DNA of 64,000 nucleotides. Source: an uncultured delta proteobacterium (lineage in GTDB: Bacteria; Desulfobacterota; Binatia; Binatales; Binataceae). Of this stretch, positions 1-64,000 are shown one piece after another. Below the pieces are notes generated by a model that saw nothing but the letters and a program-made list of their open reading frames with translations, did no database searches and was not told the origin of the DNA. Numbering within the stretch: the first letter of the stretch is position 1; the number at the start of each line of letters is the position of its first letter. Where the stretch lies: positions 256,001 to 320,000 of the forward strand of contig CAVRVY010000003.1 in assembly GCA_963724765.1 (NCBI GenBank). Direction: 5' to 3'. Both the position numbers and the translations under genes were made by a program.

Positions 1-44
1 GGGGGAGTAGGCCAGAAGGGCCTAGAGATTGTTTGTGATATCGC

Positions 45-2384
<2,340 letters not shown>

Positions 2385-2441
2385 CCTGCCTCCAGCCTCG
2401 AAAATCAGCCCCAGGGCCGCCCGGCAGCCAAAGGGCCGGGC

Positions 2442-3668
2442 CTAGGGTAGTGTGAAGAGCTTGCCGGGATGCTGCACGACCAATCCCCTCAACTCAAGCT
2501 CCAACAATAAGTTAAGCACAGTTTGCGGCGGAAGGTGGCATGTTTCAATCACTGCGTCAACGTGGAGCTTTTGAGCATCCGTTAAGCAATCTAAGATTGT
2601 TTGGATATCTTTAGTCGTCTCTTCGACCAAATTCGCCGACCCGCCAGCAGTAATCGCCACTGACGATTGGCCGCGGCTGTCTCGGCGTCCGGCGACCATG
2701 GACGCCGCCTGAGATGCCGGCGGCGCCGCGCGCTCCGTCGGCGTTGGCTCCATTGGCGTTGATTCCTTCGGCGTTGACGCTTTGCCGACCATCTGTGGCG
2801 CGAGGTCTTCGAGCACATCCTCGACACATTCCACCAGCACGGCGCCTTCGCGAAGCAGGCGATTGCTGCCCCGGGTCTTGCCGCTCAGCGGGCTGCCGGG
2901 AACGGCGAAAACCTGGCGATCCTGCTCGAGCGCCATTCGAGCGGTTATCAGCGAGCCGCTCTTCTCCGCCGCCTCGACGATCACGACGCCCAGCGAGAGG
3001 CCGGACAGGATGCGGTTGCGGCTGGGAAAATTCTCGGGCAGCGGCGCGGTGCCCAGCGGCAGTTCGCTCAGGATGGCGCCGCGGCCCTCGACGATCGCGG
3101 CGGCGAGCGCGCGATGCTCCGGCGGGTACGCGACATCGATACCGCATCCCAGCACCGCGACGGTGCGGCCGCCGGCTTCGAGCGCGCCGCGATGCGCCGC
3201 GCCATCGATTCCGCGGGCAAGCCCGCTGACCACGACGAAGCCACGCGCGGCGAGTTCAAAGCCCAGCCGCTGAGCCATCCGCAAGCCGGCCTCGCTGGCC
3301 GCGCGCGCGCCGACCACCGCTACGCAGGCAGTGTAGTTGGGTTCGAGCACACCGCGCGCGATAAGGTAGGGAGGCGGGTCGGAAATCTGCTTCAGGTTGG
3401 GCGGGTACTCGTCGTCGGTCCATCGCACCAGGCGCGCATCGAGCCGCGGCAATTCGCACAGTTCCTTCTCCAGCGGCGCGAAGTCGTTGAAGCCGGAGAT
3501 AGCGCGGGCGACATTACGGCCGACGCCGGCCGCGGTGATCTCTTGTTCAGTGGCTTTGAAAATCGGCTCGGCGGAGCCGAACCGCTCGAGTAACAACCGG
3601 CAGGTGCGCGGACCGGCGCCGTGGACACGTCGCAGCGCAAGCCAATAAGCGTCGGCAGTCGCGGACAT
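2442..3668 (-). CDS. dprA: DNA-processing protein DprA/Smf
   Basis: VVSGLARGIDGAAH, FPSRNRILSGL, EAAEKSGSLITA motifs; classic dprA-topA synteny; start moved to ATG 3668. Confidence 0.95.
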   Translation of the reverse strand: MSATADAYWLALRRVHGAGPRTCRLLLERFGSAEPIFKATEQEITAAGVGRNVARAISGFNDFAPLEKELCELPRLDARLVRWTDDEYPPNLKQISDPPPYLIARGVLEPNYTACVAVVGARAASEAGLRMAQRLGFELAARGFVVVSGLARGIDGAAHRGALEAGGRTVAVLGCGIDVAYPPEHRALAAAIVEGRGAILSELPLGTAPLPENFPSRNRILSGLSLGVVIVEAAEKSGSLITARMALEQDRQVFAVPGSPLSGKTRGSNRLLREGAVLVECVEDVLEDLAPQMVGKASTPKESTPMEPTPTERAAPPASQAASMVAGRRDSRGQSSVAITAGGSANLVEETTKDIQTILDCLTDAQKLHVDAVIETCHLPPQTVLNLLLELELRGLVVQHPGKLFTLP

Positions 3669-3959
3669 AGGGCCCCAGTGCGGCGGTGGCGTCGTGATGC
3701 AAAACGGAAGTTCTGCGAAACGCGTGGGCCGCGATGAGCGTATTTCTACCTCAAGCGGTAATTTTGGGCCAATAGGACGCGGCAGACGGCGCGGGGCTCC
3801 AGCTTGACCGGGCCCGCTCAATGAAATACTTAAGAACGAACCGCTTTGTTTGCCGCCCGCAGTGCTGTCTGTCTGTTATAAGATGATGAATAATTGTCGC
3901 TCCCGCGGCGGATGCGCAGGCGGAGAAGCAAAGGGCGTGGGCGGAGGAGCAAAAACGTA

Positions 3960-4538
3960 ATGGATGCAAGCCAGGTGACGGAAACGGGCCGGATGTCGGC
4001 GGCTGACAAGCAGATTCTTATCTTCAGCGTCTATCGCGACGCCGAATTGCGTGGAGCGCGCCTGCTGTTCAACCTGATCGGTCATATGAAGGATGGCGAC
4101 TCGCAGCTCAAGATGGCCAAGCACCTGGCCGACGAAACCCGCCACGCCTGGTTGTGGACCCGGCGTATCGCCGACCTCGGCGGCACGCCCCTCATGCTGG
4201 CGGACGGCTATCAGCGCCGGCTCGGGCTGCGGCTTGGCGTACCCAAGACCGTGGTCGAACTGCTGGCGCTGACCGTGGTCGTCGAGGAGCGTGCGCAGAG
4301 CCGCTACATGGCGCACGCCGCGCTGCCCAACGTCGACGACGAGACCCGCGAAGTGCTCAAGGCCGTCACCGAGGACGAGACCTGGCACCTGTCGTGGATC
4401 GAAAAGAAGATGCGCGAGATCGCCAAGGAAGAGGGCTCCGAAGCCAAGGCCGAGGAGGCGCTCGACCGCTACCGCTCGATCGAGCGCGAGGTTTACGCGA
4501 CACTCGCCGCCGACGAAGTGGAGTTGATGCGCACCTGA
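3960..4538 (+). CDS. ferritin-like domain protein
   Basis: Two ExxH-type di-iron motifs (DETRH, DETWH) in a four-helix pattern. Confidence 0.75.
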   Translation: MDASQVTETGRMSAADKQILIFSVYRDAELRGARLLFNLIGHMKDGDSQLKMAKHLADETRHAWLWTRRIADLGGTPLMLADGYQRRLGLRLGVPKTVVELLALTVVVEERAQSRYMAHAALPNVDDETREVLKAVTEDETWHLSWIEKKMREIAKEEGSEAKAEEALDRYRSIEREVYATLAADEVELMRT

Positions 4539-4621
4539 GCCGGCGCGTCGCCCTGCGCGACACGGTTATCCGTATTTTTCGCTGCCCGATTTCCCGCTGA
4601 AATACCGGAGAGCCACGTAGG

Positions 4622-5488
4622 CTAAACGCCGCGCGCATTCAGGGCGGCGTTGAGTTCCACCCTCATCGACTCGGCCGCCTCGGCCGCCGCCTGTGCGGGC
4701 GCGAAACCGGGCCGCTTGAGATAAGCGTACATCAGGCTCCGGCTCGCATTGACCAACACTCCGGCGCCATCGGCGCGCGCCGCTCGCACCGCGTCGGCCG
4801 CGCTCGCGCCCTGCGCGCCATAACCCGGGACCAGAATCGTCGCATGCGGCATCAACTCGCGCGCGCGAGCGGCATGCTGCGGATAGGTCGCACCGACCAC
4901 CGCGCCCACCGGGCTCAGCCCGCTTGGACCGACGAAATCGCCGCCCCACCCTTCGACCCGCCGCGCCACCCACTCCCAAACCGGCGCGCCATCGGCAGCC
5001 CGGTCCTGGAACTCGCCCGAGGACGGATTGGAAGTCTTGACCAGCACGAACAAGCCGCGGCCGTCGCGCACGCGGGTTACGAATGGCGCGATCGCATCGC
5101 TTCCCAAGTAAGGATTCACCGTCACGGCGTCACATCCGAAATCACCGTCACCAAGGAAGGCCTCGGCATAGGCGGCCGAAGTCGATCCAATATCGCCGCG
5201 CTTGGCGTCGGCGACCGTCAGCAATCCCAGTCGGCGCGCGAGTCCGATCATCTCGACCAGCGCGCGCATCCCGTCCATCCCGCGCGCCTCGAAGAATGCG
5301 AGTTGCGGCTTGATGGCGCAGACCGCGCCGGCGCATGCTTCGACGATCGCGCAGCAAAAACGGGAGAGCGTATAGCCGTCAGGCAGGCCGGGCGTGCCGC
5401 ACGCGTCGAGTTGCGGATCGACGCCGAGCATGGCGACGCTTCGCTTGCGCCGTTGGGCTTCGAGCAGCCGCTCGGAGAAATAATCCAT
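4622..5488 (-). CDS. pyrF: orotidine-5'-phosphate decarboxylase (type 2)
   Basis: KPQLAFFE, DAKRGDIGST, VKTSNP, LVPGYGAQG, VNASRS motifs. Confidence 0.95.
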   Translation of the reverse strand: MDYFSERLLEAQRRKRSVAMLGVDPQLDACGTPGLPDGYTLSRFCCAIVEACAGAVCAIKPQLAFFEARGMDGMRALVEMIGLARRLGLLTVADAKRGDIGSTSAAYAEAFLGDGDFGCDAVTVNPYLGSDAIAPFVTRVRDGRGLFVLVKTSNPSSGEFQDRAADGAPVWEWVARRVEGWGGDFVGPSGLSPVGAVVGATYPQHAARARELMPHATILVPGYGAQGASAADAVRAARADGAGVLVNASRSLMYAYLKRPGFAPAQAAAEAAESMRVELNAALNARGV

Positions 5489-5604
5489 CGCGGCCTCATC
5501 ATTTCACAAGCGATTTGCCCGCCACAACGCATCGCGCGCGCCTTCATGCCGCTTGGAGAGCGGCGCGGTTTCGCGATAGCGTGCGGCCACGGCAGGGAGT
5601 GCGT

Positions 5605-6474
5605 ATGGAACTCGGAAAATTCGGCGTCTTTTCCTACCTCGACACGCTCAGTGCCGGCGAAGTCGCCGGCTTCGCCCGCAAGCTGGAACATCTGGGCTAC
5701 AGCGCGTTGTGGTTTCCGGAGACCTTTGGTCGCGACCCCTTCGTGTGCGCGGCGTACGTGCTCGGCAACACGCAGCGGCTAATCGCAGGCGCGGCGGTGG
5801 CGGTGGTATGGAAACGCGAGGCGGCGGCGATGGCGGGGGCGGCGCGCACGCTGGGCGAGATGTTCCCCGAGCGGTTTATCCTCGGGATGGGCGTAAGCGG
5901 CGGCCCGTTCATGAAACGCCACGGGCTCAACTACCAGAAACCGTTCAGCTATATGCGCGAGTACCTCATCCGGATGCGCGAAGCGCCGTACTACGGTCCG
6001 CGCCCCGCTGCCGAGCCGCCGATGATCCTCGCGGCGCTTAGGCCGCGGATGCTCGAGTTGGCGATGGGCGAGACGATGGGCACGATCACGGCGCTGATGC
6101 CGCCCGAGGCGATTGCCACGATGCGCGCGACGATCGGCCAGGGCAAATGGATCTGCGCGCAGCAGGTGGTGATGCTCGAGACCGACGCGGCGCGGGCGCG
6201 CGCCGCCGCACGCAAGTTCCTGCACTTCTACCTGGGCTCGCCAACCTACCATACGCATCTGCTCGCGCTCGGCTTTACCGACGCCGACCTGGGCGGCGAC
6301 GGCAGCGACCGGCTGGTCGACACGCTGGTGGCGTGGGGCGACGAGCGGCGGCTGCGGCTATGCCTCGACGCTCATCTTGATGCCGGCGCGAATCATGTCG
6401 TGATCTCCGCGCTCAGCTCCTCCGGCGGCCATCGCCCCGACGAGCGCGCGCTGGAGGCGATGGCGCCGCAATAG
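5605..6474 (+). CDS. LLM-class (luciferase-like, probably F420-dependent) oxidoreductase
   Basis: LGYSALWFPE..GRDPF, RFILGMGVS, LAALRPRMLELA, GANHV motifs; start ATG 5605 with GGGAG RBS. Confidence 0.85.
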   Translation: MELGKFGVFSYLDTLSAGEVAGFARKLEHLGYSALWFPETFGRDPFVCAAYVLGNTQRLIAGAAVAVVWKREAAAMAGAARTLGEMFPERFILGMGVSGGPFMKRHGLNYQKPFSYMREYLIRMREAPYYGPRPAAEPPMILAALRPRMLELAMGETMGTITALMPPEAIATMRATIGQGKWICAQQVVMLETDAARARAAARKFLHFYLGSPTYHTHLLALGFTDADLGGDGSDRLVDTLVAWGDERRLRLCLDAHLDAGANHVVISALSSSGGHRPDERALEAMAPQ

Positions 6475-7155
6475 TCAGCTCCGGGGTTTTTTGCGCGCCG
6501 CGCGGGCGCGCCTGGGCGAGGTATCAACGGGCAGCACGACGTCGCCGCTTCGCCACAGATACCAGGATGCGGCCGACCGATAGGGACGCCACCGCTCGGC
6601 CAACGCGCGCAGGCGCTTCGCGTCGGGCATCTTGCGCATCCGGTACAACCGCCGCACCGCGTTGCGAACTCCCAGATCGTCGACCGGCAACACGTCGGGC
6701 CGCCCGAGATTGAACATCAGGAACATCTCCGCGGTCCATCGTCCCACGCCATGCACGCGCGTCAGATCGACGATGATCTCCTCGTCGTCCATCTTGGAGA
6801 AGCGATGGAAGTTGAGCGTGCCATTGTCGACATGCGCGGCGAGGTCCTTGAGATAGAGGCTCTTCTGGCGCGAGAGCCCGGCGCGGCGAAGGTCTTCCGG
6901 CGACGCGTCGAGCACCTGGCGCGCAGTCGGAAAGCGCCGGCCGGGAAAGAGCGCGACGAAGCGGGTGTAGATGGTATGGGCGGCCGCGCCAGCAAGCTGC
7001 TGAAAGATGATCGCGCGGCTGAGCGCCTGGAAACGCTCGCGCCGCAATGCGAATTCGATCGGCCCTACCGCGTCGATCACCCGCGCCAGGACCGGATCGG
7101 CGTCGCGCAGATGCGCCATCGCCTCGCGCGCGTAGGAAACTCCGTTGCTCGCCAT
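6475..7155 (-). CDS. DNA-3-methyladenine glycosylase II (AlkA, HhH-GPD family)
   Basis: IIFQQL, HhH GVGRWTAEMFLMF, DVLPVDDLG, WRPYRS. Confidence 0.9.
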   Translation of the reverse strand: MASNGVSYAREAMAHLRDADPVLARVIDAVGPIEFALRRERFQALSRAIIFQQLAGAAAHTIYTRFVALFPGRRFPTARQVLDASPEDLRRAGLSRQKSLYLKDLAAHVDNGTLNFHRFSKMDDEEIIVDLTRVHGVGRWTAEMFLMFNLGRPDVLPVDDLGVRNAVRRLYRMRKMPDAKRLRALAERWRPYRSAASWYLWRSGDVVLPVDTSPRRARAARKKPRS

Positions 7156-7407
7156 CGCGCGCGGATTATAGCCGATTCGGCAGACGACGTGTCATCGGCA
7201 CATTTTCGGCCCACATTCGGCCCGGCGGCCGCAGACTGTCGCTTCCGTCACGTTCCGGGACAGTTCCCGAGAAATTCCCGAGACGTCCAACGCCTGGAGC
7301 GCTTGCAAGTTGCACTCACTCGAAGATAATGAACCGGAAATCGCAAGCTGGAGCATGCAATTTCCTGATACCACGCCACCATCGATTCCGAGAGAGGTTT
7401 AGCTGCT

Positions 7408-8628
7408 ATGAAGACAGTGATGGCCAACAGGCGCTGGATAAAAGAGCATCCCGAGCTTGGCACCGGGCCGGTGCCCACCGAGACTTGCACCTCGCCGGAA
7501 CTCTTCGAGCTCGAGCGCGACCGCATCTTCCGTAGGACCTGGCTCAACATGGGCCGCGAGGAAGACCTTCCGGAGCCTGGCAACTACGTGGTCCGGGACC
7601 TCGCGATTGCCAACGCCTCGGTCCTGCTGGTTCGCGGCAAGGACCGAAAAATCAGGGCGTTCCATAACGTCTGCGTGCATCGCGGCAATCGGCTGGTCAA
7701 CAACGAGAAGGGACTTTGCAAGGGCCGCTTCGTTTGCCGCTTTCACAATTGGGCTTTCGACACGATGGGCCAGCTCACGTGGGTGTCCGACGAGGCCAAC
7801 TTTTACGACATCGACAAGCGCGCCCTTGGCCTGAAACCGATCGCGGCGGATCTATGGGAAGGCTTCATTTTCATCAACTTGAGTCCCAATCCCTCCGAGA
7901 CCCTCGCCCAGTATATGGCGGGCATGGTTCAGCAGATTCATGGGTATCCTTTTGATCAACAGCGGCTGATGTGCCGCTACAGAGTCGAGGAAAGGGCGAA
8001 CTGGAAGGTAATGCTGGACGCGCAAAATGAGGTTTACCATCTCCCGTTCCTGCATATTACCTATCCCGATTTCTGTCCGCTGAATGAGCAGAAGTTCAGC
8101 CGTATTCAGAATTTCACGCGCTTCGGCCGCCATACCGTTTACTCAGTCGAATTGAACCCCGATCATAAAATGACGCCGGTTGAAGCAATAGCCGTAAGCG
8201 TGAATCCGCGTGGAGGACAGGTCCATCCGTCGATGATCGGATGGTTTGATTTCTACACCGTATTTCCGAATTTCTGCATGTTGTTCCTGGCGGGGACTTA
8301 CGTTACCTACAACATCTGGCCCCTCGCGGTCGATCGCAGTATCTGGGAAGTCAGCATATATCAACCGACGACCGATAAGCCGAGCGAGAGATTCGCGCAG
8401 GAGTACAACCGTTGCCGTTTTCGCGATCTCCTGCAGGAAGACGCGAGCAATCACGAAGCCATCCAGGCCAGCCTCAATTCGGGAGCGCTGAGTCATTTCC
8501 AGCTACAGGACGAGGAAATCCAAATCAGGCATTTCCACAAGGAAGTATGCAGACACATCTTTGGTGAAGAGAATGGCGCGGCAGCCATCGCAAATAACCG
8601 CGAGGCGGCTGAACTCAGATTAAAATGA
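7408..8628 (+). CDS. Rieske aromatic ring-hydroxylating oxygenase alpha subunit
   Basis: Rieske CxH...CxxH (CVHRG, CRFHNW), NWK..D...EVYH...LH mononuclear Fe site. Confidence 0.92.
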   Translation: MKTVMANRRWIKEHPELGTGPVPTETCTSPELFELERDRIFRRTWLNMGREEDLPEPGNYVVRDLAIANASVLLVRGKDRKIRAFHNVCVHRGNRLVNNEKGLCKGRFVCRFHNWAFDTMGQLTWVSDEANFYDIDKRALGLKPIAADLWEGFIFINLSPNPSETLAQYMAGMVQQIHGYPFDQQRLMCRYRVEERANWKVMLDAQNEVYHLPFLHITYPDFCPLNEQKFSRIQNFTRFGRHTVYSVELNPDHKMTPVEAIAVSVNPRGGQVHPSMIGWFDFYTVFPNFCMLFLAGTYVTYNIWPLAVDRSIWEVSIYQPTTDKPSERFAQEYNRCRFRDLLQEDASNHEAIQASLNSGALSHFQLQDEEIQIRHFHKEVCRHIFGEENGAAAIANNREAAELRLK

Positions 8629-8957
8629 ATACTCTATTGCCAAACGGTTTTTCGGATCTCGAACAATTTGCCGAGTGGGCGCTGCCGACAAGCACTGAGC
8701 GGAACAGGAAGCGTCTCGGAAGCTCGATGGACGAGATCAACGCGCTCTACAATGCGATGCTGCCGAGGCTCGAAGAGGTACTCGCATATCTTGACCGTTT
8801 TTCGTTACAGGAGATGCCGCAGGATGCGCAAAGGCTCCTCTACCTCTCTCTGTCCTTGGCCGAAATCTCAATCGCAGTGGAACTATTTCACGAGCCCAAA
8901 GTCACCGGAGGCTGCGATCCGGAACGGTTTGTGGTGGTGCGCGAACCTAATCCGTGA
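8625..8957 (+). CDS. conserved small hypothetical protein coupled to the Rieske oxygenase
   Basis: ATGA overlap with the upstream gene; LPxGFxDLE.F..W motif. Confidence 0.7.
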   Translation: MNTLLPNGFSDLEQFAEWALPTSTERNRKRLGSSMDEINALYNAMLPRLEEVLAYLDRFSLQEMPQDAQRLLYLSLSLAEISIAVELFHEPKVTGGCDPERFVVVREPNP

Positions 8958-9739
8958 AACCCGTATATCGCGGTAAAGGCGACGTGAACCTCGCAGACAA
9001 AGTAGCCCTGGTGACCGGCGCAGGATCCGGTATCGGCCGATCGGTTGCCCTGAGGCTCGCTGCCGCGGGCGCTCAGGTGATCGTCGCGGATTTCAATGAG
9101 GATGCCTGCGCCCGGACCTGCGCCGAGCTGAAAAAGTCGGGAGCCGAAGCGGCTTGGCTACGGACGGACGTCTCCAGAACTGACGAAGTCCAGCAGCTTA
9201 TCGCCTTCACCATCCGGACCTTCGGGAGGCTCGACTGCGCGGTCAACAACGCCGGGGTCCAGGGCGAGCTGGCTTCCACGGCCGAGTGCAGCGAGGAAAA
9301 CTGGGACCGCATCGTCGACACCAATCTCAAAGGCGTCTTTCTGTGCATGAAGTACGAATTGCGAGAGATGCTCCGACGCGGCAGCGGCGCAATCGTGAAC
9401 ATCGCTTCGAACTTCGGATTGGTGGGTTCTCCGCAGATGCCCGCTTACTCCGCGAGCAAACACGGCGTGGTGGGCCTTACCAAAACCGCGGCGATCGAGG
9501 TTGCGGCGCGCGGAATTCGCGTGAACGCGGTATGCCCCGGACCGACCTTAACGCCGCTCGTGGAATCGGTGGTAAAATACACGCCCGGAATCATCGACGC
9601 GATCAATAGCCGCCTACCGATCGGCCGGATGGCCCGTCCCGAAGAGATTGCACAAACGGTCGCGTGGCTGTGCTCGGACGAGGCGGCGTTTGTAGTCGGC
9701 GGAATTTTTCCGGTTGACGGCGGCTACGTCGCTCAGTAG
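8954..9739 (+). CDS. short-chain dehydrogenase/reductase
   Basis: TGAGSGIG, NNAG, YSASK catalytic motif. Confidence 0.95.
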   Translation: MKPVYRGKGDVNLADKVALVTGAGSGIGRSVALRLAAAGAQVIVADFNEDACARTCAELKKSGAEAAWLRTDVSRTDEVQQLIAFTIRTFGRLDCAVNNAGVQGELASTAECSEENWDRIVDTNLKGVFLCMKYELREMLRRGSGAIVNIASNFGLVGSPQMPAYSASKHGVVGLTKTAAIEVAARGIRVNAVCPGPTLTPLVESVVKYTPGIIDAINSRLPIGRMARPEEIAQTVAWLCSDEAAFVVGGIFPVDGGYVAQ

Positions 9740-9783
9740 AAAAAGCGCGACATTCATCAGCGGCGCGAAACTACACTAGCAAG

Positions 9784-9960
9784 TCACCAGCCGCTCTCGC
9801 GTTCCTTGAGCAGCGGGTGAAGGACGCTGCCGCGCACCTTGATGGGCTTGTGATGCTTGAGCCACTCGCGTATGTCGCCCTTGACGCGACGAATGAGGCG
9901 GGCGTGTTCAAGTCGATCCAACCGAGCTTCATCTGCGGTCTTATTTTCCGGGCTTTCCAT
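9784..9960 (-). CDS. small hypothetical protein (58 aa)
   Basis: ATG-started ORF downstream of the ABC operon, plausible composition. Confidence 0.4.
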   Translation of the reverse strand: MESPENKTADEARLDRLEHARLIRRVKGDIREWLKHHKPIKVRGSVLHPLLKERESGW

Positions 9961-10010
9961 ATGAGCACTCGACCGAAAGCTGCTGCGTGAGAAATCCCGC
10001 GAAGCGGCGG

Positions 10011-11804
10011 CTAACCGTGACGATGCGGAGATAGCCAGACTTGCTCCAGGCGCGTGGGGCGCATCGGGTTGAGTACGTAACCGTTCACCCAGGGCTGGCG
10101 GATCATGTAGGCCACCGGATTGTAGAGAAAGACCCACGGCGCGTCGGCAACCACGAGTTCCTCGGCCCGATTATATAGCGCATAGCGCTCGGCGCGGTCG
10201 GTCAGCGGCGCAGCCTCAGCCAGCAGTTTGTCGACCTCGGGATTGTTGTAAAAGGTATCGTTGTTGCCGCCCCACTGCTTGCGCGAGAACAGGACCTCGA
10301 GGAAGTTCTGCGGGTCGGAAAAATCGGCTTCCCATCCGAGGTCGACCATCGCCACGGTGTCAGGTTGGCGAATCGCTTCGAGGAGCGGCGCCCAAGCCAC
10401 CGGCTTGAGCTCGACGTGGACGCCGACCAGCGCCAGGTCTTGCTGGATCGCTTGGCCGATCATCATTTCAGTCCGATCGGCGCGCATCCATAGCGTCGGC
10501 GAAAAGCCCTTACCCACTCCCGCCTCCTCCAGCAGCAGCCGTGCCTTGGCAGGATCGTATGGATAGCCCCTTAAGCGCGGATTGAAGCCTGGCAGACCGG
10601 GCGGCAAGACGCCGTCGGCGACGACGCCGCGTCCGTTCAGCAGGGCGATTATCTTGTGCTTGTCGATCGCGTAGTTGAACGCACGCCGCACGCGAACGTC
10701 GTCGAACGGTTTCATCCCGCAGTTCATCCCGAGGTAGTCGGTCGCGATGTCCACGATGTGGAGCGTCAACGTGCGCAGATGCGGCGTCTTCATCACGTAC
10801 AGAAACTCGGCCGACGGAATTCTCGAAACGTCGATCGCCCCGGCTTCGAATTTGAGCCACTGCAAATCGTCGCTGACTCCGATTTCCTCGATCACCGCGT
10901 CCAGCCGCGGAACGCCCTTGATGAAGTACTCGGGATTCCTGACCAGCACCAATCGCTGGCCGCCGATCCACTGGGCAAGCTTGAACGGGCCGCTGCCGAC
11001 TACGTGGCTGGAGAAATCGTCGCCCCATCGCTCAACTACCTCGCGCGGCACCGCCGCCGCAAACGGCATCGCGAGCTTCTGCACGAAGATCGGATCGGGG
11101 CCGTCCAGATGAAAAACGATCGTCCACGGATCCGGCGTCGCGATACCGCCAACTTCGTGCGCACGCCCGGCCTGAAATTCCGCCGCTCCCATTATCTCGC
11201 GAAAATATTCCATCCCTTTCGAGCGCGTCGCCGGCTTGAGCACGCGCTCGATTTCGTACTTGAAATCGGCGGCGGTTACCGCGCGGCCGTTGGTGAAGTG
11301 GGCGTCGCGGCGCAGATGAAACGTGAAGACCCGGGCGTCGGGCGACCCCTCCCAGCTCGTCGCAATCTGCGGCACCAGGTCGACACCCCCGTCGCTGTAA
11401 CGGACCAGCGTGTCGAAAATCATCTGCTCGAAGGTCCACGAGGCGGTGTCATAGCCGGCGGCGGGGTCAAGCGTCGGCACGTCGTCCTGCACGGCGAGAT
11501 GGAGCACTTGCGCGCCGGGCGCAAAGCGCGGCATTGCCGATGCGCCCGCCCCGCCGCGGCATCCGGCGCCGCCGACGGCGGCGCCGGATGCCGCGGCGAG
11601 CCATAGCGCAGCCGCCGCCAGCGCGCGGAACGCGCGCTGGCGGCGGCTGCGCGAATCACCGCCGGCGCGGGCTGCGCCCGCGCCGTGAGCCGCGCGACCT
11701 GCGACCGCGAAGCGGTCGCAGGTCGCGAATTGCGCGGCGCCGGCTCCGCCGGCGCCGCCGCGGCCGGCGATGAGGCGGCGGCGCGGCACGCGCGGCCGCC
11801 TCAT
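10011..11804 (-). CDS. peptide/nickel ABC transporter substrate-binding protein (family 5)
   Basis: TLDPA, FTFHLR, GSGPFKL, DDVRVRRAFNYAID; start at 11804 overlaps the permease stop (ATGA). Confidence 0.9.
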   Translation of the reverse strand: MRRPRVPRRRLIAGRGGAGGAGAAQFATCDRFAVAGRAAHGAGAARAGGDSRSRRQRAFRALAAAALWLAAASGAAVGGAGCRGGAGASAMPRFAPGAQVLHLAVQDDVPTLDPAAGYDTASWTFEQMIFDTLVRYSDGGVDLVPQIATSWEGSPDARVFTFHLRRDAHFTNGRAVTAADFKYEIERVLKPATRSKGMEYFREIMGAAEFQAGRAHEVGGIATPDPWTIVFHLDGPDPIFVQKLAMPFAAAVPREVVERWGDDFSSHVVGSGPFKLAQWIGGQRLVLVRNPEYFIKGVPRLDAVIEEIGVSDDLQWLKFEAGAIDVSRIPSAEFLYVMKTPHLRTLTLHIVDIATDYLGMNCGMKPFDDVRVRRAFNYAIDKHKIIALLNGRGVVADGVLPPGLPGFNPRLRGYPYDPAKARLLLEEAGVGKGFSPTLWMRADRTEMMIGQAIQQDLALVGVHVELKPVAWAPLLEAIRQPDTVAMVDLGWEADFSDPQNFLEVLFSRKQWGGNNDTFYNNPEVDKLLAEAAPLTDRAERYALYNRAEELVVADAPWVFLYNPVAYMIRQPWVNGYVLNPMRPTRLEQVWLSPHRHG

Positions 11805-12622
11805 CGCCCGGCCCTCCCGCCACGCGCGCGCAAGTAACCGTAGCCAAGCAGGTTGAACCCCAGCACCGCGTAAAAAATCGCCAGCCCCGGAAAGGCCACG
11901 AGCCACGGCGCCGTGCGGAAGTAGATTAGTGCCTCTTCGATCATGCGACCCCAACTTGGTGTCGGCGGCGGCACGCCGAGGCTGAGAAAACTCAACCCCG
12001 CATCCAGCAGCAGCGTGCCGGAGGTACCGAGCACCGCCATCACCACGATAATCGGCATCACGTTGGGAAGCACATGGAGCACGATTAGCCGTGCCGGCGA
12101 GCCGCCCAGCGCGCGCGCCGCCGTCACGAAATCGCGCTCGGCCATCGACAACGTCTCGGCCCGCACCACTCGTGCGATTTGCGTCCACGAGACGAGGCCG
12201 ATCACCAGCAATACATTGAGCAAACTGGGATGCAGCACAGCGACGAACGCCATCGCGAGCAGCAACGCCGGCAGCGTCAGCATCACGTCGGTAAACCGCA
12301 TCAGCGCGAAATCGGCCGCGCCGCCGAAGAAGCCCGAGACCAACCCGATCGTCACCCCAATCGTCATCGTGATTGCCATCGCGGCCAGGCCGACGATCAG
12401 CGAGACGCGCGCGCCCCAGATGATACGCGATAGCACGTCGCGCCCCAGTTCGTCGGTGCCTAGCGGAAAGGTCGCCGACGGGCGGCCGGGGTCACCGTAG
12501 GTCGGCGCGACCGCGCGAGTCGGATCGTACGGCGCGAGCCGCGGCGCGAACAGCGCGGCCAGCAGCAGGCTCAGCACCATCGCCGCACCCACCAGCTCCA
12601 TCGCGTTGAGCCGCCCCGTCAT
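11801..12622 (-). CDS. peptide ABC transporter permease (DppC/OppC-like)
   Basis: LGTDELGRDVLSRIIWGAR, EAA-like loop DFVTAARALG, PPTPSWG. Confidence 0.93.
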   Translation of the reverse strand: MTGRLNAMELVGAAMVLSLLLAALFAPRLAPYDPTRAVAPTYGDPGRPSATFPLGTDELGRDVLSRIIWGARVSLIVGLAAMAITMTIGVTIGLVSGFFGGAADFALMRFTDVMLTLPALLLAMAFVAVLHPSLLNVLLVIGLVSWTQIARVVRAETLSMAERDFVTAARALGGSPARLIVLHVLPNVMPIIVVMAVLGTSGTLLLDAGLSFLSLGVPPPTPSWGRMIEEALIYFRTAPWLVAFPGLAIFYAVLGFNLLGYGYLRARGGRAGR

Positions 12623-13548
12623 GCCATCTGACTCAGCCGGATTCGCGGATCAAGCCACGCGTAGAGCAGGTCAACCGCGAGGTTGGCGACGACGATCAGA
12701 AAAGCCGAGAAGAGCACCGTGCCCATGATGAGCGGGATGTCGAGATTGAATACCGCTTCGTAGGCAAGCCGCCCGATTCCCGGCCAGTTGAACACCGTCT
12801 CGGTGAGCACCACGCCGGAGAGCAGTCCCGCCAGGTCGAGCCCCGCCAGTGTGACCAGCGGCAGCGTAGCGTTGGCCATCGCGTGGCGGATGAGCACCTG
12901 TGCGGCAGAGAGTCCCTTGCCGCGCGCGGTGCGGATATAGTCCTGGTCCAATGCCTCGACCAGGTTGGTGTGCAGGATACGCGAATAGTAGCCAGCCGAG
13001 CCCAGCGCTAGCGCGATGGTCGGCAACATCAGGCTCTTAAGCCCGTCGAAGCCGCCCAACGGAAACGAGCGCAGGTAAAGTCCGCCCGCGATCAGCAGCA
13101 TCGTGCCGAGCCAGAAGACCGGTATCGAGATCAGCGCGAGCGAGACGATGAGCAGCAGGTTGTCGACAGCGCGCCCGCGCCACGCCGCCGCGACCATCCC
13201 CATCGGAATGCCCAGCGCGAGCGACAGCGCCATCGCGCACAGCGCCAGGATGGCGGTGGCGGGAAAACGGCTCAGGATCAGTTGCGTCACGCTCGCGCGC
13301 CGGATGTAAGAGCGGCCGAGGTCGCCGTGCAGCGCGCGGCCGAGATAGTGCGCGTACTGCAGATAAACCGGCTGGTCCAGGCCGAGTTGATGACGGATGG
13401 TGGCGAGGGTCTGCGGATCGGCCTTCGCACCCGCCATCGCGACCGCGGGGTCCGCCGGGATTACGAAGGCGATGGTGAAGGTGATGATGGAGGTGCCGAG
13501 CAGGACCGCGGCACCGTAGATGATTCGCCGGACGATGTAGGCGATCAT
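12619..13548 (-). CDS. peptide ABC transporter permease (DppB/OppB-like)
   Basis: GLDQP, GDLGRS, DYIRTARGKG, ETVFNWPGIG, DPRI. Confidence 0.93.
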   Translation of the reverse strand: MIAYIVRRIIYGAAVLLGTSIITFTIAFVIPADPAVAMAGAKADPQTLATIRHQLGLDQPVYLQYAHYLGRALHGDLGRSYIRRASVTQLILSRFPATAILALCAMALSLALGIPMGMVAAAWRGRAVDNLLLIVSLALISIPVFWLGTMLLIAGGLYLRSFPLGGFDGLKSLMLPTIALALGSAGYYSRILHTNLVEALDQDYIRTARGKGLSAAQVLIRHAMANATLPLVTLAGLDLAGLLSGVVLTETVFNWPGIGRLAYEAVFNLDIPLIMGTVLFSAFLIVVANLAVDLLYAWLDPRIRLSQMA

Positions 13549-13686
13549 TTTTTCACCAACATTTTTTTCGCCGATATTAGCGACGCCGCTCCGATGTCGC
13601 GGCTGCTGCCGCCGGAAGACAACAAATCTTTACTCCCCTTTCCTTTTAGCGGGGCGGGAATCAGGTTGGCACACTCCCCATTTTCT

Positions 13687-14007
13687 CTACATCGCGAGCA
13701 AACCTCGGGCGCGCAGTTCGCGCGCGAGTCTGAGCTCGGCGCGTTCGCGATGGCGTCGTGCGGCGCCGGCACTCGCGGAACCGTCATCAGTATTCGCGGT
13801 CTCGGTATTCGCGGTCTCGGTATTCGCCGCCTGCGTATTCGCCGCTTCGAGAGCGGCGCGCTCCTCGGGCCGCAGCGCCGTGATAATTTTCTCCATCTCG
13901 GCTCTGCGGGCAAGCTCGTTCGCAGCCAGCGCATCGGCGCTCGCATGCTTGAGCGCCCGCCAATGAGCGAGAAATGCCGCCAGCGATGCGTAGGCGTCGA
14001 GCTTCAT
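13687..14007 (-). CDS. hypothetical protein with 5-aa tandem repeats
   Basis: ATGA overlap with the VIT1 stop; contains (A/T)ANT(Q/E/D) repeats. Confidence 0.55.
   Translation of the reverse strand: MKLDAYASLAAFLAHWRALKHASADALAANELARRAEMEKIITALRPEERAALEAANTQAANTETANTETANTDDGSASAGAARRHRERAELRLARELRARGLLAM
13790..13849. repeat. 15-bp coding tandem repeat, 4 copies (GTATTCGCGGTCTCG-like)
   Basis: Directly visible tandem units at 13790, 13805, 13820, 13835. Confidence 0.85.
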
Positions 14008-14750
14008 GGCGCCGGAACGGATGCGCTGCCGCCCAGAGGGGCAATCGCCAGGCCGATGAGATACCCGGCCACCGCCGCACCCATCGCGATTGCCAGAAAA
14101 CGCAGCCCGGAAACGGCTCGTTTGCGCTGCGCGAGCCATCCCTGGAAATAGCCGACGGCGAATAGTGCCAGCGCCGTCGTCGCCATCGCGGCGATCAGCC
14201 CGAAATAATCGCCGGGCCCGGCGGACGGAATCAGGATGAACGGCAGCAGCGGCACCGTCGCGCCGACCAGGAACGCAACGCCCATCGTGATGCCGTCGGC
14301 GGCCGCGCTGCCCAGCGCCTGGCGGCTCATTCCGTACATCTTGACCTCGGCGGTCGAAAGTAACGCCTGGGGCGCGGAACTGAGTAGCTGGACTATACGG
14401 TAAGAGGACTCGCGGCTCAGCCCTTCGTGCTCAAGCTCGTGCAACAGGCGCTCCCGGAGCACATGGGGCTCGGCGGCGGCCTCCTCGCGCGAGCGTTCAA
14501 GCTCGCTGCTCAACACCTCGGTTTCGGCCCGCGTGCCGAGATACGCCCCGGCGCCCATCGAGAGCGCGCCGGCGGCGGTCGAGGCGAGCGCGGCGAGAAT
14601 CACTTGGCGATGGACGGCGACGGCGCCGCTTAAACCCGCGAGCACGCCGGCCGTGGTGAGAATTCCGTCCTGCATCCCGAAAACGATTTCGCGGATGCTG
14701 GAGAGACGCTCGATGAGGCGTTTCTTTTCAGTTGGATTGAGTGCCGCCAC
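14004..14750 (-). CDS. VIT1/CCC1 family iron/manganese transporter
   Basis: REIVFGMQDGILT, AGALSMGAGAYL, GATVPLLPF. Confidence 0.9.
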   Translation of the reverse strand: MAALNPTEKKRLIERLSSIREIVFGMQDGILTTAGVLAGLSGAVAVHRQVILAALASTAAGALSMGAGAYLGTRAETEVLSSELERSREEAAAEPHVLRERLLHELEHEGLSRESSYRIVQLLSSAPQALLSTAEVKMYGMSRQALGSAAADGITMGVAFLVGATVPLLPFILIPSAGPGDYFGLIAAMATTALALFAVGYFQGWLAQRKRAVSGLRFLAIAMGAAVAGYLIGLAIAPLGGSASVPAP

Positions 14751-14756
14751 GCGCGC

Positions 14757-15299
14757 TCAGCCGGAATCGGAGTCGGTAGTTCTGGTCGACGGGGCCGGAT
14801 TACCGTCCGGTTCCCAATCCGCCGGACACATCCGCCCCGAGCGCAGCGCACGCACTACGCGCAAGGTCTCGCTCACGCTGCGGCCAACGTTCACCGGGCA
14901 TGCGACGCAGTAGACGATAAAGCGTTTGGAATCGAGGATGAAAGTCGCGCGCATCGCCAGCCCCGCGCTCTCGTCGAACACGCCGTACGCCCGTGCAAGC
15001 GCGCCGCCCTGGTCGGCCAGCAGCGGATAGCTGATTCCGCCCAGCTCGCGCGCCCAGCGCAAATGCGTCTGGACGTCGTCGACACTGATCGCGACGACAC
15101 TGGTATGCTCGGCGGCAAACGCCTCGTGCGACTTGTGGAAGCCGACGACCTCGGTCGGACAGATAAAAGAAAAGTCGTGCGGGTAGAAAAACAGCACGAT
15201 CATCTCGGAATCAATTTGGGAAAGGCGCAGGCGTCCGGCGCGATCGCCGGCCGCGCATGGCAGATCGAATGGCGGCGCAGTGTCTCCAGGCTTCAGCAT
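14757..15299 (-). CDS. peroxiredoxin (AhpC/TSA family)
   Basis: FYPHDFSFICPTE peroxidatic Cys, GRSVSETLR, CPADW. Confidence 0.92.
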   Translation of the reverse strand: MLKPGDTAPPFDLPCAAGDRAGRLRLSQIDSEMIVLFFYPHDFSFICPTEVVGFHKSHEAFAAEHTSVVAISVDDVQTHLRWARELGGISYPLLADQGGALARAYGVFDESAGLAMRATFILDSKRFIVYCVACPVNVGRSVSETLRVVRALRSGRMCPADWEPDGNPAPSTRTTDSDSG

Positions 15300-15325
15300 C
15301 TCCGCACCCGGTGCGGAGACTAAGG

Positions 15326-16057
15326 CTACTCGATCTGGTAGGTAATCGAAACGATCGCGGTGATCGTGACCTCGCCCGGACGTATGGGCGTCGCCGCGAA
15401 GTCCTGGGTCGGCGCCGGGCGCGCCTGGGCTTCGTTGGCGGCTCTCAGCACCCGCGCGAGCCTGACGCCGAGCGAGCGGGCGAGTGAGACGGCCTGCGCC
15501 TGCGCATCGAGCGTGGCCCGGGCGATCGCCTCGCTGCGCGACTTGGTCTCGTCGTCGAGGGCGAAGTCGAGATAGTTGATACGACTTGCGCCCGCGCCGA
15601 GCGCGGCATCGATCAGGGCCCCTACGATCCCGATAGCGGTGTCGACGGTAATCGAATTTTCGGCGCGATAGCCGGTCACTACCGGCTTCTCATGTCCCCG
15701 CGGATGCTCGTATTCCGGATAGAGCGAACAGACGCCGGCCCGGAGTCTGCCCTTGCCGCGCAATTGTTCCGCCAGCACGACGGACACCCTTCGTGCGAGT
15801 ATGGTGTTTTCCGCGGCGCTCTGCTGAGCGGAAAGCGCACGGGTTTCGATCGCCAGGTTGAGCAGGCCGCGGTCCGGGGCCACGCGCCACTCGCCGTTGC
15901 CAACGACCTCGATCGTGCGCATCGGCCTGCCGACGAGCGTCGACTGCCGGCTCTCGGCGGTTGGTGCGCCTGGCAGGGCCGCGATCCGTCCGGCCTGGAC
16001 TTCCACTACGGCAGTCTCGGACCTGCCGGTGGCCGCCAATTCGATAGGGACTGACAT
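15326..16057 (-). CDS. SIMPL (DUF541) domain protein, paralog 2
   Basis: [40 protein letters not shown]. Confidence 0.85.
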
Positions 16058-16228
16058 CTGTATTGCAGACTAACCTGTCGGCGGTGATGTTTCGCGCGCA
16101 GCGCGCGTCGCGCCGGCTATTATTATGAAATCCGTAGAGTCGAAGCGCGACAAATTGCCCGGGCGAGAGCCGGCTTTGGTGCATAGCTCAAAGAGCGGGC
16201 CGTCGAACGCGCGCCAGCCGCGCGCCGG

Positions 16229-17119
16229 CTACTGGATCTGGTAGGTGATCGAGACGGTCGCGGGGACCGTGACCTCGTTGGGCTGCACCGGGGTCGGCGC
16301 GCCCATCGACGAACTCATCGCCATCGCACCCATCCGCATCACCGGCATCGGCCTGCTTTCCGCTTCGGTGGTGGCTTTGACCACCGGGCCGAGCCTGACG
16401 CCAAGCGACTTGGCCAACGAGTCGGCCTGAGCCTGCGCGTCCTTGGCGGCCAGCGCTATCGCCTGGCTGCGGGCCTGGCTTTCGTCGCGCAGCGTGAAGT
16501 TGAGAAAGTTAATCCGATTGGCCCCGGCGTCGATCGCGGTGTCGATCAATCCGCCGAGCATCCCGATCTCGCCCGTCTCCACGGTGATCGAATTCTCGGC
16601 GCGGTAGCCGGTAACGACCGGCTTCTCGTTGGGCCGCGGCTCGTTGTATTCCGGATAGAGCGAATAGCCGCCGGTCCAAACCTTACCCTTGCCCTGGAGC
16701 TTGGTGGTCAGCGCGTCGACGACTTTTTGCGCGAGCGCCGCGTTCTGGCCCGCGCTCTGCTGTGCGGTCGGGGCATGAGTTTCGATCGCGAGGTTGAGCG
16801 AAGCGACATCCGGGGCCACGTGGGCCTCGCCGTTGCCGGTAACCTCGATCGTGCGCGCGCTCTGCGGCGGCGGGGGTAGAAGCGGCGCCGGCGGGAGCGG
16901 CGCAGGATTGATCGGTTCCGCGGCCGGCGCGCCGGCCGGCGTCATTATGAAAGCGATCGAGACGCCCGCCACAAGCGTAAGAAGGCCGCTAGCGCGGCGG
17001 CGATTGCCGGCCAATCGCGCCCGTCCGCCAGGCTCCGCGATGTGAAGCGTTTTCATCCGCACCTGCTCCTCCGCGCACCAGGTCGCATCAGGACTGTTGC
17101 CAAGGCCGCGCGCCGCCAC
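16229..17119 (-). CDS. SIMPL (DUF541) domain protein, paralog 1, with signal/TM segment
   Basis: Same motifs plus a hydrophobic N-terminal segment; start uncertain. Confidence 0.87.
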   Translation of the reverse strand: MAARGLGNSPDATWCAEEQVRMKTLHIAEPGGRARLAGNRRRASGLLTLVAGVSIAFIMTPAGAPAAEPINPAPLPPAPLLPPPPQSARTIEVTGNGEAHVAPDVASLNLAIETHAPTAQQSAGQNAALAQKVVDALTTKLQGKGKVWTGGYSLYPEYNEPRPNEKPVVTGYRAENSITVETGEIGMLGGLIDTAIDAGANRINFLNFTLRDESQARSQAIALAAKDAQAQADSLAKSLGVRLGPVVKATTEAESRPMPVMRMGAMAMSSSMGAPTPVQPNEVTVPATVSITYQIQ

Positions 17120-17269
17120 CTAAGCTGCGGGCCAACAGACATCCACTGCGCAATAGTTGAGGAGCCAGCGGCGAAAGGCAAGGCCGTTGGGGCGCGCCGG
17201 GAATGGAAGCATCGCGCCGATGCTTTGACGGGCCGCGCAGTGTATTGTTCTCGGTTGGAAAACCATCGC

Positions 17270-18733
17270 ATGGCCGACAAACAGGACGAAAAGAAAGTCA
17301 CCCCGCGAAGCGTCGACTTCGCGGCCTGGTACAACGAGATAATCGCGCGCGCCGAACTCGCCGACCACTCGCCGGTGCGCGGATGTATCGTGTTCCGCCC
17401 CGACGGATTCGCGATCTGGGAGGCGCTGCGCGACGAACTCGACCGCCGAATCAAGAAGACCGGCGCGCGCAACGCCTACTTCCCGCTCTTCATCCCGCAA
17501 AGCTTCCTTCAAAAAGAGGCGCAACACGTCGAGGGCTTCGCGCCCGAGGTCGCCGTTGTGACCCACGGTGGCGGCAAGGAACTGGAAGAGCCGCTGATCG
17601 TGCGGCCGACTTCCGAGACGATCATCAACTATATGTTCGCGCAGTGGATCCATTCGCATCGCGACCTGCCGCTGATGATCAATCAGTGGTGCAACGTGGT
17701 GCGCTGGGAAATGCGCACGCGGCCGTTTTTGCGCACCACCGAATTTCTCTGGCAGGAAGGCCATACCGCGCACGCGACGAAAGAAGAGGCCGAGCGCGAG
17801 GCGCTCACGATGCTCGAGGTCTACCGCAGCTTCGTCGAGGACTATCTCGCGGTGCCGCTGGTGACCGGGCGCAAGAGCGCGGCCGAACGCTTCCCGGGCG
17901 CCGAGGAGACCTACTCGATAGAATCGCTGATGGGCGACGGACGGGCGCTGCAATGCGGCACCTCGCACTATCTGGGCGACAATTTCGCGCGCGCCTTCGA
18001 GATTCGCTTCCTCGATACGCAAAACCAGCTCCAGTATCCGCATCAGACCAGTTGGGGCGTATCGACGCGGCTGCTCGGCGCGATCATCATGAGCCACGGC
18101 GACGACCAGGGACTGCGCCTGCCGCCGGCGGTCGCGCCGTTCCAGGCCGTGGTCGTGCCGATTTGGCGTAAGGCCGAGGAAGGCGAGCCGGTGCTGGCCG
18201 CCGCGCGCGCGGCGCGCGACGTGCTGGAGGCGGCGGGCGTGCGCGTGCGGCTGGATGATCGCGAGGGGCTGACGCCGGGCTTCAAGTTCAATGACTGGGA
18301 AATGCGCGGCGTGCCGGTCAGGATCGAGATCGGCCCGCGCGACGTCGCCGCGCGCAACGCCGTACTCGCGCGCCGCGATCGCTCAGGCAAGGAAGGAAAA
18401 GTAATCGCATCGCTCGACGGCCTTGCGGCGCACTTAAGCGCGCTGCTCGATGAGGTACAAAAGAGCCTTTACGCGCAGGCGCGCGACGCGATGCACGCCA
18501 ACACGCGGGAATTCGACGACTACGCGAAGTTTCGCGCGCAGATGGAAGGCGAAGGCGGCGGCGGGATGGCCGACATCTACTGGTGCGGGAGCGCCGCGTG
18601 CGAGACACGGATTCGCGAGGAAACGCGCGCGACCTGCCGCGCGATCCCGCTGGAGCAAAGCGTCGCCGTCGGACGATGCCTGGTCTGCGGCGAATCGGCG
18701 AACGAGCGCGCCTTCTTCGCCAAGGCGTATTGA
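17270..18733 (+). CDS. proS: proline--tRNA ligase (archaeal/eukaryotic-like short type)
   Basis: HVEGFAPE, RPTSET, FLRTTEFLWQEGHT, TSWGVSTR, C-terminal FAKAY. Confidence 0.97.
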   Translation: MADKQDEKKVTPRSVDFAAWYNEIIARAELADHSPVRGCIVFRPDGFAIWEALRDELDRRIKKTGARNAYFPLFIPQSFLQKEAQHVEGFAPEVAVVTHGGGKELEEPLIVRPTSETIINYMFAQWIHSHRDLPLMINQWCNVVRWEMRTRPFLRTTEFLWQEGHTAHATKEEAEREALTMLEVYRSFVEDYLAVPLVTGRKSAAERFPGAEETYSIESLMGDGRALQCGTSHYLGDNFARAFEIRFLDTQNQLQYPHQTSWGVSTRLLGAIIMSHGDDQGLRLPPAVAPFQAVVVPIWRKAEEGEPVLAAARAARDVLEAAGVRVRLDDREGLTPGFKFNDWEMRGVPVRIEIGPRDVAARNAVLARRDRSGKEGKVIASLDGLAAHLSALLDEVQKSLYAQARDAMHANTREFDDYAKFRAQMEGEGGGGMADIYWCGSAACETRIREETRATCRAIPLEQSVAVGRCLVCGESANERAFFAKAY

Positions 18734-18813
18734 TCACTCTTTCGAATCATCGCGCGGACGATTCCGCACGGCGCGGAACGTTCGCGTCAAGCTACAGAGA
18801 AGGATATTTGACT

Positions 18814-20043
18814 ATGCCCACATCCAAACCGACCCACGTCCTTGACGGCTACAAAGTTCTGGACTTCACCCAGGCGCTAGCCGGTCCGACTGTGACACGG
18901 CTGATGGCCGAGCTCGGCGCCGACGTCATCAAGGTGGAAATTCCACCCAAGGGGGATTTCTCGCGCTCTTTTCCATTTCTGAAGGATGGACGAAGCGCGT
19001 ACTTCGTTCAGCAGAACCGCGGCAAGAAGAGCCTCTGCCTCGATCCCAAGAAACCCGAGGGTCTCGCAGTCATCAAGAAATTGCTGCCCACGATGGATGT
19101 CCTGCTCGAGAATTATTCGCCGGGAGCGATCGCGCGGATAGGTCTTGGCTGGGAGGAGGTCAGCAAGATCAATCCGCGGCTCATCATGTGCTCGGTCTCG
19201 GGATTCGGACAGACCGGCCCGCTCGCCAATCGCCCCGGCTACGATTACATCGGGATGAGCTACGCGGCCGTGACTTACATGATTGGCGATCCTAACGGGC
19301 CGCCGTCGTTCCCGATGCTCGGGCTGGGCGACGTGTCGACCGGAGTTCACGCGCTCGCCGCGATCGCCTGCGCGCTGCTGTATCGCGACAAGACCGGGCG
19401 CGGCCAGCACCTGGATGTGTCGCTCCTCGATAGCTACTTCCATTGCCACGAGTTGAACGTCCAGATGTACAGCGCAAGCGGCGGCAAGATAAAGCCCAAG
19501 CGCGCCGGCTCGAATCACACCGCCGTCCCGATCATCGGAATTTTCAGGGGCCGGGCGCCTGAGAGCTACCTGTTCATCATGGCGCCGGTGGACCATCAGT
19601 TCGCGGCGCTGTGCCGCACGATGGAACGGCCAGAACTGGCGGCCGATCCGCGGTTCACGACCGTAGTCGCGCGCGCCGCCAACCTCGCCGAGATCACTGG
19701 CATTATCCAGGCCTGGCTCGACTCGCAACCCGACGACGCAACGATCCTGCGCAAACTCGAGGCAAACCGGATTCCGGTGGCGCCGATTCTGTCGATCGAG
19801 GAGGCAGTGAACCATCCGCACCTGCGTGAGCGGCGGACGGTGCGGAAAATCCGCGACCGCATAATCGGCGAGTACGATATCCCGGGCGTGCCACTGCGCT
19901 TCTCCGATTTTCCGACCGAGCTTGATCTGCAAGCTCCACTTTTGGGCGAGCACAACGCCGAGATTCTCGGCCGTCTCGGCTACTCCGCGGATAGCATCAG
20001 CGAACTGGAGAAGGCGGGCATCCTGATGCGCGGCGACCGTTGA
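18814..20043 (+). CDS. CaiB/BaiF family III CoA-transferase
   Basis: [39 protein letters not shown]. Confidence 0.93.
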
Positions 20044-20194
20044 TGCTCAAGGGTTCGGCTTCAGCGTCCGCACGATGCAGGCGTGGGAACAGGGTCGCGC
20101 CATCCCCGACCGTCCCGCACGCATCCTGCTGCGAGTGATCGAGAAATCCCCGAAGGCCGTTGAACGCGCAGTCGCTGCCGGCTGACGCGGCGGC

Positions 20195-21028
20195 TCAGCC
20201 GCCGTGCGCGAAGAGCGTCAAATAGCAGAGCACGCTCAAGTCCGCGAACACGTGGGCGAGAATCGACGTCTCCAGGCCCCAGCGCCAGTAAACGTAGCCG
20301 AGCACGATTCCCGCAACAGTGCGCGGCTCGAGCAGCATCTGTATCGCGCGCGGCTCCCACCAGAGCGTGCCCTCGCCGGTCGCCGCGTGGATCGCGCCGA
20401 ACATCAGCCCCTGGATAACGATCGCCGTCCACCATTCGGTGGCGCTCAGCTTGCCCACGGGCGCGCGCAGCAATTTCGTTATCAGCCATACCAGCACGGT
20501 CATCAGGAAAAGGCGGAAATGGATCTCCTCGATGATCGGAAACCCTAGGCCGATAGCCGCAGGATGGGCCTTGAAGAGCTCGAAAGCCTTGCGCCCGGAT
20601 TCTTTTATGCCGGGTGGGGTCTTGGCGGCGAGCGCAGGCGCCCACAGCGCCTTGACCACGATCATTTGCACGATGCGCGTGCCCAGGATCGATACCGCCG
20701 CCGCACCGGCCGCGGCACAAATCATCTCAGCCAAGCCCGCGGCCGGGTCGGCGGCGGCGAACCGGCGTCCGAGCGCGCTCGGAGCGAAGCCCGGCCGACG
20801 CGCCGCCAGGCATCCCAACCCTACCAGGAACAGCATCTCCGCCAGCGCGATCGAGATCGCGCGCAGATGCTTGTCGGGCGGTATCGGAAGCACCGGCGAG
20901 CAAAGAAACCATCCCAACATGCCGACTGTGAGGAGCACCAGGAACTCGATCAGGCGCGGATAGCGGGTGTGCGCGCGGAGCGGGTTCCCTTCGAGTACAA
21001 CATTCGCGGTAATGCTCGGGCTTTCCAA
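20195..21028 (-). CDS. CPBP (CAAX protease-like) intramembrane metalloprotease
   Basis: EEIHFR, FGAIH and LAH...D motifs within TM helices. Confidence 0.8.
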   Translation of the reverse strand: MESPSITANVVLEGNPLRAHTRYPRLIEFLVLLTVGMLGWFLCSPVLPIPPDKHLRAISIALAEMLFLVGLGCLAARRPGFAPSALGRRFAAADPAAGLAEMICAAAGAAAVSILGTRIVQMIVVKALWAPALAAKTPPGIKESGRKAFELFKAHPAAIGLGFPIIEEIHFRLFLMTVLVWLITKLLRAPVGKLSATEWWTAIVIQGLMFGAIHAATGEGTLWWEPRAIQMLLEPRTVAGIVLGYVYWRWGLETSILAHVFADLSVLCYLTLFAHGG

Positions 21029-21266
21029 TGGTGGGCACGTACTCGTTGCGCAAAATCAGCCGACGCTGGTTTAATCGCGCAACGCGGTCATTCCATCGTG
21101 AACGGGCGCACGCGGTTTGTTAAGGCGTCGAGTGCGGTGCGGCACGTTCAGCCGCGGCGGATGATACATAGGTTGTCGCAGAATAGGATCGCGCTGGTGG
21201 GGAAGCTGAAAGCGAAACCCGGCGCGATGGCATCGCGAAGATCCGGCGCCGGCTGGAATCAAACGG

Positions 21267-23167
<1,901 letters not shown>

Positions 23168-23288
23168 GGGGATTCGCTCCAGTGCAGCGCACCTCGCACG
23201 CCGCCGACGCCGCGATCTTATACGAAAAGTTTGGGAAAGCGAGGCTTGCCCGTGCTCAGCAGGCGCGGATACTGATGTTGTGCGGCGG

Positions 23289-23954
23289 ATGGCGGCGTTG
23301 ATCGTCCTGGGTTGCGCGCTCGGCGGATGCGCTCCGGCGGCGGCGCCACCATCGACCGGACCCGCGGCGGACACCCCGGTACAATCTGAGGCATCGGCAG
23401 AAGCTCCAGCCACCGGGCAACCAGCGGTTAAACCCTCCGCAATAGCGACGCCGACGACCGAATTGGATCGGAGGACGGAGCGCTTCGGCGGCATCCCCAC
23501 ATCTGACAGCACGCCGGTCGCGCCGTCGCAGCCGCGGCTGAGCGTCGGAAAGGCGCTCGGCGTCGTCACGACGCGCATCGTCAGGGACGACAGTTCCGAC
23601 GGCGCTATGCCGCCGGCGAATTGCGAGGTGCGGATCCTGTACGACAAGCCCGCCGGCAAAACGCGCGAGGTCGCGACGCTCAATGTCAAAGGCACGCCGG
23701 CCCAGCATGAGGACATCCTGTCGCTGCTCAAGCGCCAAGCGTGCGCGGCCGGCGCCAACGCCGTGCTGATCAAAAGCACCGGCAGGACGAGCGTCGAGGG
23801 TGCGAAAGTGGATCAGGTCGAGGCGGTCGCGCTGATCGTCGGAACCCCCAAACCACCCGTCGACCCGTCGCCCGTGCCCAAGACCATCACGGTCACGCCT
23901 GAGGGTCCCGCCGTGCCCAAGACCATCACGGTTGATCCGGACGCGTCGCCCTAG
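23289..23954 (+). CDS. putative lipoprotein, Pro-rich
   Basis: LGGC lipobox; C-terminal duplicated VPKTITV; start uncertain. Confidence 0.65.
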   Translation: MAALIVLGCALGGCAPAAAPPSTGPAADTPVQSEASAEAPATGQPAVKPSAIATPTTELDRRTERFGGIPTSDSTPVAPSQPRLSVGKALGVVTTRIVRDDSSDGAMPPANCEVRILYDKPAGKTREVATLNVKGTPAQHEDILSLLKRQACAAGANAVLIKSTGRTSVEGAKVDQVEAVALIVGTPKPPVDPSPVPKTITVTPEGPAVPKTITVDPDASP

Positions 23955-24103
23955 CTAACCTTGGGCCGGGCTCAGGGACGGCGGTTCGACGCGTTGAACG
24001 CAACTTCATCCTCGCCGCGCAAATCAATCATCGCATTTGGCGCACGGTCACGCGCACGCGGCCTGCGCGGCGCGGCGGCGCCGCGATCGGCGCGGGCCCC
24101 AGC

Positions 24104-24994
24104 GTGAAGAGCGTGAGCCCGAAAGCAAAGCATTCGCTGAAGACGGTCGGGATGGTCGTGCGGCGCGAGCGCCCACGCGCAATCGCAATCGCGCACGAAC
24201 TCGCTTCATGGCTGCGCGCGCGTCATCTGACTACTCTCGCCGAGCCCGAGGTCGCCGCCCATCTCGGCGCCGAGGCGGTCGAGCGCGAGCAACTCGCGCT
24301 GCGCGCGGACCTCATCGTAGTGCTCGGCGGCGACGGCACCCTGCTCAGCATCGCGCGCCTGGTCGGCGAGCGCGAAACGCCAATCCTCGGTATCAACCTC
24401 GGCGGCCTCGGCTTCCTGACCGAGATCACCACCGAGGAGGCGCAGGCCTCGCTGACCCGCGTGCTGGCTGGTGATTATGAGGTCGACCGCCGCATAACGC
24501 TGGAGGCAACCGTCGAGTCGCACGTCGGGGGCGCCCAGGCCGCCGATCGCGAGAGCTTCCGCGCGCTCAACGACGTCGTGATCAACAAGCGCGCGCTCGG
24601 CCGCATGCTCGATCTCAACGTGGTCGCCAGCGGCGAACGCTTCTGCTCCTACCGCGCCGACGGCCTGATTATCGCGACCCCGACCGGCTCGACCGCCTAC
24701 GCGCTGAGCGCCGGCGGACCGATCGTTTTTCCCTCGCTAGACGTCGTGGTGCTCGCGCCGATTTGCCCGCACACGCTGAGCAATCGTCCGGTGGTGCTGC
24801 CCGATTCGTTCGAGATCGAGGTGCGGGTCAAGACCGACGACAACGGGGCGATGCTGACCGTGGACGGCCAGCAAACCGCGCGCGTCGCCAGCAACGACAC
24901 TCTGCGGGTGCGGCGCGGCAAAAATCCGGTGGTGCTCGTGCGATCGTCGCACTCCTACTTCGAGATCTGGCGCAACAAGCTGCGCTGGGGCTGA
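24104..24994 (+). CDS. nadK: NAD(+) kinase
   Basis: GGDGT, GINLGGLGFL, DGLIIATPTGSTAYALSAGGP. Confidence 0.97.
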   Translation: MKSVSPKAKHSLKTVGMVVRRERPRAIAIAHELASWLRARHLTTLAEPEVAAHLGAEAVEREQLALRADLIVVLGGDGTLLSIARLVGERETPILGINLGGLGFLTEITTEEAQASLTRVLAGDYEVDRRITLEATVESHVGGAQAADRESFRALNDVVINKRALGRMLDLNVVASGERFCSYRADGLIIATPTGSTAYALSAGGPIVFPSLDVVVLAPICPHTLSNRPVVLPDSFEIEVRVKTDDNGAMLTVDGQQTARVASNDTLRVRRGKNPVVLVRSSHSYFEIWRNKLRWG

Positions 24995-25009
24995 ACCCGG
25001 GTAGCGGCG

Positions 25010-26710
25010 ATGCTGGTCGAACTGCGCATCCGCAACTTCGCCATCATCGAGGGCGCGGCGCTTTACTTCGGCCCCGGCTTCAACGTGCTCTCGGGCGAAA
25101 CCGGCGCCGGCAAGACCATTATCATGACCGCACTCGGTCTGCTGCTCGGCGGCCGCGCCTCGCCCGACATGATCCGCGCGGGGCAAAATGAAGCCGTGCT
25201 CGAGGGATTGTTCGAGCTCGAGGGCGAAGCGCCGCTGCCCGAGGGAACCCACGAGTTCGCCGAATCCGGGCAGCGCGAGCTGCTGATCCGCCGCACGCTC
25301 GCCGCCGATGGCGGCCGCTCGCGCGCCTACGTCAACGGCGAGATGGCCACCGTGCAGACCCTGGCGCGGATGGGCCAGAGCCTGATGCAAGTCTACGGTC
25401 AGCACGAGCATCAGACGCTGCTCCGCTCTGAGAGCCATCTCCAGCTCCTGGACCGGCACGCCGCGCTCGATGCGACGCTCGAGCATTACGCCACCGCCTA
25501 CCGCGCAACGGTCCATGCCCGCACCCGCGCCGACGAGCTGCGCGAGCGCGAGCGCACCCGCGCCGAGCAACTGGAGCTCGCGCGCTTCCGTATCGCCGAG
25601 CTCGAACGCGCCGCGCTCTCGCCGGGGGAGGACGAACAACTGGCGGCTGAACGCACGGTGCTGGCCAACGCCGCGCGCCTCGGTGCCGCCGCCGCCGAGG
25701 CCGAGCAGATGCTGTCGGGGGAGAGCGCCGCGGCGCTCGACGTGGTCGCCCGCGCCGAGACGCGCGTCGGCGAAGCGGCGGCGATAGATCCCAAGCTCAA
25801 GGATGCGCTCGAACTGATCGGCTCGGCGCGCCTGGGGCTGGAGGAGGCGGCACATACGCTGCGCGACTATGCCGCGCGGCTCGAGGCCGACCCGGCGCGG
25901 CTCGAAGAGATCGAAACGCGAATGGCCGAGCTGACCCGGCTCAAACGAAAGTACGGCGGCACGCTACAGAGCGTGCTCGAAACGCTGGAGCGCTCGCGCG
26001 GTGAAATCGCCGAGCTTGAGCGCGTCTCCGACTCGCGCGCCGAGGCCGAAGCGGCACTCCGCGACGCGCTCGATGATCTCGCGCGGACGGGCGCCGAGCT
26101 CAGCGGGCGGCGCCAGAGCGCGGCAGCCGAACTCAAGCGCCGGATGGAGACCGAGCTCAAGACGCTGGGGATGCGCGCGCCGGTGTTCGAGGCGCGCTTC
26201 ACGCCGCTGGATAAGTCGGAAGGCGCGTTCGAACACAACAGGATGACGCTCGGGCCGGGCGGCGCCGATGCGATCGAATTCATGCTCTCGCCCAACCTGG
26301 GGCAACCGCCGATGGCCCTTGCGCGGATCGCGTCGGGCGGCGAGCTCTCGCGCGTGATGCTCGCGCTCAAGCGCCTGGAGGCGCAGCGCCGCGGCGTCGC
26401 GACGATGATTTTCGACGAGGTCGACGCGGGAGTGGGAGGCGCCGTCGCCCAGGTCGTCGGCCGCAAGCTCAAGGAGCTAGCACGTTTTCATCAGGTGCTA
26501 TGCGTGACCCATCTGCCGCAGGTCGCCGCCTTCGCCGACACTCATTTCCTGGTCGAAAAAGAGGAACGCCGCGGTGCGACCCGCAGCCGCGTGAGCGCGC
26601 TGACGCAGGCGGAGCGGATCGAAGAGGTCGCCCGGATGCTCGGCGGCGCCGAAGTCACCGACAAGTTCCGCCGCGCCGCGCGCGAGCTGATTGAACGCGC
26701 CCGCGCCTGA
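25010..26710 (+). CDS. recN: DNA repair protein RecN
   Basis: Walker A GETGAGKT, signature SGGELSR, FDEVD, VTHLPQVA; nadK-recN synteny. Confidence 0.97.
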   Translation: MLVELRIRNFAIIEGAALYFGPGFNVLSGETGAGKTIIMTALGLLLGGRASPDMIRAGQNEAVLEGLFELEGEAPLPEGTHEFAESGQRELLIRRTLAADGGRSRAYVNGEMATVQTLARMGQSLMQVYGQHEHQTLLRSESHLQLLDRHAALDATLEHYATAYRATVHARTRADELRERERTRAEQLELARFRIAELERAALSPGEDEQLAAERTVLANAARLGAAAAEAEQMLSGESAAALDVVARAETRVGEAAAIDPKLKDALELIGSARLGLEEAAHTLRDYAARLEADPARLEEIETRMAELTRLKRKYGGTLQSVLETLERSRGEIAELERVSDSRAEAEAALRDALDDLARTGAELSGRRQSAAAELKRRMETELKTLGMRAPVFEARFTPLDKSEGAFEHNRMTLGPGGADAIEFMLSPNLGQPPMALARIASGGELSRVMLALKRLEAQRRGVATMIFDEVDAGVGGAVAQVVGRKLKELARFHQVLCVTHLPQVAAFADTHFLVEKEERRGATRSRVSALTQAERIEEVARMLGGAEVTDKFRRAARELIERARA

Positions 26711-26843
26711 CGCGTCGCCCGCGCTTGATTGCATCACGGGCTCCGGCGATCTCAGCGAGGCTCAACGAAAGTCAGCTCGACCACCTTCAGGTTGACCCAA
26801 CCGAGAGCTTCCGATTAACTGATGAGTCGTCTCTACGCGCGGT

Positions 26844-26920
26844 GGGGCTGTAGCTCAGTTTGGGAGAGCGCCTGAATGGCATTCAGGAGGTCGCGCGTTC
26901 GATCCGCGTCAGCTCCACCA
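26844..26920 (+). tRNA. tRNA-Ala (GGC)
   Basis: GGGGCTGTAGCTCAG...CCTGA-ATGGCAT-TCAGG anticodon arm, GTTCGATC T-loop, encoded CCA end. Confidence 0.96.
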
Positions 26921-26931
26921 ATAAAATCAAG
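26873..26931 (+). repeat. attL core: 59-bp direct repeat (tRNA-Ala 3' half + ATAAAATCAAG)
   Basis: Identical to 46666-46724. Confidence 0.95.
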
Positions 26932-26968
26932 CACTTAGATGCTTCGGGATTGTCGCGCGAACCGTGCG

Positions 26969-26987
26969 TGTAGGCGACATGTAGGCG
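26969..26987 (+). promoter_or_regulatory. putative integrase arm-type sites (TGTAGGCG x2, 11-bp period)
   Basis: Matching pair TGTAGGC(A/G) at 46530-46548 near the other end. Confidence 0.6.
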
Positions 26988-27115
26988 CACGCGCGATTTT
27001 GAGGCCCATTTCCGCGGCTATGCGCATAGGATTCTAGGGTGGACCTCCCCGGCTAGCTTGGCCGGCGCGTCCTGAGCCACCGCTGGATGCCCGCGCTCGG
27101 AGAAGCCACCGTTTT

Positions 27116-27523
27116 TTAATCGCGGCCGTATCTCCGGTTGCGCCAAATTGGCGCCGCACTATCCCGTGAGGCCGCTGAGCTCTTAGCATGCAGATACTCG
27201 TCGATGCCGCGCTCGGAAAACCGCAGGCAGCGCGATTTCAGCCGGTGCGTGAACGGATAGAAGTCCGCGTTGCGATAGAGTGTGTCGCGTGCGATCCCGA
27301 GCAGCACTGCCGCTTCGTCCGCGTGCAGCATCCGATCCGGTCCGCTTGGCATGCTGGCCAGCGCTCCCGGCTCCCCGGACAGCATGATGCGTCGCGCCTT
27401 CAGCGCGCCTCGAGCCATCTCCAACATAGCGATCAGGCGCCGCGTCGCATCGAGCGAAAGAGCGTTCACGCGCAGCGGATCCCGCGCGATGTCATCCAGG
27501 GTGATATTCTCGTTCTGGTCCAT
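27116..27523 (-). CDS. HTH_17/excisionase-like DNA-binding protein
   Basis: MLHADEAAVLLGIARDTLYR...LRFS winged-HTH pattern; GGAGGT RBS. Confidence 0.75.
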   Translation of the reverse strand: MDQNENITLDDIARDPLRVNALSLDATRRLIAMLEMARGALKARRIMLSGEPGALASMPSGPDRMLHADEAAVLLGIARDTLYRNADFYPFTHRLKSRCLRFSERGIDEYLHAKSSAASRDSAAPIWRNRRYGRD

Positions 27524-27578
27524 TCTCGCTTCACCTCCCTATTCGAGTCTCCTGCCGCGTTGCCTGCCGCGCAGCGCT

Positions 27579-28792
27579 CTACAGGCGCATCGGCATGATG
27601 ACCGCTTGGGGCGAGTCCGCCGCTCCCGCCGTGGTGATCACGCACGGGCTCGTCGGGTCCGCCAGCCGAAACACAAGCTCGTCGCCCAGCGTCGCGATCG
27701 CGCCCAGCAGGTAACTGGCGTTGAAGCCTGCCGCCATCTCGGCATTGCGCACGTCGCCTTTGGCCGCGATGCCTTCGCTCGCCTCGCCGCGCTCCGGGTC
27801 GGACGCGGAAACGGTCAGCCGACCGGATGCGAAGGCCAGCCGGACGCCGTGATAGCGAGCGCTGCTGAACGGCATGACCGCACCTATCGCAAGCCGCAGA
27901 GTATCGCGCCAGACGGTCAGCGCCGCGTCTTGCGCGGACGCCTTGGGAATCACGCCTCGATAGTCGGGAAACTCGCCTTCGACCGTGCGTCCCTTGTAGA
28001 GCGCGCCCGCCACATTGAACGAGATGACCGGACGCTCCGCAAGTCCGTCGCCGCTCCGCTCCGCGCCCGTGTCGAGTATCCGCAGCGCCATGCGAACGTC
28101 TCCAGCCGGGCGCGCGCGCAAGGCCGTGCGTAGCGCGACCAGTAGCTTGCGCGGAATGATGAACGGCGCAAACCGCTCCGTCGCCAATGGGGCTCAGTCA
28201 GTGCGAGCCTATGCCCATCGGTTGCGACCATACGGACGCGCTGATTGCCCGCGCGCTCGAACAACACGCCGCTCAGGTTGTAGCGCGCCTCATCGGGCGA
28301 GACGGCATAGAGCGTGGCGTCGATCATCTCCGCGAGCATCGCAGCCGGAAGTATCACGCGCAGCCGTGGGGCGCCCGTGGGAAAGTCGGCCGGGAAGCTT
28401 GCCGGGTCGAGTCCGACCAGCCGCGCGCTCGTACCGTTGACCGCAACGCGCACGTCCGTCGAAGCGCTCGCGCCGTCCGCGCCGTCTTTCGGCGGGTCGG
28501 ACGATTCGAGCGTGACGGTTTGCGCCGCGCCGCGCCCGCTCCCGGATGGCTGACTCCGCTTGAGCACCTCGAGCAAGGTCCGCGCATCGACCGTGGCGAC
28601 GCCAGCCGCGTGCGTCTGACATGGGATGCGGGTTGCGTAGGCCATCTCAAGGTCCGTCGCGCGGAGCATCAGGCAGCCGTTAGCTTCGAGCGCAACGTGG
28701 CCCAGGATCGGCACGGTCGCGCGCCGCTCGATTATGCGGCTTGCGCCCGCAAGCGCGCGCATCAAGGGTTTCGTCTCAACAGTGATTTTCAT
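27579..28792 (-). pseudogene. DNA polymerase III beta-clamp (DnaN) homolog split by a 1-nt frameshift near 28190
   Basis: N-half TVPILGHV, LRATDLE, YAVSPDEARYNLSGV, VATDGHRLA; C-half EGEFPDYRGVIP, GFNASYL, VIMPMRL in another frame. Confidence 0.85.
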
Positions 28793-29244
28793 GGACTCAC
28801 CCGCCGGGCCGCTGCTCGCTCGAGACGGATCACGTTACCTTCAACCTGAATCGCAACCGATCTTTCCTCGGCTGCTTGGCGCCAGGCCCTTTGCGCGAGT
28901 ATTCGCTGCGCGCGTTTCGGCAACCCTTCCGGATGCGCCTCGATCTTCGCCAGCAATGGCCATTCGATCTTGAGCGCCCGCTTATGCGTCATACCGAGCT
29001 CCAGTGCGATATGTTCCAGATCGAAATCGGTGGTGCGGGCCGTCAGGATGCGCCGTTGGCGCTCAGTCAGCTTCCAGCCACTATGCAGGACGGCCAGAGC
29101 TAACTGAGCGGCTTCACGGCACCCACTGCGCCAGGAATCTTCGCAGCTACAACAGATCGGCTCGCCATCGCCGTCTTCATACATCGGGCTGTCGCAGTCC
29201 GCCCCGGAGCACTGAGGACACGGGCAAAGATTGTGCTTTGGCAT
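28789..29244 (-). CDS. Cys-rich zinc-finger + sigma70 region-4-like HTH protein
   Basis: CxCxxC/CxxC clusters, LTERQRRILTAR...LEHIALELGM; GGAGGT RBS. Confidence 0.6.
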   Translation of the reverse strand: MPKHNLCPCPQCSGADCDSPMYEDGDGEPICCSCEDSWRSGCREAAQLALAVLHSGWKLTERQRRILTARTTDFDLEHIALELGMTHKRALKIEWPLLAKIEAHPEGLPKRAQRILAQRAWRQAAEERSVAIQVEGNVIRLERAAARRVSP

Positions 29245-29262
29245 CGACGTTACCTCCATCGG

Positions 29263-29670
29263 TTAGTTTGCGCTGGCTTGCAGCACGCGGGTTTCCAAAG
29301 ACGCCACTACGCCAGTCGCTATCCGACAGCGCCGCGCCGTCCGTCTCGCCGTGGTGCGCATCCGCAGAGTCAGAATCTCACGCTCCCGCCTCGACAGATC
29401 GATCGCGGTGGACCGCAGCGCTGCCCGCAGGCGCTCCACGATCTCGCAATGTTCGTCGCGGATTTCGTTACACTCGTCGCACCAATCCCCATAGCCCAGG
29501 AGCGCCACGTTCCCGCAGACCTCGCACTGCCCGCGTATCGCTTCCCAAATGTTCTCGCGGACGCGCCCGCCGTCTTGAGTCCGGCACTTCTGACACCGGC
29601 CTCGCTCAAGCGTCGCGTATACTTCACCGCAACTTGCGCAGACCCCGAAACTGGTAGGTGGTTTCCACAT
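29263..29670 (-). CDS. Cys-rich zinc-finger + sigma70 region-4-like protein (paralog)
   Basis: Four CxxC motifs, LSRREREILTLR; GGAGGC RBS; start at ATG 29670. Confidence 0.6.
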   Translation of the reverse strand: MWKPPTSFGVCASCGEVYATLERGRCQKCRTQDGGRVRENIWEAIRGQCEVCGNVALLGYGDWCDECNEIRDEHCEIVERLRAALRSTAIDLSRREREILTLRMRTTARRTARRCRIATGVVASLETRVLQASAN

Positions 29671-29697
29671 TGACGTTGCCTCCATGCAAAGTAATTT

Positions 29698-29741
29698 ACA
29701 CGCAACCAGCTTGTGTGTCAATACACAGGTAGCTTGTGTGT
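29698..29741. promoter_or_regulatory. tandem operator-like repeats in a divergent promoter
   Basis: AGCTTGTGTGT at 29708 and 29731, each forming an imperfect palindrome with an upstream ACAC half; AT-rich context between divergent genes. Confidence 0.55.
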
Positions 29742-29769
29742 TGAGACTGCTTGGAGTATCTGTGTACGC

Positions 29770-30024
29770 ATGGGGCGAAATGACAAAGCAGGCAAACCCG
29801 AAGTGCCCGAGGCCGTGCGCGATTACTTCAGCCGCATGGGACGTAAAGCGTGGGAAGGCAAGAGCGCGAAGGCAAAGAAGGCTCGCACCTCGCACGCGGC
29901 TAGCTCGCGCTGGGCGAGCATGACCGCAGAGGAGCGCTCGGCCGAGATGAAGCGCCGCGCCGCAGTGCGCAAGCGCAACAAGGCCAGGGTACGCAAGACG
30001 GACGCGCCGTCATCCGAATCATGA
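29770..30024 (+). CDS. small basic protein (G-K/R..RW..TAEER motif)
   Basis: 84 aa Lys/Arg-rich; stop is followed almost immediately by a palindrome copy. Confidence 0.6.
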   Translation: MGRNDKAGKPEVPEAVRDYFSRMGRKAWEGKSAKAKKARTSHAASSRWASMTAEERSAEMKRRAAVRKRNKARVRKTDAPSSES

Positions 30025-31049
30025 TCCTATGCGCATAGGATTCATCGCCGCGGCCTGTATATCATGGCCCTGACCCAGGGCCGCGCCGGCGCATCTTCCG
30101 AGCACCCCTTGCATACTGCCGCGCCCGGCGCTGTAGCGGCTTGGGGACAGCCATACGGCGAAGCTTGTAATTCAAACTCGTTTAGGGCGGGAATGGGATT
30201 TCGGGATGGGGCTGATGATTCAAACTCGTTGAGGGCTAAATAGCCGTTCTGCTGCCTCTGGCTATTCGAATGGGCATTGGAGGTGGGTTCGGGCGTCAGC
30301 GAGGTTCTGGGCGGGAGTTTTGCTCAGTGGCGGGCATTTCTGCGATGGTCGATAGGAGCGGGAAGCTAGCGGCCTGCGATTGTGGCACGTAGGACGTAGC
30401 CTCAACGGGTTTGTTCCGCGCCTGTGTGCGTCGGCGCGGGAGTATAGGCGTTCCCGTGCCAAATCCGGAGACCCCTGTCACTGTCCATTACGAATGCCGA
30501 TTCCCACGGCTAATCCTTCGCGTGGCTAGTGATAGAGCCTCCGGAGAGGGTTACTACCGCGCCGGCGCTTCCGGCGCCTCATATCCACTCGCCGCCGTTG
30601 CGCTGGAACCACGCTGAGCCGGCAGGACTCCTGAGACGGCAACTGAGTATTTTCCCTATGCGCATAGGAACACAAACCTGACGTACGAATGGGTCCTGCG
30701 GAACAGATGGCGTGTGTTTAAAAAGACCCGGCCGCCTTCGACCGGGTCTTCGAGGCTCTGTCTCCCCTCCACAAATCGCGTTCCGGGCAGCGATTGCTCA
30801 CGACACTTGTTGGACAGTGGCAGGGGGGTGCCCTTGTCCACCTTAGCGCCGGCTGTTCGCTGCTAGCCTCCTTGCGGAACGCGACCAGATACTAGACTTG
30901 GCCTTGGCGTCGTTCAAGGAATTTATTGCGACGCTGATCACGGTTTGTCCACAGGAACGACAGCGCGACACTTTGCGGCCTGCGCTCCGGGTCTCGCGCC
31001 GCCCTCAGCGACCATCGCTCGCTGATCGTCGCTCGCGTTATCTGAGGGA

Positions 31050-31337
31050 CTATTCTGTTTCGGCCTTCCGACTCCGCCGCCGATCGTGTTCACAGACGAT
31101 CGTTATACCGTTGGTGACCCCCTGTTCGTCCGTCACGCGGCCCTCTTTAGCTTCGTTTTCGGAGACCGATGTCATCATCTGCCACATGATCTGCTTGACG
31201 ACGAAGTACTGGCGCTCCCTTCTGGGGCGATCGAAACAAATCTTATCGCCGGGTCGGGGTAGGGTCGGAATCTCAAAATCCCGATCTTCGGTGGCTTCAC
31301 TTTCGCCTGCCGGTATAAGCGCCAACGTCACTTTCAT
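31050..31337 (-). CDS. hypothetical protein (95 aa)
   Basis: Strong GGGAGGGG RBS; LPRPGDKI beta-rich motif. Confidence 0.6.
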   Translation of the reverse strand: MKVTLALIPAGESEATEDRDFEIPTLPRPGDKICFDRPRRERQYFVVKQIMWQMMTSVSENEAKEGRVTDEQGVTNGITIVCEHDRRRSRKAETE

Positions 31338-31450
31338 CTTCGCTTTCCCTCCCCTCCCGTTTCTTCGCCCAGCGCGCCAGCGAAGCCTTTGCGGGCGGCC
31401 TCAGATCGCTGCTGGGGTGTCATACCCTCGGCGCGCGTGTCGCGCTTGGG

Positions 31451-31822
31451 CTAAGTGTTCAGGATCCGGTCCAACCGCCGGCTCAGCGCCAGAGCAAGTT
31501 CGTTCAGATGTTTGAGAGAAGCGAGCGCGCGATCGAAGAGGGCGTCGGCCGATGCTCGACCTTTGGCGATTGCTACGAGAGCGGCCCTGAGCTGCCGGTT
31601 GGTGTCGTCCGTGATTAACCCGAGATCTCGCGTGTGCGCGGCTATTTCCCAAACGAAAGGCGGCGTCGTCCTGATGACTTCCTGACAGCGCGCCACGAGT
31701 ACGGGGCAGGTTTCACCGAAGTAGCGCTGCATCTCCTCGACCAGAAGCTCTCGCTTACCCTCATTCCCCTTGTCCACGGCTCCCCCCGACCGACGGACGA
31801 TACTACACAGGGGGCCTGTCAT
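31451..31822 (-). CDS. hypothetical helical protein
   Basis: ORF with plausible composition; start uncertain. Confidence 0.45.
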   Translation of the reverse strand: MTGPLCSIVRRSGGAVDKGNEGKRELLVEEMQRYFGETCPVLVARCQEVIRTTPPFVWEIAAHTRDLGLITDDTNRQLRAALVAIAKGRASADALFDRALASLKHLNELALALSRRLDRILNT

Positions 31823-32263
31823 CCAGCGCCGCGCCGAATAAGGACTCTCCGCCCTCGACGGCGCTTCCGCTGAGCTTCAGCGGCCCTCTCGAACGGCACG
31901 GCCGGCGCCGAAGTGTGAGCTGCGTATCAGCCTATGCGCATAGGACGCCGCACAGTTGTGCTCGTGGTTTAAAAGACGCTTGGCCTTTGTAGGCCGAGAT
32001 CGTCTCGGCATGAGGCCTCGCCACGCTCGCCCTGGTCGGCTGGTATCTGCCGGAACACGTGCATGCGGGTTCGTGCTGGGTCTCGCGCTGAGCGAGCGCT
32101 CGCCATGAATGCAGCCGTCGTCATCGCCCTCGCGTTGGTCATCGCCGGCGCGATCTACATTCGACAGCGTTGGCGCCGGGCGCCGCAGGTCTATCGGGGC
32201 GATAATCGCGCTGAAAGCCAGCGAGTTACATTTGTCGACTGGGTTGCTAGGGTTCGCGACCGG

Positions 32264-32908
32264 CTAAGCTCTCTTTGTTCCCCACAGCAACCTAGAAAGC
32301 GCGCTCATCGCGACAGACCAACACGATTTGAAACTGCCGAGAAAAGCGGGCGGCAAGTGGGGGGAGCGCATGTGCTCACATATGCAGTTGCTGGAATCGG
32401 AATCGGTCGAGCGGCAGCCATTGGCGCGCACCGCAGCATAGGCGTCCTTCATCTTCGACCGGGTAAAGTTCTTCGGAAATCTATCTCGATTAGCAAGGGC
32501 GTTTGCAATCCGTCCTCTCTCAGGAATGGCCAAAGATATGTTCCAATGATTTTGCCTTGCCCAGTGGCAGGCAAAGCTATCTGCCGTCTGAACCTTCGCT
32601 ATGCCCTCTAGTTCGTCCAGAGTGAACGCGAGCAAACATAGACCCTCCACGCGGGTTCCACCCGTCCTGCACCAATTGAGCGCCGTGACAGCGCGAAGAA
32701 CGTCTACCGAACCCGTCACATATAAGAGACTCAAAACTCCTCCATCCTCTGAGAGTACATTTTTTTCGATCAGAGCCGCTCGACGCTCGGGAAGGTCTTC
32801 TCTAGCGCCGCAGCTAGTTGGTCGATCTACCTTCCGCACGTAGCAGGGAGGATCGATTCCTAGTTTTGTGCGGATGTCGAAATCGTCTTCTACGCTCACC
32901 GAAGACAA
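32264..32908 (-). CDS. putative ADP-ribosyltransferase-fold toxin (CmdT-like pattern)
   Basis: YVRK...VLSL.Y...AVTAL...T...HWNI...IA...FT..KMK spacing recalled from CmdT-like toxins; last gene of a lower-GC three-gene operon. Confidence 0.45.
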   Translation of the reverse strand: MSSVSVEDDFDIRTKLGIDPPCYVRKVDRPTSCGAREDLPERRAALIEKNVLSEDGGVLSLLYVTGSVDVLRAVTALNWCRTGGTRVEGLCLLAFTLDELEGIAKVQTADSFACHWARQNHWNISLAIPERGRIANALANRDRFPKNFTRSKMKDAYAAVRANGCRSTDSDSSNCICEHMRSPHLPPAFLGSFKSCWSVAMSALSRLLWGTKRA

Positions 32909-32917
32909 CTAGCGGGC

Positions 32918-33862
32918 TCAGGTTAGATCCGATGCCAACTCTTCGGCGAGCTCGCGAATGAGTTGCGATCGCTGCGGATCGTTCGCGACCCGCCTGAGGT
33001 CTTCCAGCGCGGCAGAATCGCCAACATCTCCCAGCGCCTGGACCGCAGCTTCTTCGAGAGCAATGAATCTCGATTCAAGAAAATACCTTGGAATTTCGTG
33101 ATCACCCGTTCGCCCAGCGGCCCTGATGAGCGCGTACCAATAGTCATCGTTGTTCCCATCCGGCGTGAACGTGGATAGGCGAGCTCGCGCGACGGCATGC
33201 ACCACATCACGGCCAAGGAGTGCCAAGATATCGATGGTGTCATCGAGCCGTCCCGAGCGATGCACACTGAGAAGTGACCGAATCGCTCGGTCTACATCCT
33301 CTATAGACGCCCCAGCGCGAGTAATAGCGTGAGTCGCTTCAAATTGCGCGCGCACCTTGTCCTGCCCAACCGCTACCCTTACCCGGTCAAGTGCAGCCTC
33401 GATACGCGAAAAGCCATGGGCCGATGCGGCCGCGAGCGACACTGCGCGCCGTGTTTTAGCAACCTGGTTCGGGTGCGCCTTGCATTCGATGATATAGATT
33501 TGGCCTGAATTTACTTTGAGTAGACAGTCCACATCAGCGTTCAGTGACTTGCCGGTCAAGTATGTGCCTTGGTCCACCATCACGGTCGATATCCAATCTA
33601 GAACGGGATACCGATGTGTTGGAGTGGCGATAAGGTGTTTCCCAAGAGACGCAGTGGTCGCAGAATCGGAGACGTAGATCATCTTGATCTCTTCCGGTTC
33701 CGGTTTGGCCAAGCCGACACCGCTTTGGACGGCGTACGACGAATAGCGAAAAGGGGGCAGCGTGCTACCCGCCGATTCCTGTGCGTTGAAAAAGACAGCG
33801 GGAGTTGTGGACCTGCCCTTTCTGAGATCGACATCCTTCAGGTTTTCAACGATTTGCGCCAC
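32918..33862 (-). CDS. hypothetical protein with C-terminal HEAT-like repeats
   Basis: EEAAVQALGDVGDSAALEDL..IRELAEE HEAT pattern. Confidence 0.6.
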   Translation of the reverse strand: MAQIVENLKDVDLRKGRSTTPAVFFNAQESAGSTLPPFRYSSYAVQSGVGLAKPEPEEIKMIYVSDSATTASLGKHLIATPTHRYPVLDWISTVMVDQGTYLTGKSLNADVDCLLKVNSGQIYIIECKAHPNQVAKTRRAVSLAAASAHGFSRIEAALDRVRVAVGQDKVRAQFEATHAITRAGASIEDVDRAIRSLLSVHRSGRLDDTIDILALLGRDVVHAVARARLSTFTPDGNNDDYWYALIRAAGRTGDHEIPRYFLESRFIALEEAAVQALGDVGDSAALEDLRRVANDPQRSQLIRELAEELASDLT

Positions 33863-34623
33863 TAGTGCTGCCTTCCGTTTCCCTCAAAAGCTCGTATGAC
33901 CTTGGAGAGGACCTCCTGAGCATCTTGCAAATCCTTGTCAGTGCTGTCCCGAAAAAGGGGGGTCAGATCAAACTGCTGCACTCCGGGTCCCGAAGGAACT
34001 ATTGGGTGATGCGCATTAATTCCGACGAAAATCATATCGGTACCGCGCACTGACGGTTCCACCGAAACATTCAGATCCCGCCGCCGCTCTGAAAGCGTAT
34101 AGCCGATTTTAGCTGATCGTTCCCCATGGCCCCCCTTGAGGAAGTCGAGCGGTGTCGCGTCAACGATCTGCGCCAAACGAGCTCCAACATTTCCGACACC
34201 GGCTTTGCGATGGAAGTTGAAATTTAAGCCATAGGCGGAAACAGGCGTATGAGCTAGGGCCTCGAAGACGGAGCTTGCGACATCACGGATACGGGGAAGG
34301 AAACTTTGATCATACGTCGAAATCGTCCAACTCTGCTCGAGGCACGTGATCCTTAATTTCCCTGCCGTAAACTGAGCAAACGTAGGGGTACATATGGTCA
34401 TCGTGTCCGTGATCGGCCTCAACCCTTGCTCTCGTTCGGGAATAGGCATGTCGACGGGCGCTTGTGCTTGCCCGCCAGCCAATCCAAAGGAAGCGAGTTC
34501 CTCGTCGGACAAGGCCCCGATCACTTTGTACCATGCAGGATGGTGAATCGCGGGGTTCATATTCCCCGCGACAACGATAAAGTACGCCTCATTTGCGGAC
34601 GCGAATGGGTCGGCTTCAGGCAT
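33862..34623 (-). CDS. conserved hypothetical protein, first gene of the candidate toxin operon
   Basis: IVVAGNMNPAI..PAW and HTPVSAYGLNF motifs; translationally coupled to the next gene. Confidence 0.65.
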   Translation of the reverse strand: MPEADPFASANEAYFIVVAGNMNPAIHHPAWYKVIGALSDEELASFGLAGGQAQAPVDMPIPEREQGLRPITDTMTICTPTFAQFTAGKLRITCLEQSWTISTYDQSFLPRIRDVASSVFEALAHTPVSAYGLNFNFHRKAGVGNVGARLAQIVDATPLDFLKGGHGERSAKIGYTLSERRRDLNVSVEPSVRGTDMIFVGINAHHPIVPSGPGVQQFDLTPLFRDSTDKDLQDAQEVLSKVIRAFEGNGRQH

Positions 34624-34997
34624 TCCTCATCCTTCTGACATCGGCAGCGCCTTTCTGTAACCCAGCGCTGGCACGTAATAAAGCTAGCACAACGCGCCGC
34701 TGGTACGTAAAGGCGTCAGCCCGGCGGCTGGCCCCCCGGCTTAACCAGGCGCGGCCATAATTCTTCAACCGCCGCTTCAAGGCGGCGCGCGTCGAGCAGC
34801 GTCCAAGTCGAGTGGGTCCGCGCGACGACGCCCAGAGACGGCGGGCGGACCCCCTTCTACGAGCCAGAATGGCGGGGCGCTAAGTTTCCGCGTGCCTTTT
34901 CGACCATGGCAAACAGAACTTCTCCTGGTCTCCCCTTGTGTGCCGACCGCGGCGGTGTGAGGTTGGCCTAAGCGCATAGGCTGGGAGCAGGGATCCG

Positions 34998-35564
34998 TCA
35001 GCGAAAGAGGCAGAGCCAGCGCGAGCAGCGCCGGCGGTAGGACGATGGCAACGGTCTCGGACCAAGGCCGCGGTACCAGAGCAGCATGGCGGCCAGCGGA
35101 TGGCACTCGACGATGTGACCGTAGCTCCGGGCATCGATGTGGTCCGCAAGGTATACCACCACCGGATAGCCAAGGATCATCAGGACCCAGAACAGCCCGC
35201 AGCCGAGCGCCATCGACACCATGATGAGAGGCCCGGCGCCCGGAGCGAGGACGCCAGGCTGGGGGGACGGCGCAGGGGAGAGCATGAACTCCATCAAGAA
35301 AAACGGCACAAGGAACACACCGGTGCCCAACAACATCAGCCAAGCCCACCGGCGCATGAGCTGATGTGGTTTCGGGGCGCGCGGGGCGAACAGCTCTCGC
35401 AGCGCGCCGCGCCAGCCCTGTTCCCACACCATCGAAATCAGCCCGACGCATGCAAGCAACAGCACGACGATCACGAACCGTTGCTCGAGACTCCCGTGCG
35501 CAAGCATTTCCTCGCAGCGCTGAACGAAGGCCAACATCGCCTTTAGACTGACCTCGACTCGCAC
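34998..35564 (-). CDS. hypothetical membrane protein (3 TM)
   Basis: Three hydrophobic segments; start uncertain. Confidence 0.55.
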   Translation of the reverse strand: MRVEVSLKAMLAFVQRCEEMLAHGSLEQRFVIVVLLLACVGLISMVWEQGWRGALRELFAPRAPKPHQLMRRWAWLMLLGTGVFLVPFFLMEFMLSPAPSPQPGVLAPGAGPLIMVSMALGCGLFWVLMILGYPVVVYLADHIDARSYGHIVECHPLAAMLLWYRGLGPRPLPSSYRRRCSRWLCLFR

Positions 35565-35977
35565 TCTTCGATCAGCCGATCGATTCGTTTGATCACGGTT
35601 CGCGCCTCATCGATAAGATGCTCGATCGCGGATATCGAGCGGCGCGGAATCTGAGCCTTGTTCACTCCCGCCGCGATCATCCCGACAAGGTCAGCATTGG
35701 CGGACTCGAGGTCCTGTTGGATCTTCGCTTCCGCGGCCGTCAACTCATCGAGCGCCACCCGCGGCAGTGAAGCCTGTCGAGCCCGTGCAAACGCGCGCAT
35801 GAGCGTGGGACATATCTCGTCAAGATAGGTTTCCATCAGCGCGAGAAGCAACTTCAGTAGGCCATCGATCTCGCTGCCGTCCACCAGCGCGGTATTCAGC
35901 CGATGCTGAAGAAGCCGGACAAAGGCCAAAACCGCGGCAGCATCAGGATTTGTGGAACCATCAGAGATGCTCGCCAT
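35543..35977 (-). CDS. hypothetical helical protein
   Basis: 144-aa ORF overlapping the next gene. Confidence 0.5.
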   Translation of the reverse strand: MASISDGSTNPDAAAVLAFVRLLQHRLNTALVDGSEIDGLLKLLLALMETYLDEICPTLMRAFARARQASLPRVALDELTAAEAKIQQDLESANADLVGMIAAGVNKAQIPRRSISAIEHLIDEARTVIKRIDRLIEECESRSV

Positions 35978-36132
35978 ACGAAACCCCTATGCAGTGACCA
36001 CAGATGTCAGGAAGAATCCTATGCGCATAGGAATAACCGACGATAGCCAAAACCCTCCCACGGGAGAATCAACCCTGACCATGCGCTCTCTCACTGACAT
36101 AATGCATAGGACTCAAGACCTCTGAAGCCCGA

Positions 36133-36462
36133 TTACCCAACCAGGCCACGCGATAGGATTTCTACTTCGCGCCGGCGCTGCTCAAGGTCGACTTCGGCCT
36201 GCGTAGCAGGCAACCCTCGCTCCCGATGCCACCGACGCCAATACTCAGCCAGTCCTTTCCAGGCCGCTTGCAGATTGGGGTATCCCAATTCGCGCTGCTG
36301 CGCAGCAGAGGCTAAGCCGCCGCGACGAGCGAGCATGCGCCTGCCAGCGTGGGCGCGCGCCGCGGGACCGCCTTCTTTGAGCACCTTCCACATCGGCGGC
36401 TGCGGCAGCTTGCGCCGGCGGCGGGGGCGATGTGAGATTTGAGGATCGAAAGCGAACGACAT
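36133..36462 (-). CDS. small basic protein (ARRGGLASA motif)
   Basis: Arg-rich 109-aa ORF lying between two palindrome copies. Confidence 0.5.
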   Translation of the reverse strand: MSFAFDPQISHRPRRRRKLPQPPMWKVLKEGGPAARAHAGRRMLARRGGLASAAQQRELGYPNLQAAWKGLAEYWRRWHRERGLPATQAEVDLEQRRREVEILSRGLVG

Positions 36463-36903
36463 GGCGTAGCATACATCGCGGAGCGCGGCGATTCATCGCG
36501 CCTGAGTAACGACACTCGTCGCCGATTCCTCACGGCCGGCCATCAGACGCGTGGACTCTATGCGCATAGGATGAGCAGCGAACGCTGACGCGGCTTTTCT
36601 GTCACCGCTTTCGGGCCAATGAGGTGCGACTATAGTTGAGCGTCATCGCCTATAACCTGGGAACTTGTGGCGGCGGCTTGCGCTGCCGACGCGGGTGGCC
36701 ACCGGAGCGGCAAAATCAGCCGCAAAAATGCTGGCGACCATCGCCATCGAGCTTTGGTCCTCTCGTTGCTCGCGTACGGGCGGATGTTGCAGAAGCGCAA
36801 CTCAATGTGGAGGAGAGTGGGCGAGAAACCATACGGAATCCAAAGATAATAGTGCGAATCGCGCTAGAAAATTGCCGGGCATCAATCCTGCTGTGACGCC
36901 CCG

Positions 36904-37611
36904 GTGATGAAAAATCTTGCAATTATTTGCTTGGCGGTCGGCGGCGGGTTTGCCTTGATGGTGGCGGCTTTTGGCCCGGCTTACGCCGAAAACGCTGCGA
37001 CCGGATCAACCTCCCCCAAGTTTACAGTCTGCTCTGGTCAGACTTACGCGCTTTGCGCCACCGCAAGCTGCTTTGTATTGGACGATGTCGCTTACTGCAA
37101 GTGCGATGTGGAGTCGGGTGACAGCATTAGCCTGTCCTACTCGTTCGGCAATGGCGAGAACGTCTGCTCAGTGAACGCCGAGGGTGCAGCAAACGGTTAC
37201 ATGGTAAGCACTTTCAGTGTACCCGACTCGGTCATCGCGCCGAACGGAAACGAGGCCCTTTACACCTGCCCGGCCAGCACTTCCAATGGAGCATACGCGC
37301 AGTGCGATGGAGGGTTGTGCTTCACAGGTAGCGAAGGGCAATCCTTTCCCGGTTTTAGCGGGCCCCTGACTGCCAGCGAGGTCATCTGTTCTTGCCCCAT
37401 TACCGTGGCCGACCCGGCCACAGCGCTGGTTGGCTACCAGATCGCCGGTCCGTACCCTTGCCAGAAATCTTTCTTCAAAAACTGCTGGAAGAAGATGGCC
37501 AACAAGCATACCGGCTCGCAGATCTATGTCGGCGCGCCGACCGGCACGGCGCGCCTCTTGGCCGGCCTGCTAAACGGAAGCGTCCCGACGTTGAACCAAT
37601 GCCGTCCGTAG
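36904..37611 (+). CDS. secreted cysteine-rich protein
   Basis: Signal peptide ending AYA; 14 Cys in the mature region. Confidence 0.75.
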   Translation: MMKNLAIICLAVGGGFALMVAAFGPAYAENAATGSTSPKFTVCSGQTYALCATASCFVLDDVAYCKCDVESGDSISLSYSFGNGENVCSVNAEGAANGYMVSTFSVPDSVIAPNGNEALYTCPASTSNGAYAQCDGGLCFTGSEGQSFPGFSGPLTASEVICSCPITVADPATALVGYQIAGPYPCQKSFFKNCWKKMANKHTGSQIYVGAPTGTARLLAGLLNGSVPTLNQCRP

Positions 37612-37848
37612 CACCGCAAAACCCAAAGCAAGGCCCATTCATTTGGGCTACATTGAAGCGCATCGGTAGGTTTTGAATGCTTTAGCCAAGAAGAAAGCCG
37701 TCGATGTCTTCCTTCCGCACTCCGGCGACACATCTAGGGCTGCCAGCTTCGACTTGATGTCCGGCAGCAACTCGTTAATGAGCCTTTAAACCTTTCGGGT
37801 TCGGCTCGAGAGCACCGAAATCAATGCCTGCGTGAGGGGGGAAATATC

Positions 37849-38232
37849 GTGCGCATATCCACAGTCTTTGGCAGCGCCGCGTTGGTCGCGGCTCTATGCC
37901 TGATCGGGTGCAGCGAAATGCAAGTGCCGGCGATGGATCAAGCTCAGGCTGACGTTTACAACCACTGCATGGGTAGCCACTGGTCCACTCTTGCCGATAG
38001 TGCTCTTTTTGGTTTCGCTGGCTATGAGTATCATCAGAATCAGGTATTGAACTGCCAACAGGTGGCGCTCACCCCTCGAAACCCAGCAAGCTCCGACCAA
38101 CCCGTCAAGTCCGCTTCGGTGCCGGTTGCGGTGACCGCGGCCACACCTGCCGCACCTGCAACCGCGACGGCCAATCCGGGTTTACCCATAGGTGCGGGTT
38201 CACCGGGGAACGAGTGGCAACCCGCGCAGTAG
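37849..38232 (+). CDS. putative lipoprotein
   Basis: LIGC lipobox; GAGGGG RBS. Confidence 0.65.
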   Translation: MRISTVFGSAALVAALCLIGCSEMQVPAMDQAQADVYNHCMGSHWSTLADSALFGFAGYEYHQNQVLNCQQVALTPRNPASSDQPVKSASVPVAVTAATPAAPATATANPGLPIGAGSPGNEWQPAQ

Positions 38233-38341
38233 CGAGGGTCGATCTCAACTGAACCAGAGGCGGCGGCAACTCTCCTCAGTTCGACCAGGTAGACGGATTC
38301 CTATGCGCATAGGATTCGCTGAGCCTTGCGGACTGCTTTAG

Positions 38342-38800
38342 CTAGTTCAGCAGGGAGACGCTAGCGAGAAAAGCGTTCAGGCGTGCCGTGTGGGAATTCA
38401 GGGCCGGGATCAGCGCTTCGATTTGAACCGTCGCCGCTGCGACCATTCGGCGCAGCGATAAAGAAGTGAACCGGTTGAACTGGTCGGGCCACGTGCAGCA
38501 GTACTGTTTGCAGCAGGCGATGATCGCCGCATCCGCAGCCACGAGTTCGTCACAGAGACGCACACCCTCGGCATTTAGCTCGGCCGGAAATAGCTCGTAG
38601 CGATCCGCAAGCGTCACCTCCAGCCGTTTCACGGCCTCGCCGAACGGCGGTCGCGCTTTGTCTACCAGCTCGTCGACGAGCCGATCGAATGGGTCAAAGT
38701 AGGAATCAACCTCAGGCTCCGTGTCGATCGGCTTGAGCGGCCTGCGCTCCCGCTCGACTCGCTGTTGGCGGCTCCGCCGGTTGCTGCTCGCTCTCGGCAT
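38342..38800 (-). CDS. hypothetical protein divergent from alpA
   Basis: ATG at 38800; occupies the position of a PICI repressor but no HTH was recognised. Confidence 0.5.
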   Translation of the reverse strand: MPRASSNRRSRQQRVERERRPLKPIDTEPEVDSYFDPFDRLVDELVDKARPPFGEAVKRLEVTLADRYELFPAELNAEGVRLCDELVAADAAIIACCKQYCCTWPDQFNRFTSLSLRRMVAAATVQIEALIPALNSHTARLNAFLASVSLLN

Positions 38801-38971
38801 GGATGGACTCTGGCCTATCTTTCGCGCATGTGTCAAGTGATAGGCCGTGTATCGGATAGTCAATGTGGTATCTAGTACGATAGCGTTAATCAAGTGGCTT
38901 GACTGAGGTTGTCAGTTGCGGGGATCATCTTGGAGACCAGAGCCGCGCACAGCGGCACGGAGGGAAGCCAA

Positions 38972-39175
38972 ATGGGTAATGAGGAGCGGTTACTTTCGCA
39001 AAGCGAGGCGGCAGAGTTTCTCAATATCCAGCCTCGCACTTTGGAGGCCTGGAGGCAGCGTGGAGGGTTTGGGCCGAAGTTTATTCGATATTCCGGACGT
39101 TGCGTCAGGTATCGGTTGAGCGACCTCCAATCCTGGATAGCGGCGCGCGAAGTAGGTAGCGAGGCGGCCGCGTGA
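38972..39175 (+). CDS. AlpA/HTH_17 excisionase-type regulator
   Basis: LLSQSEAAEFLNIQPRTLEAWR..GPKFIR..VRYRLSDL..WI; GGAGGG RBS. Confidence 0.9.
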   Translation: MGNEERLLSQSEAAEFLNIQPRTLEAWRQRGGFGPKFIRYSGRCVRYRLSDLQSWIAAREVGSEAAA

Positions 39176-39179
39176 CGGG

Positions 39180-40274
39180 TTGAACCCTGAAAATGGAAAG
39201 CCCGGCGGGCTAAACCGGGCTCAGAAGGAGAAACGAACTGTGATGGACACAAGCGTACTGAGTTTTCGGAATGAATGTCAAGAGTTGGAGCGGCGCCGAA
39301 CTGCCGATGAGCGTCCTAGCCGCGACCCCGAGCGCGTCGCGCGCAACCTGGCGCGCGCTTTCAATCCGTGGCGCACGTTTCGCCGCTACAGCATCGTGCC
39401 AAACTGCATAATGGAGCGAGATGACCTTTCGGACGGCGCCAAGCTCGTCTATGCGAGACTGATGCAGTTCGGCGGCAAAGGCGGAGATTGTCATCCCTCA
39501 TACGAAAGGCTCGCCAAGGCGGTAGGAAAGAAGCACCGCCATACGGCGATGCGAGCCGTCGAAGAACTCGAGAACAAGGATTTGCTCGTCGTGCTATCGC
39601 CCGAGCCGGGCAAGCGGAAGTCGGCCGGATTCGTCTTCGTCTGGCAGCCGTGGATGGACGCAGATGAGGACCGGGCAGAGGCGGTGACAGGTCGCAAGGT
39701 TGCGACTGGTGAGGTCGCAAGGTTGGGACTGGTGACAGGTCGCAAGATTGCGACCCTAAAAGAATCCTCTTCTGAAAAGACTCCCAGAAAAGAACTTACG
39801 TACGATCTGGAGTTCGAGAAGACATGGAATGCATACCCCAACAGATCGGGATCTAACCCTAAACCCAGAGCTTACCGAGCATGGTTGAAACAGGTCAGTA
39901 GGGTAGAGATCTCCGATCGCTACAAACGGATCGCGGAAATACATGCCGGCGTCGAACGCTACCGGGGCGTCTGCGACGACACCAACACGACCGGCACGCA
40001 GTACGTCATGCTGGCCGCTCGCTTTTTCGATGAAGAACAGTGGTGCGAGCCGTGGGACATCCCGGCGCGGAAGCGATGGGATGATGAGCCGGAAGTCGTG
40101 CCGCCGCCCTACCTGCCTAAAGAGCCGCCCGAGGCGGAGATGCACGAGAAGCATACGGCGCGGCACAAGGAATTCATGGAGCAACTCAACGCCGCCGATC
40201 GAACGAAGCTCGCATCGTATTTGCGCAGACAGAGCGAGGCTTCGATGAACGGAGCAGCCAGCGCAGCGGCATGA
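39180..40274 (+). CDS. phage-type replication initiator (N-terminal winged HTH)
   Basis: LSDGAKLVYARL..CHPSYERLA..AVEELE; C-terminal FEKTWNAYP..K..A..AW; internal iterons; start may be 39242. Confidence 0.75.
   Translation: MNPENGKPGGLNRAQKEKRTVMDTSVLSFRNECQELERRRTADERPSRDPERVARNLARAFNPWRTFRRYSIVPNCIMERDDLSDGAKLVYARLMQFGGKGGDCHPSYERLAKAVGKKHRHTAMRAVEELENKDLLVVLSPEPGKRKSAGFVFVWQPWMDADEDRAEAVTGRKVATGEVARLGLVTGRKIATLKESSSEKTPRKELTYDLEFEKTWNAYPNRSGSNPKPRAYRAWLKQVSRVEISDRYKRIAEIHAGVERYRGVCDDTNTTGTQYVMLAARFFDEEQWCEPWDIPARKRWDDEPEVVPPPYLPKEPPEAEMHEKHTARHKEFMEQLNAADRTKLASYLRRQSEASMNGAASAAA
39691..39754. repeat. three iteron-like palindromes GTCGCAA-NN-TTGCGAC inside rep, followed by an A-rich tract
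   Basis: Copies at 39691, 39714 (one mismatch), 39739. Confidence 0.75.
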
Positions 40275-40342
40275 AGGCGCGAACCTTATGCGCATAGGAA
40301 TGAAAGCCCAAGGTAAACAACCGACTTTTTCGGAGTAAAAGC

Positions 40343-40984
40343 ATGCACGTCGCAATCGCTCACTCACTGCTCGCCCACTCGTGGATCGCGGGGCTCCTGT
40401 TCCCGATTATTGGGCAATCACTCACGAGCGCTCTCTCGGGCACTAATTTGACGAGCCTCCTCACCACGTTGCTGACTGCGATGGCGGGCATAATTCCCGG
40501 CGCGACGCAGAATCAGGAGAACCTGCAGCAGCAGAGCAGTCAGCGGCAATTGTCCGCGAGCGATTTAGCGACCAACCCCAACACCTTCTCGTCGCAGTTG
40601 AGCAACTTGCTCGGCGTGACCGGGGCGAGCGCCGGACCAAACAGCACGGGCGCGAATGGCGCGGGCACGAATACGATTGCAGGGATGCTCCAGAAGCTCA
40701 TCAGCAGCTTCACCGGCAGCTCCAGCCAGAACTTGACGAACAACGTCTGGGAGCAGCTTCAACCGCAACTTGCATCTGCCGGACTTGGGCAGGCCCCGGG
40801 CGTGGCCAATGAAGAACTAGCGACCGCGTTGGCGCCGAATCAGATCCAAGAGCAGACCCTGGGCGCGGAGGAAGGGGCCGGCGCGCTTCAATCAGCGCTC
40901 CAGACCGAAGAGACGAACCTTCAGTTTCCTTTTCAAATTGGGAGCCAAGCGGCGAGTTCCTTCCCGAGCTTCGCGACGCTGTAG
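40343..40984 (+). CDS. Gly/Ser/Thr/Gln-rich protein, DNA-pilot/ejection-like
   Basis: Low-complexity composition with very few charged residues; directly upstream of the SLT protein. Confidence 0.5.
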   Translation: MHVAIAHSLLAHSWIAGLLFPIIGQSLTSALSGTNLTSLLTTLLTAMAGIIPGATQNQENLQQQSSQRQLSASDLATNPNTFSSQLSNLLGVTGASAGPNSTGANGAGTNTIAGMLQKLISSFTGSSSQNLTNNVWEQLQPQLASAGLGQAPGVANEELATALAPNQIQEQTLGAEEGAGALQSALQTEETNLQFPFQIGSQAASSFPSFATL

Positions 40985-40992
40985 GAGGGTGA

Positions 40993-43404
40993 GTGTCTAC
41001 GCAGCCGACATTCGACGACCTCATCCAGGCAATGATCCAAAGCGAGAGCAGCGGTCGCCCAGATGCCCGCGGTGCTAAGGGCGAGCTTGGTCTTCTCCAA
41101 ATCATGCCGAAGACCGCCAAGGATTACGGCATCACCGATCCCCGCATGCTGCTTGACCCGAAGATAAACAAGGCCGTCGGCTCGCGTATCCTCATTGACC
41201 TGCTGAAGAAGTATCGCGGCGACGTGCACAAGGCGCTCGAGGCGTACAACGCCGGCCGCGGGCGAGTCGATAAGGGTCGCGTGCCGGCGTCGAGCATCGC
41301 TTACGCGGACAAGGTAATCGGACGCGCGGGCGCTCGACCTTCGGCTGCGGAGACGGCAACTCGCGCAACCGTCGGATCGCAGACGCCGCGATTTTCGGCG
41401 AGCATGATGGAGAGCGCGCCGCCTTCTCCGGGCGCGGCTGGCGAGAGTCTGCGCGAGCGTTTGCTCCGAGTTTTCGCTCCTGCATCGGCCTCGGCTGCTG
41501 AAACGTCGAACGTCAAAGAGATCCCGAGCGTCGGACCTCCCGCTGATGTCGATACACGGATCGCGGCGAAGCTAGCGGACCGCAGCGTCAGCCCGTCCGA
41601 CATCGACGCCCGAATCGAAGCGAAGCTAAGGGGCGGGACTTCGAGCGCCGCGCCGGCGAAGACTGCACGAGGCGTGCCGATTCCGCCCGGCGCAAAGGTC
41701 GGCGGCGCCCGTACGGGCACCGTGCCAATTCCGCCGGGGGCTAGCATCGGCGCACCCGTTACCGGCGCTGGCCCAACCGGAAAGCCGCTGCCGCTTGCCG
41801 TCCGTGCTGCCGACTGGCTACCGATGGCCGGTCAGATCGGCGGCGAATTGGCCGGCGGCGCTCTTGGCATTGAGAGCGGACCGGGCGACATCGCGGCCAT
41901 TGGAGCGGGCGGTGGTTTGGGCGAAGGCTTGGGCGCGGAGGCGGACACTGGCGTGCGCGCGCTCTATGGCCAGCCCTACAAGAGCCAACCGCAGCTCGCC
42001 AAGGAAGCGGGAGAAGCGGCCGGCATCAGCGGCGGCGGCGCGTTGATTACGCCCGCGCTCAAGATCATCGCTCCATCTAAACTCAAGGCTGCCATTGAAG
42101 CCTCGCGCGCCTACAAGTCGGCGGGAGCGGCGGCCGAGGACGTGACGACGAAGCTACGCAACCTGCTCGGGATGGACGCCGATACGGCCCTGCAGACGAC
42201 GCTTTCGCCGCAAGCCAAGGCCGACCTTGCGGCAGCATATGCGGGCGCCCGCCGCGCCGGTTTCGACCAGATCAGCAAAGTCTACCAAGACGTGCTCGGC
42301 CCCTACTTTCATCGCATGACCCCAAACGCATCGGCGAAGGCTTTTAGCGACTTCGCGAACAAACACGGCGCGCAATCCGTCAGGCTGCTCGACGGCGGAA
42401 TCGACTTCACCCGGCCGACCGTCCGCATGATCCAGCAGTTCAGGAGCAATGTCGCAAAAGCGATGCGTCAGGCCAACATGGACCGTGACCGCGCGCTGAT
42501 CGGCGACCTCTACAAGCTCGAGCACACCGCGGACTCCGACATCAAGGCAGTCCTTCCCGCTGACCGCGCGCTCCGCTACGACCGCATCAACGCCGCGCGC
42601 GCCGACTTCAGCTCACAGATGCCCGGTGCCAAACTGCGCGCGATGTGGAACGCGCCGAGCTCCAGCAAGGCGATCGAGGAAATCCTCAAAAGCGACCCAC
42701 GCCAGATCGCTACGCTGCTCCGCAACGTCGACCAGCTACCGGCCCGCGATCGCGTTAAGGCGCTGACCAGTCTTAAAAACGCGACCGGCGCATGGATCTA
42801 TCGCCAGGCTGCGAACATCCCGAAGTCCGAAGGCCAGGCGGCGGCTCTCGAAGCGTTCGGCAAGGCGGTTCACGACGTACCCGACGCGGCCTTCGCTCGA
42901 CTCTACGGCCCCGGCACCAAGGAGCGGATGGAGGCCGCGACCGATGCGACGCTTCGATTCCACGAGAAGATGTTGCGCTATCCAAACCTCGCGATGGCCG
43001 TGGCTGCGGAAGTAAGGGCGAGACCGATGCCGTGGATCGTGAAGCACGCTCACTATGCAGCGTTCTACGCGCTCTATCCGCTGATTCGCGGGAACCCGGA
43101 GGAAGCCGCACTCGCGCTCGCGATTGGCTTCACGCCAATCGGATTGCACGCGATGCTCGACAATCCCGCCATGCAGGCGCTCTACATCCGCGCGCTCACG
43201 GCCAAGGATCCGAAAGCGATCGCGGACGGGATACGCACGCTGTTGACCGCGCTGGCGGCCCAGGAGCTCCGCGAGCCAATGCCCAAGACGCCACCGCCAG
43301 CACCCCCCGGAGCGCCGCCACCAGGAGCAACGCCAGCCGGAATGCCAGCCAGGATGCCGGCGCCGGGCGCGCGACCGTCAGGGATGCCGGGAATGCTGCC
43401 ATGA
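40993..43404 (+). CDS. large protein with an N-terminal lytic transglycosylase (SLT) domain
   Basis: MIQSESSG, GLLQIMP, AYNAG SLT motifs, then Gly/Ala-rich and helical regions; AGGAGG RBS. Confidence 0.85.
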   Translation: MSTQPTFDDLIQAMIQSESSGRPDARGAKGELGLLQIMPKTAKDYGITDPRMLLDPKINKAVGSRILIDLLKKYRGDVHKALEAYNAGRGRVDKGRVPASSIAYADKVIGRAGARPSAAETATRATVGSQTPRFSASMMESAPPSPGAAGESLRERLLRVFAPASASAAETSNVKEIPSVGPPADVDTRIAAKLADRSVSPSDIDARIEAKLRGGTSSAAPAKTARGVPIPPGAKVGGARTGTVPIPPGASIGAPVTGAGPTGKPLPLAVRAADWLPMAGQIGGELAGGALGIESGPGDIAAIGAGGGLGEGLGAEADTGVRALYGQPYKSQPQLAKEAGEAAGISGGGALITPALKIIAPSKLKAAIEASRAYKSAGAAAEDVTTKLRNLLGMDADTALQTTLSPQAKADLAAAYAGARRAGFDQISKVYQDVLGPYFHRMTPNASAKAFSDFANKHGAQSVRLLDGGIDFTRPTVRMIQQFRSNVAKAMRQANMDRDRALIGDLYKLEHTADSDIKAVLPADRALRYDRINAARADFSSQMPGAKLRAMWNAPSSSKAIEEILKSDPRQIATLLRNVDQLPARDRVKALTSLKNATGAWIYRQAANIPKSEGQAAALEAFGKAVHDVPDAAFARLYGPGTKERMEAATDATLRFHEKMLRYPNLAMAVAAEVRARPMPWIVKHAHYAAFYALYPLIRGNPEEAALALAIGFTPIGLHAMLDNPAMQALYIRALTAKDPKAIADGIRTLLTALAAQELREPMPKTPPPAPPGAPPPGATPAGMPARMPAPGARPSGMPGMLP

Positions 43405-43627
43405 TTCCGCGTGACGGAAATGCATCCTATGCGCATAGCGGCCATCTTCCGGGGCTGGACGGCGATGGAGACGTGCCGGCGTGCGCGCAGACACTCAAGG
43501 CGCGCGAACTCCCTTCGTCGATGCCCGCGAGACCATGCGATGCCGAACAAAACTCGGCCTCTGGCGCGTCGCGCCGCGGCGCGGCACCACAGGTAGCGGC
43601 GAAACCGGCAGAGGGAGGCTTTTGCTG

Positions 43628-44035
43628 ATGTACGCCGATGAACTCCGTTCGATGTTCTGCGAGGTTGCCGGAATTTCTAGCTTGGAACTCGCGACCGAGC
43701 AGTGGGCCTCTCGACTCGGGATAATCTTCTCCGAAATCGGCCAGCCGCTCGCCAAGGTGATTCAACGTCGACGCGACCAAGGGCGCAGCAAAGGGCCAAG
43801 CATCACCTTCGTTCGGGCCTGGGTTGCGAAGCTGTGCAAGCGCCTCGAGACCGACGCCGACGAACGCGAGCGGATCGCGCAACTCAAGACTGCTCTCGCT
43901 GAGAGGGTTTATGAGATTCAGACGGCGAAGGCCGCCGGGGTTACGAAGTCGCGCGTTGCAGTCGCGGCTCAAGTGCGCGCGCGCGTCTGTCGTGCGGCGC
44001 ATGAGTCCAGCGCGGTCACCTTGAGCGGTAGCTAA
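43628..44035 (+). CDS. hypothetical protein
   Basis: GGGAGG RBS before ATG 43628. Confidence 0.55.
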   Translation: MYADELRSMFCEVAGISSLELATEQWASRLGIIFSEIGQPLAKVIQRRRDQGRSKGPSITFVRAWVAKLCKRLETDADERERIAQLKTALAERVYEIQTAKAAGVTKSRVAVAAQVRARVCRAAHESSAVTLSGS

Positions 44036-44096
44036 CGAATGGGCGCCCGTGCGCGTGCTGGCCGCACAACATCAAACTTCGACGGAGGTCGAGACA

Positions 44097-44234
44097 ATGA
44101 GACGGAAAGATGAGAGTCCGATGGAAGAGGCCGAAAAGAAAGTGGTCGAGCGCACCAGCGGGCGGCACTCGCGCCGGCATCACGCACGCGGCGTCAAGCG
44201 GGTCAGGCGCCGTAAGGTCGCTCGATCCAGCTAG
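44097..44234 (+). CDS. 45-aa Arg/His-rich protein
   Basis: GGAGG RBS; RHSRRHHARGVKRVRRRK. Confidence 0.5.
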   Translation: MRRKDESPMEEAEKKVVERTSGRHSRRHHARGVKRVRRRKVARSS

Positions 44235-44244
44235 CCCAAGTTCC

Positions 44245-44517
44245 ATGAGCCTACCAAACCCGCCCCTGCCGGCAGCGGCCCAGCTCGCACGCTGTCGTTG
44301 GAGCGCAGAGTCTTCCGACCAGGACGCGCGCAAGGCAGCGGCGCAGGCGCTCGCAAATCGCCGCTGGGGAAAGTCGACGGCGGAGGAACGTGCGGCGTTC
44401 GGGCTGAAGCTCAGACAGGCGCGGGCCAAACACCGACGCGCCCCAACAGCCGCGCAAGTATCCGGGCTCCTGACCTCGCGGCGCGGGAAACCCAGCGCGG
44501 CGCCCTCGGGCGAGTAG
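44245..44517 (+). CDS. small basic protein (RW..STAEER motif)
   Basis: Shares the RW-x3-TAEER motif with 29770-30024. Confidence 0.55.
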   Translation: MSLPNPPLPAAAQLARCRWSAESSDQDARKAAAQALANRRWGKSTAEERAAFGLKLRQARAKHRRAPTAAQVSGLLTSRRGKPSAAPSGE

Positions 44518-44546
44518 CTGAGTTCCTATGCGCATAGGAATCTGAT

Positions 44547-45026
44547 GTGAACAGGATCGTTCTCTTTGGCCGACTTGGGCGTAACCCGGATCTGCGGGTC
44601 GCGCACCCGGTTTGCCGATTCTCGCTGGCGGTCCACGAGCCCTACACCGACAGCGGCACGGGCGAGAGGATCGAGCGCGTCACGTGGTTCCAAATCGTGG
44701 CGTGGGACCGGCTTTCTGAGATCGCGTCGCAGTATTTGCACAAGGGCGACCAGGTTCTGGTCGAGGGCCGAGTTCAGCTTCGCGAGTTCAAAGGCAGAGA
44801 CGGAACCAAGCGCGCGATGCTCCAGGTGATCGCTCACCGGCTCGAGTTCGGCGCCAAGTCACGGCGCACCGATGCGGACAACCCCGCGCCGGCCGACGAC
44901 CACGATCGCGACGGCGAAGACGCGCCGATAGATTTCACCGAGGACTTAGAGGGCTTCACCGATGACCTAGCGGCCGATGGTGCGGAAGACTTGACAGCGC
45001 TCGACGACGACAGCTTCCCGGTCTGA
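44547..45026 (+). CDS. ssb: single-stranded DNA-binding protein
   Basis: NRIVLFGRLGRNPDLR, YLHKGDQVLVEGR, acidic tail ending DDDSFPV. Confidence 0.92.
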   Translation: MNRIVLFGRLGRNPDLRVAHPVCRFSLAVHEPYTDSGTGERIERVTWFQIVAWDRLSEIASQYLHKGDQVLVEGRVQLREFKGRDGTKRAMLQVIAHRLEFGAKSRRTDADNPAPADDHDRDGEDAPIDFTEDLEGFTDDLAADGAEDLTALDDDSFPV

Positions 45027-45050
45027 AGTCAGGAATGGCCGCCACGAGCC

Positions 45051-45338
45051 TCAGTGCTGGTAGGGGAGTTGGTTTGACCCCGTATTAACGCTGTAGGCAT
45101 TCAAGCCTTGCAGGATGGCTGAACAAGACGACGGATCGTCAGGGTGGGCATCCACGCATTTTCGATAATCCGCGAGCAGCGCGTTTTGCGCCGAGGCGGA
45201 TCGATTCACTTCACAGTTGTTGACGTCGCCGGCGGTAACTGCGACCCAGCGGCACGGATCGTCGGGCGTCAGACCGGCCATGCAACCCGAAATGAGCAAG
45301 CCCATAAGCGCGAGCGCGGCAGAGTAGCGAAGTTTCAT
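45051..45338 (-). CDS. small lipoprotein coupled to the integrase
   Basis: MKLRYSAALALMGLLISGC lipobox; ATGA overlap with the integrase stop; 4 further Cys. Confidence 0.7.
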   Translation of the reverse strand: MKLRYSAALALMGLLISGCMAGLTPDDPCRWVAVTAGDVNNCEVNRSASAQNALLADYRKCVDAHPDDPSSCSAILQGLNAYSVNTGSNQLPYQH

Positions 45339-46528
45339 CGCCCTTGCTCCAAAAGCCTGCCGTCTTCGACATGCTCCGGTCGGGCGGATTGCTCCGTGCC
45401 GGCCAGCATCAGCGCGGCGTTCCTCTCGAGCGCCTCGCGCACAGGGTCCAATTGCAGTCGTGCATATACTGCGGTGCTGACGGAATTGGAATGATTCAGC
45501 GCGCGTCCGATGAGCGGCAGGCTGTAGCCCTGTGCGGCAAGCCACGACCCGAGCGTCCTGCGCAGGTCGTGAACGCGCACATCGGGTACACCAGCGCGCC
45601 CGCGGATGCGCTGCCAGGCGCTTGCGACCTCGACCAGATGGCCCGTGGCGCCGCGGCTTGGGAATAGCCACTCGCTCTCACCGTGGCTCGGCAGCGTGCG
45701 AAGCATCTCAGCGGCCGGCGTCGGCAGCGGTAGCAGATGCGATCGCCCAGCCTTGGTTATCGGCAGCCGCAGCGTCCGCTGCTCCAGGTCGACGTCCGCC
45801 CAGCGCGCCGCCAGCATCTCAGTCTTGCGCGTCCCAAGCATCAGGCTCAGCGGAAAGTACGCACGCCAACGCCAGTCCGGCTCAGCGGCAAGCGCGTTGT
45901 TGACCCGGCGCAGCTCATCAGGCGATAGAAAGCGCTCGCGCGGTTCCTCGCGGAATAGCTTGATGCGTGCGGCCGGATTCTCGCCGGCATGCAGCTTCAA
46001 ATCATGGGCGATGTTGAACATCGTGCGCAGCAGAACCGTGGTGCGGTTGCTCTCGTACAGGCCACGCTCGCGCCGGATGACCTGTTGCATGGTCACGAGC
46101 TCATCGCGCGGAATGTCGCTCAGTCGGCGGGTTCCAAACCGCGGCACGAGATGCGCGTTGATTCGGCGTTCGTCCTCGCGCCAGGACTTCTTGTGCGGCT
46201 TCGCGTGCCTCTCCAGATACTTGTCCGCCAGCACCGTGAAGGTCGGCTCGTTGTGCTCGTTGTGCCGCGTTTCAGCCGGGTCTTTGCCCTCGGCGACAGC
46301 GGCCTTTATGGCGAGAACCTTACGACGCGCCGCAAGAACACTCAGCGCAGGGAACGGCCCGATCGTCACGCGGCGCATGCGACCTCTCACCCGCCCTTCC
46401 CACACGAAGGCCTTGGCGCCACCGGCGGTTATCCGCAGTGCGAAGCCCTTGAAGTCATCATCGCGGATGAACGCCTGTCCTGACTCCGGTGCTCTCGCTC
46501 GCTCAGCCACTAGCTTGGTGATTTTCAT
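45335..46528 (-). CDS. tyrosine recombinase/integrase with N-terminal arm-binding domain
   Basis: GFALRIT.GGAKAF arm domain; R (GTRKTE), HDLRR, LNH, VY catalytic residues; adjacent to attR. Confidence 0.96.
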   Translation of the reverse strand: MKITKLVAERARAPESGQAFIRDDDFKGFALRITAGGAKAFVWEGRVRGRMRRVTIGPFPALSVLAARRKVLAIKAAVAEGKDPAETRHNEHNEPTFTVLADKYLERHAKPHKKSWREDERRINAHLVPRFGTRRLSDIPRDELVTMQQVIRRERGLYESNRTTVLLRTMFNIAHDLKLHAGENPAARIKLFREEPRERFLSPDELRRVNNALAAEPDWRWRAYFPLSLMLGTRKTEMLAARWADVDLEQRTLRLPITKAGRSHLLPLPTPAAEMLRTLPSHGESEWLFPSRGATGHLVEVASAWQRIRGRAGVPDVRVHDLRRTLGSWLAAQGYSLPLIGRALNHSNSVSTAVYARLQLDPVREALERNAALMLAGTEQSARPEHVEDGRLLEQGR

Positions 46529-46665
46529 TTGTAGGCATAGTGTAGGCGATATGCACAGTTGAAGCCAGTAGATGAGGGTACACAATCAGAGCGAAATACT
46601 ATCGAAGCGATTAGTAAATCGTAGGCTATCGGACGTAGTGAGAAACTATCAGAGTATTCAGATTG

Positions 46666-46724
46666 TGAATGGCATTCAGGAGGTCGCGCGTTCGATCCGC
46701 GTCAGCTCCACCAATAAAATCAAG
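46666..46724 (+). repeat. attR core: 59-bp duplicate of the tRNA-Ala 3' half
   Basis: Identical to 26873-26931. Confidence 0.95.
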
Positions 46725-46856
46725 GTTTTTTCCGTTATCGCGGTCGCTTCCAATCTGGCTTAGGTAGCAAATAGGTAACTGCGCTCGGTCTGCTGGGGTG
46801 CGAAATCAGCATCAGGCTCGTGCGCGCCCGTGCTTGTCTGGATGCGCCAGGTGGAC

Positions 46857-47237
46857 TCATCGCGGGCCGAGGGGCATCGATGCGTCGGGCGGCCCGTGTA
46901 CCCTGTCGAAGTCGCTGATCAATTGAATCATTTCACCCTTTAGGCGCTTCATCTCCTCTGCCGCCTGCTTCACTCGGTCTAGGCCGATCGCTTCAAGGCC
47001 CTTTGGCTGCCCATAAAAGCCCGCGGTGACCTGTTGAAGGCCCTTGAACGTCCGGGTGGCACGGCGACCTCGCTTCTTGAGGTCCGAGAGTTCTTGAGTC
47101 GCGACGAGCCCGTGAACGACTTTCATCACCTCCCCGATATGCTTGACGCGACTCTCCCATGCTTCGCTTAGCCCCATTAGATCTGAAACTTCGATCAGGG
47201 TTTGGATCGGCAACTCAAGGCTGTACATAGCGGCCAA
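46857..47237 (-). CDS. hypothetical protein
   Basis: 126-aa ORF, helical; start uncertain. Confidence 0.4.
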   Translation of the reverse strand: MAAMYSLELPIQTLIEVSDLMGLSEAWESRVKHIGEVMKVVHGLVATQELSDLKKRGRRATRTFKGLQQVTAGFYGQPKGLEAIGLDRVKQAAEEMKRLKGEMIQLISDFDRVHGPPDASMPLGPR

Positions 47238-47304
47238 GGCTACCAGTTTTCGCAGCTTTTTACAGAAACGGAGGGGCTTGCAGCCGAGGTCCGTAGCGGA
47301 GTTC

Positions 47305-47974
47305 TACTTTCGAAAGTAACGGCTCAGGTGAGCGTGCCGTTCGTGGCAGGGGGTGGCGGCGCGCTGGCTGGCGCGGGCGAGGATGCGGCTGCCTCGATCT
47401 CTTCCGCGGTGGCATTGGCCAGCGCGAGCCATCGCGACTCACTGACCTTGCGGGCGGCATCGTATCGCAACGCGCGCTCGGCGGCCGGCGAGAGGCCAAG
47501 CTGCGCGGCGAGTTGCCCGAGGCGGGCGGCGATGCGCGTGAGCTGATCAGCGATCGCATTCGGCCGGCCCAGCTCGTCGACGGGCTCCGCCTTTACGCCG
47601 TGGAGGTCGACGAAGCGCACCCAGAGCGCGCCATACGTGTAAAGCAGTGTCGCGAAGTGGGGGGCCTCGAGCCAAGTGGCATGCTTCCGGATCTTCCGCA
47701 CGACTCGGACGCGCTCATCGCGCTTGCGCGCAGCGCGCGATGGGGTCGGTCGGGCTGGGGCCAGTTCGGTCACTTTCTCACCGTTCATTACTGCCGATAG
47801 TGGAATGCTGTCGCGCGGTCTGGAAGCCAACCCGATTCGGCAATGCGCCGCCGCATGCTCACGCCCGCGCAGGTGTTGGACTTAGCTGCACCATCAGCGT
47901 AGGTCTCGAAATGGCCGGGCGCGTCTCCCCTTCTCTCTGTTCAGCGCGGCGGGTTGGTTACCTTCGAAAGTAAC
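47305..47974. repeat. second palindrome family TACTTTCGAAAGTA, 2 copies
   Basis: 47305-47318 perfect; 47957-47974 GTTACCTTCGAAAGTAAC with one mismatch; both continue ACGG after the 14-bp core. Confidence 0.8.
47324..47830 (-). CDS. P27-family terminase small subunit-like protein
   Basis: PNAIA..L...A.QLGLSPAA..R motif typical of P27-type TerS. Confidence 0.55.
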   Translation of the reverse strand: MASRPRDSIPLSAVMNGEKVTELAPARPTPSRAARKRDERVRVVRKIRKHATWLEAPHFATLLYTYGALWVRFVDLHGVKAEPVDELGRPNAIADQLTRIAARLGQLAAQLGLSPAAERALRYDAARKVSESRWLALANATAEEIEAAASSPAPASAPPPPATNGTLT

Positions 47975-48107
47975 GGGCCAAGGGCCGTCGCAACCTTGGG
48001 CAGGGAGCCTAGCCTCGGCCCAGGGTGTCGGCGCTTTAGCCCCGGAACGAGGAAACCCCGACAGTCTAGGTGCGTACTAAACTCTGCGCGACGGCTGGAG
48101 GCCGAAG

Positions 48108-48536
48108 ATGCCAGAAGAAACAACACCGAGTGAAGAATTACCGCCGGACGGTGTAGCGAGGCGGCTCGATCGCCTGGAACGGCGGCTGCTCCGGGAGCGC
48201 CGGGGTTGGCGGATCGCCTTGCTCGCCATCCTGGCGGCAATCGCCGCCGGACTGTTCCTGATCGCAATCGCCATTTTCACCCTCGCTTGCCATCATAGAC
48301 GGCCGCACGTGGTGATCGCGCCCGGGATGGGGATGGGCGGATACGGCAACATGCCGTATTACTGGCGCTTCGGCCCGCCACCACCCCCGCCATGGAGCTT
48401 CCCAGAGCGTGGTGGTCCGTGGGCCTGGGGGCCTCAGGGCAGTTGGCCAGCTCCGCGTCCCCGATCAGGACCAGGCGCACCGGAACTCCAGGCACCACGG
48501 ATGCCTTCGCAACCCTCGCCCACGCCCGGCGGATAG
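48108..48536 (+). CDS. single-TM protein with a Pro-rich tail
   Basis: GGAGG RBS, RLDRLERR then a TM helix. Confidence 0.55.
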   Translation: MPEETTPSEELPPDGVARRLDRLERRLLRERRGWRIALLAILAAIAAGLFLIAIAIFTLACHHRRPHVVIAPGMGMGGYGNMPYYWRFGPPPPPPWSFPERGGPWAWGPQGSWPAPRPRSGPGAPELQAPRMPSQPSPTPGG

Positions 48537-49830
48537 ACCGTCGCCCCGCTCTGCTGTTCGCGCTTGATCAGGTCGGCGTGCCGGTCGCAGACCTCAAGTT
48601 GTCGCAGCGGGCGGGCCCTGGTTGTCGACGTAACGGGCGATCGTAGTCGCGCGGTACTGGCGGCAGCCGACGCGTGAGCAGCGCGCCGCATAATCGCAGC
48701 GCAGTAGTTCAACCTCGGCGGCGCCGTCCACTCTCCGCGCAGTCCTGCTCAGGCATCGCGGAGCGACGTGATCATCTCGTCGATCTTCTTAATCCATTTT
48801 TCGAGATGGCGGCGCTTTTCCATCAGGAGATCGCGCGTCCGGACAGACTTGGGCGGCTGATTCTCCGCAAATTGTCCGCTTCTGTCAGGTTTCGAGGTCT
48901 GAAGGATTGGAAGCGCGATTCAAAAAGCCTTCGGGAGGCAGCAGCGCGCGGGTCGAACATCATTTAGCGTCCGCCCCAACATCGATCCCGCCCGGTAGTG
49001 AAACGAAAGCCCCCGCGAGTGTGTCGACGGTACCATTCAGCCGAATTCGAGACGTTCGAGGCTTGGCCAGCCGATCACGCTAGCGCCAAAAGCTCCATCC
49101 AATCGAGAGAAATTCTGAAGCCCTCCAGGATTCGAACCCACAGCCTCGCTTGGGAAATAGCCTACACCTCACCAGACGCACAACGAATTGAAGCCGGCGC
49201 ACCTACCGGCTGTCCGGTCATTTTGCTTGCCCGCTCAGCAATCGCTGTCTCCCTGTGGCGATAGGGCGTGGACCGCCGATGCCGATCTCTCCCATTGAAG
49301 TATCGCAGCGTATCGCTGCCAGTTCTCGGAGCACTGCACTGCTACTACGTGGTCTACATTTTCGGTCGGTTCAGGGATTATCGGTGGCCAATCACCGAGC
49401 ACTTGGGGCCTAATTCGATCCGGTGATCAGGACCGCTCTCAGGCCGCGCAAAGATTTTCTCTATGCTGTCTCTGCGGCAGAAGTAACTCGCGAACTCGAG
49501 GCGCCTGACTATCGACCTTCGATACCCTATCGACACGACGTCAATCCCTGGTGCATTGCGACATGGCGCTCCTTTACCTTGGTGTTTCACACCCTGCTTG
49601 TGGGGCATGAAGCGTGCCGAGCCGAGAGCTTACAGAAGCGGCGTCGTTTCCTACACTGCTTCGTTGACGGCCATGCCTATCGCAATATCGGCGATGCAAC
49701 TTGAAACATCCAGTCCTCCATGAGTGGACAATTAATAAGGATTTATGGCGTTAACGCACTCAGCATAGTTCCTGCTTCTGTCGGTATGTATGGCGTTCCA
49801 AGTCGTTCGGTACGGAGCGTAAAGGTAATC

Positions 49831-50157
49831 GTGAAAAAGATTGAAGCGATATTTCCCCCATTCAAGCTTGACAACGTGCGTAACGTATTGATCGAACACA
49901 GCGTGTACGAGTTCGTCGTCACTGAAATCAACACTCATGAGGTAGAGCGAGCACCTGCTGAGAGGTGGAGCCGCCAGAGCCTCGCCGATCTCATCCCCGA
50001 GCTAAATCTCGAACTGGCTATAAACGACGACAACGCGAGGGCGGTCGCTTATGCAATCCTTCGTGCCGCACAGACCAGACGCCCAGATGACACAAAGGTG
50101 ACGATAATTCCGGTGGAGCAACTCGTGGAAATCGAGACGGGCGATCAGCATGGGTGA
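49831..50157 (+). CDS. divergent P-II (GlnB/GlnK)-like protein
   Basis: KKIEAIFPPFKLDNVR, ILRAAQT, IETG; T-loop and B-loop degenerate. Confidence 0.7.
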   Translation: MKKIEAIFPPFKLDNVRNVLIEHSVYEFVVTEINTHEVERAPAERWSRQSLADLIPELNLELAINDDNARAVAYAILRAAQTRRPDDTKVTIIPVEQLVEIETGDQHG

Positions 50158-50336
50158 TCCAATCCAGGTGGTAGTGGGCTTTCCGCCTGGAGATGGCCGT
50201 GCCGTGCCCTCCCGTCTTTCGTAACCGGATCAACGCAACGATGGCGGCCGCCTCGCACTCGTCATTGAAAATTGCATGACCATCGCTTCAAGATGAAACC
50301 CCATCGTGAACTGGGTTCGCAAACCCCTCTACTTCA

Positions 50337-50861
50337 GTGACGTTCTTTGTCGGCACAATTGATGCGAGTGCTCAGTGCATGGTGCTCAAAAACAAATCTC
50401 TGTTGGCTCAATTTCAGGGACCTGACGGAAGACCGCGGCTCGCAGAGGTGCTCAGGTTGCAGCGCCTCGTTTGCGACCAGGATCTGGCGCTCGAACTCGC
50501 GCCGCACGTGAAGTTGGAACAAGTATCCTCAGGCGGACAACTGATCAGGCAGGGCGCTTCTGGTAGCGATTTCTTCCTGGTTCTGATTGGCGAGCTTTCT
50601 GTGCTTGTTAACGGAGAGTTGGTCGAGCGGCGCATTGCTGGAGAATACGTAGGCGAGATGGCCGTGGTGGATCCCGGCGCCCCACGCTCTGCGTCAGTGA
50701 TTGCCGCGTGCGACTCGGTGGTCGCGCGGGTTACGGAGCCCGAGTTCTCGAAGCTGGCCGACAGATTTCCGCGCCTATGGCGTAGAATCGCGTCCGGGCT
50801 AGCGGATCGTCTGCGTCGCTCGAGATCGACGATAGATAATCGCGAAAGACAGATGGCTTGA
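50337..50861 (+). CDS. cyclic-nucleotide-binding domain protein (Pycsar PycTIR N-domain-like, no TIR)
   Basis: LIRQG..FFLVL.G..VNG..R..GEYVGEMA..DP..RSASV; likely start ATG 50379. Confidence 0.75.
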   Translation: MTFFVGTIDASAQCMVLKNKSLLAQFQGPDGRPRLAEVLRLQRLVCDQDLALELAPHVKLEQVSSGGQLIRQGASGSDFFLVLIGELSVLVNGELVERRIAGEYVGEMAVVDPGAPRSASVIAACDSVVARVTEPEFSKLADRFPRLWRRIASGLADRLRRSRSTIDNRERQMA

Positions 50862-50925
50862 ACTGCAGATGCCTCGGTAGCTCAAAGATATACAAGGGGG
50901 CGGGAGAAATGATCGAACTCGAGTC

Positions 50926-51648
50926 TTGCTTGAGAGCGAACTCTTTGGGCATATCAAAGGGGCATTCACCGGGGCCATTAAGGACAAGCCGGGCCGGCTG
51001 GAGGCCGCCAACGGCGGCACCGTCTTCCTCGACGAGATCGCTGATTTGAGTGCCGCTCTCCAGGCCAAGTTTCTTCGCTTCGTTCAGGAACGGCGTTTCG
51101 AACGCGTTGGTGGTGACAACACAATCCATGTAAACGCGCGCATCATCGCCGCATCGAATCGCGATCTTTCAAGCGAGGTGGCCGCTCACCGCTTCCGAGA
51201 AGACCTGTTCTACAGGCTTAACGTCATCGCTCTGTCTGTACCCCCACTACGCGAACATGCTGAAGACATACTTCCTCTTGCGGAGCGGCTACTTTCGGCC
51301 GCTGCTATCCGTAATCATCGTTCGCAATTGCGTTTTTCACCCGAAGCTCAGGCCGTAATCATTAATTACCCCTGGCCGGGCAATGTGCGCGAGTTGCGCA
51401 ATGCCGTCGAGCGCGCCGCGGTGCTTTCCCAGAGCGACTTGATCGGTCCGGAGTGCCTTCCTGACACCCTTTTCCAGCAGCGCCCTCCCGCGCCCAGCTC
51501 CCCTTCCTCAGCCAGTCTTGAGGAGATCGAACGTGAACAGATAATGCACGTCCTGGCGGAGTCGCCAACACTCCAGGACGCAGCGGAAAATCTTGGAATA
51601 AACGTCACTACCCTGTGGCGCAAACGCAAGCGCTACAAGCTCGACTAG
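50926..51648 (+). pseudogene. N-terminally truncated sigma-54 activator (AAA+ C-half + HTH)
   Basis: Begins at ESELFGH..GAFTGA; has FLDEI and WPGNVREL but no Walker A or receiver domain. Confidence 0.8.
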
Positions 51649-52014
51649 GCAGTAGACGCCAGCCAGAGAAAGAGTCGTCTTGGTAGTCTTTCAAGACGCA
51701 GCGAGCCATTGCTGCAATCTGCAATGTTTTGCCGACCACCCTTTTTTGGGGCCGTTCAATTACTGGGAGATTGAAGAGAGCCTACGCGGCATAAGAAATG
51801 CTCAACTCACGAAAGGAATCGTGTAGGTCCTCTCGGAGTATAGCAGTGGAACTGAAATCCCATCTTGTCCGAACTGCTCTGGATCACAACGTGCGGTTTC
51901 GCGGCTTGGCGCTGGTCAAATCCCGTAAGCCGGAACTCTCGCAGAAACGTGCGCCTTCCGGCGCTCCGATCTTTTCGCCTGCCGAGATGCGGCACAATTT
52001 TGCGATCGGACCTT

Positions 52015-52139
52015 TAGCAGGTTGCGGAAAAACGCTATCGGACACGGATTCAGCGAAGAGTAGGGCTCAATGCGATCATGATAGTGCGCCTTGGATCAAC
52101 GGCATAACGAGCCAAAAAGGCTTTTTCCGCACCCTGCTA
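52015..52139. mobile_element. MITE / internally deleted IS with 18-bp terminal inverted repeats
   Basis: TAGCAGGTTGCGGAAAAA ... TTTTTCCGCACCCTGCTA (17/18 match). Confidence 0.65.
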
Positions 52140-53292
52140 GTATTGTGTCCCACAAATAACTTTACAGGAGTGAGGCCCATCTGCTATGGTCCGGTGGAGG
52201 TTGAATGGGATGGGCAGGCCGAATGCAGCCTTGATGATTACTCAGTCGGAGCGGTCGCAACTGCGCTCGATCGTGCGTTCGCGCAGCCTGCCGCATTCGT
52301 TGGTGCGGCGCGCACAGATCGTGCTGCTGTCGGCCGCTGGCGCCGCCAACAGAGAGGTCGCCAGGCGCTGCGGGGTTAGTGCTCCGGTGGTCAGTCTGTG
52401 GCGCCAGCGTTATCAGCAACGCGGCATCGCCGGGCTGCACGCGGAACTTCGTCCGGGCCGACCGCGCAGCCATAGCGACGAACAGGTAGCGGGCTTGCTG
52501 CGCAAGGTACTGCACAGCAAGCCCGCCGTCGCCACCCACTGGAGCGTGCGCAGCGTGGCGGCGCATACTGGCATCTCCAAGAGCACGGTCGCGCGCTACT
52601 TCGCGCTGTTCGGCCTGCAACCACATCGGAGCAAGAGCTTTAAGCTGTCCACCGACCCGTTCTTCGTCGAAAAGGTCCGCGACATCGTTGGGCTTTATCT
52701 TAATCCGCCGGACAACGCGCTGGTATTGTGCGTGGATGAGAAGAGCCAGGTGCAGGCCTTGGAGCGCACCCAACCAGTGCTGCCAATGGGGCTCGGTTAT
52801 GTCGAGGGAGTGACTCACGATTACTATCGTCACGGCACTACCACGCTCTTCGCGGCACTGGACATCGTCGACGGCGGGGTCATCTCCCAGTGCAAGCCGC
52901 GCCATCGCCACCAGGAATTCCTGAGCTTTTTGAAACATCTCGATGCTAATATGCCGGCCGATCTTGAACTGCACCTGATCGCCGACAACTACGCGACTCA
53001 CAAGCATCCCAAAGTCAGAGCGTGGCTCGCCAGCCATCCGCGCTTTCACCTTCACTTCACGCCCACCTACTCAAGCTGGCTCAACCAGATCGAGCGCTGG
53101 TTCGCGCTTATCACCCAGCAAGCGATTCGCCGCGGCTCGTTCCGCAACGTCCGGGAACTGGTGGGGAAGATCGACGCCTACGTGGCTCATTACAATGCCC
53201 ACAAGCGGCCCTTCGTCTGGACTGCCACCGCCGACTCGATATTCAACAAACTCCAGCGCATCTGTAAACTTATTAATGGGACACAACACTAG
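52137..53292 (+). mobile_element. IS630-family insertion sequence
   Basis: ~31-bp imperfect IRs CTAGT(A/G)TTGTGTCCCA..AATAA.TTTACAG at both ends. Confidence 0.92.
52210..53292 (+). CDS. IS630 transposase
   Basis: CVDEKSQVQAL, HDYYRHGT, DNYATH, TPTYSSWLNQIERWF. Confidence 0.96.
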   Translation: MGRPNAALMITQSERSQLRSIVRSRSLPHSLVRRAQIVLLSAAGAANREVARRCGVSAPVVSLWRQRYQQRGIAGLHAELRPGRPRSHSDEQVAGLLRKVLHSKPAVATHWSVRSVAAHTGISKSTVARYFALFGLQPHRSKSFKLSTDPFFVEKVRDIVGLYLNPPDNALVLCVDEKSQVQALERTQPVLPMGLGYVEGVTHDYYRHGTTTLFAALDIVDGGVISQCKPRHRHQEFLSFLKHLDANMPADLELHLIADNYATHKHPKVRAWLASHPRFHLHFTPTYSSWLNQIERWFALITQQAIRRGSFRNVRELVGKIDAYVAHYNAHKRPFVWTATADSIFNKLQRICKLINGTQH

Positions 53293-53927
53293 AGGATGGG
53301 GTACACTCCGATCGGCAGCACCTCTACTATTGCACTAGATGCAAATGGGCCTTCAGGGTCGACGACCGGTGGACTGTGGTGACGGTGACCCCTTTGGACG
53401 CGAACGGAAGTCCAATCCACACCTCGGAGGCCTCCGAGAGACTGGCAACCTTTGCCCTGGGGCCGTGTCCGGTCTTCAGCCGCCTAACAGGGGGACTGCG
53501 TCTCACGCAGGAAGTCACACCCCTTAAGACGTTTCGAGGACGCCTCGCTGCATTGATTTTGGCAGGCCACCGAGCCTGGAAAGTGAGAGTTTGGCGGCAG
53601 CGCCAATCCAGGTTCACCAGCAGCAATCAAAACCGACGCGTGCAAGGAAATGAGACTCCGCGACCAGGCTGTCGTTCAATCTTCTCGGACATTCCCTAAT
53701 TGCCCAAGGATACCAGCCAGTAATCTCTCAATCTCGTTCACGCTGACTCAGATCACAAATTGCAGCAACGTTCTGCCGAGGAGTGAAACCAAGCCAATCA
53801 TTTCTAGTTGAAAACGCTTTGGTCTTACAGGAACTGAGGCGTGGCATATTTTCTGCTCATCTCGAACGATGGAAGCACACGGTTCTCCAAGTGAAGTCCT
53901 ACTTTTTTCTCGCTCCGGAGTTATCAA

Positions 53928-54314
53928 ATGAAAAGGATAGAAGCAGTAATCACCCCTTGGGCTTTGGACGCGTTCAAGGAAGCGGCGCCTCGGCTCGGAA
54001 TCTCGGAATTCGATATAGTCCAGATCTACCGTTCGGGTGGCGCGCTGGCCGGGGGACGGCAGCAACTATACAGGGGTTGTGAGTTTACGGCCGATCTGTC
54101 TCGCTTACGGCTCGAGTTCCTGCTGTTCGATGACAAGGTGCAGGGCACTCTGCATCAGCTTTGTGAGTTGGTGCATCCGGAAAGCATTAGTGTATTTAAG
54201 CTGGACCAACACGTTCGAACCACTTCACCGACACACAGCAACTTGGAACACTTGTCTGCGGTAAGGGTCTCGACGATGAGAGCTGTCCATCAGCCCGTTC
54301 GGATACGTCATTGA
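53928..54314 (+). CDS. divergent P-II-like protein
   Basis: MKRIEAVITPWALDAFKE..LGI..YRG.EF..D; GGAG RBS. Confidence 0.65.
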   Translation: MKRIEAVITPWALDAFKEAAPRLGISEFDIVQIYRSGGALAGGRQQLYRGCEFTADLSRLRLEFLLFDDKVQGTLHQLCELVHPESISVFKLDQHVRTTSPTHSNLEHLSAVRVSTMRAVHQPVRIRH

Positions 54315-54925
54315 GCGCGGCGACAGTGACCAATCGGGCCAGAACCTACGCCTTTATGTATCGCCGATCGAGCGCGTCGCCCGTGCAAGCGTTGACGTAC
54401 AACCGGAGCAACATGCCAGATCTGCAATCTGCTCCAAGTCAGTTTCAGAACCGCTGCTCGCAGATCCGGCGGTCCGACCCAGTCCGCGTCGTCGAGGACA
54501 GCACGCTCTACGGTGCGCGTCTGGTTGCAAACCGACCGTTCAAGCCCGGAGACCTAATCCTCCCATTGATGGGCAAAACTACCGCGCCGAGCTACAGAAC
54601 TATCCAGGTCGGCGTAAGCACTCACATCGAGGGGCCTCTACTTGCGTTCATGAATCACTCGTGCCGCCCCTCAGCGATCGTCGTGACAGGCGAGCTCGCC
54701 GTTCGCGCCTGGACTGCGCTGAAATTGGGCGAGGAAATTACCTTTTTCTACCCCTCTACCGAATGGAAAATGGTGCGCCCCTTCGAATGCCTCTGTAGTG
54801 CTCCAGACTGTATAACACATGTTGCAGGTTCAGAGAGTTTATCTACCGATCTCTTTGCTCGCTATCACATGAATCCCCATATCCGGAAGTTGGCAGCCGA
54901 AGCGCTCGCATACGTGGCCGTATGA
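54311..54925 (+). CDS. SET-domain protein with post-SET Cys motif
   Basis: FMNHSCRP, GEEITFFY, FECLCSAPDC; start uncertain. Confidence 0.85.
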   Translation: MSAATVTNRARTYAFMYRRSSASPVQALTYNRSNMPDLQSAPSQFQNRCSQIRRSDPVRVVEDSTLYGARLVANRPFKPGDLILPLMGKTTAPSYRTIQVGVSTHIEGPLLAFMNHSCRPSAIVVTGELAVRAWTALKLGEEITFFYPSTEWKMVRPFECLCSAPDCITHVAGSESLSTDLFARYHMNPHIRKLAAEALAYVAV

Positions 54926-55559
54926 TGGAGCACCCACCGTAACTACAGCGCTGGAGCTTTTCGGTCTCGAGGCAGAGGACCCTTAGCGCCTTCCCATTCG
55001 CGACACCGGTCTCCCTGTTCGACAGTGCCTGCCGGTTATCGCGCAGCCTGGCGCGTTCCGGCTAGGAACTAAAGGCGCGATCTCACCGGGCCGTGACTCC
55101 ACAACGCCTTCCATATCCGACCTGAAAGCTACCTGACATCCGCGTCTACTGCCTCAAGATACACTCTGAGGCCGCAATAGACTTTCGACACGCACTCGGC
55201 GATGCCACACCACTCGGGGCATCATCGGCATCAATCAGGCAGGCCGCAAGCACCGGCGTCGTACATTTGTGCGGCTGTGACGGCTTGCCTAGTGCCCACG
55301 CATCTGCCTTCTCTACGAGCAGCGTATTGCTCGAAACACAAACAGTATCGACAGTCACTTATCTTCCACAATGCACTTCGGGTTGAGTATGCGCCGATGC
55401 ACAATGCACAGGCGTGTAACCGGGACTATTAATAGAGCACTCAGTTAGTATTCTCTCTCGCATTGCAAGTAGCACTGGATATAGCGGCACCGCAACTGAC
55501 ACCCCTGGAACATAATTTGCTCCTCCGCAACGTCATCACACCGAGGCAGGGAGGACACT

Positions 55560-55655
55560 ATGAATCTCTCGATATGGTTGCCCGTTACATTTGCGCTTGG
55601 GCTATGTGGCTTGGGTCTTTGCTACGTTTTTCTCATTGGCTGCCAGCGGATCTAG
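55560..55655 (+). CDS. 31-aa membrane peptide upstream of kdpF
   Basis: GGAGG RBS; MNLSIWLPVTFALGLCGLGLCYVFLIGCQRI. Confidence 0.6.
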   Translation: MNLSIWLPVTFALGLCGLGLCYVFLIGCQRI

Positions 55656-55665
55656 AGAGACGATC

Positions 55666-55746
55666 ATGATTTACCTGACCGCCATTGTTGCGGCCCTGAC
55701 ATTTGGATATTTGCTCATGGCGATGATACGGCCGGAGCGATTCTAG
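55666..55746 (+). CDS. kdpF: K+-transporting ATPase subunit F
   Basis: MIYLTAIVAALTFGYLLMAMIRPERF with the YL...PERF signature. Confidence 0.88.
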   Translation: MIYLTAIVAALTFGYLLMAMIRPERF

Positions 55747-55781
55747 GCGCAATCTGAAACTCTCGCAGAGGAAGAAGTGCG

Positions 55782-57599
55782 ATGTGGCTTTTGCCAATTT
55801 CCGTACTCCTGTTTAGTGTTGCGGTCGCTTTCCCTTTGGGCTGGTATCTCGCCTGGATCATGGATGGGCACTACCGCGCGCCCCGGGCACTGAACTGGTG
55901 TGAACGGCGCGTGAATAGCGGGCCTCAGAGCTGGAAGCAGTACGCGGTAGCGTTGTTGGTGTTCAATACAGTGCTCTATGTGTTCGGGTATCTTGTCTTG
56001 GCGCTCCAGCCGTTCATGCCTTTAAACCCGAGACAACTTGGAGCGCTCGCCCCGAGCACCATCTTCAACACGGTTATCTCGTTCAGCACCAACACTGACA
56101 TTCAGCATTATTCGGGAGATGTCGTCTTTTCTAATTTTAGTCAGCTGTTCTTTTGTCTGCCGATGTTCTTTCTCTCGGCGTCCATTGGATTCTGCGCTCT
56201 GACCGCGATCATCCGGGCTTTTCGCAGCGATCCTGATGTCGGCAACTTCTTTCTCGATATGTGGCGCGTGGTGATGTATGCCTTTCTGCCCGCGGTGTTC
56301 GTTCTGAGCATTGTCTTTCTGATTCAGGGTATGCCGATGACCTTTCAGAGCGACACTCAAGTCTCGACTCTCGAGCCAGCAGCTATGGGAACTACGGACA
56401 ACGGACAGGCGAAGAAGCAGACCATTGTGGTCGGCCCGCTCGCTGCGTTTGTGCCGATGAAGATGTTGGGCACGAATGGAGGGGGCTTCTATGGAATGAA
56501 TTCGGCACATCCGTTCGAGAACCCGAATGCCGCTTCAAACTTCCTGACGACCTCATCGATGATGTGGTTCCCAATGGCGCTTGTGTTCATGTACGGACGC
56601 ATGCTGAGGAGACGTCGGCATTCTGCAATCATATTTTCGGTGATGTTCGTCCTCCTTGCAGGGACCATCCTATGGACAATTTACTTTGATACGCTCAAGC
56701 CCAACCCCGGCCTGATCTCGCACCCACATAGCACCAGTTTCGAGGTTCCCAGCGCGACCGCGCGGGGCGGAAAAAGAACCATCACTGTGCCCGCTGTGGC
56801 AGGGCTCCCGGTTGATCAACATCTCGGCAACCTCGAGGGCAAGGAGTTACGCTTTGGGACGTCGGCGGGTTCCACTTTTGCAGCGGCTACCGTCGATTTT
56901 ACCTGCGGCGCGATCATCTGCGAGCACGACAGTCTTAATCCCATGGCAGCGCTGTCGCCGTTCTTTGGAATGTGGGTCAACTGCATCTACGGCGGCAAAG
57001 GCGTCGGAATGATCAACATGTTGCTGTTTCTGATCATCGGGATCTTCGTAGTTGGACAGATGGTTGGTCGAACGCCTGAGTATTTAGGGAAGAAGATCGG
57101 TGCACGAGAAGTGAAACTCGCCTTGATCGCGTTGTTGGTGCATCCATTAATCATTCTCGGCCCAGCGGGATTGTTTGCCGCCACGAGTTGGGGGATGAAG
57201 GCTGAGAGCAATCCAGGCGCACATGGACTGTCTCAGATTGTTTACCAGTTTTCCTCGGACTCGGCCAACAACGGTTCCGCGTTCGACGGACTCGGTGTCA
57301 CTTATGGTCTGAACAACAACCCAAGTCCCGCGCCCGAGGCTGTTCCATGGGACATAGCGGCGGGATTTGTCATCATGTTCGGGCGATTCCTGCCCATTCT
57401 GGCTCCGATCGCGATGGCCGGCTTTTTGGGAATGAAAAAGAGCACGCCATTCGGGTTGGGGACACTGCGCGACGACACCTTCACCTTCGGATGCCTTCTG
57501 TTCGGCACGATAGTGATCGTCGGCGCGTTATTGTTCTTGCCAGTCGCCGCGCTTGGGCCAGTGGCGGAGCACTTGGGTCCGATTCCCTTTGGCGGTTAG
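55782..57599 (+). CDS. kdpA: K+-transporting ATPase subunit A
   Basis: TNTDIQHYSG, GTNGGG, NLEGKELRFG, GRTPEYLGKK, NNGSAF. Confidence 0.97.
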   Translation: MWLLPISVLLFSVAVAFPLGWYLAWIMDGHYRAPRALNWCERRVNSGPQSWKQYAVALLVFNTVLYVFGYLVLALQPFMPLNPRQLGALAPSTIFNTVISFSTNTDIQHYSGDVVFSNFSQLFFCLPMFFLSASIGFCALTAIIRAFRSDPDVGNFFLDMWRVVMYAFLPAVFVLSIVFLIQGMPMTFQSDTQVSTLEPAAMGTTDNGQAKKQTIVVGPLAAFVPMKMLGTNGGGFYGMNSAHPFENPNAASNFLTTSSMMWFPMALVFMYGRMLRRRRHSAIIFSVMFVLLAGTILWTIYFDTLKPNPGLISHPHSTSFEVPSATARGGKRTITVPAVAGLPVDQHLGNLEGKELRFGTSAGSTFAAATVDFTCGAIICEHDSLNPMAALSPFFGMWVNCIYGGKGVGMINMLLFLIIGIFVVGQMVGRTPEYLGKKIGAREVKLALIALLVHPLIILGPAGLFAATSWGMKAESNPGAHGLSQIVYQFSSDSANNGSAFDGLGVTYGLNNNPSPAPEAVPWDIAAGFVIMFGRFLPILAPIAMAGFLGMKKSTPFGLGTLRDDTFTFGCLLFGTIVIVGALLFLPVAALGPVAEHLGPIPFGG

Positions 57600-57665
57600 C
57601 GACTTTGTCGGTACCGCATGCGCCGCGGCGACATGTAAACGAATTATCGATTGGAGAGCAGAGTA

Positions 57666-59825
57666 ATGGGAGCAGCGGTAAAATCGATACCAGCCACAGA
57701 GACACCTGAACAGCCGCGTCCGCCGCGGCGAAGCAGAAGCCGTAAGCTGTTCGAACCGGAGTTGGTCCAACAGGCGCTGAAGCAATCATTCGTCATGCTT
57801 CGACCGGAAATCCAATGGTCCAATCCCGTCATGTTTGTAGTCGAGATCGGCGCGGTGCTCACTTTCCTCTTTATAGTGCAAGTGCAGGCGCTAGTGAGCA
57901 CTTCAGCCAGCCAGGTTCCGATCACCTATTTTGTCGCACTCGACGTGTGGCTCTTCCTGACAGTTCTATTCGCAAATTTTGCGACCGCGCTCGCCGAGGC
58001 ACGCGGCAAGGCCCAGGCAGAGTCCCTGCGGAGGACTCGCGGTGAAACTCCAGCGTTTCGTATAAGGGGCGAAAGCATGGAGGAGGTCCTCTCGACCGAC
58101 CTCAAGCCGGGCGATCAGGTTGTAGTGGCCGCAGGTCAAGTCATTCCGAGCGACGGCGAGATAATCCAGGGAATCGCATCAGTTGACGAATCTGCCATTA
58201 CTGGCGAGTCGGCTCCGGTGATTCGCGAAGCCGGCGGCGATCGTTCAGGAGTTACCGGAGGAACGAGGGTTATCTCCGATCGGATCGTGGTGAAGATCAC
58301 GGCGCTTCCAGGGCAGTCGTTTCTTGATCGAATGATCGCGCTCGTCGAGGGTGCCGTTCGCCAGAAAACGCCAAACGAGATCGCGCTCACGTTGGCACTG
58401 TCCGGCCTGAGTCTCGCCTTTTTGATCGTGGTAATTCCGCTCTGGCCGATGGCCTGGAACGCGGAGCAATACATGATGGGTTATCTGGGAATTTCGGAGC
58501 CGTTGAAAAGTCTAGGCACCGACGTTCCAACGCTGGTAGCCTTATTGGTTTGCCTGATACCTACGACGATCGGCGCACTGCTCGCCGCGATCGGAATTGC
58601 CGGTATGGATCGCGCGCTCCAAGCCAACATTATTGCGAAGAGCGGTAAGGCAGTCGAGACGGCAGGCGACATCGATACTGTACTGCTCGACAAAACGGGC
58701 ACGATTACCATCGGCAATCGACACGCCACCGGCTTCGAGTCCCTGGGCAACTATTCGCAACTAGCACTCGCACAGCTAGCGGCACTGGCATCGGCTTCCG
58801 ACGAGACGCCGGAAGGAAAAAGCATAGTTCGCGCGGCGCAGGCGTTAGGAGTCGGGGCCAAAGAGCTGACCGCGCCGACCGGCGCCCGGTTTATCGCTTT
58901 CAGCGCACAGACCCGAATGAGCGGAGTTGATCTACCGAACGGAACTTTTATCCGCAAGGGCGCGCCCGACGCGGTCATCGCATTTGCACAAAGTAAAGGC
59001 GGGATTATTCCTGCGAGCTTGCAATACACAGTCGACTCGATCGCTTCCAAGGGCGCCACACCGCTGATTGTCGCAGAAAACTCGAAGATCGCCGGTGTGG
59101 TCGTACTCGAGGACGTTCTTAAGCCGGGAATGCGCGAGCGCTTCGAGCGACTTCGGAGAATGGGACTCCGAACGGTAATGATTACCGGTGACAATCCGCT
59201 CACGGCCGCGACGATAGCGAAGCAGGCGGGCCTCGATGACTTTGTTGCCCAGGCGACACCTGAATCAAAGCTCGCCTACATACGCAAAGAGCAAGCTGAA
59301 GGCAAGCTCGTGGCGATGATGGGCGATGGTACCAATGACGCACCAGCCCTGGCCCAAGCCGACGTCGGGTTAGCCATGAATTCCGGCACTCAGGCCGCGA
59401 AGGAAGCCGGCAACATGGTTGATCTCGACTCCGATCCGACCAAGTTGATCGAGGTCGTGGAGATCGGGAAGCAACTCCTCATGACTCGCGGCGCACTCAC
59501 CACGTTCTCGGTCGCCAACGATGTAGCCAAGTATTTCGCGATCGTGCCCGCACTGTTTGCCGGCACGCTGCCCTGGTTGAAAACGATGGATATCATGCAT
59601 TTGCATTCGCCAACCTCGGCGATCCTGTCAGCGGTAATTTTCAACGCGGTCATAATTCCTTCGCTTATTCCCGTAGCCCTGCGAGGAGTGACCTATCAAC
59701 CCCTCGGAGCAGACGCGTTGCTGCGGAGAAACCTGCTCGTTTGGGGTGTCGGTGGCGTCATTCTGCCGTTCGCAGGTATCAAGCTCATCGATGTAATCAT
59801 GGGCGCCATGCACCTCGTCGCTTAG
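57666..59825 (+). CDS. kdpB: K+-transporting ATPase subunit B
   Basis: TGES, CLIPTTIG, DKTGT, GDGTNDAPAL. Confidence 0.98.
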   Translation: MGAAVKSIPATETPEQPRPPRRSRSRKLFEPELVQQALKQSFVMLRPEIQWSNPVMFVVEIGAVLTFLFIVQVQALVSTSASQVPITYFVALDVWLFLTVLFANFATALAEARGKAQAESLRRTRGETPAFRIRGESMEEVLSTDLKPGDQVVVAAGQVIPSDGEIIQGIASVDESAITGESAPVIREAGGDRSGVTGGTRVISDRIVVKITALPGQSFLDRMIALVEGAVRQKTPNEIALTLALSGLSLAFLIVVIPLWPMAWNAEQYMMGYLGISEPLKSLGTDVPTLVALLVCLIPTTIGALLAAIGIAGMDRALQANIIAKSGKAVETAGDIDTVLLDKTGTITIGNRHATGFESLGNYSQLALAQLAALASASDETPEGKSIVRAAQALGVGAKELTAPTGARFIAFSAQTRMSGVDLPNGTFIRKGAPDAVIAFAQSKGGIIPASLQYTVDSIASKGATPLIVAENSKIAGVVVLEDVLKPGMRERFERLRRMGLRTVMITGDNPLTAATIAKQAGLDDFVAQATPESKLAYIRKEQAEGKLVAMMGDGTNDAPALAQADVGLAMNSGTQAAKEAGNMVDLDSDPTKLIEVVEIGKQLLMTRGALTTFSVANDVAKYFAIVPALFAGTLPWLKTMDIMHLHSPTSAILSAVIFNAVIIPSLIPVALRGVTYQPLGADALLRRNLLVWGVGGVILPFAGIKLIDVIMGAMHLVA

Positions 59826-59847
59826 CGCGACAGTAGAAGGATAGGCG

Positions 59848-60870
59848 GTGATGAAAATTTACATAAAGAAAAGTCTCTGGCTGTTGGGCTCCACAGTAGT
59901 TATTTGTTGTTTGATCTATCCGCTGATAGTATGGGCAATCGGACAGACGCTTTTTCCATTTGCAGCGAACGGGAGCATGGTGACCGGGCCGGATGGCAAA
60001 CCCGTCGGCTCGCTCCTGATCGCTCAACCGTTCACCAAGGATGAATACTTCTGGCCGCGGCCCTCGGCAGCGTCATACGACGCGTCCGCGTCCGCCTCAT
60101 CCACACTCGCTGCTTCCAACTATTTGCTCCGCGATCGCGTGGCGCGGATGCTCGGTCCGATCGTAAAGTATCAGAGTGGTCCAAAGGCTGGACAATTGGT
60201 CGCTCCAGACATAGAGGCGTGGTTTCAAGGAGATCGCTACCAAGGTAACCCGCATCTAGTCGCACAATGGGCCGATAACCATAATGAGCTCGCGCAGAGC
60301 TGGGTGAGCGCGGATCCGTCGCACGCTCAATATATCAGCGACTGGGCAAAGGCCCACAAACGAGAGGTCGTGGATTGGATAAAGCAGAACCCGGGGACTC
60401 CTAATCCGCAGCCGCCGGATCTAGCAGGGATCTTCTTCGACAACTTCTCCAAGGAGCATCCGGGCAAATTTCCCTCGCAGGTCACGACGCAGTCGCCAAA
60501 CGGCAAGACTCAAACCGTGATCGCGCCGGTTGCAAATGGCTCGGATATCCAGTCGACCTTTTTCGACATGTGGCGGCAGGACCATCCGGATGCTGACCTC
60601 GCCAATGTGCCTGGCGACATGGTGACGACTTCAGGCTCTGGTCTGGATCCCGACATCACACTGGACAATGCGGAATATCAACTCGACCGGGTGGCGTCGA
60701 AATGGGCAGCGGATCTGAAGCGGGCACCCGTTCAGGTTCGCAGTGAAATCAACACCATCATCCGAACTGATGTGTATTCACCGATGGGCGGACTATTCGG
60801 CGAGAAGATGGTCAATGTGCTGCAGCTCAACCTCGAATTGCGCAAACGCTACGGAGCCCCCCAAGGTTAG
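59848..60870 (+). CDS. kdpC: K+-transporting ATPase subunit C, extended form
   Basis: ANGS, LIAQPF..YFWPRPS, DMVTTSGSGLDPDI, VNVLQLNL; 340 aa. Confidence 0.92.
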   Translation: MMKIYIKKSLWLLGSTVVICCLIYPLIVWAIGQTLFPFAANGSMVTGPDGKPVGSLLIAQPFTKDEYFWPRPSAASYDASASASSTLAASNYLLRDRVARMLGPIVKYQSGPKAGQLVAPDIEAWFQGDRYQGNPHLVAQWADNHNELAQSWVSADPSHAQYISDWAKAHKREVVDWIKQNPGTPNPQPPDLAGIFFDNFSKEHPGKFPSQVTTQSPNGKTQTVIAPVANGSDIQSTFFDMWRQDHPDADLANVPGDMVTTSGSGLDPDITLDNAEYQLDRVASKWAADLKRAPVQVRSEINTIIRTDVYSPMGGLFGEKMVNVLQLNLELRKRYGAPQG

Positions 60871-61037
60871 TCTAGTCAGTTGAGACGACCTGCTCATCTA
60901 TTGTCGCGCTGCGGAGCCTTTCGGTTCAAGTGTCGCTCGCAAGTCGCGCCTGTCGCCCTCGGGCGTTTAAGAAAGCGCGATTGTCCAACATTTGAAGTTC
61001 TCGGAGGGCGACTTGTAGCGTGACGAGAAGCGGGTCA

Positions 61038-61937
<900 letters not shown>

Positions 61938-62302
61938 TTATTACGCGGTTCTTGACTTACTGGCCTGATCGATTTGATGTTAGGCGCAATCGGTGATGGG
62001 GTTCCACCGCGAACCGCTCCCTAGTGAGCTGATGACCCCTACTGGTGATAAACACAGGTAGGGGCTTTTCTTTATGAAGGGCTCTACCGGAAAGACGGAG
62101 CCTTTTTTGATCGTAAGCATCCTGCATTTGCAGATTTTCGGACGTTCCGCAGGCGCCTGCCCGCGCCTTCACCGTGGTTGGGAGGACAATGCTTCATGAC
62201 GACGCGACACTCGCTGAACTGGCGCGTAGGCTCAGATCGCTGCTCGGGGGGATATTGCTGTGATCGAGGCAATCGCAATCGGCGCTCCGGCGATTCCGGT
62301 CC

Positions 62303-62644
62303 GTGAACTTCTGTTTGAGAGAGATCCCCTCCGGGATTTTTGAACCGCGACGGCGAGCGATTCAGGCGCTCGCTGTGCTTAAGGCTGCGAACGCGTTGAA
62401 TGGGTTTGTTGGAGGTTGGAAGCCAGCCTCAGACCCGGTCGAGCGTTTCGGAGACGAGGCCGTACTTGGCGCTGCCGCCAGGGCCCTTGGCGCGACCTTG
62501 GACAAAGGGACGTACTCTATACTTCTATCCGTTGCTCAAAGGTATCCGGTGCCTGGAATCATTGAAGCACTGGGATACTACAGACGCGTCGAATCGATTC
62601 CGATACTGGTCGCGCACGATTCAAACGATTACTACGAAGAGTGA
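62303..62644 (+). CDS. hypothetical protein
   Basis: 113-aa ORF upstream of the dynamin-like gene. Confidence 0.35.
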   Translation: MNFCLREIPSGIFEPRRRAIQALAVLKAANALNGFVGGWKPASDPVERFGDEAVLGAAARALGATLDKGTYSILLSVAQRYPVPGIIEALGYYRRVESIPILVAHDSNDYYEE

Positions 62645-62687
62645 AAGCGAGCGGGTCTGCGAAGCTCGACGCTCGGGACTGATCGAT

Positions 62688-63787
62688 ATGTCAGAAGCAG
62701 CGTCGCAGGTGGCCGATGTCGCGGGTGATGCGATCCGCCACTACGACGATCTCCAACTTCAGATCGCCACAATCGCGCAGACGGCGATGCTTCAGTGTGG
62801 GAAGGACAAGGACCCGGAAGGCGAACGCGTTTTCCAGCATTTGCTGGCGCGTTTGGTGGAGGATCGCTTCAACCTCGCCGTCGTCGGTCCTTTTAGCCGC
62901 GGCAAGAGCAGCCTGATGAACGCAATCCTGGGATTCGACGGCCTGCCTATCGGCATTCTCTCCCACACCTCGGTCATCACGACAGTGAGCTATGGGCCAC
63001 GGGACCGTGTTCTTGTTCGATGCGATGGGTGGTCGCTTTCTGAAGAAATTCGACTGGAGCAACTCGCACAATATGTTAGTGAACGCGGAAATCCCGGAAA
63101 TCAAAGGCGCGTGGCTCTGGCTGAGATCGAATTACCCGTTGAGATTCTGCGGCACGGCCTCCACTTCATCGATACGCCCGGTCTTAATTCGGCTATCGTT
63201 GCGAATACGGAAACAACCGAGCGGTTCCTCCCGGAGATAGATGCCGCAACATTCGTCTCCAGCTTCGATTTCGCCCTTAGCGAGGCCGACATCGATTTCC
63301 TCCGAAGGATTCGCGCGGCCGTCGGTGTCGTGTTCTTCGTCCTCAACAAATTGGATCTCGTCTCGGAATCCGAGCGCGAAGAAGTCGCGAGATTCGTCCG
63401 CGAACGGGTGGATCGTGAACTGGGCTTCGGACGCCACGCCCTCTTTACCGTCTCCGCGAAGCGCGGGCTTGAGGCGAGACTGCACGGCGACTCGAGGGCC
63501 CTAGCTCAGTCAGGGTTGGCTGAACGGGAAGCCGCGCTGGCGGCGTTCATGACCGGCGCAAGACTCGCCAGTTGGCGGTGCGCATGATGGACCGGCTCAT
63601 TGCCCTACTGCAACGCGAACGCGCGCATGCCGGTTTCGCACTAACCACAAACCGGTCGCCTGAGGAGATCTCCGTGAAGCGCATCAAGTCGGACTCGGTA
63701 AACTTTCGGGCGACAGGCGGTTGGCCTTGGCGCAGAGGGAAGATGATCGATTCTGAGCGAAGTCAGAGCGCTGGAACGCATCGATAG
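62688..63787 (+). pseudogene. bacterial dynamin-like GTPase, frameshifted after ~63570
   Basis: GPFSRGKSSLMNA, DTPG, NKLD, VSAK motifs; reading frame breaks after the GTPase domain. Confidence 0.75.
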
Positions 63788-64000
63788 CTCAATGGGGTTG
63801 TTGGATGAATTCGCGACAAGGACTCGAAGAACGTGATCTTGAAGCGGCCGAAGCGGGCGAACCGTGGCTTAATCGCAACGTTGTTGGAATGGGAGTCTCT
63901 AGTTTGCTCTCAGACTGGGGCCACGAGATGGCGACCGCGGTCCTGCCGCTGTTTATCGTGACGATCGGTGCGTCCGCTGCCGCTCTGGGGGTAATTGAAG

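Follow-up and report, generated by a model that had tools for sequence, protein, structure and literature searches.

The 64-kb window (the whole stretch of DNA analysed) was found to contain an island of 19.8 kb that entered the 3' end of a tRNA-Ala(GGC) gene by means of a tyrosine integrase. Its integration, regulation and replication modules are phage-type. The island is tentatively assigned to a rare and undescribed family of integrative elements that would derive from phages and depend on a helper. Such elements would be unable to build a particle of their own, and their most likely means of spread is as satellites carried by the virions of a helper tailed phage. The initial annotation had proposed an undescribed satellite or integrative-plasmid class; the descriptive part of this proposal (phage-type modules and no capsid, terminase or conjugation genes) is upheld by the family searches described below, whereas the satellite behaviour is something that we infer.

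The island is bracketed by a perfect 59-bp direct repeat (attL at 26873-26931 and attR at 46666-46724; spacing 19,793), the 23-nt core of which occurs exactly twice in the window compared with 0.00 copies expected. The integration target is tRNA-Ala(GGC) (26844-26920, plus strand; ARAGORN; Rfam tRNA, 59.7 bits), whose final 48 nt form part of the left copy. The integrase (45338-46585, minus strand) possesses a P4-type arm-binding domain (Phage_integrase, 2.2e-24; Arm-DNA-bind_3, 6e-13; phrog_1, 1.4e-56) and its match to the Phage_integrase profile is full-length (positions 2-169 of 172, Pfam). The intact att repeats, intact integrase and size of ~19.8 kb which had been claimed for the island are thus confirmed. 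A small lipoprotein-like ORF is found downstream of int (45054-45341, minus strand; from translation, the inner part of ORF 45054-45671), and a 135-aa ORF (27119-27523, minus strand) is a possible Xis with a weak HTH_17 match, below cut-off (Pfam, 4.4e-4), and an excisionase-like match (phrog_66, 1.9e-4). The flanking genes are ordinary chromosomal ones (left, NAD kinase and RecN; right, P-II and a sigma-54 activator), indicating that the island is not part of a larger prophage at 26873-46724.

An AlpA-like HTH_17 regulator/excisionase (38909-39172, plus strand; HTH_17, 2.5e-10; phrog_66, 1.9e-11) is encoded immediately upstream of a 364-aa replication initiator, Rep, of the phage lambda-O type (39180-40271, plus strand; HTH_36, 2e-12; phrog_270 replication initiation, 2.8e-30). 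By tblastn, Rep matched 154 phage records compared with 10 plasmid records and, among the matches listed, the phage ones were annotated as 'replication initiation O-like'. Three tandem repeats of ~24 bp within rep (39683-39754; TRF period 23, 3.0 copies, score 116; repeat family D8) form a putative iteron origin. The divergent gene reported to face alpA-rep is indeed present (38345-38803 on the minus strand vs 38909-40271 on the plus strand), in the place occupied by the master repressor in PICI-type islands. It encodes a 152-aa protein, 62-64% identical to its counterpart in a related locus (L001, see below), with 12 relatives, none of which has a name, and zero matches in phage (50,697) or plasmid (72,556) records. 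The ssb gene was likewise correctly assigned (44547-45023, plus strand; SSB, 4.6e-27; TIGR00621, 7.3e-30; 77% identity to L001). The DNA polymerase III beta-clamp homolog listed in the initial annotation exists (27582-28792, minus strand; Pfam DNA_pol3_beta N-terminal, central and C-terminal domains; TIGR00663; phrog_947), but ORF 27953-28792 (minus) corresponds to DnaN profile (TIGR00663) positions 1-181 and the overlapping ORF 27582-28187 (minus) to positions 187-367, with the frame change adjoining a CCCC run near 28190. Being split over two frames, the homolog is either a pseudogene or the product of a sequencing error rather than an intact gene. A 135-aa core protein (43628-44032, plus strand), with 11 relatives of 122-152 aa, is predicted to adopt a DnaA-domain-IV-like DNA-binding fold (AF2, pLDDT 75), as DnaA DNA-binding domains headed its Foldseek matches (TM 0.63-0.67), yet at E > 0.1. 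This protein, the one small helical candidate for TerS, was rejected as such on account of the resemblance of its predicted fold to the DnaA DNA-binding domain.

The 803-aa protein (40993-43401, plus strand) consists of an N-terminal SLT lytic transglycosylase domain, an Ala/Gly/Pro-rich linker and an all-alpha C-terminal domain. The SLT assignment made initially is borne out (Pfam, residues 9-94, E = 8.8e-20), with the catalytic E18-S19, GLLQ and AYNAG invariant, and a signal peptide or N-terminal hydrophobic segment is missing in 23/23 family members. The SLT domain is also N-terminal in phrog_342 'internal virion protein with endolysin domain' (matched at profile positions 31-190 of 1235), in which, as in the T7 gp16-type internal virion proteins with their N-terminal transglycosylase, a signal peptide is likewise lacking and a long helical region follows. 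In the ESM Atlas, the C-terminal part was nearest to 100% viral clusters (0.95, 0.95, and 0.94), the nearest named family being PF26808 Phage_P22_gp16 (score 0.91). Using hhalign, the family profile gave a probability of 33% (P = 4.5e-4) with P22 gp16 alone, the best of 45 P22 proteins (next best 6.7%), and of 80.3% (P = 1.4e-5, 146 columns) with a nine-phage gp16 profile, compared with 0.13 and 0.26% for controls; residues 467-627 align to P22 gp16 residues 334-498 as a remote profile similarity. However, neither the island protein nor any of 21 relatives matched PF26808 at E <= 0.01 (Pfam), PHROGs matched the SLT part alone, and a tblastn search of 50,697 phage records with the C-terminal part returned zero matches at a cut-off as loose as E <= 1. 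Little weight can be given to the Foldseek matches of the full-length protein (TM 0.07-0.18), since they rest on a poor AF2 model (pLDDT 48). A remote likeness of the C-terminal domain to the P22 gp16 DNA-transfer (ejection) protein is thus moderately supported by the sequence comparisons (Atlas; hhalign, 80%), and with it the earlier label 'ejection-like' for this protein. Its upstream neighbor, a 213-aa Q/S/G/N-rich core protein (40343-40981, plus strand; 56% identity to L001, where it is longer), has no likeness to P22 gp20 or gp7, no family (Pfam, PHROGs) and no PDB match.

Particle and transfer genes were sought among 83 ORFs of at least 75 aa in six frames, of which 10 had any Pfam match (E <= 0.01) and eight any PHROG match (E <= 0.001). 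Capsid, portal, large terminase, tail tube/sheath, holin, relaxase, coupling protein, and VirB4 families were matched by 0/83 ORFs (Pfam, PHROGs), and NCBIfam identified no particle or transfer family in 31 candidate ORFs, in agreement with the original statement that capsid, terminase and conjugation machinery are lacking. The same holds for its statement on TerS and capsid-size hallmarks, as no small terminase, capsid-size or packaging-redirection genes were found in the island; a weak phrog_57 'terminase small subunit' match of the AlpA-like ORF (2.8e-5) is confined to the HTH part and the excisionase match of that ORF is stronger (1.9e-11). A further exception is the SLT domain, whose PHROG matches carry tail, lysis or internal virion protein labels. 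No ORF is longer than 314 aa other than those of Rep, the integrase and the 803-aa protein, and Walker A motifs were found only in a 314-aa cargo ORF and a doubtful 135-aa ORF (44110-44514), with no NTPase motif in any core gene.

The sole comparator locus, L001, from a distant MAG labelled delta proteobacterium, has nine syntenic homologs of island genes with 35-77% identity, its left end lying beyond the 10-kb flank so that a capsid module farther left is possible. The conserved core comprises a plus-strand cluster (the low-complexity protein, the SLT/gp16-like 803-aa protein, the small DNA-binding protein and SSB) and a minus-strand cluster of three small genes and the 152-aa gene. Small minus-strand core genes common to both elements encode a 188-aa membrane protein with three hydrophobic segments (35001-35564; hydropathy; 44% identity), a 144-aa helical protein (35546-35977; 36-50% identity) and a 109-aa basic protein (36136-36462; 64% identity). 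L001 differs in its integrase (28% identity to that of the island), in adjoining tRNA-Lys rather than tRNA-Ala(GGC), and in its replicase (Replicase+PriCT_1), which stands in place of the O-like Rep. Conservation of the core gene order at such identities alongside another integrase, tRNA and Rep suggests that the layout has been long maintained. A PHROGs scan of 26 L001 ORFs produced matches for SSB, a xis-like protein and the two integrase pieces and for no others. The core-protein family was seen mostly in metagenomic collections.

It is unlikely, in view of this comparison, that the island is a defective prophage, i.e., a small podovirus-like temperate phage, now immobile, deprived of the genes for head, tail, packaging and lysis by an internal deletion that spared the att sites, int, and the replication and ejection genes. 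Such an origin would account for the gp16-like protein, as ejection proteins of this type otherwise belong to complete phages (the fetched phage homologs come from genomes of 33-50 kb), and for the frameshifted clamp homolog; both att copies and int would survive an internal deletion intact, and the L001 left end lies outside the compared flank. However, the retention of the same core by a related element argues against a random deletion remnant, as L001 shows this order without structural genes and a palindrome network (see below) occupies matching junctions in both elements. Furthermore, the att repeats are perfect, the integrase match is full-length and the core proteins were found in none of the 50,697 phage records.

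The dispersed palindrome noted at the outset was recovered as a perfect 16-bp sequence, TCCTATGCGCATAGGA, with a central CG and a 6-bp core of TGCGCA, and all ten occurrences are intergenic (P about 1e-7 under the gene model used). These copies, of the form (T)CCTATGCGCATAGG(A), extend over 27017-44538 (at 27017, 30026, 30655, 31931, 36018, 36557, 38300, 40285, 43426, and 44525). Nine exact copies of CTATGCGCATAG were counted compared with 0.00 expected (0/100 shuffles), and the 10 copies of TATGCGCATA all fall within 27019-44527 with zero elsewhere in the window. L001 carries five exact copies and one with one mismatch, compared with 0.48 expected.

In IncP plasmids, KorB and its OB sites form a global operator network. 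The island resembles such networks and Bsr-type parS centromeres (PMC5450999, PMC7022226) in having one perfect palindrome at many sites of a small replicon, and its palindrome has the 16-bp form, central CG and TGCGCA core of the Bsr type as described in PMC5450999. It differs in having no recognisable ParB/KorB or ParA gene (ParA and ParB families were unmatched in Pfam) and in the location of its sites at every operon junction instead of clustered beside parAB. The Burkholderia cenocepacia parS of chromosome 2 (gTTTATGCGCATAAAc; table in PMC7022226) has an identical central 10 bp, but the three outermost bases differ on either side and a 10-bp palindrome holds only 5 bp of information, so this match may be due to chance. 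The palindrome corresponds in form to a Burkholderiales parS site.

This form, which the initial annotation had not noted, is a gain for the integrative-plasmid alternative offered there, according to which a plasmid-like or mobilisable element would replicate episomally after excision and move by conjugative mobilisation or not at all. It would be kept or silenced through its parS-like sites by a ParB-type protein, either from the host or unrecognised, and the SLT protein and SSB would function in DNA transfer or establishment, much as they do on plasmids. The Replicase+PriCT_1 gene of L001 is plasmid-type and SLT matches are frequent on conjugative plasmids (210/477 SLT-matching plasmid records are typed conjugative), where SSB genes are common as well. 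Nevertheless, this alternative is considered quite improbable, as the island Rep is phage-type, the ParA/ParB families are absent and Walker A motifs limited to the two ORFs named above, relaxase, coupling protein and secretion genes were not found (Pfam, NCBIfam), the core proteins occur in none of 72,556 plasmid records and comparisons of the C-terminal domain in the 803-aa protein favor viral proteins.

A complete virus of a novel kind, with capsid and packaging proteins hidden among small unrecognised core genes, is very improbable. Such a reading could draw on the lack of a known family for the core proteins of 188 (membrane), 144, 109, 152, and 213 aa and on the mostly metagenomic occurrence of the family. 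However, no core gene has an NTPase motif and every core ORF is too small to encode any portal or packaging ATPase of a known kind. Judged by sequence, the 152-aa and 135-aa proteins seem helical (AF2-confirmed for the 135-aa protein only), unlike a jelly-roll or HK97-fold coat, and an inovirus-type assembly ATPase and rolling-circle Rep were unmatched (Pfam, PHROGs).

Among known systems, the island shares with PICIs (PMC10085698) a terminal integrase, an AlpA-type regulator that precedes the replication gene and faces a divergent gene, a rep-linked iteron origin, cargo genes, and tRNA/att bounds, without tail or lysis genes. However, it is about twice the median PICI size of 9.5 kb (PMC10085698), has no capsid-morphogenesis or small-terminase gene, uses a lambda-O-like initiator instead of a primase-replicase, and adds the gp16-like ejection protein, SSB and clamp homolog; under the scheme of PMC10085698 it would reach 'Type C' at most, a level excluded there. 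Compared with P22/T7-type ejection proteins, the 803-aa gene is unusual in residing in an element without head or tail genes. VEIMEs and other marine satellite candidates (PMC9618062) are also integrative, have no major capsid genes and are presumed riders in helper capsids, but VEIMEs were defined by their presence in particles, whereas that of the island is a prediction; neither 'transglycosylase' nor 'single-stranded DNA-binding' occurs in the main text of PMC9618062.

Under the preferred reading of the island as a helper-dependent satellite, induction or helper infection would cause AlpA and Int to excise the element, and Rep would fire the iteron origin, drawing on host replisome parts. 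The helper, probably a podovirus with P22-type ejection proteins, would then package the element DNA, and the signal-peptide-less SLT/gp16-like protein may ride in the particle and breach the next cell's wall and membrane. As for the palindrome, its copies at every operon junction could act as the operator for one element-encoded dimeric DNA-binding protein, which would switch the whole element on or off as one.

The lowest-GC part of the island (GC 0.555-0.58) is a cargo block of three genes (253, 314, and 214 aa; 32267-34623, minus strand) with no counterpart at the matching place in L001 and zero PADLOC matches. The 314-aa protein carries HEAT repeats and the 253-aa protein is similar, by Atlas only, to bacterial 'TIGR04255 family' clusters. 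Further cargo (36904-38229, plus strand; from translations) encodes two proteins, one Cys-rich (235 aa) with a signal-like N-terminus and the other lipoprotein-like (127 aa), neither having an L001 match nor a Pfam or other family. A 123-aa ORF (31454-31822, minus strand; GC3 0.70) is without a family match. Finally, a 156-aa Cys-rich protein (28792-29259, minus strand; from translation) has a weak sigma-70 region-4-like HTH (Sigma70_r4, E = 0.043 only), and is adjoined by a 139-aa zinc-ribbon protein of similar build (29266-29682, minus strand; weak zinc-ribbon families, E = 0.005-0.15).

The element was found to be bounded by a perfect 59-bp direct repeat (26873-26931 and 46666-46724), giving a length of 19,852 bp with both repeats counted, in agreement with the intact att repeats and the ~19.8-kb size reported in the initial annotation. 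The 23-nt core of the repeat occurs twice in the window, both times within these repeats, against 0.00 occurrences expected. The left copy takes in the 3'-terminal 48 nt of a tRNA-Ala(GGC) gene (26844-26920), and an att repeat placed in this way typically marks insertion into a tRNA gene by an integrase. G+C content is 0.64-0.70 in the left flank and drops to 0.555-0.62 across 29-41 kb. The left flank carries ordinary chromosomal genes (NAD kinase, RecN) and the right flank carries small unknown ORFs, P-II, a sigma-54 activator fragment, an IS630-type transposase and the kdp operon, with no phage genes adjoining the element in either flank inside the window. The element is real and well delimited, and it belongs to a rare, unnamed family.

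Over 49-64 kb, the right part of the window, G+C content is just 54-60%. In the region 50926-53289, the sigma-54 activator ORF begins at position 65 of the 168 positions of the AAA-domain profile and is hence N-terminally truncated; the IS630/DDE_3 transposase gene lies 540 bp downstream of it. The KdpC ORF (59848-60867, plus strand, 340 aa) has two stretches matching the 182-position Pfam profile of KdpC, whose length it exceeds about twofold, which may reflect a duplication or fusion.

The six frames of the element hold 83 ORFs of at least 75 aa; all were scanned, and a family could be assigned to 10 of them with Pfam and to 8 with PHROGs. Profile matches identified an integrase (45338-46585, minus strand; Phage_integrase 2.2e-24, phrog_1 1.4e-56), an SSB (44547-45023, plus strand), an 803-aa protein with an N-terminal SLT domain (40993-43401, plus strand; Pfam SLT PF01464, 8.8e-20) and an AlpA-like HTH_17 protein (38909-39172, plus strand; HTH_17 2.5e-10, phrog_66 1.9e-11) just upstream of a 364-aa replication initiator, Rep (39180-40271, plus strand; HTH_36, phrog_270). 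A weak HTH_17 match was given by an ORF adjoining attL (27119-27523, minus strand). The integrase and the alpA-rep pair described in the initial annotation were thus recovered by Pfam and PHROG profiles, and the divergent gene facing alpA-rep encodes a 152-aa protein (38345-38803, minus strand). The beta-clamp homolog proposed alongside them is present (27582-28792, minus strand) but not as an intact gene, being split over two overlapping frames with the N-terminal and central domains on 27953-28792 and the C-terminal domain on 27582-28187. The frame switch lies beside a CCCC run near 28190 (28185-28195), and the split reflects either recent pseudogenization or a sequencing error at the homopolymer.

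Among PHROGs, Rep was matched by phrog_270 (2.8e-30) together with further replication-initiator and DnaD-like profiles, and no primase or helicase domain was detected in it with Pfam or PHROGs. By tblastn, Rep matched 154 phage records versus 10 plasmid records at identities of 24-38%, with none of the matches spanning 80% of the protein; the phage matches, among those listed, were annotated 'replication initiation O-like'. Three tandem ~24-bp repeats lie inside rep (39683-39754), and in the lambda-O arrangement the origin sits within the initiator gene. The Rep matches and these repeats therefore describe a phage-type theta replicon, accompanied by an SSB and a clamp gene that may be dead.

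None of the 83 ORFs matched a capsid, portal, large terminase, tail tube or sheath, holin, relaxase, coupling protein or VirB4 family. No head-tail connectors were found among them with Pfam or PHROGs, no type IV secretion family was found in the element with Pfam or NCBIfam, and NCBIfam added nothing for its ORFs beyond Pfam and PHROGs. The stated absence of capsid, terminase and conjugation machinery accordingly holds at the level of these three collections. Structural PHROG labels fell only on the SLT domain of the 803-aa protein, and Walker A matches only on a 314-aa cargo ORF and a doubtful 135-aa ORF (44110-44514). The whole element gave no megablast match to 50,697 phage and 72,556 plasmid records; by tblastn, a 183-aa ORF matched neither phage nor plasmid records and a 184-aa ORF matched no phage record. 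A sequence search of solved structures with six proteins returned nothing useful, HEAT-repeat designs alone matching the 314-aa protein, and promoter and terminator scans gave no excess over shuffles.

The 803-aa protein is, judging from sequence comparison, probably an SLT domain fused to a gp16-like DNA-transfer domain. A word-indexed search of 5.8 billion clusters gave a family of 6 proteins, and a full HMMER scan of 1.84 billion representatives with the C-terminal 544 aa as query gave 27 at E <= 0.001. The domain scan took 21 of these 27, leaving out six close relatives or short fragments, and an N-terminal SLT domain was present in 17 of the 21; the two-part architecture therefore defines the family. 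Residues E18, S19, G33-L34-Q36 and A84-Y85-N86-G88 of the SLT domain are invariant in 6 sequences, and correspond to the catalytic Glu-Ser, GLxQ (here GLLQ) and AYNAG motifs. A signal-peptide-like hydrophobic N-terminal stretch was found in none of 23 family members, and a wall-cutting enzyme with no export signal must enter the periplasm by another route. For internal virion proteins that bear a transglycosylase at the N-terminus, the known route is delivery from the virion, and phrog_342, labelled internal virion protein, likewise has its SLT part at the N-terminus. In 9 of 23 relatives (P0007, P0016-P0020, P0022, P0023, P0025) a short conserved N-terminal motif stands just before the SLT domain (TLEIP or LEIPG, in looser form TLEVPS or VLDLPS); it is missing in the window protein and its close kin, and might serve as a signal for processing or targeting.

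For the C-terminal part, the nearest three ESM Atlas clusters were 100% viral (0.95, 0.95 and 0.94; 172-181 shared features) and the nearest named family was PF26808 Phage_P22_gp16 (0.91, 158 shared features). When a 19-sequence profile of the family was aligned with hhalign to P22 gp16 alone, a probability of 33% was obtained (P 4.5e-4), the highest among 45 P22 proteins, with gp8 as runner-up at 6.7%. Against a gp16 profile of nine homologs from P22-like, APSE, Proteus and Vibrio phages, the probability was 80.3% (P 1.4e-5) over 146 columns, pairing residues 467-627 of the 803-aa protein with residues 334-498 of gp16; homologs of gp16 are annotated 'DNA transfer protein' or 'injection protein' in phage records. 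The controls gave 0.13% for the 803-aa family against P22 gp20 and 0.26% for an unrelated family against the gp16 profile. Pfam PF26808 at E <= 0.01 matched neither the 803-aa protein nor its 21 relatives, and PHROGs matched only the SLT part, save in 4 of 20 relatives, whose non-SLT part weakly matched tape-measure PHROGs. In tblastn searches of phage and plasmid records the whole protein matched by its SLT domain only, and the C-terminal 544 aa gave no match. The description of this protein as 'ejection-like' gains moderate support from the alignment to the gp16 profile but none from PF26808 or from tblastn against phages. An AF2 model built from a 6-sequence alignment was poor (pLDDT 48, pTM 0.32), with an all-alpha region at 430-760 reaching pLDDT 70-85. 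Tailed phages accounted for 12 of the 13 BFVD matches that Foldseek returned with this model at E <= 0.001; the matches were given little weight because their TM scores were 0.07-0.18. The family of the upstream neighbor, a 213-aa protein (40343-40981, plus strand), gave probabilities of <1% against P22 gp20 and gp7 with a profile of 2 sequences only.

The reading that we favor, with slightly less than even confidence, is that of a helper-dependent, phage-derived integrative element which supplies its own DNA-entry protein. It is conceivable, if doubtful, that the element goes further and represents a new satellite class, with no capsid-remodeling or packaging genes, its own DNA-delivery module and a single parS-like operator at every operon junction. 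The module would then consist of the wall-cutting SLT enzyme fused to a gp16-type ejection protein, together with a partner protein, and would be loaded into helper particles, giving the satellite control over entry into the next cell. Known satellites hijack their helpers at capsid assembly and packaging. If true, DNA entry would be added to the steps where satellites and helpers interact, and a handle would be gained on gp16-type proteins outside complete phages. In the literature searched, that outside subscription journals, no paper was found with a satellite encoding an ejection or internal virion protein or a lytic transglycosylase.

The comparator search kept 80 loci, one genome per species, of which 79 share the SLT domain only. 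The remaining locus (L001), from a distant MAG labeled uncultured delta proteobacterium, has nine syntenic homologs of element genes, and its genes show long-read-like frameshifts. Identities were 44% for a membrane protein (35001-35564, minus strand), 36-50% for a 144-aa protein (35546-35977, minus strand), 64% for a 109-aa protein (36136-36462, minus strand), 62-64% for the 152-aa protein, 35% for AlpA, 56% for the 213-aa protein, 42-47% for the 803-aa protein, 59-62% for a 135-aa protein (43628-44032, plus strand) and 77% for the SSB. The L001 integrase, beside tRNA-Lys, is only 28% identical to that of the element, an initiator with Replicase (PF03090), PriCT_1 and HTH domains (7266-8450 region of L001) replaces the lambda-O-like Rep, and the cargo genes of the window were not found. 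When 26 ORFs of L001 were compared with PHROGs, an SSB, a xis-like protein and two integrase pieces matched and nothing else. Integration and replication modules have thus been exchanged around a conserved core, a pattern typical of mobile elements maintained as a family and not of chance deletion, which speaks against a decayed prophage, an origin that we regard as unlikely and that would make the element of local interest only. As a caveat, the 15 kb of sequence to the left of the L001 tRNA yielded no attL; the L001 element is therefore longer than the DNA seen, and a head module may lie further left. The left stretch of L001 (51-54% G+C) carries DUF3800 and EVE-domain genes (L001 221-2091).

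The dispersed palindrome noted in the initial annotation is confirmed: TATGCGCATA has ten copies in the window, all inside the element, and its 12-mer occurs in nine exact copies against 0.00 expected. The full consensus, TCCTATGCGCATAGGA, is a 16-bp perfect palindrome, frequently with A/T added at both ends. None of the ten copies falls within a gene, even though coding sequence makes up ~80% of the interior in the gene model used (P ~1e-7 for random placement), and they lie at divergent, convergent and co-directional junctions, including those between rep and the 213-aa gene, the 803-aa and 135-aa genes, and the 135-aa gene and ssb. L001 has five exact copies and one with one mismatch, against 0.48 expected, at the matching junctions (144-aa/109-aa, rep/213-aa homolog, 803-aa/135-aa), with a degenerate copy before ssb. 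The palindrome has stayed intact while the proteins drifted to ~50% identity and is therefore a functional site; in this family a single palindromic site, kept across elements of this divergence, apparently governs an entire mobile element, which makes it a compact example of such control. Being perfect and loop-less, the palindrome suggests a dimeric DNA-binding protein as its binder, and we consider a global operator its most likely role. Candidate binders are the 135-aa protein, the 152-aa protein (in repressor position), the basic 109-aa protein, AlpA and two small zinc-ribbon/HTH proteins. The 135-aa and 152-aa proteins have 11 and 12 relatives, respectively, which like those of the 803-aa protein come from metagenome and virome collections. 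The 135-aa protein was modeled by AF2 at pLDDT 75, its best Foldseek matches being DNA-bound DnaA domain IV (TM 0.63-0.67 but E > 1) along with many small phage 'DnaA C-terminal' proteins; on this predicted DnaA-domain-IV-like fold, a role as TerS was rejected. The right arm (AGGA) of the last palindrome copy (44524-44549) is 7 nt before the GTG start of ssb, at the position expected of a ribosome-binding site, and SSB translation could be gated by occupancy of the site or by a hairpin.

A rival reading of the palindrome is that of a parS-like site. Its central 10 bp are those of gTTTATGCGCATAAAc, tabulated as the chromosome-2 parS of Burkholderia cenocepacia (PMC7022226). Bsr parS is described as a 16-bp palindrome centered on CG, in which the 6-bp core has 2C, 2G, 1A and 1T (PMC5450999), a description which TCCTATGCGCATAGGA fits, with the 'T-rich 5' end' partly present. 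Bsr parS has its cognate parAB on the same replicon, however, whereas no ParA or ParB family was found in the element with Pfam; the likeness is thus a coincidence or reflects use of a host protein. A 10-bp palindrome holds only 5 bp of information. An integrative plasmid-like or mobilizable element with parS-like sites seems quite improbable. A Dif/Xer site was dropped, the palindrome having no 28-bp two-arm form.

The five core components named for PICIs are an integrase, a regulator (alpA, merR or stl homolog), a primase-replicase, a capsid-morphogenesis gene and a small terminase, with tail and holin genes forbidden (PMC10085698). Of these, the element has the integrase (Phage_integrase 2.2e-24) and a regulation module (the AlpA-like HTH_17 protein and divergent 152-aa gene), while Rep is a functional analog only of the primase-replicase. 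A capsid-morphogenesis gene was not found among the 83 ORFs (Pfam, PHROGs), and of a small terminase there is one trace only: the HTH of the AlpA-like ORF weakly matches phrog_57 (2.8e-5), far less strongly than this ORF matches the excisionase profile. The element is about twice the median PICI size given there and would fall in the 'Type C' set, which was excluded as ambiguous and flagged as a possible source of new satellite families (PMC10085698). P4-like satellites carry a psu-delta-sid operon, epsilon and an alpha primase beside int and alpA, of which the element has int and alpA only (Pfam, PHROGs). The major capsid, portal, connectors and large terminase of cfPICI and temperate tailed phages were found in 0 of 83 ORFs, and the relaxase, coupling protein and type IV secretion genes of ICE and IME are likewise absent (Pfam, NCBIfam). 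P4-like satellite, cfPICI, complete prophage, ICE and IME were rejected in the absence of their defining genes, as was an inovirus (no assembly ATPase, no rolling-circle Rep). A complete virus of an unrecognized kind is highly improbable, since only the integrase, the 803-aa protein and Rep exceed 314 aa and there is therefore no ORF room for a known portal or large terminase.

The lowest-G+C part of the element holds a three-gene block absent from L001 (32267-34623, minus strand; 253-, 314- and 214-aa proteins). The 253-aa protein groups with bacterial 'TIGR04255 family' clusters in the Atlas (0.94), an identity unconfirmed by NCBIfam, and the 314-aa protein has C-terminal HEAT repeats, a D...ExK-like motif and a Walker-like GTYLTGKS. 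These features therefore mark the two largest unknown ORFs as cargo and not as hidden capsid genes. The block is possibly defense cargo; PADLOC, run on 31 ORFs, gave no hit to it and two weak, irrelevant matches only. Also absent from L001 are a Cys-rich 235-aa protein with a signal-like N-terminus and a small lipoprotein-like ORF (36904-38229, plus strand), and a second such ORF (45054-45341, minus strand), which together are putative envelope-directed cargo. Two adjacent small proteins (28792-29259 and 29266-29682, minus strand) each carry CxxC zinc-ribbon motifs and, after these, a sigma-70 region-4-like HTH, for which the best Pfam E was 0.043. Zinc-finger late-gene activators exist in P2/P4, and the two proteins recall these, although no such family was matched. 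Between two palindrome copies, ~600 bp (30044-30650) contain no convincing ORF, and neither folding z-scores (-0.08 and -0.92) nor Rfam indicated a structured RNA there. A 26-nt direct repeat (30163-30188 and 30211-30236, 85% identical) lies within this stretch, which could be a cis site, e.g., a packaging or second origin region.
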